In this document: positions 1 to 32,000 of the stretch, piece after piece
Position numbering within the stretch: position 1 is the first letter of the stretch
Layout of the letters: each line of letters begins with the position of its first letter
Source: Candidatus Saccharimonadota bacterium
GTDB taxonomy: Bacteria; Patescibacteriota; Gracilibacteria; BD1-5; UBA2023
DNA: 32,000 nt
Assembly: GCA_046350815.1 (NCBI GenBank)
Contig: JAXLZO010000001.1
Span: 660,001 to 692,000 of the forward strand
Direction of reading: 5' to 3'
Made by a program: the position numbers and the translations under genes
The notes under the pieces: generated by a model
The model's input: only the letters and a program-made list of their open reading frames with translations
Databases searched by the model: none
Told to the model about the DNA's origin: nothing

Positions 1-205
1 TGCACGCAATGAGTCCATCGAAGACTTTGTCTTCTGCAGCAGTATAGGAGAGTGGAAGAGTGGCATTTTTGCTTCCCCTCTCTTGCTTCGCTGATGCATT
101 GTTCTTCGCTCGCCACTCCCCAAAGATATCGGCTGTTTTCTGTTTGAGAGCTGATACTGAATCAGTAATTTTGTCTCGAGTATTTCCGAGTGTTCCTTTG
201 TTCAT
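1..205 (-). CDS. hypothetical protein, N-terminal part (continues past the left edge)
   Basis: ATG at 205-203, 9 nt downstream of the stop of the 215-508 ORF. The frame stays open to nt 1 (MNKGTLGNTRDKITDSVSALKQK...). No domain recognised. Confidence 0.35.
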   Translation of the reverse strand, partial: MNKGTLGNTRDKITDSVSALKQKTADIFGEWRAKNNASAKQERGSKNATLPLSYTAAEDKVFDGLIAC

Positions 206-214
206 ATAACTTTA

Positions 215-508
215 TTAAAGACTTTGTAAAAATAATCGAACCTCTTGGATAAAAATATCCTGAATGAGATGATCAACTTCATTTGGTCGTATGCCCTTGA
301 GAAATCCATAACCGTCCACTTCTCCATCTGTTTCGAGAAGTTCCTTATAAATTTCGACCTCATCTGGCGTGAGCTTCTCTGAAAGAATTCGTCCAAATGT
401 AAGTCGTTCGAGTGACTCGATTGTATGAGCAAGGCTTTGCTCAAGTGGATCACCAGAGAGTCCAGTTTTTTGAAGACCGGATCGTAGAGTATTGATAATT
501 TGTTCCAT
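215..508 (-). CDS. hypothetical small protein (97 aa)
   Basis: Intact track ORF with ATG start and TAA stop (215-217). A TTGACA hexamer lies on the minus strand at 565-560 upstream. No family recognised. Confidence 0.55.
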   Translation of the reverse strand: MEQIINTLRSGLQKTGLSGDPLEQSLAHTIESLERLTFGRILSEKLTPDEVEIYKELLETDGEVDGYGFLKGIRPNEVDHLIQDIFIQEVRLFLQSL

Positions 509-582
509 AGCGGTATATAAAATGAATATCTTCTACACGATACTATATAAATAAATATTTGTCAAAATATACGCTTTCGAAA

Positions 583-612
583 CTATAACAACCCTTATAA
601 GGGTTGTTATAG
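583..612. terminator. perfect 30-nt palindrome (13-bp stem, 4-nt loop), likely terminator of the 1082-aa gene
   Basis: CTATAACAACCCTTATAAGGGTTGTTATAG lies 11 nt after the TAA at 624-626 and is flanked by A/T runs on both sides. Confidence 0.6.
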
Positions 613-623
613 TGAAATTTTTT

Positions 624-3600
624 TTAATCCTTTTTTCCGGTGAAAAATTTTTTTAATCCTGTAAGTGCATTTTGGAAGAATCAAGGTTGTTTTTCCTGCT
701 GCACTATCTTCTGCGATACTGAAGCTTTTTTTGGTGTAGGTTGTTGCATTTTTACCTGCTTTTGCTTCGGTGCATACTCTTTATGTCCAAGCTCATTAAT
801 GAATTTTCGTAATGCGAGAATAGCATTTTGACTCTTTTCATTTTCCCAGTCTATATTTTTCAGATATTTCTGAATTCACCCCTCACTCATGAGTATCTTT
901 TTCTCCATTCCTGGAAATACAACTGCTTCATTTGGTGAGTTAAATTGCCCAAGGAACTGATAATACGCCTTCATACGGGTCTCTCAGAGATCTTTTTCTT
1001 GTTGGATTTTATCGTTTTCGTCTTGAAGGATCGCTATTTCAAGGCCTATAAGTTCACTTTGTTGATCTATGGAAAGCTTATTAAAACTCTTAATTCGCCG
1101 AGGATTGCTATCAAAATTTTTCTGTGCACGTTCATTCGCAAGATGAGATATCTCATCATCAGTGTAGAGATTTTTCGTGATTTCTTCCGGTTTGATAGCT
1201 GTTATGAACTCTTCCCATCCAGCATCTGTTGTGATTGCAGATGCAAATTCCGCTTGATGTCTTTTTATGGTGGCAATTCTTTCATCCTCAATTCTTTTTA
1301 ACTCATTCCGATCTTTTTCTTGGATTTTGTAGATGACCGATTCAAGATGATTGCCTTGTCTTTGAGCATCTTCATGATTTCCAAGAACAATAGGCTTAAG
1401 GAGATCGGTAGCTCTCTCTTCAACACTTCTTCCATCATCTTTTCCACTTGGATTGAGAAGGAGTTCTATCGCCTTTATTTGCTCTTCGAGAAGTTTATAC
1501 TGCTCTGGACGACGATCGAGATAGAGATGCTCAAGAAACTTCTTTTTTGGATAGTTCCACCACTCCTTTGCTTTCTCTTTAAAAGTTTTTTCTTCCCCTT
1601 TGTAGAGTTTAATAGCAGGATTGTATTGTTCTAAAAGCATGTATACAAAGTCTCGAGATTGCTCTGTAGTAACATCATTATCACCTTCTTGTTTGATGCG
1701 TGTGCTGTTGATAAGATGGGCAATGTCCTCAGCAATTTGTTCCATCAGTCTTTGTGTATCTAAAAGTACTTCGTTATAAGCATCCTTTCCACTTATCAGT
1801 ACATTCTTATTTCTCGATTTTTTTGAGCTAAATCGTCTTGCTTGAATTTGTCGAAAATTTGCAAGCAAACCATGCATAAAGAGTGTCAGTGAGACAAGTA
1901 ATATAATTTTTGCCGTACGTGGAAGTGATGCAGTGATTGCTGAAGCAAGTTTTCATTCTCTTTTCAAATTATCTATATGTTCAAGAAGGTTGCGAGCCTC
2001 AACTGGTAAGAGAGCAGCATTAATTCCTTGTGTGATGTTATCAGTATTAAGCTCAACTTTGATCGCAACATTAGCATCCAATTTTTGATTATATTTGGTG
2101 CTAAACTTTTTAGCATTTTCTTGAGCTGTATTGAGAAGTTTTGTATGATTTTCCATCACTCACTGCATAATGGCATTTGCCTTTTCAATATTTACAAGAG
2201 CTGTTTTAAGACGAGAGGACATGGAATCAATACCAGTATTGAGTGATGCACGGTTGGTATATTCCTTTTCATCATTTCCAAGAGTAAAACCTCTGTCATT
2301 TTCTTTTGCTATTGCAAGTTGATCTCATGAGTAATCATAGATTTTTTTTAATTGATCTTGACTATAACTCTCCAATATCATTCAGAGAACCTCTACATCA
2401 ATCTGAGCAAAGCTCCGTGGCATATGAAGAGTAGAAAGAGTATCTGAAAAATATTCATCTGCGCTGATAATTTCACCGTGAAGATTTACCTTTGGAAGAA
2501 TATTGAGATTGATTCCTTGATTAATAGTAGTGGTATCGATCGGTTTACCCGCTGGATTTAAGACAGTTTGCTTATGAAGAATTTTTGATTCGAGAGCAGA
2601 GAGACGCCCTGCTCCATTATTACCTGGACGATTATTCTCCGCATCCAGAATTGTTTTCGCTTTCTGAGTAATGTTGCTTTGAATTTGGGAATATTGTGAT
2701 TTCAGCTGTGTTCACATACCACTTTCAGCCGTCTCGTTCATAACAGTTGTGAATACATCCTGTGCTTTTTGATTGTATTGTTGTTGATCAGATACTTTCT
2801 GTATGGAACTACCAGAATCTACTACTAGTCCAAGTAATAACGCAGCGGTCATAGTCCCCCATTTTGTCTTTTTGGTAGGTTGAGATGGGGTATTGTACTC
2901 CATTGGCACATGCAAGGCTGGTTTACCACGTTTCACTCGGATAATATCAGCGATATTTCACCAAAGATTACTTCATTTGCTTGATGCATTGACTCGATTT
3001 CCTTGTGTAATCGCTCACTGTGCAAGAGCGACGCTTGAACCCGCAACGTGTCCGATAGTTGGGTCATTCGGCATAAGATTGGCATTATAGTATCCACCAA
3101 TTCCTGCGGTAGCGGCGTTTGTCAAAATACCTAATGCTTTCATGTCGTTGGCAAGCGCTATATTTGGCTTACGTGTCTGGAGTGCATCTATTTGTGCTTC
3201 TTCGATGCTGAGATCGAGAGAAAACTTTGCAAGCTGTTCAGGTGTATATAATTTCTGGATTTTTTTGGGTTCTTGGATTTCATGTATGGTTGTATCAATG
3301 GTATCTTGTACTATTTCGATGACCTGTTCTTGTGGGAATAATTCAATAAGAGTATCAGAATTGATTCAAGAAAAGACTGAATCTTGTGCGTTCTTTTTGA
3401 GATCGGTCAGTCCCACAGAGGATGACATGGAATCTACAATAATATCACGAATATGATCAAATATTTTTCACTTTGTGGTACTATCCACATCGAATCATGA
3501 AGGTATAGATTCTTCTATGGCTACTAAGAGTGAGCGGCATGATTTATAATCCTTTCATTCGAGACGATTAAAGTCCACTACTTTCCAGCTCAAAATAACC

Positions 3601-3872
3601 GTGCTTACTTTTTGTTGAAGTTCCTGAGCAAGCAGTTCAAAAGGATCTTGTGCATCTACCTGTTCAATAATATCATCAAGGCTGGATGATGTTTGAACTT
3701 CCGGCATAGCCTCAGCAGACTTATTCTTATCTGTCTGTGAGTGAGGTAGGTTGATATTTGATATATTGAATCCAGTAAAACCTGAATGGTTATTAACAGG
3801 TTGAGCATCCTGTCTATAAGATCACTTATTCGCATCATTCATATCGAGAGAGTTTGTAGTAAAAATATACAT
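624..3872 (-). CDS. large orphan membrane protein (1082 aa), function unknown
   Basis: Track fragments 984-1877, 1953-2159 and 2712-2936 plus untracked pieces share one frame. They join across in-frame TGA (e.g. 681, 984, 1953, 2160, 2325, 2712, 2958). The first ATG after the upstream TAA (3903-3905) is at 3872, and the stop is TAA 624-626. Two hydrophobic segments are present (WGTMTAALLLGLVV and IILLVSLTLFMHGLL). No known domain recognised. Confidence 0.7.
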
Positions 3873-3933
3873 GGCATTATCGAATGTTGTATATTTTATT
3901 CATTAAAAAATATATTTTCGAAATGTCTCTGCA

Positions 3934-3960
3934 ATTCTATTAATATTTACTATTTGTCAA
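3934..3960 (-). promoter_or_regulatory. sigma70-like promoter candidate for the 1082-aa gene
   Basis: The minus strand reads TTGACA (3960-3955), about 15 nt of spacer, then TAGAAT (3939-3934). This is roughly 60 nt upstream of the ATG at 3872. Confidence 0.45.
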
Positions 3961-4298
3961 ATATTAAATGTTATAGTTTATGCTTTGTATAAATAAAATA
4001 TCTCCAATCGTGTTAAGAATCTCTTGTGTGTCTCTATACAATATTTTTATTAATGGTATTTTGGTAGTAAAGAATGTATCGCGAACACGCGATAATTATA
4101 TGTTTGACACTCTTCAAAAGATTCATATTATTTACTTGCAATTTATTTATGCACAAAATAGTTTCTTTCTCGTTCTTCTATGCTTATTTCTTCTTTCAGA
4201 AACAACTGAAGGGTAGATTTGTGTAGTTGAGAATATTCTTAAATACAGATACCTCTCCTTCAGTCAGATGGAGATTTTTTATTATTAATACATTTTGT

Positions 4299-5414
<1,116 letters not shown>

Positions 5415-5494
5415 ATGTTTGATATACTCCAAGAAGGACAGCAAAGATAATAGGTATATTATTTTCTGAAAGTATAAAAGAACAAAATAGCATC

Positions 5495-5525
5495 AAAAAA
5501 ATCCTGAGAATTTCTCAGGATTTTT
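5495..5525. terminator. bidirectional rho-independent terminator between aroG and the convergent 77-aa ORF
   Basis: A6, then stem ATCCTGAGA / TCTCAGGAT (5501-5509 / 5513-5521), then T-run. Confidence 0.7.
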
Positions 5526-5759
5526 CTATCGTCCGCGAGCTGCTGCTCGTCCGGGGCGTTGTTTGTTGAATGTAGCTTTTGATCCACCGATGGATGCATT
5601 GCCATGTTTGCCAAATGAATCTGGACCAAAGTTGACTCCAGGACCAAAAGGAGATGGTTTTTTTGCTGGTTTCTCGACGTGATCCATATGAAGAATTTCT
5701 TCACCGTCTGTTTTTTGATGTTCAGAATGGTTGGATTGCGTTGCTGGTTCGGTTGTCAT
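5526..5759 (-). CDS. hypothetical small Gly/Pro/basic protein (77 aa)
   Basis: Intact track ORF with ATG 5759 and TAG stop 5526-5528. All 10 Gly codons are GGN, none UGA. The 3' end is locally GC-rich (RPGRAAARGR). Confidence 0.5.
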   Translation of the reverse strand: MTTEPATQSNHSEHQKTDGEEILHMDHVEKPAKKPSPFGPGVNFGPDSFGKHGNASIGGSKATFNKQRPGRAAARGR

Positions 5760-5816
5760 ATAAAAAGTTATGATACTCTTGTAGTATAATCCAAATATCA
5801 GGTTTGCAAATTTTCC

Positions 5817-6326
5817 CTATTTTGTTCTTAGATTTTCCGGGAGAAAAGGTACGACTCGAAGATCATTCACTATGACGATTTCACCATCTTGTTTATCAAG
5901 GTTTATCACACCTGTATTATAGACTCACGCAGTCGGTTTTCCGGTATTCCTGTAGATATCACCTGGATGCACACCAAGAATATTTCCGAGAATACATCGA
6001 ATGGTAAATCCATGAGAGCATATGAGATAGTGTTTGTTCGTGCCACAGATAGCATTGAGAAATAATTTCGTTCGATCATAGATATCCTGAATAGAATCAC
6101 CATTTGGTGGACGGAACTGTCATCGTGATTCATCCATAGTACGCAGCATTTCACTCGTCATGATTTCACTTTCTTTTCTTCATTCCCAGTCGCCATATTA
6201 TCGCTCTTCGATCCTTGTATCGGTGAGAATTTTTTTGGTATCGATTCGAAGGTTTTCACAGATGATTTGCATTGTTTCTTGAGCTCGAAATGCTGGTGAA
6301 CTGATCGCTTCTATATCTTTTCACAT
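5817..6326 (-). pseudogene. histidine phosphatase (PGAM/SixA superfamily) remnant
   Basis: The code-25 frame gives AISSPAFRAQETMQIICENL...IEER*YGDWEG...PPNGDSIQDIYDRT...LICSHGFTIRCILG. There is an in-frame TAA at 6198-6200 and no N-terminal RHG catalytic motif. The 5' end abuts the IS at 6337. The track ORF 5906-6154 is the wrong frame of this region. Confidence 0.7.
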
Positions 6327-6336
6327 AAAAAATCAT

Positions 6337-7143
6337 GGCTCTAGACCAGAAGAAAGTAACTCATATACTCTCTTCTTATGATCCCATACAGCAAAATATC
6401 AGTTCACGAACTTAAAAAGATTATTAAGTGCTTTTGTGTGGATATTGATACCACAAAAACAAGCGAGCTTTTGGGATATAATCGAAAGACGGTCAACCAT
6501 TATTTCTCTATCTTTAGGAAAATAATCTACACGAATCGTATTGAGGCTTTCAAAGAAAAGATAGGTTGAGAAATAGAAGTAGATGAAAGCTATTTCTGAG
6601 CCAAGCGAAAAAGATGATTTGCAGGAAAACTTAAACGATGAAGATGAACCCTCAAACAGCCAGTATTTTGACTCATCAAGAGAAAAGATGAGAATGGAAG
6701 AGTAGAAATATATACAGAGATTATTCCGAATTGCAAAGCTGTAACACTCCGCCCTATAATACAGGGAAAAGTCAGTGCCCCATAATCCAAGGAAAAGTCA
6801 GTCTAGAGAATTCTATCCTATATTCGGATGGCTGGAAAGGATACGATGGTCTCGTAGATGTATGAATCGACAAGCACTTTCGAGTCAACCATGGTACAAG
6901 TGAATTCTCACTTGGGAATGGAATTCACATCAATGGGATTGAGAACTTCTGGAGTTTTACAAAGCGCCGATTGAACAAGTTCAACGGCGTGAAAGTAAAC
7001 TTTCACCTTCATCTCAAAGAATGTGAATGGAGATATACCAAAGAAAGCTTTGAACTTGAGCAGGAACTTCTTACAATGATTAAAATCTTTTATAAAAAAT
7101 CCAGAAAATCTTAGATATTTCTAAAATCTTCTGGTCTAGAGCC
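6337..7143 (+). mobile_element. IS1595-family (ISXO2-like transposase) insertion sequence, copy 1, decayed
   Basis: 17-bp terminal inverted repeats GGCTCTAGACCAGAAGA at 6337-6353 and 7127-7143 (reverse complement) enclose a transposase ORF. No flanking target-site duplication was found. Confidence 0.8.
6378..7114 (+). pseudogene. ISXO2-like DDE transposase, frameshifted
   Basis: The N-terminal part (MIPYSKISVHELKKIIKCFCVD...GEIEVDESYFGAKRKRG, TGA=Gly) ends at TAA 6783-6785. The remainder (SILYSDGWKGYDGL...HINGIENFWSF...LKECEWRY) continues in another frame from 6782 to TAG 7112-7114. The shift coincides with an imperfect 26-bp duplication at 6756-6781 / 6782-6807. Confidence 0.8.
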
Positions 7144-7244
7144 TAGCTTAATAACTGAAAGCTGAGCAATAAACAATGAAATAGCTTCTCAATATCTATT
7201 TGGAAATCGGTTTTCTATGTATTGAGCTATCTTTTGGAACATAC

Positions 7245-8435
7245 TTATATTGGTTTCTTATCTCAACCTCCCAATTCCAAATAATCCACTTTCTCAAGCT
7301 TTGATCCAATCAATCCCTGCATATCTCCGTAGAGACGTGCAGTGTTGTCGATGACACGAGAGAGTTGCTTTTCACGAGCGCTCCACATTTTCTCCATGGC
7401 GCGCTTTTCACGATCGAGATCATCTTTCATGGTAGTGAATGCCTCGATGATATTCTCAATCTTTGCTTTAAATTCCGGAGAGATGAGATAGTTGTAGAGG
7501 ACTTCCATTTTCTCGTCTTTCCCCTTGAGACTGTTGCGAGTCTTGGTGAGCTCGATCATATGAGCTCTGAGTGCAATCGTGAGTGGGAGGACTGATTCAG
7601 AATCGGTAACCCAGATGTCGCGATAGAGTCCAAACCTGTGGATGCCAGTAGGAAGTACCGATGATACAATTACAGAGACTCCAGCATTGACTCGTAGTCG
7701 ATCTTCTTTGAGTTTGTCGACCCAGCTATCACTCCATGCCTTGGTATTTTTGGATTCCCAAGCAATAATGCCGACTGATTGCCCGAAACTATCACGAACT
7801 TCTTGGATGATATCAGCACCCTTGATACCTTTCTCTACATCTGAGATCAGATCGATCGGAAAATTACTCATGAGAAGATCTTTGAGAGCATCTTCTTGAA
7901 TCTCACCTTGGATCTGCATCGATCCTTGGTTTGCTTTACGGTTAGCATCTTCGACAGCTTTTTGGGTCATCTCGAGTTGCTTTTGCATCTCTGCTATACG
8001 CTTGTCATACTCGATCTTCATCTTGTCATTCTCAAGGGATTGCTGTTTTTCTATTTGTACCTTGATCTCAGTCTCCATAGATTTTCGAGCTTCGATAATA
8101 GCTTGTTGCTTCTCGAGCTCCATGTTTTTTGCTTTCATCTCCATTTCTTGTTTTTCTCGGAGAAATTGGAGCTCTTTTACTCGAGCTTCCTCATCGCGTT
8201 TACGGAGTGATTCGAGCTCAACAGTTTGTTTGCGAGCTGACTCCTCCGCATCTTGTTTCGCTTTTTTAACTTCTTCTTGAGCCCACCCAAAAGCTCGCTT
8301 TTTCATATCTGCTTCGATCTCTATTTGAAGCTTTTTTTGAAGTTCTATCTTCATTTCTTCGAGCTCGTGTTTTTGTACGTCAGAGAGTGAGAACTGATGT
8401 CCGCAATTTGGACAAGTAATGGTGTTGGAGTGCAT
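7245..8435 (-). CDS. DUF2130-like protein (zinc-ribbon, coiled coil, C-terminal PD-(D/E)xK-like domain)
   Basis: Uninterrupted 390-codon track ORF. It has an N-terminal CPNCG motif, a long E/K-rich coiled coil, and a C-terminal GADIIQEV...IAWESKNTKAW (D...ExK) motif. The track stop TGA at 7263-7265 is read through under code 25 to TAA 7245-7247, adding 6 aa. The family assignment is from memory of the DUF2130 pattern. Confidence 0.7.
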
Positions 8436-8460
8436 AAAATATTTTCCCTATTCTAGTGAA

Positions 8461-8492
8461 AAAAATAGATATTCCTAGGAATATCTATTTTT
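8461..8492. terminator. 32-nt perfect palindrome following the small membrane-protein gene
   Basis: AAAAATAGATATTCCTAGGAATATCTATTTTT starts at the TAA stop (8491-8493) of the 8491-8967 gene. It sits about 25 nt upstream of the DUF2130 start at 8435. Confidence 0.55.
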
Positions 8493-8967
8493 ACTTCTTT
8501 TGATTGGAGGCTATTATCATTCCATGATAGAAGAGGAAGAGGATAAAGAGTGTCCCAAGAAGACCGGATGTAATGTTAAATACTCACATAATATTTCCAT
8601 CTTTCATGCCTTCCTGACCGAATATCATAAGGATTATAGCTATTGTTATTCCACCGATAAGTACTCATATAAAAAATCCAACAATACTTATTGGAAATCA
8701 TAAGCATAAATATCGTTCAATGAAATGCTTACCGTCTCATTGTTGATTTTTCCGATAGATAACAATCAAGCCAATAATCATTAGTAAAAGACTGATTATA
8801 TCTGTGAGAAGTGCTATTTTAATATCGCCTTCATAAGGAAGCAGTCGGCTGGCGTATATTATACCAAAAATGATTGTAGTGCCAATCAGGTAATGAAACT
8901 GTTGTTTTTCACTTACTTTATTATCACGAAGATCTTCAGCAAGTTTGATATAGTTGAGGATATACAT
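8491..8967 (-). CDS. small integral membrane protein (158 aa, about 4 TM segments)
   Basis: Track ORF 8737-8967 continues across TGA at 8737, 8698, 8665 and 8584 to TAA 8491-8493. Hydrophobic stretches include LIGTTIIFGIIY, IISLLLMIIGLIVIY, FPISIVGFFIGVLIGGITIAIILMIF and LLGTLFILFLFY. Confidence 0.65.
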
Positions 8968-9124
8968 AACGTATGATGTTGGAAGGAAAGCTGAACCATA
9001 TCGGCATAGTATATATTTTTTCTTCTTTTTACAAAAATCTTCACATACTCTTCACAGATTATAAACAAAGCTTGTAAGAGTAACGCTTTCATTTATACTC
9101 TTGCCCTCTTTCTTTGACTATCGT

Positions 9125-10348
9125 ATGACTAGACTTAACATTGTGAATTTTTTCGATCATGAAGAAGAAGCAAAGATATATCTTCAGAAAGGCATACGAA
9201 CCATCTTTAACAAGCAAACTTTGGTTCTCAACGATACTCGTTTGATGATCAAACAGGATATTATTCCTCATATTCCCTTTGTTGGATCATATGATCAGAG
9301 AATTCTTCCGATACTCTCGGATACAACGGTTGTTTTTTCAGATCCCTTTCAGAGAGAATCACATGAATATTTTGTATCTCTTGGATTATCGCAGGATGTT
9401 GAGGTGCTTACTCTCTCGAATAATCATCATATCTCTTTGACGGAAAATATTTTAGCTGATGATTGATTTATTGACCAGCTTCGAGATCGGAATTTTCAGA
9501 ATATAGTCAACTTCTCCGTCAATGAACACGTTGAGCTCTTAGCCGAAAAAATAGGGGCAAAATGCCTTGTATCATCAGAGATATCAGCTATCGCGAATGA
9601 TAAATTGAAGCTCAAACAGTTTCTTGAGCATTCAGGGCTTCCGACTATTGAAGGAGTCTATACAGATGATCCAGAAATTATTACATCATACTTTTGAAGG
9701 AAAGACCATTACTTTTTCAAAGACCCCCAAGGTGTCTCTGGTTATGGTTTCTGGAGTAATCAGAACAATACTCTCGAACAGATACTCTCGGAATACGGAT
9801 GAAAAAATATTATCATTGAACGGGTGATTGAAAAAGAAAGCTCTCCGAGCGTGCAGTTTTTGATCTATGAGGATGCTGGCGAAAAATACGCTTGTATATT
9901 TGGATTTACTGATCAGATTTTGCAAGAATGACGATATTATCTCGGAAATCAATCACCGAGTGTATATGTTGACCACCACTATCTTCGATCTGAATTTATG
10001 CGTCAGTCTGAGATGATCATGCACTATCTCTTTGAGATTGGATATGTTGGGTTTTGATGAATCGATTTTATGGTCGGTGATGGTCAGATCTATACTACCG
10101 AGATCAATGCTCGATTTACCTGAGCAACCTATCCCGCGATTACTAGCTATCTCCTCTCCGACTCTCTCATAACTCCCTGGAAGTATATCACTCGTGAAGG
10201 AGTTGTTCATTCACATGCTGATTATCTTGAGCGATCTATTCAATCTCCTGATGAGTATGGCATGTTCCCACTTTGTATTGCACCTCTTGACGATCATGGG
10301 AGAGCACAGTTGCTCTTTATTGGTGAGTTTGATGAACATGATATATAA
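9125..10348 (+). CDS. ATP-grasp domain protein (407 aa), substrate unknown
   Basis: Track ORF 9101-9466 extends across 6 in-frame TGA. The C-terminal part shows an ATP-grasp pattern (KLKQFLEHSGLPT..., VIEKESSPSVQFLI..., GYVGFGGIDFMVGDGQIYTTEINARFTG). ATG 9125 was chosen over TTG 9101. Stop is TAA 10346-10348. Confidence 0.72.
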
Positions 10349-10405
10349 AAGTTGACTATTTTAAATATATACATATAATTTTTAATTTTTCTATTAAAAA
10401 GAATT

Positions 10406-11176
10406 ATGCAAAAACTCACCATATTATCCTCCGTACCAGAATGAATCTTCGGAAGTATTGCGAATAATCCTGCTTTTGGATTTACTCAGGCCGAAAGCCA
10501 ATCCGCTCTCAAAGATGAAAAACAGGTATTTATCGATGCAATAGGTATTCCAGATATTGAAAAGTACGTGAAGGTAGAAGTTCTGCGTGTGATGGATGGT
10601 ATACCGAGAGATCATAGTGCTGATGCCTATATTCTTGGTGGGTCACCTGCTATGGTGACAGAGCGAGATCAGAAGGAATGGGTGGATCGATTGATACGTT
10701 TTGTCAGTGCAAAGGTAGAAGACGGAGCTCCACTCTTTGGTATATGTTTTGGGAGTCAAGTGCTTGCAAGTGCCGTGTGAGGTGAGGTTGATTGGATGAA
10801 AAAACGTGTCATCGGGAAGGGGAGTGTGATGGTTGATGGTGAGAATATGGATTCTCTCTGGTCTCATAGGCAAGCGATATTTTCACCTGGTGAAGCAAGG
10901 GTTATAGTTCCTCAGGAGCAAAATCTCATACTTCCAGATGACAGCGTACAAAGATCACCGATCCAGATGATCCAAGTTGCCAATGCTACTGGGGTACAAT
11001 TTCATCCAGAATTCACACCAGAATTCACCAGTTTTCTTGTGAAGCTTATGCGAAGTCAGCTCGAATCAGAGTGACTCAAGCCAGATGAGATCCTCGCTCG
11101 CATGGATGCTATGAATGGGAATAATCCATCCAGTCAAATGTTACAGGGATTTATCAAAAAGTACTACAATATATAA
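10406..11176 (+). CDS. class I glutamine amidotransferase-like protein (256 aa)
   Basis: Fragments 10568-10780 and 10796-11074 join in one frame. The nucleophile-elbow motif is PLFGICFGSQ and the His-Glu pair is in VQFHPEF. ATG at 10406, TAA at 11174-11176. Confidence 0.8.
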
Positions 11177-11199
11177 AAGAGTCCATGTGGACTCTTTTA
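11175..11199 (+). terminator. rho-independent terminator after the amidotransferase gene
   Basis: Stem AGAGTCC / GGACTCT (11178-11184 / 11189-11195) with loop ATGT, followed by TTTT. Confidence 0.65.
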
Positions 11200-11249
11200 T
11201 ATATCAAGATATTCTCATATTTTCTCGCATTCTTCATGATTTTCGTATA

Positions 11250-13565
11250 ATGAGATCAAGAAGTAACTCCGGAATGTCCGATCATCATCAAGACTCACAC
11301 GATCACGACGCGCATCATGATGATGCAAATGAGTCCTCATCTGGCTTGGGGAGTATTTTTGTAGAAGAAAAATTACCTGAACCGATTGTGATAGAAGCAA
11401 TTATGCAAGATCTAAAAGAGAGAGAAGATGCGAACGAACCAATTGATATGAATGAGCTTCAAAAGCATCCATCGACTCGATATGCGAGAGTTATGGATGA
11501 GCTCGCATCATCACAGGCGCAGGATTTGGCTCTGGGTCGTGAAGAGTGAGTTGTTCCAATCATCCCAACAAAACTTCATGTCTACAATGATGGTAGAGAG
11601 ATACTGTCTGATCAGGTAGATTCGGATGAAAATATACAGCTTTCTCGAGAGTATCTTGAGAGTTCAGAGTGATTTCTCGTGGATGCACGAACAACCCTTC
11701 CACATACACGAGAGACCATGGATATGTTCGTGCCTTCTCGATCGATCGGTCGAAAAATTCTTCAATCATTGAAAATACCGATCGTAAAAGTAGTCCGACA
11801 AAAATCATTATGGTGATCATATTTTCATCGATTTCTCCTGCTTCTTCTGATTATACATCTTATTGGTGCTTGATTATTTATACTTGGATCATGGTCGATA
11901 TTGTCTCTACGTGACGCAAATACCTACCAACAGAGATCACAATATTCAATTATTGCAAAGTACAGTTTTGGTATTGCTCATCTTTTTCTTGCGCCAGTGG
12001 GACATGCACTCGAATGAATACCACCCACAGAAAGCATAGGGAAAAATTTCACAGCTCTTTTAAGAATTACTCACAACAGTTGAATACTCCTTCGAGAGTG
12101 ATCGCTCTTGGAAGGTGAATATCTTAGTAATTCCTCATCACAGGATCGTGAAGGATGAATCATGAGTATGCTCGTACAAACCTGATGATTGCAAACGGAT
12201 ATCGTTAAAACTTTTGATGGATGATCGGTGCATCTGCACAAGATGATAGAGAAAGCTCATAGTATCAGTGCTGACATGGATATTCTTAAGTGAAATATCG
12301 CTTTTGTAGATGCTACAAAATTACTGACTCTCAAGAGAATGGTTCGTTATTTTGCTGAGGGAGGGGAATATTATCTCTTGCATAAGGATGAAATACTCAC
12401 AGCTATGGGTCGCAATAAGCCGATGAGATATCTCATACTCAATCAAAACCGTGATGAAATCAGAGCAAGTGGGGGGTTCCCATGAAGTGTGATTTTTCTT
12501 GAGATGAATCGATGAGCTATCACAAAACTTGAATCTCGGGATATCTATTTCTATGATTGGAAACTTTATCCATATCAGGTCGAGCCACCTCCATGAATTC
12601 GTGAACTCACTACCAATTATGGACTGCGCGATGCAAACTACTCTCCAGTATTTGCAAAGAACTTTTCAGTGATAAATCAATTTCATGAGCGTGCTGGTTA
12701 TGAATCACTCGATGGTATCGTTGCTATTAATCAAGGAATTATTGAGGAAATTATCGATCACCTTGGTGGTGTGAATTTTCCTGAGATGCAGACGACAATT
12801 ACAAAAGAAAATTTTTCACTCTATATATCGAGTATCGTTGAGGCTCAGATTGGACGAAAAGACTCGGCAAAGGATATACTTTTTGCCTTTCAAAAACATT
12901 TTCTTGATGCTCTTAGATCATCCCCTCATGCGTATTTGGATATCATTGATGAGACACTCAGTGCTATCGATCGTGGTGAAATTCTCGCGGTATGGTGAGA
13001 CGACTCACTCTCTGATTTGAACGCAGCCTTTGAAGGAAATGCTCGAGCAATGAAAGATGGCTCGAACTGGATCTATCCAGTCTATACATCACTCTCAGGC
13101 AACAAATCCGATCGTTATATTCATCGATCTATCCGAATGACATCGAGTTTTGCAGAAAATTGTAATGCATCGAATGAAGTCGCCCTCACTCTCACTCACA
13201 CTCTTGATGATCGGGGTGCAAAAGCAATAGGAGTACTTCAGCAATCACTCGGTCTTACAGGATCTCTCTTGGATGAAAAAGTGCGAATTCAAGGAAGTGG
13301 ATCGAATATTGTGTACACACGCATTCTCGTACCAAAATGATCCAGTTTTACTCAACTTCCACAAGGTGCTACGAGGTTAAATGTAGAGAGTGATACTCCA
13401 TTTGCCGATGCAATTGCTTTCAAAATAGAGACATCACGCTGAAAATCACAAATAGTAAAGTTCGCCTATAAGACCCCATCACTCAAGAGTTGTGATGTAA
13501 CACCGATGATGATACGCCAACCATGACTCAAATCGGTCGAATTTATTTCTTGATTCAAAGACTAA
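11250..13565 (+). CDS. DUF4012 domain-containing membrane-anchored protein (771 aa)
   Basis: Fragments 11115-11549, 12669-12998 and 13017-13340 join in frame 0 across many TGA. It has an N-terminal His/Asp-rich region and one TM segment (FLLLLLIIHLIGAGLFILGSW). The motif YLILNQNRDEIRASGGFPG is typical of DUF4012 as I recall it. The start could instead be ATG 11274. Confidence 0.72.
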
Positions 13566-14029
13566 TGTTTACACTCTTTCCTCTCGATACACTTGACTCC
13601 CTTAAACTTGATCAAAGTATTCTCTCTGATATTGCTCGCATGGCAGATGAGGTGAGCGAATATGCGATGCGATGAATCGTACAACTTGGATTGGTGGATG
13701 ACGATACGATGTCAGCCTTCAATGAACAATATCGTGGAAAATCAGGAACGACAGATGTGCTTTCGTTTCATTACTTCAATGATTTTTCTGGTATTCGAGA
13801 TGATGAGATTGCTGGAGAAGTTGTCATGTCCCTTACGCGCATATCTGAGCAAGCAGTGGAGATATGACATAGCAAAGAAGCAGAGTTTTATCGACTTCTT
13901 ATCCACTCACTTTTGCATCTTGTTGGATATGATCATGAAGATGACACGGATTATCTTGTTATGTTGCCAAAAGAGCGTACAATTATCAGCTTCCTCAATG
14001 AGAAGTACCAACTTTCTATTACGATATAA
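13565..14029 (+). CDS. ybeY: rRNA maturation endoribonuclease YbeY
   Basis: Its ATG overlaps the upstream stop (TAATG). The zinc motif HSLLHLVGYDHEDD is present, plus TDVLSFHY. There are two in-frame TGA. Stop is TAA 14027-14029. Confidence 0.88.
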
Positions 14030-14034
14030 CCGTT

Positions 14035-14811
14035 ATGAAATGACGAAACAAGGATGAAATCCTTATTAAAACTCCCGAAGAGATTGAATGAATTCGAAAA
14101 TCATCAAAGCTCGCTGCTTCAGTGCTTGATTTTATTGTTCCATACGTTGTTCCAGGCGTTACAACCATGGAGCTTGATAATATGATGAATGTTTACATTC
14201 AGCAAAATGGTGGAGTATCCGCATGTATAGGCTATCATGGCTATCCGCGCTACACATGTATATCTGTCAATGATGTAGTATGTCATGGGATCCCGAGTGA
14301 AAAACAGGTTCTCAAGGATGGTGATATTGTGAATATTGATGTCACAACCATCGTTGATGGATATTTTGGTGATACTTCTCGTATGTATTTGCTCGGGAAT
14401 GTTTCGCGTGAAGCAAAGAAGCTTGTTGAGGTAACAAAAGCTTGTCTTGATATTGGTATCGAACAAATTCGTCCAGGAAATCACTTTGGTAATATCGGCT
14501 ATGAGATTGCACTCTATGCTGAGCGACTTGGATACTCGGTTGTTCGAGATTTCACAGGGCATGGCACTGGAGTATATTTCCATGAAGCCCCAATGGTATT
14601 TCATAAAGCCCCAAAAAACAGTGGAGAATTGATGGAAGAGTGAATGATATTTACGGTCGAACCAATGATTAATATTGGAACTTATCACACCAAGATCGAT
14701 CAAAAAGATGGATGGACAGCTCGAACGAAGGACGGAAAATGGTCGGCTCAGTATGAGCATACGATTCTTGTGACGAGTGATGGGTATGAGGTATTGACAG
14801 TTAATCCCTAA
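14035..14811 (+). CDS. map: type I methionine aminopeptidase
   Basis: Track ORF 14122-14643 extends both ways across TGA. Motifs: [41 protein letters not shown] and QYEHTILVT. Stop is TAA 14809-14811. Confidence 0.95.
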
Positions 14812-14813
14812 AG

Positions 14814-14840
14814 AAAAACCACCGCATGCGGTGGTTTTTT
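14814..14840. terminator. rho-independent terminator after map (also faces the convergent 93-aa ORF)
   Basis: A-run, then CCACCG-CATG-CGGTGG stem-loop, then T6. Confidence 0.75.
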
Positions 14841-14849
14841 GCCGCATTT

Positions 14850-15131
14850 TTAGCGGCTATTGTTTGAATCATGGATCAGATATATTTGCCGAACATGACG
14901 CACTTTTTTCTGAAGAAACTTCGGTAGCGCCGAAGGTTTTTCTTTTCCTTGCAAGACCATCTGGCTTCGGTAACTCTCGACTTCCTGACGATCTCGCTCA
15001 ATGAGACCATGGAAACGAGGATGCTTTTCAAAAAAGCTTTTTACTTCATGAGAAGTTGGTACTTCCTTTTTTCGAAGTAGTTTCCTTAATACAACGCGGA
15101 CAGATGCAAGAGCTATTGTCACCCATTTCAT
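14850..15131 (-). CDS. hypothetical basic protein (93 aa)
   Basis: Intact track ORF with TAA stop 14850-14852. The ATG is preceded by AAAGGGGTGAACT, a possible Shine-Dalgarno. No family recognised. Confidence 0.5.
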   Translation of the reverse strand: MKWVTIALASVRVVLRKLLRKKEVPTSHEVKSFFEKHPRFHGLIERDRQEVESYRSQMVLQGKEKPSALPKFLQKKVRHVRQIYLIHDSNNSR

Positions 15132-15269
15132 AGTTCACCCCTTTGTCTTTTTTATTCCCTTCATTTGAGGGAGTTTGTTTTATGGAGGGAATATACCCTC
15201 CGTTGACCTTGACATTCTATGAGAAAATGAAAAATTGCAAATAACTATTGATCAACACAGTTTGGAATC

Positions 15270-17363
15270 TTATGGGCAAGGTTCAAGATGTGTTTGACCA
15301 TCTACTCCATTATTGCGAAATAATCCGGAAATTACAGGACAACTGATACTAATCGCACTAATATCTGGTATAGAATTATAACGAAAAGCACCATTCACCC
15401 ATGATTCTCATCACCATTCTTCTCTATCTCAATCTGAAGTTTGGTAGGATTGGAAAGAAATATTATCAGGAATCACAATAGATGTAAGACTATTATGACT
15501 GAAAGCGTCAGTTTCAACTATAACGTTATTCGTCTCTGGAAATGTCACAGATGTGAGTCCCTTGCCTTCAAAGGATCATCGAGAAATTCTTGTGACAGTA
15601 ACATTGTCAATAGATTCCGGTATAGTAACAACCGATCAACAAGCTGAATTATAAGACAATATCATTCCATTTATATTAATAGAGAAACAAGGTCACCTTG
15701 CTTGTATCGACCATTCCGATTCAGTTCCATTAAAATATATTGTTACTTGTTTATTCTCATTTTCTTGCAGAAGAGCGGCTACTCTATATTCCACCTGATC
15801 GTCATTGTGAGTGATCTGACCACTGGTAACCCATGAACCTCCGTTAATACGCAACTCTCCGCCAACAACAGCAATATCTACAGGAGTAGAGATATGACTC
15901 GCTGTTACCACATTTGAAATAATATCCGTACCAAGAGGAGCGTTGGTCACGCTATATGGCGGTGAAAGTGATGGTGGAATAACAAGAGGTGGTGGAAGTA
16001 TAATCCCTAACTCATGCTGTGACCCGACATAAAAATCAGTTGAACTCGTTGATCCTGTACAACCATAGGGAGTAACATCGAGAAAGCTTGACTGTGGAGT
16101 ACAAGCTATACTCGCATATGGAGTCTCAAATGCTATATTCGATGGCATATTAGTACTGCCAGCAAGAATAGTAACGGGAGATTGATAGTTGCTATCTAGA
16201 ATGAATGTATCAATCACATATCCATCCACCGTATCATCTATGAGTGACCCAGGAGTAATCGTCGTAATAGTCACTCCATAAGTTGCATAGAGAGATATAG
16301 TAAGAGGCCCTATATATCCATAGTAGGTATTCCCCATAATACTATACTCTCCCATAGTAAGTATATGACTTACCGGTCATCCTCCTCCACCTCCAGAATC
16401 ACCACCCCCAGAACCTGATCCACTCCCCGTACCACTATTCATCCCCAAGAGTGCCTTCTCATCAAAGCTTCCATCCTTCAGAGAAAGAAGAGATCAAGTA
16501 GAGATATCCATGGATACATATTCATCAGCTCACTGTGATCCTACCATGATATCAAGCGTACTTGCATCACTCAAAGAGATATCTCTACTTCCTGTACCAC
16601 TCACTCCATTCTGAAGAGGTTGCTTACTTCCCTTGGAGAGAAAGATTCAAAGTCTATCTCCTGCAGAGTAGGGATATCTCGAAGAGAGATCAGTAGTACT
16701 GCTATCGAGAGCATAAGCAGTATCCAAGGTATAAGCTTGAGAGAAGAGAGAAGGAAGATTGGAAGGGAGAGCAGAAGTCAGAGATTGCGAAGCAATCTCT
16801 TGTATCCTTCATCTCCCTGCAATCTCAATACTCCTCTCAAATCTTGGATTCTCAAGGTATGCCATGAACTGAGCTTGGTCGTAGTGTTGATTGACTCGAT
16901 AGGTATAGGGTATATTGTCTTTTGGATCAAAGATCTTATCTGATCCATATCCAAGAGGATTTACCAGAGCAAGACTCATGAATCATTGGTATCCGATGAA
17001 TGATCCACTCACACTAAGAGAGACACTATCTGCTATAGGTGTAGGAAGCTTTCGAAGCTGTGCACTGGTAATTCTCGCACTCTCTGACAATGTCTTAATA
17101 TCACTAATTCTCTTTCCATCTCTTGCTACTGATGACTGATGACTCATCACGACAAACCCTATCACGGATAGTATAGAGAGTATGGTAATAACTACTATGA
17201 GTTCTGTGAGAGTGAAACCACTCTTATTTCAAAAACCCCTCTTCTTTCAAGAAATTCTCTCCTCTCAAGACTCCCTCTCCTCTCAAGACTCCCTCTCCTC
17301 TCAAGAATTCTTCTTCTCTCAAAAGACTCTTTTGAGAAATTGAAACGATGACAGATATCACAT
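15270..17363 (-). CDS. type IV pilin-like (prepilin N-terminal cleavage/methylation motif) protein with C-terminal BspA-type leucine-rich repeats (697 aa)
   Basis: Fragments 15693-16355 and 16983-17165 plus untracked pieces form one frame with 20 in-frame TGA. The class III signal is KSG/FTLTELIVVITILSILSVIGF (about 17222-17150). A Gly/Ser linker lies at 16380-16440. The LRR pattern VTIPESIDNVTVTRISRGSFEGKGLTSVTFPETNNVIVETDAFSHNSLTSIVIP lies within 15270-15690. The only in-frame ATG upstream is at 17363, so the start is uncertain. Stop is TAA 15270-15272. Confidence 0.72.
17241..17330 (-). repeat. 18-bp tandem repeat, about 5 units (2 perfect), inside the annotated 5' end of the pilin-like gene
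   Basis: Plus-strand units are CTCCTCTCAAGACTCCCT at 17259-17276 and 17277-17294, with degenerate units on both sides. Each unit carries one TGA on the coding strand and encodes G-E-E-R-E-S under code 25. Confidence 0.85.
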
Positions 17364-17418
17364 AATATTGAAAACAGATTACTCAGAGTATTCCAACATA
17401 CTTTCATCAGAAAGACAA

Positions 17419-17445
17419 AAAATATCACAGATAAAGTGATATTTT
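17419..17445. promoter_or_regulatory. 10-bp-arm palindrome in the divergent pilin / ABC-F intergenic region (candidate operator)
   Basis: AAAATATCAC-agataaa-GTGATATTTT lies 56-82 nt upstream of the pilin ATG at 17363. Confidence 0.3.
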
Positions 17446-17540
17446 GGGTGGACAGATATGTTATTTTAGTTTTAGAAAAACTTGTATTCGATTTTCTCTG
17501 TGTACAATAGATCCTTGTTGTTTATCAATGTTGATCTGCC

Positions 17541-19244
17541 ATGAAACATATTCACCTCCAGATAGAGAGATTTGAGCGAGATGACCGAGTGATTCTACGA
17601 GATACGGACATCACAATTTCGGAGTGAGATCGTCTTGGTCTCATCGGTCCGAATGGAGCTGGAAAATCTACTTTTCTCGGTCTTTTGACTGGTCAAATCC
17701 CCCTTGTTCATGGCAATCGAGAGAGCTTTTCTGGGCTTGAATTCGCAACACTTGAGCAGATCGTATTTGATGATGAGTGAGTGTTGGTTCGAGACGAGCT
17801 CGAAAAAGCATTTTCTGGACTTAAAAACCTTGAGCAAGAGATTGATCATGCTCATCAGAAAATGGTTGAGGGGGATGATGATGGATCGATATATTCGCAT
17901 CTTATAGAGCGATATTCGCTTCTTGGATGATATAGTTATCATGCGGATGTTGATAGAGTTGCTCGATGAATTGGGATATTTGATCTCCTCTCACGCCCTC
18001 TTCTTGAAATTTCAGGGTGAGAACGTACCAAGGTGGCACTTGCGAAAATTCTCCTATCCAAGCCTGAGTTTCTCCTCCTCGATGAGCCAACGAATTTTAT
18101 CGACATTGATGCTCTTCTTTGGCTCGAAGAATATCTATCAAATGAATGGAAGGGTGGATTTCTTATTATTTCTCATGATCGTACTTTTCTGGATGTGACG
18201 ACGACTGAGACTCTGGTTATCAATGAATATTCACAGGTGGTGCGCTATCATGGAAATTATACCCAAGCAAAACAAGAGAGAGATAAGCAGTATGGTCTTG
18301 ATCTCAAGAAATATGAAGAACAGACAGAATTTTTGAAATCTGAAAAAGATCTTATCAATCGATTTCGAGCTGGATCACGCGCATGATTTGCAAAATCCCG
18401 CGAGAAGATGCTCGAACGTGTCGAAGTGCTTGATCGACCACAGAGGGCAGAATGAGCACAGTTTGTCTTTACTATGAGCGAAATTACTGGGAATAAGCTT
18501 ATTGAACTAGAAGATGCTTTTATCGGTCGCAAGGATCCACTCTTTTTTATTCGCCAAGCGATCCTCACAAGAGGTGAACATATTGGGATTGTTGGCGAGA
18601 ATGGAGTAGGGAAGTCTACACTTATTCGCACAATCCTCGGGGAGATTCCTGTACTTGATGGTATTGTGAAGGTAAATCCATCGGCACAGATAGCATATTT
18701 TAGTCAGATGCACGAAGAGCTCACTTCATGATTGAATGTATATGAGCTCTTCGAGAAGCATGGACTTGCAACATCCCATTCACAACTTGCAGGTCTTCTC
18801 GGTGGATATGGGATAGGATATAACGATCTCTCCAAGCCTCTCAAGGAATTTAGTGGTTGAGAGAGAGCAAAGATTTCATTTGCACTCCTTGGTCATCATC
18901 CGAGTTCGCTCCTCATTCTCGATGAGCCAACAAACCATCTTGATATACTCTCTCGAGAGAGTCTTGAACAGGCGCTCTGAAAATATGAATGATCGATTCT
19001 CTTCATCTCCCACGATCGATATTTTGCGAATGCTATCGCTGAGAAGCTCTGGATTATTGAGGATGGAGATTTAGTTATTTCGTATGGAAATTATGATGAT
19101 TATCTCTACAAAAAAGAACATGGACTCTCCTATGATATGAGCCTCGTCAATATTGATAAGGAGGCTGAAGCAATGCTCATCGATGAGTTAGGAGAGAGAG
19201 AGGTGGAGAGACTCAAGAAGAAGTTTGGAAATAGGAAGAAATAG
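17541..19244 (+). CDS. ABC-F family ATP-binding cassette protein (567 aa)
   Basis: Fragments 18033-18386 and 18474-18731 join in frame 0. There are two Walker A motifs (GPNGAGKST, GENGVGKST), two signature motifs (ISGGE with a UGA-encoded Gly at 18018, and FSGGE), two Walker B motifs (LLLDEPTN, LILDEPTN) and no TM domain. Stop is TAG 19242-19244. Confidence 0.92.
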
Positions 19245-19257
19245 CCTGAGAATGTGA

Positions 19258-19848
19258 CTAGAAAAATCCTTCTCTTTGATATTTTTCAATAAATAGCTTC
19301 CTTTCCTCATCAGACATTCTCTCAAATTCTCTGATGCCCTCGTCCAATCCATCGAGAATTTTGATGAGTTCCCAGTAGCTTCTGAGGAATTCAAGTTGAT
19401 TTTTTGGGTCGATTTTTTCAAGAAGTTGAGAGATAACAATACTTTGATGCTCTGCAATCTCTTTGAGAGAATAGTGACGTCCTGTGGTGGATGATAAAGA
19501 TGTATGCACTGATATTAGTCAAGTTTTGTTATATACATCACTGATAAGATCAGTGACAGTTTGTGCAATTGTTCGTCGAATATTTGGAGTATTAATCTGT
19601 TGCGTTCTTTTCGTATAATCAAGAATACGATCAAATCCTGTAGCTTTTTCTTTATCAAGATTGATAAAAGTATGTTTCCCCTGGTAGAATCAATTGTTGT
19701 GATGGAATAGAAGAGTATCTTCTTCTTGTATATTGATGAGATACTTACTCACTTGTTTTATCTGATTTTGTATATTTTTGAGATGTTCATCTGAAAATGG
19801 TACCGCATGATTAGTTCATACATAGAGAGGATAGAAAGAGTTGTACAT
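19258..19848 (-). CDS. hypothetical protein (196 aa)
   Basis: Track ORF 19258-19509 extends upstream across TGA (19519, 19690, 19816) to ATG 19848. That ATG lies 26 nt after the stop of the upstream ORF. Stop is TAG. No family recognised. Confidence 0.5.
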
Positions 19849-19874
19849 ATATTCGTAAAAGAGAAATAAAATTT

Positions 19875-20255
19875 TTAGAGATCATCATCCGAGCACCATT
19901 GATGATATGGTGTTGTCCTTAGAATGAAGTCAATTTTTGTTCTTGCTTCGTCGATAAGAGCCCATATTTCTCCATTTGCTTCGTAGGTTCTGAGAGCTTC
20001 AAACTGCTTATTAGTTTCGTCTGTTAGGAGTCTCAGGAGGGTGATAGTGAGAATTTTTTTGAATGCCTCTCATCGAAATGTATTCCCTTGAGCTATTGAG
20101 CTTTGCATTCTTTCTCTTGTGAGCGTCACTATATCGAGCTCTGATCTTGTTTCATGAGTATCTCTTACTGAGATGGAAGAGAGGGGATCAATCAATCCAA
20201 AGGCAATATTTGCATTGCACTGTGTGCGAAGTGAAAGGTTGTATGTTTCGTTCAT
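19875..20255 (-). CDS. hypothetical protein (126 aa)
   Basis: Track ORF 20070-20255 continues across TGA 20070 to TAA 19875-19877 (GEAFKKILTITLLRLLTDETNKQFEALRTYEANGEIWALIDEARTKIDF...). No family recognised. Confidence 0.5.
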
Positions 20256-20269
20256 AGAAAGTTTTTTGA

Positions 20270-20318
20270 GTAAATAAAATCCGCGAGTTCACCTGATCTC
20301 AGGGTACGTCTCGCGGAT
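20270..20318 (-). terminator. strong interrupted hairpin plus U-tract (terminator or attenuator) just upstream of the 126-aa ORF
   Basis: The minus-strand RNA has AUCCGCGAG ... CUCGCGGAU (9-bp stem) with an inner CCUG-AGAU-CAGG stem-loop, followed by UUUAUUU. It ends about 15 nt before the ATG at 20255. Confidence 0.5.
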
Positions 20319-20459
20319 AAGCAATTTGATTTTTTGTTTTCTATAAATATGCCTTCCACGACGGAGGCATCCACATTGGGACAAGTGTGAAATAAGAAAA
20401 GAAAATCATATATTGTATATTGCTGTAATGTTCTTTATTTTTTGAGGAAAGTCAAATTT

Positions 20460-21746
20460 TTATGCAACGATCATCTTGAGTGCAGTGGGATCAAAGAGGA
20501 AGAAATATCCGAGTATCAGCATGATGATACCACCAATTGCGAGACAGTATCGTGTATACTTGCTCGTGAGATGGAGATATTTGAACGCATAGAGTGCAAT
20601 ACCAAATACAAGAAAATCATCAAACATATAAAAGAGTGTGTAGAGTCCGATATATCCTTGCTTTGCAGCAAAGCCGAGTGAGCTCATTTCAAGAAGCTTG
20701 GTGAATGCTTGAGGAATGCCGATAGAACAAGCAAACTCGATCACATTGACAGAAAAAGCTATACCAATGGTCGTCAGGAAGATAGCAATACTCATCGGTG
20801 CTTCAGCGATTTTTTTGATCTGCTGTGTGAGTTTGCGTTTTTGGTCGACACTCGTTACTTTGCATTCTCCGTCTTTGTTCGTAAAAAACTCATAGAGGAA
20901 GAATCATCCAGCAGCGAGAGATATAAGTCCAATAATAGGTGTGACGATATGATCAAGCTTCACAAAATCCCAAGTCTTGTACCAGACATTGAGGATCATA
21001 AAGTACATTATTGCCTCTGCAAGGATAAATATCCCCGCTATCTGAAACATCTTTTTTCGAGATCCAGACTGGACAAGTATGGAGAGGAACATCACGAGTA
21101 CCCACATAGCACATGGATTGAATCCATCGACGAATCCAAGTACAGCTGCAAGAATTGGGAGAGAATATTCTTTGAGGTTGATGATACCTACGAATGGAAG
21201 ATCCACATACATAGCATTCTTATCTATTTCACAACCTTCTGTTGTACATCCCTCACCACTTTTTGTAGAAGAGAGTTTGTCTTTTGCATTTTCAAAAAGA
21301 GAGCTTTCTTTCATAGTGGCTACTCATTCTTTGATCATCCTTCCAGTCGTCTCAGGACTCTGATATCCTTCGATAATCTGATTCCCTACGAGAAGAATGG
21401 GAGTTACTTTACTGAGGTTATTTATCTGAGTAAACTGATCATAGAGAGCTGCATTTTCAGGAAGATTGATATCATAATATCGTGGCTTGATCGCACTACC
21501 ACTTGCAAATTCTGTGTCGAGAAATTTCTTGAGTGATCTACAGTGAACACAGTCAGGACGGGTAAATACAGAAAACTCAAGGTGTTCCTGGTTGATACTG
21601 CTGTGTGATGTAGGAGCTGATTGAGTCGATACTTGTGTGGGCTGAGGAGTCTCAGCTGCCAATACGATGTCATGAGATATGAATCCTCCGATCGTGCTCA
21701 GAGCGATCAAAAGGGTAGTGCCGAATTTCTGGAGATTTGAGTGCAT
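20460..21746 (-). CDS. fusion of a secreted glutaredoxin/thioredoxin-like domain (CVHC) with a CcdA/DsbD-type transmembrane thiol-disulfide transporter (428 aa)
   Basis: Track ORFs 21324-21746, 20904-21314 and 20460-20795 are in one frame, joined by TGA at 21324 and 20904. Elements in order: signal or TM segment LLIALSTIGGFI, redox motif RPDCVHCRSLKKFL, then the CcdA-like core (GFVDGFNPCAMWVL ... IEFACSIGIPQ). Stop is TAA 20460-20462. Confidence 0.78.
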
Positions 21747-21797
21747 AGATATAAAAGGAAAGCATGGAGAGTATAGATTATTTAGATATTTTTACAA

Positions 21798-21826
21798 TGA
21801 AAAGCCCCGTCGTTTGACGGGGCTTA
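21798..21826 (-). terminator. GC-rich rho-independent terminator of the 122-aa cassette
   Basis: AAGCCCCGTC-gttt-GACGGGGCTT (21802-21811 / 21816-21825), followed on the minus strand by UUUUC. Confidence 0.75.
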
Positions 21827-21840
21827 AGCCTAACTGCTAT

Positions 21841-22209
21841 TTACAAAGAGAAGGAAGCATATGCAAATGCACATACTTTCTCGAGAATCTCTTCGCTTTT
21901 TTTCAGCTGTGCGCTGATTGGTCCTTCTATGCCGTACTGATAGCTTAGGTGGTTATCAATAAAAGTGCATATCATGCTCGCACTTGGTTTATGCTCCAGA
22001 AAATATCTCCGTGCGGGATACGTATTGAGATAAAGCGGCACGAATAATAACATGTATTTATCCCATGATAGCCTTCTTTGGTTATGATTAGTAGACCAAG
22101 AAAGACAGATAACAAGGCGAATATTTGCTCTCAACTCAGCTTTAAGTTGAGTTGAGAGATACGATGTTAGGGCTGGTATTTCGCCCACCTGTTTGGCTTT
22201 GCTGCTCAT
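21841..22209 (-). CDS. hypothetical protein (122 aa), monocistronic cassette
   Basis: Intact ORF with no UGA and TAA stop 21841-21843. A perfect AAGGAGG lies 6 nt upstream of the ATG (22216-22222 on the plus strand as CCTCCTT). It has its own promoter palindrome and terminator. No family recognised. Confidence 0.6.
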   Translation of the reverse strand: MSSKAKQVGEIPALTSYLSTQLKAELRANIRLVICLSWSTNHNQRRLSWDKYMLLFVPLYLNTYPARRYFLEHKPSASMICTFIDNHLSYQYGIEGPISAQLKKSEEILEKVCAFAYASFSL

Positions 22210-22261
22210 TGTGAGCCTCCTTTTTGTTGATTTGTTTCACCATCTTATGATAAATATATAT

Positions 22262-22292
22262 TTGTCAAAAAATTTTATTATAAAATTGACAA
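22262..22292. promoter_or_regulatory. inverted repeat TTGTCAA-N17-TTGACAA (opposed -35-like hexamers or operator)
   Basis: TTGTCAAAAAATTTTATTATAAAATTGACAA lies between the dioxygenase stop (22320) and the 122-aa gene start (22209). Confidence 0.4.
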
Positions 22293-22319
22293 TAAATAAT
22301 TTATGTATTTTCAGATTAT

Positions 22320-23042
22320 TTACCCTTGCTTTCATTGTGATTCAGATGATACAATACCTAACTTCATATTCGCAGGCAGAGCGATATCAATATATTTTGG
22401 ATATTCGAGTTTGAGTCGATGCATCGTCTCGGTGAGTTCTTCGATGGAGGTATCCGATCGCATGCGAGTATTGTAGAGTTTTTCTTCTCCGATTGTACTC
22501 ATAGTGAGCCCTTGGTAGTCATGTCCAGGATAGACACGAGTTGTGTCAGGGAGTGTGTAGAGTTTTGTGATGCTTTGATGGAGTTTCGCAGGAGATCATT
22601 GTTGAAAATCCGTCCGACCGGTCTTGCGAATGAGGAGTGTGTCTCCTGTGAAGATCATATCTTCGATGAGATAGCTCGTACATCCATCAGTATGTCCTGG
22701 AGTAGCAAATGATCGAACATCGATAGACCCTACACGGATAACTTCGTTATCCACAAGCAAGATATCAGGCTGAGCAACTGCCGCACCTATTCCCATGACA
22801 ATCTTTGCTCAGGTTCTCTCACGGAGCACACCACTGCCGGTGATATGATCTGCATGAATATGTGTATCGAATATATGCGTGAGCCTCAGTCAAAGCTCAC
22901 TAATGAGTTTGAGATCGCGATCAACTTGGTCAATAACAGGATCAATAATGAGTGCTGATCAGGTATTTGTATCACCTACGAGATAGCTATAGGTCCAGGT
23001 TTTTTCATCGAAGAGTTGACGAAAGAGAATGTTGGAAGGCAT
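22320..23042 (-). CDS. MBL-fold persulfide dioxygenase (ETHE1/Blh-like), 240 aa
   Basis: N-terminus MPSNILFRQLFDEKTWTYSYLVGD...ALIIDPV, metal motif THIHADHITG, then ATPGHTDGC...FTGDTLLIRKTGRTDFQ. There are four in-frame TGA. Stop is TAA 22320-22322. Confidence 0.88.
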
Positions 23043-23137
23043 AAAAAGAAATGAAAATAAATACATGTGATTGAGAAAAGAGGGGTTTAGTGTGGCCACC
23101 ATATTGTCACACACCATCGTCAAGCTGTTTTCATAGA

Positions 23138-23929
23138 TTACAGAGAGAGAAATTCACGACCAATCATGATGAGCGCCATAGCCATAGTAAATATACCAAA
23201 AGCTTTTGAGAGTATTGTTGTTGGTATTCGTTTTTGGAGTATGAGTCCGAGTATGAGTCCCACGATGGCGAGGCTAATGCTAGTAGTTATCAAGGTTATA
23301 TGCTCGTTCGAAAATTCATGTGGGAGTCAGCTGAGAAACCCTATGCCAGAATTCATCGTAATAATCACGAGAGATGTAGCGACAGCACTACGAAGCGTCA
23401 GTCATTCGAGTGCCATAAGTGCTGGAACGATGAGAAATCCACCACCAGCACCAACCATCCCAGTGATAGCACCAACTATTCATCATTCAAGTGTTGTGAT
23501 GAGATGTTTTTTCCACCCAATGATACGAGCACCTTCTTGAAGATGATTTATTTTTCTCTTACATACTATGGAACATCCGGCAGCAAACATGATCAATCCA
23601 AAGAGGAGTAATACGAGTGTTCATTTTTCAATAAGTCCGATATGATCAGGAATGCGCTCGATGAGGAAATGACGAGAGAAATAGGTAGCGAGAAGAGACG
23701 GTATTCCAAATATGATCACTTTGTCCCAAAGAATCTCTGAGTTTTTGATTTTTGTGAGTGCTCCCACAAAAGCGGTGCTACCAACAATGATAAGGCTATA
23801 GTAGGTTGCTTCGAGAGGATTGATATGAAAGAGATACACCAGTATCGGTACGGTCAGGATCGCTCCTCATCCTCCGACGAGTCCGACTACCATACCCATG
23901 ATGATCATCGAGAAGAAAGGAAAAATCAT
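23138..23929 (-). CDS. TauE/SafE family (DUF81) anion exporter-like membrane protein, 263 aa
   Basis: MIFPFFSMIIMGMVVGLVGGGGAILTVPILVY with a UGA-encoded Gly at 23867-23869. A second repeat reads GMVGAGGGFLIVPAL. It is hydrophobic throughout. Stop is TAA 23138-23140. Confidence 0.82.
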
Positions 23930-23942
23930 AGATATGGGAGAG

Positions 23943-24257
23943 TTACATATGTTTTTGTAGGAGTGATACGAGATCAGTGACAGAATGCACGCCGGAAGTT
24001 CGCTCGATGATCACACCATCTTTGAAGAGAATCATTGTAGGAATACTTCGTATTGCAAGTTGTTGCGCAATATTTGGTTCATTATCGACATTGTGCTTCA
24101 TGATACGAGCTCGATCTCCGATTTGTTTTGCGAGATCTTCGAGAATCGGTCACATCATTTGGCATGGGCCACACCATGGAGCCCAGAAATCTACGAGTAC
24201 AAGACCTTGTGATGTATCACGAGCGAAGTTAGAATCAGTGGATGTAAGAACAGACAT
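23943..24257 (-). CDS. trxA: thioredoxin (104 aa)
   Basis: [16 protein letters not shown] active-site motif and ...[13 protein letters not shown]. One in-frame TGA. Stop is TAA 23943-23945. Confidence 0.9.
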
Positions 24258-24288
24258 AGAAAACAAGTGAAAAAATGAAAAAGAGAAG

Positions 24289-24633
24289 TTATGCTAAATA
24301 GGATATTTGAAATGCTTGAGTAATCTCGAGGATTTTCGACCGAGTTTCATAGAGGGATTTGATGCTCCCCGCAACGTTGGTTGCTTGTTTCCCATTTTGT
24401 GCGAGCCATGCACACGCTTGCCCACTGCGAGCTCCGGTACGACAGAGGATGTAAACCTCTTTTTTGAAATCAATCTCTTGATACCGATCAGGGAATTGGG
24501 AAATTGGAATGAGTTTTGCTTGAGGGATTCGGATCATATCCCATTCATTCTGTTCTCGCACATCGATGAGCTCAATGTTTGGATTTTTTTGAAGAATTTG
24601 CTCGAGCTGCATTGCGGATATTTCTTGGTACAT
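24289..24633 (-). CDS. single-domain rhodanese sulfurtransferase (114 aa)
   Basis: Intact track ORF. The active-site loop is ILCRTGARS (CxxxxR). Stop is TAA 24289-24291. Confidence 0.85.
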
Positions 24634-24642
24634 AGAGGTGAA

Positions 24643-25068
24643 TTATGGGATAAACTTTTTTGTAAGGAACATGCTGGTAAGCATACTCACAAGGAAAATC
24701 AGGGTGAAACTCTGATGGAATATAATAGCACCTACAGCTGGTCCGGGACAGAGACCGCCGAGTCACCACCCGATACCAAAGAGTATTGATCCAATAACTA
24801 GTTTCTTGTCAATTATTCCTTTTCTCTCCCATGAGAAATACCACTTTTCCGCAAAGAATGGCTTTGGATGTTTCTCGAGGATAAAGTGTCCGAGGAGTGA
24901 TATACTGAGCGCGCCTATCATGACAAAGATGAGGGTTGGATCCCAAGTGCCAAATATATCAAAAAATCATCGTACGCGATCGGGTGAGAGCATATCCGAG
25001 TAAGCAAGTCCATATCCGAAGAGCCCACCAGATAGGAGCGAAAGGAGAGCAGATGTGAGGTGTTTCAT
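24643..25068 (-). CDS. YeeE/YedE family sulfur-transport membrane protein, second half-size paralogue (141 aa)
   Basis: MKHLTSALLSLLSGGLFGYGLAYSDMLSPDRVRGFFD...FGIGWGLGGLCPGPA. It starts 3 nt after the upstream stop. Stop is TAA 24643-24645. Confidence 0.78.
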
Positions 25069-25071
25069 ATA

Positions 25072-25482
25072 CTACAAGAAGTTATGAAGCGTGACAGTAG
25101 CGATACCACTCGACACAAAGAGAAGTGTTGCGATGATCGATCTCTGAGAGAGTCGACCGATGCCACAGACAGCGTGCCCACTTGTGCAACCATTTGCGAG
25201 CGTTATACCGATACCTACGAGTATTCCACTTATGATTGCTATGGTAGACGATGTTTCCGTATTTGAGGGGATATATGCACTATGGTTGAGAGTATAGAGC
25301 CCGACTCCGACGGGTATACCGAGGAGAAATGTATAGCGCCATATGCCGTGTTCACCGCCAGGAAGGACTCACTTGAGGATGCCTGATATGCCCATGACAC
25401 GCCCGAGTCAGCCAGACATAATAAGTGCTGCTATACCGATGAGTATACCACCGATGAGAGCATGAATATAGAGAGGATTCAT
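25072..25482 (-). CDS. YeeE/YedE family sulfur-transport membrane protein, first half-size paralogue (136 aa)
   Basis: MNPLYIHALIGGILIGIAALIMSGGLGRVMGISG...LANGCTSGHAVCGIGRLS. Stop is TAG 25072-25074. Confidence 0.78.
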
Positions 25483-25487
25483 AAATT

Positions 25488-25784
25488 TTAACATTGGTTA
25501 TTGCAATAAATAGTGGCGAGAGATTTCAGCATCTGAGATATACGGTTATCTTGGATGCGGTAGTACACAAAGATGCCATCTTTACGACTCTCGATGAGTC
25601 ATTCTTGACGCATCTTAGCGAGGAATTGTGAGAGCTGTGATTGAGATATGCTACAGAATTTCTCAAGATCGCCGACACTCATTTCTCCTTCAGAGAGTTT
25701 ACAGAGGATGAGAAGCCGCTTTGGATGAGCGAGGAGCTTGAGAATCTCTGCTACTTCGGAGGCTTTTTGTTCGAGTTCATTCAT
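25488..25784 (-). CDS. ArsR/SmtB-family transcriptional regulator, BigR/SqrR-like (98 aa)
   Basis: Track ORF 25599-25784 continues across TGA 25599 to TAA 25488-25490. The wHTH pattern is ILKLLAHPKRLLILCKLSEGEMSVGDL...SQSQLSQFLAKMRQEGLI. Cys28 lies in helix 2, with Cys94/Cys98 near the C-terminus. It is the first gene of the sulfur operon. Confidence 0.85.
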
Positions 25785-25831
25785 ATTATAAAAATGTAAT
25801 GTATTTTCATATTATAAAAATGTAATGTATT
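25780..25831. repeat. perfect 26-bp tandem duplication (2 units) covering the regulator start codon and promoter/operator
   Basis: TTCATATTATAAAAATGTAATGTATT occurs at 25780-25805 and again at 25806-25831. A TTGACA (minus strand, 25836-25831) abuts the distal copy. Each unit holds the imperfect palindrome ATTACA-TTTT-TATAAT on the minus strand. Confidence 0.9.
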
Positions 25832-25904
25832 GTCAAAAGAAATTTGTTTCCACTTATGAATTAATATGAGTGATGCTATTCATATTGATTGTGATGAGTG
25901 TTAA

Positions 25905-25938
25905 AAAACTTCCCAATGTCTAGGCATTGGGAAGTTTT
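25905..25938. terminator. 14-bp-stem hairpin overlapping the stop codon of the 330-aa gene
   Basis: AAAACTTCCCAATG-tctagg-CATTGGGAAGTTTT. The TAG stop (25920-25922) sits in the loop, and the U-tract is weak. Confidence 0.4.
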
Positions 25939-26912
25939 AATTGGCTTATTTGTAAGAGCTTTTCTGAAATGAGGCTAAATTGTTCAATTTGTTGTTCTAG
26001 TCTTTGATTTTGTAATTGAGCAACTCTGATAAGTGTCTCATCCCCTGAGAGAGTATGAGAAACAATAAATTGATTATACTGGAGAAAGATAATATATTTT
26101 TGTATTGTTTGTTGAAGAGAAGTATTTATTCGTATAAGTTGTTCATGGAGGTATGAGTATTCTTTACGCAAGTGTCATATTAGTTGATCTCGCATAATCT
26201 CTTCAGTTGGTTTTTCGATTCTTCATAAGTAGTGCACTCTTACTCAAGATAAGTTTTCTCTGGAGTTTTGAAGATTCTGTAGTAGAGCTATATTAAAAAT
26301 ATAGAGAACTCGATCAATATTTTTTACTGATTTACATGCACTATTAATGAGTTTTACATGTTCGACTACACTGAATAGCTCAAAATTTGAATCTATAAAA
26401 AAATAAAAAAGTTGTTTATGACAATATTCTAAGCGGGATATATAGTATGTAGTCCATTCTTTAATAAAAAGCAATCGAAAAGACATGAGATAGTATGATG
26501 CAAATAATCACCATAGAATAAGTGCTATACCAAGTGGTCATCCAAATATCACAAGATAAATTCATAGTCAAAATAGTAAAAATATTAGGAAAAATACAAG
26601 AGATTGAAAACGAATGTTTTCTGATTCATTCGCATTTATGACACCACGGAACAACCTGCAGCAGAAAACAAGCATTATTACTAAGGGGAGTACGGGGAGT
26701 GTTAGTAATCACAATAACACATCAGTAACAAGAAGGTTATTAATATGTTTTACTGGAAATATAGATACTATGAGATTAGATAAACTCATTAGTCGTTTTT
26801 TATTTTCACAAAACGAGCAAAATTCTTGAATAAAACCTATATTTTGACCTTCAATTTTTTTAAGAATTTCATCAATATTAGGTATGGTATATCTTTCTTC
26901 CGATTCTACCAT
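25920..26912 (-). CDS. orphan membrane protein with C-terminal coiled coil (330 aa)
   Basis: Track ORFs 26709-26912, 26244-26486 and 25920-26171 are in one frame, joined across TGA (26709, 26568, 26562, 26538, 26508, 26244, 26223, 26175). Central hydrophobic segments include LVIMLVFCC and LVFFLIFLLFGLGIYLVIFGGPLGIALILWGLF. No family recognised. Confidence 0.6.
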
Positions 26913-27002
26913 AAGATTATCATAATTACAAAATATTAGTTTAGATTACCAAAATAGTACATAGGATATTAAACTATATAGTGCCCAAAGAGTATGCTAT
27001 TT

Positions 27003-27768
27003 GGCTCTAGACAAGCAAACATTTGAATAATTGAGCGTTTCGCTAATCTTCTGAGAAGGAGCCGTAAGGCTTCTTCTTTCTTATTGCGATAATTATACCG
27101 AAACTCACATTCTTTCAAATGAAGATGGAATTTGTCTGCTCGGATTCAGTTTAATTTGATCATTCTTTGTTTTGCAAAACTCCAAAATGCCTCTATACCG
27201 TTTACATGACTTTTTCATCTCGCAAACTTAACGAAGTGTATGCCTGTGGTGCATTGTGTGAATGAAACACTCTATAATGTTCGTATCCATTGAGTATAAG
27301 CCCATCATAACTTGTCCAACCATCAGAGTTGACCGTGGATCATTCCAGAACTTTTCCTTGTATAGTATAGGCATTAATGAGTCTCTACTACAATCTGGAA
27401 CAATACTTACAGAGACATTTCAGTTTCTTTTCTGAAGTCCAAACACTGTGGTGTTTTTCCAGCCGCTCACCTTCATTGTTTTCCTCTGACTCGTCTTGCA
27501 CCGAAGTAACTCTCATCAACTTCAAATTCTCAGAATTCTTTTCAAAACTTTGATGATTCTTCAATAGATATTCTCACAATTTCTTCTCGAAATATAGCAT
27601 AGTACCTGTTAATAGTGTTACGAGATATTTCGAGAAGTTCTGATGTTTGAGTAGCAGTAAAGTCTCCTAAAAATAGCTTCAAAATTTCTCGTATTTTCTC
27701 AGAGCTGATTTTACTGTATTTAATCATATGGAACTAGTGTAAGAAGATAATTCTTCTTGTCTAGAGCC
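27003..27768 (-). mobile_element. IS1595-family insertion sequence, copy 2, decayed, with target-site duplication
   Basis: Terminal inverted repeats GGCTCTAGACAAG at 27003-27015 and 27756-27768 (reverse complement). The flanking 7-bp direct repeat GCTATTT is at 26996-27002 and 27769-27775. Confidence 0.82.
27005..27727 (-). pseudogene. ISXO2-like transposase with multiple frameshifts
   Basis: The N-terminal part is MIKYSKISSEKIREILKLFLGDF...GEFEVDESYFGARRVRGKQGRGAAGKTP. The homologous sequence then continues in three further frames (VFGLQKRNGNVSVSIVPDCSRDSLMPI; QGKVLEGSTVNSDGWTSYDGLILNGYEHYRVFHS; VNGIEAFWSFAKQR...HLHLKECEFRYN). Confidence 0.75.
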
Positions 27769-27827
27769 GCTATTTTTCTATTTAGCCTGATTCCTATGAA
27801 CATTTCCCAAGATTCATTGTTTTAATG

Positions 27828-27865
27828 AAAACCCCCATCTTTTTGAGAAAAGACGGGAGTTTTTT
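27828..27865. terminator. bidirectional hairpin terminator downstream of tRNA-Leu
   Basis: A4, then stem CCCCCATCTTTT / AAAAGACGGGAG (2 mismatches), then T6. It lies 10 nt after the tRNA 3' end on the minus strand. Confidence 0.55.
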
Positions 27866-27874
27866 AGTTCTTTT

Positions 27875-27958
27875 TGGTGCCCAGAAAGGGATTTGAACCC
27901 TCACACCTTGCGGCATACGCGTCTGAGACGTACGTGTCTACCATTCCACCACCTGGGC
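27875..27958 (-). tRNA. tRNA-Leu (anticodon CAG), class II with long variable arm, CCA encoded
   Basis: The minus strand reads GCCCAGG-TG-GTGGAATGGTAGACAC-G-TACGT-CTCAGAC-GCGTA-TGCCGCAAGGTGT-GAGGG-TTCAAAT-CCCTT-TCTGGGC-ACCA. All four stems pair, with G-U pairs allowed. Confidence 0.9.
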
Positions 27959-28182
27959 ATATCTGTTTGTACTGATCAAGAAGCATCGGTACGTGCACCC
28001 CTCTCACTTTGCTCGGGGGTACGGCTCTCGAATATTCGCTTCACTCATTTCGAACCGCACGTCTACCATTCCACTATTTGGATATGGTATGATTTCGCAA
28101 CGGAATTATATAATCTTTTTTTCATTTGCAATCTTTACTTCCATCAAAAGCTCGTATAATCAATTTATCCTTCATTTTTTCT

Positions 28183-29241
28183 ATGGATTTGCCACGAATG
28201 GTTCTCGATTGATTGAAATGATCCTATGTTGTTTTTATGACGAATACATCATTGACACTCTATCCTCTCTGAACGGGTTTGATCAATGATACCTGGATTA
28301 CCAATACTCAAGAGAATAACAAACGCTATGTTGTACAACGACTCAATACAAAGGTATTTCCATCATATCAGTCCATAGAGAACAATCTTCGTTTAGCAAA
28401 AGAAATACTCTCCGATAAAGACTATCTTCTTTTTCTTCCTATTGAAAATACGAACGGAAATCTCCATACAACTATTGCTGATGAGATATATCGTGTGACT
28501 GAGTTTTCTGAGGGAAGTCAGGTATATGATGCCCCTCCGAGCGACCAACATATTTACGAGGCTGCAAAGGCATTTGCAACTTTTACCCGCTATCTTGAGC
28601 GAGAAAGGGTAGGGGAGTTTGAGGAGACGATCGTAGATTTTCATAATCTTACGAAGAGATTTGCTGATCTGGAAAAGGCATGGGAATCTTGTGAAGATCA
28701 GGAGAGGCGATCACAAGCGGAGCCCCTCATGAATTTTGCTCTTGCTAATTGTTGGATTGTTGATTTATATACTCGGTCAGTAAAATCTATTCCGAAACGG
28801 ATATATCATCACGATACAAAAGTAAATAATATTCTCTTCAAGACATGAACAACACAGGTAATCGCCCCGATTGATCTTGATACGATTATGCCTGGATATA
28901 TTTTCTCAGATCTTGGCGATATGATCTGGTCGATTGCTGCTTGAGTCGATCACAGTAATCTTGATCTTACATCCATTGTAATTGATTGATCTCGATACGA
29001 CGCTATTATGAAAGGTTACCAAGAAGGAATTTCAGAAGCCTTAACATCCGAAGAGAAATCACTCCTTCCTTATGCCGGACTTGTTATGTCCTACATGCTC
29101 GGTTTACGATTTTTGGCAGATTATCTTATGGGTGATAGTTATTTTAAGGTATCGTATATATGAGAAAATCTTGATCGAACAACAGCACAATTTCGAGTGG
29201 CGAAGCTTCTCATCGATGATGGTTTCACTCCTATTTGTTAG
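28183..29241 (+). CDS. aminoglycoside-phosphotransferase-fold (APH / NahK-like) kinase, 352 aa
   Basis: Track ORF 28279-28848 extends both ways. Motifs: N-terminal YPLGNGLINDTWIT, catalytic RIYHHDTKVNNILF, and metal-binding APIDLDT. The start at ATG 28183 is 16 nt after a likely TSS below TATAAT (28155-28160), with alternatives at 28198 and 28237. Stop is TAG 29239-29241. Confidence 0.78.
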
Positions 29242-29243
29242 AT

Positions 29244-29271
29244 TTGACAAATATTAAAAATAGCATAAATT
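29244..29271 (+). promoter_or_regulatory. sigma70-like promoter candidate for the glycine-rich microprotein gene
   Basis: TTGACA (29244-29249), 16-nt spacer, TAAATT (29266-29271). The ATG is at 29296. Confidence 0.4.
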
Positions 29272-29295
29272 ATATTAATTCTTAAATTTTAGCAT

Positions 29296-29535
29296 ATGGC
29301 ATGAGGTGGATGACATGGAGGTCATGAGAAAGGTCATGGTGGCTGAGGCGGTGGAGGAAGTGGCGGATGAGTCATGAAATGATTTGCTATCACTGGGGCA
29401 CTCTGAGCTACTGCGGTTGTGTGAGGTGCTGCGGCTCTTGGTGGACTCTTTCTCTGACCAATTGGTGCCATTGTTGGTGGTGTTGGAGCTGCGGTTGCTG
29501 GCATAATGTGATGAAAAGCGTTGATAAAAAAATAA
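29296..29535 (+). CDS. glycine-rich microprotein (79 aa) with His/Gly-rich N-terminus and glycine-zipper hydrophobic C-terminus
   Basis: Open only under code 25, with 10 in-frame TGA: MAGGGGHGGHEKGHGGGGGGGSGGGVMKGFAITGALGATAVVGGAAALGGLFLGPIGAIVGGVGAAVAGIMGGKALIKK. Stop is TAA 29533-29535. It is bracketed by a promoter candidate and a strong terminator. The track shows only antisense ORFs here. Confidence 0.6.
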
Positions 29536-29553
29536 CATTTGTGTAAATATTTG

Positions 29554-29583
29554 GTGGAGAAATTCGTTTTCTCCACTTTTTTT
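29554..29583 (+). terminator. rho-independent terminator after the glycine-rich ORF
   Basis: GTGGAGAA-attcgtt-TTCTCCAC followed by T7. Confidence 0.8.
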
Positions 29584-29611
29584 GTATACTGAATTTCTAC
29601 CCATCTTTTCT

Positions 29612-30526
29612 ATGCATTTTCTCAATCGAATCATATTTGCCACATTCTTTTTTCTTTGTTCTACAGTGAGTTCTGTATCAGCTCTCGAGATTATACCGAT
29701 CTCATCAGAGAATGGCGTCCTACTCTCGAGTGTCCGTGATGACAAGTATGCAAAAAATTCAAAGGTATACCTTGTTGAAACGAATCTCGCGAGTGGTGCA
29801 ACGATTCGCTCGAGTGCTACTCTCGTTGACGATCAAAATGCTCAATCGCCAGGATTTATGCTTCGGCCACTTGTCTCATCTGTAACATCAAAGGCACCTA
29901 TCGCAGCATCGCTATGTGACCCAAAGGATAAAATAGTTAATGCATGAGTGCAAGTAGCGTCACATCTTGATCTTATGAGCACATCGAGAACTCCATTTGC
30001 ACTCTTGAATGGACAGTTCTTCGGGAATTATTATGCACTCCAGCCAGGTTATACTTCTCGGCTTGCTTTTGGTGTATTTCAAGATGGTGATGTCCTTTCA
30101 CTTGGATATGGTCGCATCGAGGCATATCGCAAGAAGATACTGACAATCTCATCAAAATGAGCTCGTATTCAATGATACAAGCTCTCAAATGCCTATGCTC
30201 TCAAATGAGAAACAGGCTCACTCGCGATCGTCGGTCTTCATCCACTCGCGAATAAAGATTCACGATCAGAAAGTAATCTTGGTCGTGTCTATGTTGGTGT
30301 TGGTGGTGCGAAGATTCGTGGCGGATGATCTTCAAAGATATACTTTCTCGTTGCGACTGGCATAGAGGAACGAGAAGCTTTTGCTATCCTTCGCAAAGCA
30401 TGAGCTCGTGAGACAATGATGCTCGATGGGGGATGATCGACGCAGATCTGGGCAGCCGGACAGTCTCGTATATCCTCATCTCGTCCTATTCCGCACGCAA
30501 TAGCTCTCTTCTCAGCTAATCGTTAG
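29612..30526 (+). CDS. secreted phosphodiester glycosidase family protein (DUF2233/NAGPA-like), 304 aa
   Basis: Track ORFs 29582-29947 and 29948-30160 continue across TGA. The signal peptide is MHFLNRIIFATFFFLCSTVSSVSA. C-terminal ...TMMLDGGGSTQIW matches the family motif as I recall it. Stop is TAG 30524-30526. Confidence 0.68.
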
Positions 30527-32000
30527 AAGAATTTTTCATGGATTCTTCGTACTGCTTCATATATTTTTCAAAGATGGCGGAAATTTGATATTCCCGGGTT
30601 GTTATCTTTTGATGCTTACCTGTTTCTATTCTCTCCTTTAAGTTGTTTCTCTCATCCTCGGATGCAATCCAAAGAAAGAAAAATATTTTTTCGTAGGCTT
30701 TCTCATTCTCCATCTGTTTATCAGCAGTCATATTACGAAGATGAAGATACCAGTTTTTTGATTTTTCTTGTTTTGTTAAAAGAGTCTCAAAAAGTCCAAT
30801 CAATCATCAAATTCTTTGAAAATCTCACTTATTTACATGAAGTTTTCGGTCGAGATGAGATGCACTCTTCCCTCCAAGAGTATGGGTATAAGAATTATTT
30901 ATACTCGCTAGCTCCCGCAAGGATAATCTTGTTGTATTTTTGTCTTTTATTTCTGATCCTATGTATTGAATTTTTGTGGGCATATCCATATCTTTGTCAT
31001 AATTTCCACCGTATAATTCATCATAATATATAGTATCCACATCTCAGATAGATGCTTTCCCCCAATCAATTATATATGGTGTGTACTCTAAATTTTCTGT
31101 TTGTTGAAACATGATATTTCGAGGATTGCCCGATAAATCCCTGTGATGTAGTGATATTTTTTGTAAATCCTCTATAAAGAGCCGAATTTTTGATCGAATT
31201 TGATATTTTTGTACATCTGTGAAAAGTTCGATTTTTGAAAGATATTTTTTATAGATACCTTCAATAGCTGGGTAAACTTTTCTTCATCCGTCAAAATAAT
31301 ACATTCACGGATTCTCATTAATAATACCTTGTTTGCAAAGTTCCAGTAGTATAAGATTGACTTGATCTTCCGCATGTGAGTCATTTTCAAAATGTATATT
31401 TCCATCCCGGTTTATAAGATATGAGAAAATGGTTTCAAAATTTGGCAGGTCCCGTAATAAGAACTGCTCTGCAATTTTCTCCAGTGTCATACAATAGAGG
31501 GTTTTTCCATTGACGCGCTCCATTACAAGATAGCCATCTATATTATCTTCGTCATTCTTTTGATTAAAGGAATCTATGAGATAAGGTACCTTTATGCCAG
31601 AAATACTTTCTCTGGATACATCGTAAGCAAGCTGATGCATACTTTCCTCATTGTCCTTAGAGCTTCCTGGGCGTTTCTTTGCGACGACAACCATCATACC
31701 ATTGAGATCGATGTAATAAATCTCTCATTCTTGGCCACGAGTAACAGGAGTCGTATCGGCAATTTGGGAGAGAACTTGCTTGCGAAGAAGTATTTTGAAT
31801 GCTTCTTCTTGATCTGCTCATGTAAGTACATGTTTCAATACATCCATCTTCTCTTGAGAAGAGAGTTCATTTAAAAGTGCTCCAACTTTCGCACCAATGC
31901 CTTGAATCGTATCTTGTGAACGAGCAGAAACTTCTTGATCGAAGTTTGCTTGTACTTTTGTTAATGGAGGGGTAGTACGAGGGTGATGTGGGATCGATAT
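30516..32000 (-). CDS. Ser/Thr protein-kinase-like protein with C-terminal extension (N-terminus beyond the right edge)
   Basis: Track ORFs 31305-31697, 30825-31040 and 30516-30803 are in one frame joined across TGA, and the frame stays open to nt 32000. Motifs: Gly-loop/Lys region GQEGEIYYIDLNGMMVVVAKK, catalytic loop LHHRDLSGNPRNIMF, and DFG-equivalent IIDWGKA. Stop is TAG 30516-30518, overlapping the convergent glycosidase gene by 11 nt. Confidence 0.7.

Follow-up and report, generated by a model that had tools for sequence, protein, structure and literature searches.

UGA reads as glycine in a 32-kb genomic fragment assigned to the recoded Gracilibacteria/Absconditabacteria clade

The window analyzed here, the whole 32,000-nucleotide stretch of DNA, is very probably (about 0.97) a chromosomal fragment of an uncultured member of the Patescibacteria within the UGA-recoded Gracilibacteria/Absconditabacteria clade (GTDB class JAEDAM01), translated with genetic code table 25. 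On the sequence evidence, UGA is an ordinary glycine codon and accounts for roughly one-quarter of all Gly, and Trp is encoded by UGG alone. The phenomenon is known, and the window adds a new clade member to it: code 25 is established for Gracilibacteria and Absconditabacteria clades (PMC8629427; PMC4032931; bioRxiv 10.64898/2026.05.24.727570), and UGA = Gly in BD1-5 was confirmed by proteomics (Hanke et al. 2014; PMC4032931). The window matters in practice more than in concept, in that its sequence needs table 25. The genes and other features of the window were as follows.

624..3872, minus strand: hypothetical protein of 1,082 aa, no Pfam match, 16 in-frame TGA
4299..5414, plus strand: DAHP synthase, AroG/AroF type (PF00793), 8 TGA in frame at 4458, 4488, 4626, 4719, 5013, 5079, 5145, and 5253
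6360..7114, plus strand: IS1595-family transposase, frameshifted, with TGA at Gly sites of the "DESYFG.KRKRG" motif
7245..8435, minus strand: DUF2130 protein, single TGA (7263) 6 codons ahead of the TAA stop
9125..10348, plus strand: ATP-grasp protein, 7 TGA
10406..11176, plus strand: class-I glutamine amidotransferase, 3 TGA
11106..13565, plus strand: DUF4012 protein, start uncertain, 21 TGA, many of them GGA in relatives
13523..14029, plus strand: YbeY endoribonuclease, start uncertain, 2 TGA
14035..14811, plus strand: methionine aminopeptidase, TGA at 14041, 14089, and 14641
15270..17363, minus strand: pilin-like protein with an N_methyl motif and an LRR_5 match below the Pfam cutoff, 19 TGA
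17541..19244, plus strand: ABC-F ATPase, 11 TGA
20460..21746, minus strand: membrane protein of 428 aa, 2 TGA
22320..25784, minus strand: sulfur/persulfide operon of seven genes, listed next
25488-25784, minus strand: ArsR
25072-25494, minus strand: Sulf_transp
24643-25068, minus strand: DUF6691
24289-24633, minus strand: rhodanese, the sole gene without TGA
23943-24257, minus strand: thioredoxin
23138-23929, minus strand: TauE, with TGA 23867 in the invariant GGGG motif
22320-23117, minus strand: ETHE1-like persulfide dioxygenase
25920..26912, minus strand: hypothetical membrane protein, 8 TGA versus 6 GGN
26969..27733, minus strand: second IS1595-family transposase copy, degraded and spread over three frames
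27875..27958, minus strand: tRNA-Leu(CAG), the only tRNA of the window
28183..29241, plus strand: APH-family phosphotransferase, 7 TGA
29612..30526, plus strand: NAGPA-domain protein, 7 TGA
30516..32000, minus strand: APH-like kinase continuing past the window edge, 8 TGA

Across 23 genes on both strands (8,289 codons), 146 in-frame TGA codons were found and no in-frame TAA or TAG. TGA was present in 22 of these genes and made up 1.8% of all codons. Among the 18 genes tallied for Gly, it accounted for 142 of 559 Gly codons (25%), and Gly content was normal (7.2%) only with TGA counted (5.4% without it), which argues for UGA = Gly. Table 11 split the 23 genes into 169 pieces, the longest piece averaging 45% of its gene, and the largest stop-to-stop ORF grew from 394 aa under table 11 to 1,092 aa with TGA as sense. 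These counts, including the ORF-length comparison across codes that the first-pass annotation had proposed, bear out its claims that the whole window is recoded and that standard-code ORFs are short and fragmentary. Long ORFs were rejected as evidence in their own right: TAA and TAG fell short of expectation in every frame (observed/expected, 0.47 and 0.53), which yields spurious overlapping ORFs of at least 100 aa that cover 2.9 times the window when TGA is taken as sense. Homology had to decide the code. The 18 genes with tallied ends closed with TAA (12) or TAG (6), as had been claimed for every definable gene end, a result that is partly true by construction since those two stops were used to bound the ORFs. 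UAA and UAG were the only codons seen at gene ends; as far as sequence alone can tell, UGA may occasionally serve in termination as well.

Alignment columns of standard-code homologues placed TGA with the Gly codons. Gly-majority columns were occupied by 9 of 13 TGA codons, 32 of 45 GGN codons, and 17 of 557 other (non-Gly) codons; TGA differed from the other codons (Fisher's exact test, P = 1e-10) but not from GGN (P = 1.0). About 40% of TGA columns were non-Gly in distant homologues, which is expected at variable positions, since GGN codons showed the same proportion. In the DAHP synthase gene (20 GGN plus 8 TGA), six TGA columns contained Gly in 106, 116, 117, 117, 117, and 70 of 117 standard-code homologues; of the two others, one was Gly in 37/37 ungapped sequences and one was P/V/L. 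Seven of the eight thus fell on Gly columns, and the protein was also aligned with AroF/AroG from the PDB. The first-pass annotation had placed TGA 4458, 4488, 4626, and 5013 on conserved Gly residues of this enzyme and had counted 8 UGA among its 28 Gly codons; the sites are in frame on the plus strand, and the count was reproduced exactly.

The other sites singled out there, 14641 and 18018 (TGA in frame on the plus strand) and 23867 (TCA on the plus strand, i.e., TGA on the minus strand, in frame in TauE), likewise proved to be correctly read. TGA 14641 aligned with the Gly of "kpGMTFTIEPM" in Escherichia coli Map, the residue preceding M-FT-EPM in methionine aminopeptidase. TGA 18018, together with TGA 18858, supplied the second Gly of the two ABC signature motifs in the ABC-F ATPase, in which 5 of 11 TGA columns, both signature motifs included, were Gly in both E. 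coli YheS and YbiT and a sixth was Gly in YbiT only. In TauE, 3 of 6 TGA codons fell on Gly columns, and TGA 23867, assigned to the GGGG motif, corresponded to Gly in 150/150 homologues. Alignment of the persulfide dioxygenase also placed TGA on Gly of its homologues.

At the codon level, two close relatives with about 78 to 96% nucleotide identity (loci L003 and L124) were compared with the window. Exchanges between TGA and GGN numbered 13 with L003 and 16 with L124 (29 in total), and exchanges between TGA and TGG numbered 0. TGA 7263 near the C terminus of the DUF2130 protein was GGA in L003. TGG was conserved at 23/24 and 22/23 sites (45/47), and the columns of the three TGG codons in the DAHP synthase gene were 99.7% Trp. 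Trp is therefore still encoded by TGG, as first proposed.

That UGA encodes Trp, as in the table 4 code of the Mycoplasma or endosymbiont type, is highly improbable. Proteins of close relatives (P0001 to P0003 and P0121) do have W at the TGA sites, but this is an artifact of table 4 translation rather than evidence, and the W occupies columns in which Gly is otherwise found at 100%. Alignments that could have revealed TGA at Trp columns yielded no Trp-majority TGA column among standard-code homologues, and this result and the exchange counts uphold the earlier exclusion of a Mycoplasma-type code. Since three independent lines (the homologue alignments, the codon comparison with relatives, and the Gly content) all agree, UGA = Gly was accepted and UGA = Trp was rejected.

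Were the in-frame TGA codons real stops, the genes would be pseudogenes or the assembly riddled with errors. The shortness of table 11 ORFs and the true frameshifts in the two IS1595 copies fit such a reading, yet the 146 in-frame TGA codons are accompanied by neither TAA nor TAG, 31 and 46 TGA sites are shared with the two relatives, their proteins are 74 to 97% identical across the TGAs, and full-length alignments with PDB proteins run straight across these sites. We give this reading next to no credence.

An extension of the code had to be weighed as well, since CGA and/or CGG = Trp in addition to UGA = Gly has been proposed for Absconditabacteria and some Gracilibacteria (Shulgina and Eddy 2021; PMC8629427). 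The window has UGA = Gly in common with that extended code and falls in the same wider clade, and CGG is rare (22 per 10,000 codons). However, CGA was the commonest Arg codon (132 per 10,000), and CGA and CGG exchanged only with other Arg codons, plus single instances of CAA, CAT, and AAT, and never with TGG (CGG sites compared, n = 17). The extended code is thus very unlikely here, and CGA/CGG reassignment was rejected on codon usage and on the exchanges with relatives. CGA and CGG appear to remain Arg, in the case of CGG from a small sample of 17 sites, so the code is plain table 25.

Table 25, the Candidate Division SR1 and Gracilibacteria code, was reportedly described by Campbell et al. 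in 2013 and Rinke et al. in 2013. The window agrees with it in UGA as Gly, UGG as Trp, UAA/UAG as the stops seen at gene ends, low-to-moderate GC content, Patescibacteria affiliation, and a tRNA-Gly(UCA) in the lineage; no difference was detectable, and UGA use was heavy (25% of Gly codons). Table 4, used by Mycoplasmatales, insect endosymbionts, and some Eggerthellaceae, is alike in having UGA as a sense codon, a dispensable RF2, and an identical ORF structure; it differs in the amino acid, the UGA codons of the window falling at Gly columns but at no Trp column.

Because ORF structure is identical under the two codes, gene callers fall back on table 4, which would place Trp on invariant Gly residues, including those of catalytic and nucleotide-binding motifs. 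Public gene callers implicitly assumed UGA = Trp for the relatives. The nearest NCBI genome, GCA_020632315.1, is syntenic with the window, labeled "Peribacteria," and annotated with table 11; over 20 kb, it contains 30 fragments with a mean length of about 90 aa and about 40% coding sequence, with breaks at TGA. The warning in the first-pass annotation that table 11 would be badly wrong for this DNA is borne out directly by these fragments. Public ABC-F "proteins" of the lineage begin and end exactly at TGA sites, and its protein clusters mix full-length entries mistranslated with Trp with fragments ending at TGA.

Judging by the lineage and the literature, UGA would be decoded by a dedicated tRNA-Gly with anticodon UCA, charged by GlyRS through Gly identity elements of the acceptor stem (G1:C72, C2:G71, G3:C70, U73). 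Release factor 2 would have been lost, removing competition at UGA, and RF1 would terminate at UAA and UAG. No tRNA(UCA) was found within the 32-kb window or in the relatives' loci (L001 to L003 and L124 to L128), and no release factor domain was among the Pfam hits of the window, which is too short a stretch to show the absence of prfB. A pattern scan covering one genome per species, with Gly-type acceptor ends imposed by the search pattern, recovered a 74-nt tRNA(UCA) at at least 68 low-GC loci labeled SR1, Absconditabacteria, Gracilibacteria, "Peribacteria," or Patescibacteria. Among the loci listed, its sequence was nearly invariant beyond the imposed acceptor ends, and it was usually clustered with other tRNA genes (UCA, Tyr, Ala, Arg, Glu, and Leu-UAA, in slightly variable order). 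At the three loci checked, table 11 ORFs were short and became longer once TGA was sense. The tRNA(UCA) of the parent genome would be close to GCGGATATGATGTAATTGGTGTAGCATAGCAGACTTCAGCTCTGTTCGTACGGGTTCGAGTCCCGTTATCCGCT, probably adjoining tRNA-Tyr/Ala/Arg/Glu/Leu(UAA).

ARAGORN calls such tRNA(UCA) genes "tRNA-SeC," which could suggest selenocysteine or context-dependent readthrough at UGA. The lineage tRNA(UCA), however, has 74 nt, a standard cloverleaf, a Gly acceptor stem, and no long arm of the tRNA-Sec kind; moreover, TGA occurs in 22/23 genes at 1.8% of codons and aligns with Gly rather than with Cys or Sec. The probability of selenocysteine or readthrough is accordingly negligible.

A phage or other mobile element using code 25, rather than the host chromosome, could also carry such genes. 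Phages of Gracilibacteria/Absconditabacteria are a subject of published work (PMC10746230), and the window includes two IS remnants along with several hypothetical proteins. Against such an origin stand the housekeeping and metabolic content (methionine aminopeptidase, YbeY, ABC-F, DAHP synthase, tRNA-Leu, and the sulfur operon), synteny of the window within a 311-kb MAG contig and a 69.5-kb metagenome contig, and the fact that no structural or replication domains of phage were found in the window; we regard it as extremely unlikely. Within the chromosome, the proteobacterial-type DAHP synthase and the IS1595 transposases are of probable foreign origin. These genes have gained UGA-Gly codons here, which is in keeping with a view of the code as a one-way barrier that limits gene export.

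The lineage most likely lies on the Gracilibacteria (BD1-5) side of the clade. All 14 organism-named ABC-F homologues among the best 120 matches came from "Candidatus Gracilibacteria"/Altimarinota (46 to 52% identity), and no SR1-named organism was found among those 120. The initial placement in Gracilibacteria or Absconditabacteria (SR1) fits this result, the named homologues leaning to the former. A tblastn search of the window proteins against the at least 120 tRNA loci listed returned no Patescibacteria homologues and was uninformative for placement. An exact 49-mer of the window had no match in the one-genome-per-species collection, and the identical DUF2130 protein turned up on two short contigs only. 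The nearest public genomes carry the NCBI labels "Peribacteria" and "Peregrinibacteria," names formally of standard-code lineages; we read these labels as unreliable noise because the canonical tRNA-Gly(UCA) is present in "Peribacteria"-labeled MAGs as well. With the nearest named Gracilibacteria proteins only about 50% identical, the window probably represents an undescribed family or genus.

The recoded clade has two recognized orders, BD1-5 and Absconditabacterales. A deep undescribed branch of the clade, or even a position outside both orders, is an unlikely placement; if true, such a placement would extend UGA = Gly to a broader phylogenetic range and be of use in dating the reassignment. 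The closest genomes are filed under Peribacteria/Peregrinibacteria with table 11, and conserved proteins are about 50% identical to those of named Gracilibacteria.

Rfam scans of the window at gathering and relaxed thresholds found no RNA besides tRNA-Leu, and neither rRNA nor ribosomal proteins were found in the window. The apparently empty stretch at 24.2 to 25.9 kb was considered as a possible RNA and rejected; it holds five small genes instead. The pilin-like gene (15270..17363) is absent from L003 and contains an 18-nt tandem repeat of six units (17214-17322), most of which begin with an in-frame TGA.

Reading UGA as glycine throughout the window (32 kb; GC content, 39%), as proposed in the first-pass annotation, was supported by glycine columns in homologues, 29 exchanges with standard glycine codons (GGN), and 146 in-frame TGA codons. 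TGA was present in 22 of 23 genes (8,289 codons in total), none of which contained an in-frame TAA or TAG; read by table 11 (the standard code), these genes broke into 169 pieces. That not one TAA or TAG lay in frame, and that conservation continued across the TGAs, refuted pseudogenes or assembly errors as the source of the TGA codons. Selenocysteine or readthrough was implausible, as TGA made up 1.8% of codons and fell on glycine columns. The longest stop-to-stop open reading frame (ORF) was 394 amino acids (aa) by table 11 versus 1,092 aa with TGA as sense. TAA and TAG were depleted across all frames of the window (observed/expected, 0.47 and 0.53; TA dinucleotide, 0.70), as were their reverse complements, about twofold, in every frame. 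Because of the TAA/TAG depletion, counting TGA as sense opens many frames to spurious long ORFs. All ORFs of ≥100 aa together then amounted to 2.9 times the window's length, so naive ORF calling with table 25 (UGA as glycine) over-predicts overlapping genes. ORF length is therefore weak evidence for this window, and homology was used instead.

The TGA codons cited in the first-pass annotation were all found, in frame, at the following positions:
4458, 4488, 4626, and 5013, DAHP synthase
14641, methionine aminopeptidase (MetAP)
18018, ABC-F ATPase
23867, minus strand, TauE permease

Homologue alignments bore out its placement of TGA on conserved glycines in these four proteins. In DAHP synthase, seven of eight TGA columns were glycine among 117 standard-code homologues and also in AroF/AroG structures (five columns with glycine in 106 to 117 of 117, one in 70 of 117, and one in 37 of 37 ungapped sequences); the eighth column was P/V/L among the 117. 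Glycine occupied three of six TGA columns in TauE, with position 23867 glycine in 150 of 150, and five of 11 in both YheS and YbiT of Escherichia coli for ABC-F, including both signature motifs, with a sixth glycine in YbiT only. The TGA preceding MxFTxEPM in MetAP aligned with glycine, and one TGA of the persulfide dioxygenase corresponded to glycine in both top PDB relatives (4ysb and BpPRF) and two more in BpPRF only. With aroG and TauE pooled, glycine-majority columns were found for 9 of 13 TGA, 32 of 45 GGN, and 17 of 557 other codons (TGA versus GGN, P = 1.0; TGA versus other codons, P = 1e-10), and no TGA column had a tryptophan majority.

Codon exchange was counted over reliably aligned codons between the window and two syntenic loci with 78 to 96% nucleotide identity to it: L003 (JGI metagenome 3300056789; 69.5-kb contig) and L124 (NCBI GCA_020632315.1, JACKFT010000002.1, 91798 to 112184; 311-kb contig). 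TGA was paired with GGN 13 times in L003 and 16 times in L124, and 31 and 46 TGA sites, respectively, were shared with the window; TGA was never paired with TGG at these codons in either locus. A tryptophan reading (table 4) would need dozens of Trp-Gly replacements in proteins 90 to 97% identical, whereas the TGA/GGN changes are silent under a glycine reading; the lack of TGG exchanges and of tryptophan-majority columns refuted table 4. Tryptophan was still encoded by TGG, as first noted: aroG TGG columns were 99.7% tryptophan, and TGG was conserved at 23 of 24 (L003) and 22 of 23 (L124) sites.

TGA accounted for 142 of 559 glycine codons (25%), raising glycine content from 5.4% to 7.2%; the initial aroG count of 8 of 28 was exact. 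An additional reassignment of CGA/CGG to tryptophan has been described in Absconditabacteria (PMC8629427). It was rejected for the window, where CGA was the commonest arginine codon (CGG was rare) and both exchanged with arginine codons in the relatives, single CAA, CAT, and AAT cases aside; because these codons behave as arginine, that reassignment is inapplicable here.

Pfam scans of ORFs with TGA read through revealed densely packed genes of an ordinary bacterial kind on both strands:
Hypothetical protein, 1,082 aa
4299 to 5414, DAHP synthase, AroG/AroF type
5817 to 6161, minus strand, truncated histidine phosphatase, matching only positions 101 to 192 of 194 in the His_Phos_1 model
6360 to 7114, plus strand, IS1595 transposase, frameshifted
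15270 to 17363, minus strand, pilin-like protein
22320 to 25784, minus strand, seven-gene sulfur/persulfide operon
26969 to 27733, minus strand, second IS1595 transposase, degraded and frameshifted
DUF2130, ATP-grasp, GATase, DUF4012, YbeY, MetAP, and ABC-F genes, two APH-type kinases, and a NAGPA protein (Pfam)
tRNA-Leu(CAG) gene

The housekeeping genes, and synteny inside the 311-kb metagenome-assembled genome (MAG) contig, contradicted a phage origin of the window. The DAHP synthase is of a type unusual among Patescibacteria. Its closest matches with the standard code were proteobacterial (Pseudomonas and Polaromonas; 55 to 59% identity), so that it may have been acquired horizontally; the gene now has eight UGA-glycine codons, several on invariant glycines. 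The histidine phosphatase ORF comprised the C-terminal half only, the gene probably having been truncated near the IS1595 insertion. TGA codons occupied the glycine positions of the conserved transposase motif, indicating an element adapted to code 25, and copies (identity, ~68%) also occurred in L124. The compact sulfur operon (91 to 94% conservation in L124) encoded ArsR, Sulf_transp and DUF6691 (two YeeE/YedE-like transporter halves), rhodanese, thioredoxin, TauE (an exporter), and an ETHE1-like persulfide dioxygenase (3e-73 against PDB 4ysb). The pilin-like gene contained six copies of an 18-nucleotide tandem repeat (17214 to 17322), encoding hexapeptides G-E-E-R-E-S/G-K-K-R-G-F, most beginning with an in-frame TGA, directly upstream of a prepilin GFTLTELIV motif. 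In L003, the MetAP-ABC-F interval held a single 139-aa gene, with no match to the pilin-like gene.

No tRNA(UCA) was found in the window or the relatives' loci. When one genome from each species was searched for a tRNA-like pattern combining a UCA anticodon with glycine acceptor identity (GCGG...CCGC-U73), at least 120 loci matched. At least 68 were low-GC loci (within L005 to L122) labeled SR1, Absconditabacteria, Gracilibacteria, “Peribacteria,” or Patescibacteria. Their tRNA-Gly(UCA) was 74 nucleotides long and nearly invariant, with an identical 74-mer in at least 19 loci (the glycine-type ends being set by the search pattern). It mostly lay in a cluster whose other members were tRNA-Tyr, Ala, Arg, Glu, and Leu(UAA), their order differing slightly between loci. 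The anticodon loop was CUUCAGC, with G instead of A at position 37. In the three loci checked (L014, L044, and L058), table 11 ORFs collapsed and TGA-sense ORFs lengthened. Similar genes occurred outside the recoded clade in at least nine genomes (L004, L008, L019, L027, L033, L062, L063, L086, and L114), from Anaerolineaceae, Akkermansia, Archangium, Woesearchaeota, Gemmatimonadales, Streptococcus, Thalassotalea, an alphaproteobacterium, and a standard-code patescibacterium. Table 11 ORFs were long at all nine; either natural UGA suppression or sequence error could account for these genes. Those of L033 and L063 lay inside a Thr/Tyr/Thr tRNA cluster, the usual site of tRNA-Gly(UCC)/glyT; that of L114 adjoined tRNA-Tyr only.

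UGA as glycine has been known for this clade since 2013, and the window represents a further member. Proof by proteomics followed in 2014 (PMC4032931). The value of the finding is mainly practical, in the right translation table and the correction of public misannotations. In the gTranslate preprint, table 25 is given as the code of GTDB class JAEDAM01 (orders BD1-5 and Absconditabacterales), and other mismatches between NCBI taxonomy and translation table are recorded for this clade. The expectation that table 11 annotation would be badly wrong was realized directly in L124 (78 to 94% nucleotide identity to the window), from a public MAG labeled “Candidatus Peribacteria bacterium”; over the 20 kb of this locus, the NCBI annotation under table 11 had 30 genes averaging ~90 aa (~40% coding density). 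Genomes labeled “Peribacteria” carry the lineage tRNA(UCA), so for this clade the NCBI labels cannot be relied on. Named top matches of ABC-F were all “Candidatus Gracilibacteria”/Altimarinota (46 to 52% identity). Its 90% cluster comprised full-length JGI/ENA entries, in which translation by table 4 had put W at TGA sites, and fragments of 62 to 128 aa, three of them NCBI table 11 entries named “Candidatus Peregrinibacteria” or “Candidatus Peribacteria”; the fragments (nr) started or ended at or adjoining the window's TGA positions.

What the first reader, a model, noticed from the sequence alone, without database searches (positions are those of the whole stretch)
15270..17363. Giant type IV pilin-like protein carrying a BspA-type LRR module: candidate host-attachment adhesin
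One 697-codon frame is continuous only if 20 UGA codons are read as Gly. It combines a prepilin class III signal (KSG/FTLTELIVVITILSILSVIGF), a region of about 250 aa, a Gly/Ser linker (GTGSGSGSGGGDSGGGGGG, 16380-16440), a Thr/Pro/Ile-rich domain, and a C-terminal BspA-like leucine-rich-repeat module (15270-15690). Typical major pilins are much shorter. A pilin N-terminus fused to an LRR binding module would display an adhesin on a retractable fibre. Organisms with this genetic code are believed to live attached to other bacteria and to depend on type IV pili, so this is a plausible host-recognition determinant. I am not aware of a described pilin-LRR fusion in this lineage.
Basis: partly seen in the sequence, partly recalled or inferred. 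Interest (0 to 1): 0.75.

Follow-up and report, generated by a model that had tools for sequence, protein, structure and literature searches.

The report
Mosaic pilin–LRR adhesin gene, Gracilibacteria
This is an intact gene for a type IV pilin-like protein ending in a small leucine-rich-repeat binding module; it is one of at least seven shuffled copies in one tiny Gracilibacteria genome, which makes it a sensible but untested candidate for host attachment, and its architecture is already catalogued.

Summary
Window 15270-17363 (minus strand) is one 697-codon frame ending in TAA. I confirmed this on two housekeeping genes and inside the gene itself.

The protein has a prepilin class III signal (above the Pfam and NCBIfam cut-offs), a pilin head, a Gly/Ser linker, a family-specific beta-rich domain, a PPP linker, an Ig-like repeat unit, and a minimal BspA-type LRR of about 3 units with both caps. 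The LRR is below Pfam's cut-off but scores 45 bits against a profile built from its paralogues.

New findings:
- The window belongs to an NCBI Candidatus Gracilibacteria MAG whose genome holds at least six other family members.
- The target is an intragenomic mosaic: head from one paralogue, middle domain from another, and a unique C-terminal part. The junctions fall at the linkers.
- It is absent from the same slot in nine syntenic relatives.
- The LRR shows no population-level hypervariation, and no DGR is present.

Pilin plus LRR_5 is already listed among "modular pilins" (Raynaud 2021). Its function as a pilus-displayed adhesin is inferred. The gene is a new member of a known kind, of moderate interest.

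The parts
15270..17363 (-). Complete coding sequence of the modular pilin-LRR protein: 697 codons plus TAA, code 25, with 19 UGA-Gly codons
17220..17363 (-). 48-residue leader peptide before the predicted cleavage site G48|F49. It contains a six-unit degenerate 18-bp tandem repeat (17214-17322), and each unit starts with a UGA codon, giving the hexapeptide G-[EK]-[EK]-[RK]-x-[SF].
   Evidence: P0001 and L024 share this leader with one unit fewer. Leaders in the family range from 13 to 48 aa.
17139..17219 (-). Class III signal core and hydrophobic alpha-1N helix (FTLTELIVVITILSILSVIGFVVMSHQ), with Phe at +1 and Glu at +5
   Evidence: PF07963 at 27.4 bits and TIGR02532 at 28.9 bits, both above their cut-offs. 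The alpha-1 region aligns to the MshA pilin and to geopilin.
16434..17138 (-). Conserved pilin head region (aa 76-310), with one variable insert at aa 185-225. The fold is not verified.
   Evidence: Family alignment A1. Identical to same-genome paralogue P0001 at 134/136 and 84/85 residues. AlphaFold on paralogue P0004 gave pLDDT below 50 for this region.
16377..16433 (-). Gly/Ser linker GTGSGSGSGGGDSGGGGGG (aa 311-329)
   Evidence: The last Gly is a UGA codon; relatives have GGN, UGA or other sense codons at that position.
15975..16376 (-). Family-specific beta-rich middle ('M') domain, aa 330-463
   Evidence: AlphaFold pLDDT 75-93. No significant match among solved structures. Found only in this family in the exhaustive search. 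Identical to paralogue P0003 at 129/134 residues.
15696..15974 (-). Pro-rich linker (aa 464-~470) followed by an Ig-like beta repeat unit (aa ~471-556)
   Evidence: The unit recurs up to 27 times in giant proteins (614 hits). It has no Pfam model. Model confidence is low, pLDDT 53-64.
15270..15695 (-). Minimal BspA-type LRR (LRR_5) module, aa 557-697. It has an N-cap (CFSININGMILSY..VVTIP), about 3 repeat units (the third with an insert), and a Cys-Pro C-cap like those of P0009 and P0015.
   Evidence: PF13306 at 23.6 bits, E = 5e-5, below the cut-off. 45.3 bits against the paralogue LRR profile, versus at most 9.9 for shuffles. The top solved-structure hit is TpLRR 6mlx, aligned in register. 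The LRR of paralogue P0004 folds confidently and matches 4fd0, 4fs7, 4cp6 and 6mlx.
14803..17539 (.). Variable slot between the Map terminator hairpin and the ABC-F promoter region. In the window it holds the small ORF (14850-15164) and the target. In nine syntenic relatives it holds only a small ORF.

Best explanation
The gene encodes a modular type IV pilin. A prepilin class III signal and a pilin module serve as a carrier. Flexible linkers and two beta-rich spacer domains connect this carrier to a small BspA-type leucine-rich-repeat module, which is the likely ligand-binding part.

Proposed mechanism:
1. The prepilin peptidase cleaves after Gly48 and methylates Phe49.
2. The hydrophobic alpha-1 helix, with Glu at +5, docks the subunit into a type IV filament.
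3. The roughly 390-residue C-terminal part is too bulky for the shaft, so the subunit most likely sits at the pilus tip as a low-abundance (minor) pilin.
4. There it presents the LRR to a surface ligand, plausibly on the bacterial host or prey, and retraction then pulls the cells together.

The gene is one of at least seven scattered paralogues in a 1.28-Mb Candidatus Gracilibacteria genome. They share a near-identical carrier but differ in the C-terminal module. The target was built by recombination among paralogues at the inter-domain linkers, and it sits in a slot that is empty in close relatives. The family therefore behaves as an exchangeable repertoire of binding heads on one pilin carrier.

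Shown: the genetic code, an intact ORF, the prepilin motif, the LRR homology, the family, the mosaic structure and the accessory status.

Inferred: processing by the peptidase, incorporation into pili, tip location, adhesion and the identity of the ligand.
For: - Genetic code and ORF integrity.
- Prepilin motif above the curated cut-offs, with F+1 and E+5.
- LRR homology of the target.
- LRR fold of a paralogue and its match to BspA-type surface proteins and adhesins (PcpA, TpLRR, Bacteroides proteins).
- Family of 17 proteins plus 25 metagenome loci, all with the same carrier and with variable C-terminal modules (LRR_5, or FN3 plus classical LRR).
- Same-genome paralogues identified by exact protein look-ups.
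- Mosaic breakpoints at the linkers (head matches P0001, M domain matches P0003, C-terminal part unique).
- Absence of the gene from the Map/ABC-F slot in nine syntenic relatives.
- A T2SSE (PilT/PilB-family) ATPase next to a tandem pair of family genes in L022.
- Published precedent that a pilin module can carry an adhesive module at the pilus tip (S. sanguinis PilB, PMC8179133).
- pilB, pilC, pilD and pilT reported in Gracilibacteria. Type IV pili expressed in Gracilibacteria, and cited as essential for host adhesion in Saccharibacteria.
Against: - The pilin head fold is unverified. AlphaFold pLDDT is below 50, and only alpha-1 resembles solved pilins.
- The 48-residue acidic/basic repeat leader is atypical for prepilins and is weakly constrained, with 7 non-synonymous changes against 1 synonymous versus L024.
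- No pilus machinery, major pilin or prepilin peptidase gene lies in the window.
- The LRR is very short (about 3 units) and below Pfam's gathering score.
- No expression or proteomic data are available.
- The mosaic could in part be an assembly artefact, since the paralogues share near-identical modules.
- The exact protein could not be found in the public collection, although the accession numbering leaves one slot for it.
Confidence: 0.6

Rival explanations
1. The protein is a surface adhesin anchored in the membrane by its class III signal, and it is not part of a pilus. The prepilin-type signal would serve only for export, processing and anchoring of a cell-surface LRR protein. This would resemble the archaeal 'bindosome' substrate-binding proteins, which carry class III signals (established knowledge, recalled from memory), or a pseudopilin-like stub that never extends.
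For: The head fold is not recognisable as a pilin beyond alpha-1. The leader is unusually long. The gene is solitary, with no pilus genes nearby. The long linkers and spacer domains would suit a stalk standing on the cell surface.
Against: Glu at +5 and a canonical alpha-1N helix are the features used for docking into a filament. Modular pilins with the same logic are shown to be displayed on pili. One locus places family genes next to a T2SSE ATPase.
Confidence: 0.2
2. The gene is a decaying or chimeric paralogue that no longer functions. It could be a recombination by-product or a metagenome misassembly that happens to keep an open frame, with an LRR array truncated to about 3 units.
For: The LRR is far shorter than in the paralogues, 3 units against 6-14. 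The gene is a patchwork of paralogue segments. Assemblies of this family often break inside the gene. The gene is missing at this site in all nine relatives. No form of the protein could be retrieved from the public collection.
Against: There are 697 codons with no TAA or TAG and with normal UGA usage. Both LRR caps are intact, and the C-terminal ending matches the full-length proteins P0009 and P0015. The unique C-terminal 240 residues have no source elsewhere in the genome, so they cannot have come from a misjoin between known paralogues. Both flanks are uniquely syntenic. The accession numbering leaves exactly one protein accession for this interval.
Confidence: 0.12
3. The protein is a minor pilin of a DNA-uptake (competence) or secretion-type filament rather than an attachment pilus, and the LRR binds a non-host ligand such as extracellular polymer or a secreted partner protein.
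For: Weak NCBIfam similarities to GspG, GspH, ComGC and ComGD, confined to the N-terminal motif and all far below their cut-offs. The literature links Gracilibacteria pili to DNA uptake through ComEC. In L022 a T4SS-type coupling ATPase lies beside family genes.
Against: The similarity is limited to the motif shared by all type IV filament subunits. BspA-type LRRs in solved relatives belong to surface or adhesin proteins. A multi-copy repertoire with variable heads fits recognition of variable targets better than a housekeeping uptake role.
Confidence: 0.08

Closest known systems
Modular type IV pilins: S. sanguinis PilB (vWA module) and PilC (lectin module); concept and census in Raynaud et al. 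2021 PNAS (PMC8179133)
   Same: An N-terminal class III signal and pilin module act as a carrier, joined by a linker to a module not specific to pilus biology that mediates binding. The authors predict tip display. Their census lists the architecture IPR012902-IPR026906 with 18 proteins, and 6 more with two copies. IPR026906 corresponds to the BspA-type LRR, Pfam LRR_5; that equivalence is from my memory.
   Different: The module here is a minimal LRR_5. Two extra spacer domains lie between carrier and head, one of them specific to this family. The leader is 48 residues with a tandem repeat. The gene belongs to a family of at least seven paralogues that recombine within the genome. None of this has been studied experimentally, and the census assigned no function to IPR026906.
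BspA-type LRR surface proteins (Pfam PF13306): T. forsythia BspA, pneumococcal PcpA (4cp6), T. pallidum TpLRR (6mlx), Bacteroides proteins 4fd0, 4fs7 and 4fdw
   Same: The repeat type is the same (about 23 residues..LxxVxIPxSVxxIGxxAF..), as is the N-cap. The paralogue model matches these structures at E = 2.5e-7 to 7e-5, and the target aligns in register with TpLRR.
   Different: Those proteins are attached through other devices (choline-binding repeats, lipid anchors or secretion-system C-terminal domains; from memory), not through a pilin N-terminus. The target has only about 3 units.
Large tip-located minor pilins of type IVb pili (ETEC CofB, V. cholerae TcpB) and the non-pilin tip adhesin PilY1/PilC
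   Same: A bulky C-terminal beta-rich part is carried at the filament tip by a pilin, or by a pilin-binding module, through a flexible linker (summarised).
   Different: There is no sequence or fold similarity beyond the pilin N-terminus. Those proteins are encoded inside pilus operons, whereas the target is solitary.
Pilin antigenic variation by recombination with silent copies (Neisseria pilE/pilS; from memory)
   Same: Several partial or complete paralogous copies exchange segments by intragenomic recombination and so alter an exposed pilus component (mosaic shown).
   Different: All the copies here appear to be complete genes with their own starts, and exchange is of whole domains at the linkers. 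No G4 or other dedicated initiation element was found, and population data show no ongoing switching.

Membership tests
Type IV pilin / class III signal peptide protein (PF07963, TIGR02532) | Profile match to the N-terminal cleavage/methylation motif above the curated cut-off | tested here: met
   PF07963 scores 27.4 bits against 21.2, and TIGR02532 scores 28.9 against 16.3.
Type IV pilin / class III signal peptide protein (PF07963, TIGR02532) | Gly (or Ala) at -1, Phe at +1, Glu at +5, followed by about 20 hydrophobic residues | tested here: met
   KSG|FTLTELIVVITILSILSVIGFVV, read directly from the sequence. Relatives have G or A at -1.
Type IV pilin / class III signal peptide protein (PF07963, TIGR02532) | Short hydrophilic leader, typically 5-30 residues | tested here: inconclusive
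   The leader is 48 residues if ATG 17363 is the start, and there is no other in-frame ATG, GTG or TTG before the motif. Leaders in the family range from 13 to 48 residues. The leader is weakly constrained.
Type IV pilin / class III signal peptide protein (PF07963, TIGR02532) | Globular head with the pilin alpha-beta roll packed on alpha-1C | tested here: inconclusive
   AlphaFold on paralogue P0004 gives pLDDT below 50 for residues 1-343. A sequence search of solved structures matches only alpha-1.
Type IV pilin / class III signal peptide protein (PF07963, TIGR02532) | Cleavage and N-methylation by a prepilin peptidase, and assembly by pilus machinery encoded in the genome | not testable with these tools
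   No pil genes lie in the window, and the rest of the MAG could not be read. The literature reports pilB, pilC, pilD and pilT in Gracilibacteria. A T2SSE ATPase lies beside family genes in L022.
BspA-type leucine-rich repeat (Pfam PF13306 LRR_5) | Profile match at or above Pfam's gathering score | tested here: not met
   The target scores 23.6 bits against a cut-off of 27.7 (E = 5.2e-5), covering aa 589-636 only. Ten relatives carry PF13306 in the precomputed annotation.
BspA-type leucine-rich repeat (Pfam PF13306 LRR_5) | Homology to bona fide LRR_5 arrays, with the repeat register and caps conserved | tested here: met
   45.3 bits (E = 1.6e-13) against a profile built from paralogue arrays with the target excluded, while the best of 500 shuffles scores 9.9. 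The N-cap and two units align in register with TpLRR. Unit-by-unit comparison is in A1.
BspA-type leucine-rich repeat (Pfam PF13306 LRR_5) | Curved solenoid LRR fold | tested here: inconclusive
   Shown for paralogue P0004 only (pLDDT 83-96, and Foldseek hits 4fd0, 4fs7, 4cp6 and 6mlx at E down to 2.5e-7). The target's own C-terminal part could not be submitted for modelling because it contains UGA codons.
Modular pilin in the sense of Raynaud et al. 2021 | An N-terminal IPR012902 motif plus at least one domain not specific to type IV filament biology | tested here: met
   N_methyl plus LRR_5-type module. The architecture is listed in their Dataset S1.
Modular pilin in the sense of Raynaud et al. 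2021 | Display on the filament and a direct role of the extra module in a pilus-mediated function | not testable with these tools
   This needs experiments. No proteomic or imaging data were available.
DGR-diversified surface protein | A template/variable repeat pair and a reverse transcriptase nearby, with adenine-specific variation | tested here: not met
   No repeat of the gene's 3' region occurs anywhere in the 32-kb window. No reverse transcriptase was found among the neighbours. LRR regions are invariant among orthologues.

The most novel reading that the evidence does not exclude
The seven or more scattered pilin-LRR genes may form a combinatorial 'binding-head repertoire'. In this reading, a constant pilin carrier is repeatedly recombined, at its Gly/Ser and Pro-rich linkers, with interchangeable spacer and LRR cassettes. 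That would let a genome-reduced episymbiont or predator retarget its pilus tip to different host surfaces. It would be a domain-level counterpart of pilin antigenic variation that has not been described for the candidate phyla radiation. A further, more speculative layer is that the UGA-dense tandem-repeat leader (7 UGA in the first 45 codons) could tune expression of particular copies through the supply of the UGA-decoding tRNA-Gly.
Probability: 0.25. Interest if true: 0.7.

Novelty: new member of a known kind. Interest (0 to 1): 0.42.

Why it matters
Gracilibacteria are uncultivated, genome-reduced bacteria thought to live attached to, or preying on, other bacteria. How they recognise a host is unknown. 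This family takes up roughly 1.2% of a 1.28-Mb genome (my estimate: seven genes of about 2.2 kb each). It puts variable LRR heads on a pilin carrier, so it gives a concrete, short list of candidate host-recognition genes that could be tested by binding assays or by correlation with host range. The mosaic structure also shows that domain exchange between paralogues at linkers has shaped these genes. The architecture itself is already catalogued and the function is untested, so this is a useful lead rather than a surprise.

Tried and rejected
I used the UGA-free stretch aa 330-556 and the paralogue P0004 instead.
- The scan of species-representative genomes found no relative.
- Exact look-ups of P0001 and P0004 for genomic context failed, so the paralogues' DNA and neighbourhoods in the MAG could not be read.
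- DGR hypothesis rejected. There is no template repeat, no reverse transcriptase nearby, and the LRRs are invariant.
- Cross-population homogenisation of the pilin module rejected. DNA identity to the metagenome loci is 72-92%, no higher than in the housekeeping flanks.
- An alternative start at ATT (codon 37) is unlikely. That codon is not conserved in L024 (TGT there), and the frame stays open up to the ATG in three homologues.
- The lack of a Shine-Dalgarno motif is uninformative, because genes in this genome generally lack one.
- The promoter scan gave no minus-strand hit upstream of the start, and the overall count did not exceed that of shuffled sequence.
- Fold search of the middle domain gave only generic Ig-like similarity, all at E > 0.003.
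- Pfam on giant proteins that carry the beta repeat gave no model for it.
- In one search the Map row used out-of-frame coordinates and should be ignored.
Full report
**1. The observation**

The minus-strand frame 15270-17363 translates without any TAA or TAG for 697 codons and ends in TAA.

The recoding is real and means Gly, not Trp:
- In the DAHP synthase gene of the window (4299-5414), 6 of 7 aligned UGA positions face Gly in the solved E. coli enzyme, and none faces Trp.
- In the adjacent ABC-F gene, UGA encodes the second Gly of both LSGG signature motifs.
- Within the target itself, relatives use GGN and UGA interchangeably at aa 127, 239, 278, 290, 329, 576 and 652. UGG occurs once, in the poorly aligned leader.
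- UGA makes up 26% of the target's Gly codons, within the 21-37% range of most neighbouring genes.

**2. Anatomy**

- **Prepilin signal.** Residues 46-69 match the prepilin cleavage/methylation motif above both curated cut-offs: PF07963 at 27.4 against 21.2 bits, and TIGR02532 at 28.9 against 16.3. The sequence KSG|FTLTELIVV has Phe at +1 and Glu at +5.
- **Leader.** The only in-frame ATG, GTG or TTG upstream is ATG 17363, which gives a 48-residue leader. It is made of six degenerate 18-bp tandem units (17214-17322), each beginning with UGA. UGA is enriched there: 7 of 8 Gly codons, against 12 of 66 elsewhere (Fisher p = 1.9e-4, with the caveat that repeat copies are not independent). The same leader, one unit shorter, occurs in P0001 and L024. 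Against L024 the frame is kept, but substitutions are mostly non-synonymous, 7 against 1. Family leaders range from 13 to 48 residues.
- **Pilin head (aa 76-310).** It is highly conserved in the family, with one variable insert. Its fold could not be verified. AlphaFold confidence on paralogue P0004 is below 50, and only alpha-1 resembles solved pilins, with MshA at E = 0.011 and geopilin at E = 0.03.
- **After the Gly/Ser linker (aa 311-329).**
  - A confidently modelled beta-rich domain, aa 330-463 (pLDDT 75-93). It has no significant structural match and occurs only in this family.
  - After a Pro-rich linker, an Ig-like unit at aa ~471-556. This unit recurs up to 27 times in giant proteins (614 hits) and has no Pfam model.
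- **C-terminal LRR (aa 557-697).** These 141 residues form a minimal BspA-type LRR: an N-cap, about 3 units, and a Cys-Pro C-cap like that of the full-length relatives P0009 and P0015.
  - Pfam LRR_5 scores 23.6 bits, below the 27.7 cut-off.
  - A profile built only from paralogue arrays scores the target at 45.3 bits, against at most 9.9 for 500 shuffles.
  - The best solved-structure match, TpLRR, aligns in register.
  - The LRR array of paralogue P0004 folds with pLDDT 83-96. It matches the BspA-type structures 4fd0, 4fs7, 4fdw, PcpA 4cp6 and TpLRR 6mlx at E = 2.5e-7 to 7e-5.

**3. Family and genome**

The protein search found 17 relatives, all from Candidatus Gracilibacteria or from metagenomes. 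A metagenome scan added 25 loci, and many of those contigs break inside the gene. The species-representative genome set had none.

All members share the carrier. The C-terminal modules differ: LRR_5 arrays of 3-14 units, with or without the middle and Ig-like domains, or FN3 plus classical LRRs.

Exact look-ups show that the window is itself part of an NCBI MAG with a single 1,283,673-bp contig:
- ABC-F is MFO0763889.1.
- DAHP synthase is MFO0763876.1.
- The DUF2130 protein is MFO0763880.1.
- ArsR is MFO0763899.1.
- The small downstream ORF is MFO0763887.1 (U0518_03450).

That contig also encodes P0004, P0287, P0001, P0008, P0016 and P0003. Their accessions are MFO0763724, MFO0763754, MFO0763806, MFO0764035, MFO0764212 and MFO0764418, so they are scattered around the genome. 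NCBI names them 'leucine-rich repeat protein' or 'prepilin-type N-terminal cleavage/methylation domain-containing protein'. The target is therefore at least the seventh paralogue.

One accession (MFO0763888.1) is left for the interval that holds the target, but no form of the target protein could be retrieved. Its public annotation is therefore unknown to me.

**4. Mosaicism and accessory status**

Against the same-genome paralogues:
- The target's head matches P0001 at 134/136 and 84/85 residues.
- Its middle domain matches P0003 at 129/134. P0001's own middle domain matches at only 107/134.
- Everything after the Pro-rich linker at about aa 460 is unique in the genome, at 30% identity or less. 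The best matches overall are 52-76%, in the metagenome loci L009 and L002.

The junctions coincide with inter-domain linkers. This is the signature of recombination between paralogues, although I cannot exclude a contribution from assembly.

The flanks are conserved. Nine loci from close relatives (ABC-F at least 90% identical; 79-96% nucleotide identity) keep the order DUF4012, YbeY, Map, small ORF, ABC-F. None has a pilin-LRR gene there. Window 14803-17539 has no counterpart in those loci. The left boundary is the conserved Map terminator hairpin. The window's small ORF is a distant homologue of the one in L028 (E = 6e-8).

The gene is therefore a lineage-specific insertion into a variable slot.

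**5. What the data say against hypermutation**

- No template/variable repeat exists in the window.
- True orthologues of other family members from different samples have identical LRR regions. Their few differences cluster in the pilin head.
- DNA identity of the carrier to the metagenome loci (72-92%) does not exceed that of the housekeeping flanks.

The diversity is therefore between paralogues, not generated on the fly.

**6. Context**

The window has only this one prepilin motif and no pilus machinery. The neighbours are housekeeping genes and a sulfur-handling cluster.

In L022, a T2SSE-family ATPase (169.6 bits), a cNMP-binding protein and a TrwB/TraG-type coupling ATPase lie directly upstream of two tandem family genes.

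The literature reports pilB, pilC, pilD and pilT in Gracilibacteria and expressed type IV pili in groundwater Gracilibacteria. It cites pili as essential for host adhesion in Saccharibacteria. Sieber et al. 2019 anticipate 'many and potentially diverse pili' in Gracilibacteria. The hypervariable gene they describe is a different one, a PTD-repeat protein.

**7. Mechanism**

The best-supported reading (confidence 0.6) is a modular type IV pilin. The pilin module docks into the filament, probably at the tip given the bulk of the rest. The linkers and two beta domains act as a stalk, and the small LRR binds a surface ligand.

This follows the experimentally established logic of S. sanguinis PilB. 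Only the architecture is shown here. Processing, incorporation into pili, tip location and the ligand are all inferred.

Rivals:
- A membrane-anchored, non-pilus surface protein that uses the class III signal only for export and anchoring (0.2).
- A non-functional or chimeric copy (0.12).
- A minor pilin of a DNA-uptake or secretion filament (0.08).

**8. Comparison and novelty**

Raynaud et al. 2021 searched InterPro for pilins that carry extra domains. They list IPR012902-IPR026906 with 18 proteins, plus 6 with two copies, among the most common architectures, and they class its function as unclear. That IPR026906 is the BspA-type LRR entry is from my memory.

The fusion as such is therefore catalogued, and the paralogues are annotated in GenBank. 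The claim that no such fusion has been described is too strong, even though I found no paper on this Gracilibacteria family.

What is new here is descriptive: the family-specific middle domain, the repertoire of at least seven copies in a 1.28-Mb genome, the linker-bounded intragenomic mosaic, the insertion into an otherwise conserved slot, and the UGA-rich repeat leader.

I rate it a new member of a known kind, with interest 0.42. The most novel reading the evidence does not exclude is a recombining binding-head repertoire for host retargeting (probability about 0.25).

Noticed in passing
window 17214-17322 (minus-strand codons 15-48 of the target): The leader peptide is encoded by six degenerate 18-bp tandem units, each starting with UGA. 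UGA accounts for 7 of 8 Gly codons there, against 12 of 66 in the rest of the gene (p = 1.9e-4). Copy number differs by one unit in same-genome paralogue P0001 and in L024. The purpose of such a long, charged, UGA-dense prepilin leader is unexplained.
   Followed up: partly
window 6638-7114 (+) and 27407-27727 (-); inverted repeats I1 and I2; tRNA-Leu(CAG) at 27875-27958: Two degenerate fragments of an IS1595-family transposase lie in inverted orientation about 20 kb apart, bracketing the region that contains the target. One holds the C-terminal DDE part (PF12762, 42 bits) and the other looks like the N-terminal part. The second fragment sits next to the only tRNA gene in the window.
   Followed up: no
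window 19674-20456 (includes the 3' part of the 235-aa ORF 19258-19965, minus strand): A second stretch with no counterpart in syntenic relatives L027, L028 and L029 lies immediately downstream of ABC-F, where those relatives carry a DUF6166 gene. L035 does align across it. ABC-F is therefore flanked by variable slots on both sides.
   Followed up: partly
L022:855-8733: A PilT/PilB-family T2SSE ATPase, a cyclic-nucleotide-binding protein and a TrwB/TraG-type type IV coupling ATPase lie directly upstream of two tandem pilin-LRR family genes (one with classical LRR_14/LRR_8 repeats). This is an unusual juxtaposition of pilus-type and conjugation-type ATPases with the adhesin family.
   Followed up: partly
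window 15696-15953 (aa ~471-556 of the target); proteins P0138-P0286: This roughly 80-residue Ig-like unit is a widespread repeat. It gave 614 hits and occurs up to 27 times in proteins of up to 4407 residues. Pfam has no model that covers it in the target or in four giant proteins I checked.
   Followed up: partly
window 20460-25784 (minus strand): A compact sulfur-handling cluster is conserved in relatives. It comprises a membrane thioredoxin-like protein, an MBL-fold enzyme, TauE/SafE, thioredoxin, rhodanese, two YeeE/YedE-like half-proteins and an ArsR regulator. That is notable for such a reduced genome.
   Followed up: no
window 624-3872 (minus strand): A 1082-residue ORF with 16 UGA codons has no Pfam match at E <= 0.001. 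It is a large protein of unknown function with one apparent hydrophobic segment.
   Followed up: no
loci L001, L003, L004, L006, L007, L008, L011 and L012 (orthologue pairs from different samples): The few differences between near-identical orthologues are clustered in short patches of the pilin head (for example codons 100-126 and 259-263). This pattern suggests small conversion tracts from paralogues, or read mixing between paralogues during assembly.
   Followed up: partly
P0290-P0292 and P0331 (members of the clusters found): Short fragments of the same ABC-F and ArsR proteins are deposited under 'Candidatus Peregrinibacteria/Peribacteria' MAGs. They look like gene calls made with the standard code on code-25 contigs, so those records are probably mis-translated and possibly mis-binned.
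   Followed up: no

Follow-up and report, generated by a model that had tools for sequence, protein, structure and literature searches.

A conserved glycine-rich gene concealed by UGA recoding in Gracilibacteria and its predicted small membrane product

The window (the whole 32-kb stretch of DNA analysed here) carries, between genes for an APH-family phosphotransferase and a secreted phosphodiester glycosidase (NAGPA), a short reading frame that stays open from ATG to TAA when UGA is read as glycine (Table 1). Translation bears out this frame as the first-pass annotation had drawn it, and a codon count returns the proposed 32 glycines among 79 residues, ten of them encoded by UGA (GGA 7, GGC 4, GGG 1, GGT 10, TGA 10). 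Read with table 11, the same frame begins MA-stop-GG-stop, is broken repeatedly further on (for example, VMK-stop, then FAITGAL-stop and ATAVV-stop) up to the run PIGAIVGGVGAAVAGIM, and ends with two adjacent stops, KALIKK, and the final stop. The accompanying statement that the plus strand holds no standard-code ORF here does not strictly hold, as the other plus frames contain code 11 ORFs of 23, 40, and 59 aa. The promoter-like site reported ahead of the ORF (TTGACA, 16 nucleotides, TAAATT) is present, as is the hairpin with a run of seven T behind it, although we count its stem as 10 pairs. The phosphodiester glycosidase said to follow directly downstream is there too and, in its TGA=Gly translation, is identical to NCBI MFO0763903.1, a phosphodiester glycosidase family protein from a Candidatus Gracilibacteria MAG. 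A convergent kinase-like gene also flanks the locus. For the wider context, 10 proteins of the window were scanned with Pfam and the remaining ORFs were judged by eye on their translations.

Table 1. Positions of the microprotein gene, its signals, the parts of its product, and the two neighbouring genes in the window.
Feature	Position	Strand	Description
Upstream neighbour, APH-family phosphotransferase	28183..29241	+	PF01636, E 5e-12
Sigma-70-type promoter-like site	29244..29271	+	TTGACA 29244-29249, 16-nt spacer, TAAATT 29266-29271; 10/12 matches
Microprotein CDS	29296..29535	+	ATG to TAA, 79 codons plus TAA, code 25, 10 TGA=Gly
Head, residues 1-25	29296..29370	+	Gly/His-rich, ends in a poly-Gly run; variable, two head types
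Hydrophobic segment 1, residues 29-53 (GFAITGALGATAVVGGAAALGGLFL)	29380..29454	+	follows conserved M27-K28; the more variable segment
Invariant Gly54-Pro55	29455..29460	+	inferred turn or kink
Hydrophobic segment 2, residues 56-73	29461..29514	+	invariant G57-x3-G61-x3-A65-x3-G69 face
Basic C-terminal tail KALIKK	29515..29532	+	K74, A75, K78, K79 invariant
Intrinsic terminator	29553..29584	+	hairpin 29553-29577 with 10-pair stem and 5-nt loop, then T7 run
Downstream neighbour, secreted phosphodiester glycosidase (NAGPA)	29612..30526	+	Sec-type signal peptide

The window uses code 25 (UGA = Gly), the code stated for Gracilibacteria and Absconditabacteria (PMC11452946), as sequence evidence shows. 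An end-to-end alignment pairs the DAHP synthase (4227-5414(+)) with E. coli AroF at E 6e-116, and six of its seven aligned in-frame TGA codons fall on glycines of the E. coli protein; and the longest stop-to-stop frame in the 32 kb, with no start codon needed, grows from 1185 nt under code 11 to 3279 nt when TGA is read through. In this genome, however, an open frame says little. The trinucleotides TAA and TAG are strongly depleted across the window (408 and 316 occurrences, against 912 of TGA), so long open frames are poor evidence of genes: under code 25 the six frames hold 167 stop-to-stop ORFs of at least 100 codons, many of them overlapping. At the microprotein locus itself the window allele leaves all three plus frames open, along with two of the antisense ones. 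Given this depletion and the three open plus frames, the open frame alone is weak evidence, not above chance. Nor do the ten UGA codons carry the special meaning that the first-pass annotation had attached to them: TGA makes up 31% of the glycine codons in the microprotein ORF and 25% in 13 confident genes of the window (p = 0.42), and their number follows from a glycine content of 41%. No Shine-Dalgarno motif precedes the microprotein ATG or the starts of 15 other window genes (16 start codons in all), the leaders being AT-rich; its lack before the microprotein is therefore normal here.

The case for a real gene is instead comparative. Relatives were gathered by a metagenome scan with the downstream glycosidase and by exact look-ups of its cluster members, which together yielded about 20 related metagenome contigs with glycosidase identities of 83-98%, one of them from a wastewater metagenome. 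In every contig that covers the spot, the ORF is present and intact between the APH kinase and the glycosidase, with its ATG and TAA conserved. There are seven distinct alleles, of 72, 73, 74, 76, 77, 78, and 79 aa, and every length change is in frame. In-frame TGA codons stand at glycine positions and swap with GGN codons in the orthologs, as in a protein-coding gene of code 25; this interchange occurs in seven alignment columns and is synonymous only if this strand and this frame are read with code 25. Conservation of the frame in relatives, with GGN/UGA interchange and indels in multiples of three, was the check that had been proposed at the outset for this ORF, and it passed. Differences in the tail fall on codon positions 1, 2, and 3 in the proportions 11/1/27 (window versus L005) up to 22/11/33, so that position 2 of the sense frame is the most conserved. 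The microprotein frame has the lowest pN/pS of the frames (0.17-0.43), and the Nei-Gojobori dN/dS under code 25 is 0.13-0.28. The wobble-matched antisense frame reaches 0.42-0.61 and lies above the sense frame in 6/6 allele pairs, and the remaining four frames range from about 0.8 to above 1. On these sequence comparisons the gene is shown to evolve under purifying selection, and the microprotein is almost certainly a genuine, translated code 25 gene; its reality rests on the comparative evidence and not on the open frame.

The same comparisons bear on the suggestion that the frame is a by-product of TAA/TAG depletion and that the real product is a noncoding RNA or a protein read from an antisense or other frame, which we regard as highly improbable. 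The several open frames of the window allele speak for it, as does a public gene caller that picked another frame and produced a 63-aa protein (P0029). Against it, stop codons interrupt the alternative plus frames in other alleles; pN/pS exceeds about 1 in those frames, stands at about 1 in the codon-aligned antisense frame, and is higher in the wobble-matched antisense frame than in the sense frame in every pair; the start, stop, and reading frame are kept with position 2 best conserved; and Rfam finds no RNA family at the locus. The suggestion is largely refuted by the allele comparisons. An internal start at the invariant Met27, which may instead give a 53-aa product, was also considered and looks less likely: at least five indels leave the frame of the head unbroken, its pN/pS is 0.27-0.48, and it opens with a conserved ATG.

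The family is seen in one narrow clade only, in which glycosidase identity is at least 83%. An allele profile run against six-frame code 25 translations of the window and of loci L001-L007 recovered orthologs and no paralogs. Genome contig representatives scanned with the upstream kinase gave distant, non-syntenic matches only, from which it follows that the species is absent from those representatives, and a scan of viral contigs gave no match.

The gene is also flanked by what looks like its own set of transcription signals. Across all alleles the TTGACA hexamer and the spacing of the promoter-like site are kept, with TAAATT or TAGTAT as the -10 hexamer. The terminator hairpin folds at -18.1 kcal/mol (z-score -4.2) and is nearly invariant among alleles (nucleotide diversity 0.019). 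From this conserved promoter and terminator, the microprotein gene is predicted to form its own, independently transcribed-looking unit. The stretch 29536-29611, which comprises the terminator and the 5' leader of the glycosidase, is near-invariant in all alleles (diversity 0.019), and the coding sequence on both sides of it is saturated at synonymous sites. This constraint exceeds what a terminator usually needs, and a promoter or leader of the glycosidase, or a regulatory site, may also lie there.

Despite its conservation, the gene is missing from public protein sets. Exact look-ups of three alleles, each in a Gly and a Trp version, and of the window allele started at Met27 found none of these sequences among about 15 billion proteins, a set in which the NCBI protein of the neighbouring gene is present. 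Most related contigs have no gene call in the gap. Code 4 gene calls on identical Logan contigs took the different frame that gives the 63-aa P0029, and several ENA/NCBI calls join a wrong frame to the glycosidase to give 394-aa proteins (P0002, P0020). In locus L023 a 76-aa call overlaps the position of the ORF. The only call in the correct frame that we recovered as a protein record is P0006, in which Trp is written for UGA. The microprotein also appears to be missing from the code 25 NCBI annotation of the apparent source genome. The gene is hidden because callers mishandle the recoded stop codon UGA, and the outcome is an annotation blind spot in which a conserved gene with its own promoter-like site and terminator is absent from 15 billion protein predictions: code 4 and code 11 callers break the ORF, choose a wrong frame, or fuse a wrong frame to the next gene. 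Small glycine-rich ORFs are the class hit hardest in organisms in which UGA encodes glycine, and the proteomes of Gracilibacteria and Absconditabacteria may therefore systematically lack small glycine-rich membrane proteins. The spurious 394-aa fusions in ENA/NCBI-derived sets are seen at locus L011 and in the cluster of P0002 (P0020, P0027, P0028).

The architecture of the product can be read from an alignment of five alleles, from which residue conservation was taken. The head comes in two unrelated types, MAGGGGHG(G/S)(H/P)EK... and MSDPHKKTES..., both of which end in a His followed by 8-10 Gly/Ser residues. Entry to the hydrophobic part is marked by an invariant Met27, then Lys28 (Glu in one allele), and then an invariant Gly29. 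Next come about 45 uncharged residues, built from Gly, Ala, Val, Leu, Ile, and Thr, which Gly54-Pro55 divides in two, and the alleles end in the pattern KA(L/M)(I/M)KK. Residues invariant in all five alleles are G54, P55, G57, G61, A65, V67, G69, K74, A75, K78, and K79; four of the five invariants in the second half of the hydrophobic stretch (G57, G61, A65, V67, G69) stand in i, i+4 register. The 19-residue Kyte-Doolittle mean is 1.9-2.15 in all alleles, with a maximum in the window allele of 1.89 at residues 52-70. The microprotein has no signal peptide, no lipobox, and no secretion leader.

Two features that the first-pass annotation had emphasised fare differently under this comparison. 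The Gly/Ala-rich hydrophobic tail with GxxxG spacing stands as a membrane-type tail with an invariant small-xxx-small face, whereas the number of GxxxG motifs is not above chance, with three in the window allele against 4.4 expected in composition-matched shuffles. The longer pattern (G/A/S)xxxGxxx(G/A/S) is enriched over shuffles in the less glycine-rich alleles (P 0.004-0.05) and not in the window allele. The assignment to the transmembrane glycine zipper, a motif class and not a homology family, is based on the invariance of G57, G61, A65, and G69 across five alleles and not on motif counts. The histidine-rich head read as a metal-binding segment does not hold up, as its histidine content is not conserved and the two unrelated head types have only the poly-Gly run in common. 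An AF2 model of P0006 (the Trp-substituted allele of L010) made from the single sequence leaves residues 1-21 without secondary structure, with pLDDT below 50 at 13 of the first 16 residues, and places residues 22-75 in one continuous helix with no hairpin (mean pLDDT 72, about 85 in the helix).

Sequence databases offer little to compare with this product. The recoded peptide has no significant match in Pfam, NCBIfam, PHROGs, PADLOC, or the PDB sequences, and the best non-significant matches are compositional: C19orf12-like proteins (the best Pfam match, E 0.24-0.31), the RTX N-terminal domain, and tape-measure transmembrane segments. The Pfam glycine-zipper families PF13488, PF13441, and PF05433 are not listed even at E<=10; PHROGs returns weak matches to tape-measure proteins or proteins of unknown function and no holin family; and no PADLOC anti-phage defence profile matches at E<=0.1. 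A word-indexed search of 5.8 billion proteins found nothing with the Gly version and one ortholog only, P0006, with a mixed G/W alignment. HMMER with P0006 as query against 1.84 billion representatives returned only P0006 itself and a low-complexity G/W repeat protein. The microprotein resembles Gly-zipper_Omp, Gly-zipper_YMGG, Rick_17kDa_Anti, and C19orf12-like hairpins in composition and zipper spacing; it has no significant match to the Pfam glycine-zipper families, whose members tend to be more polar than it and are for the most part linked to lipoproteins. Among the known small glycine-zipper-type membrane proteins it is a new orphan.

Taken as a whole, we lean towards a real gene for a membrane-retained small protein that works by helix packing. 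Its parts differ in standing. The product is likely to be a membrane protein that stays in the cytoplasmic membrane of its producer, because it has none of the signals for export or lipid attachment sought above. Its most likely mode of insertion would be as a hairpin of two helices whose ends both lie in the cytoplasm, a topology inferred from the length of the uncharged stretch (about 45 residues), its central Gly-Pro, and the lysines on both flanks (M-K and KxxxKK). The Gly/His-rich head would then be a flexible, disordered cytoplasmic tail. In helix 2 the face G57-x3-G61-x3-A65-x3-G69 has a spacing that would suit tight, glycine-zipper-like helix packing, and the protein probably would act by helix-helix association through this face, with itself or with a larger membrane partner; helix 1 appears to vary freely, as a lipid-facing helix would. 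To the mechanism as such, packing through the invariant small-residue face, we give about even chances. Beyond this, the functional class is a guess, because no homolog of known function exists, and the toxin, immunity, and stress roles first suggested are guesses as well. We think a non-lethal role, accessory or membrane-modulating, more probable than a killing one, because the promoter is near consensus, there is no partner gene, and the gene is intact in every strain. Of the interpretation first put forward, the gene and the membrane zipper-like tail survive, and the bacteriocin resemblance, the metal-binding head, and the special UGA usage do not. Small membrane proteins rich in Gly and Ala are no surprise in themselves. 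This one, however, is an easily synthesised orphan of 72-79 aa from an uncultivated episymbiotic lineage, and its natural allele series, in which helix 1 varies and the zipper face of helix 2 does not, makes hypotheses about helix packing and membrane activity testable.

Among the other functions that such a protein might have, a pore-forming toxin of the holin/pinholin or type I toxin kind is unlikely. Here the hairpins would oligomerise through the helix 2 zipper and depolarise the membrane of the producer. In pinholin S21 68, a glycine zipper in TMD2 drives pinhole formation (PMC9025707), and the microprotein recalls that protein and the class II holins in its size (about 70 aa), its two Gly/Ala-rich transmembrane segments, its putative N-in/C-in topology, the zipper face in its second segment, and its short basic C-terminus (PMC9025707). 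Segment 1 is rich in the weakly hydrophobic residues Gly, Ala, Ser, and Thr, and its weak likeness in composition to RTX pore domains and tape-measure transmembrane segments points in the same direction. Membership in the holins or pinholins would show as a family match and as a neighbouring endolysin gene within a phage or prophage; the microprotein has neither a holin match in PHROGs or Pfam nor any sequence match to pinholin S21 68, and no endolysin context. The locus lies among chromosomal housekeeping genes, and the ORFs inspected across the 32 kb include no phage genes, phage lysis genes, or toxin delivery system. The glycosidase downstream is separated from the gene by the terminator and carries a Sec-type signal peptide of its own. 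The near-consensus promoter looks constitutive, and the locus has no visible antitoxin or antiholin partner; a check for an antisense antitoxin found no promoter-like site on the minus strand, either inside the gene or immediately behind it. Finally, the charged, glycine-rich head of 20-25 residues, compared with about five residues in pinholin S21 68, would hinder a pinholin-type release of helix 1.

A second possibility, which we consider quite unlikely, is that the microprotein is an orphan immunity-type protein, a two-helix hairpin in the membrane that neutralises a glycine-zipper or ionophoric toxin of competitors or hosts, its alleles reflecting toxin specificity. The CdiI proteins that act against the ionophore toxins of contact-dependent inhibition (CDI) systems are very hydrophobic two-helix hairpins of 72-100 residues with cytoplasmic termini (PMC11630599). 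The microprotein is like them in size, hydrophobicity, putative hairpin with cytoplasmic termini, and polymorphism between strains (PMC11630599), and its highly divergent alleles are exchanged between near-identical strains (L004 and L005; L005, L007, and L012). Unlike CdiI, however, it has no adjacent CdiA or other toxin gene and no delivery system beside it, and the window contains no CDI system. Its dN/dS of 0.13-0.28 is that of ordinary purifying selection, its pS between distant strains resembles that of the neighbouring kinase, and mosaic divergence is found in neighbouring regions too, so that the recombination need not be driven by selection.

Class II bacteriocins and class IIa microcins have a Gly/Ala-rich hydrophobic composition that the microprotein resembles, and it had been likened to Gly-rich bacteriocins and microcins. 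Its head would then be a leader cut at Gly-Gly and its tail a membrane-active antimicrobial, and the head does contain many GG pairs. Membrane-depolarising glycine-zipper toxin domains, such as the C-terminus of the T7SS protein EsxX, and the bacteriocins and microcins have Gly/Ala-rich hydrophobic helices with small-xxx-small spacing, as the microprotein does. The likeness stops there, and we judge a secreted precursor of this kind very unlikely. Glycine-zipper toxin domains sit at the C-terminus of secreted LXG or CdiA proteins, and the microprotein does not; bacteriocins and microcins bear leaders, are exported, and come with transporters and immunity genes of their own, none of which were found for it. 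No Pfam or NCBIfam bacteriocin or double-glycine leader family matches any of five alleles even at E<=10, and the PDB sequences give no match. The hydrophobic pattern typical of double-glycine leaders is missing from the head, of which there are two unrelated types. Among the ORFs inspected in the 32 kb, there is no C39-peptidase ABC exporter and no accessory, processing, or immunity gene, the only ABC protein seen being of the soluble ABC-F type. The basic C-terminal tail and the lysine ahead of segment 1 fit a retained membrane hairpin.

Variation among the alleles is unevenly spread. Among seven haplotypes, nucleotide diversity peaks at 0.20-0.34 over 29391-29510, which covers both hydrophobic segments, is lowest (0.019) in the terminator, and has a second peak of 0.26 over the glycosidase signal peptide at 29612-29690. 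Over 4.1 kb, L004 and L005 differ at 76 positions, of which 55 are in the CDS, 19 in the signal-peptide region, and two elsewhere. Conversely, 86 differences separate L005 from L007 in 2.2 kb, and not one of them falls in the 345 nt occupied by promoter, CDS, and terminator; L005 and L012 show the same pattern, so one allele is common to L005, L007, and L012. Backgrounds that bear identical alleles differ by about 4%, and neighbouring regions likewise show mosaic divergence. Identical alleles on diverged backgrounds, together with the contrast between L004 and L005, imply that alleles have moved by short-tract recombination, and such exchange between strains is the predicted source of the pattern, although chimerism in metagenome assembly is an alternative source of mosaic contigs. 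Between the window and the L005 group, pS is 0.66 in the CDS versus 0.55 in the kinase, and pN in the CDS is about twice that of the kinase. The simplest reading is a loosely constrained, lipid-facing helix 1 combined with ordinary recombination; balancing selection on the alleles is possible.

A more elaborate reading, to which we give a small weight, is a strain-specificity cassette: a membrane-active toxin/immunity-like or recognition peptide with ancient, diverged alleles in wastewater populations of Gracilibacteria. The near-identity of L004 and L005 outside the CDS and signal peptide bears on it, as do the shared alleles on backgrounds about 4% diverged. If it were true, alleles would be swapped between near-invariant promoter and terminator "handles" and would determine the competitors or host cells that a strain can resist or attack. 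A diversity-generating retroelement, suggested by a variable patch with sharp edges and a conserved hairpin behind it, was rejected because the changes are mostly synonymous and at third positions, not adenine-templated changes at first and second positions; no template-like repeat for such an element was found in the window.

Several other features of the window are recorded here as observations in their own right. Remnants of IS1595/ISXO2-like transposases, split over several frames, lie at 26969-27733(-) and 6360-7114(+). The remnant at about 27002-27769 adjoins a tRNA-Leu (27875-27958) and is absent from the related contig L007, which marks it as a recent insertion. A sulfur-handling cluster at 22320-25497(-) encodes an MBL-fold hydrolase, a TauE/SafE exporter, and, as recognised by eye, a pair of YeeE/YedE-like membrane proteins. 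The DUF4012 protein of about 760 aa at 11280-13565(+) has a His/Asp-rich head (MSDHHQDSHDHDAHHDD) that, unlike the microprotein head, is plausible as a metal-binding segment. At 15270-17378(-), a 703-aa pilin-like protein combines a prepilin N-methylation motif with a BspA-type LRR region and carries an N-terminal triple (G)EERES repeat in which the glycines are TGA codons.
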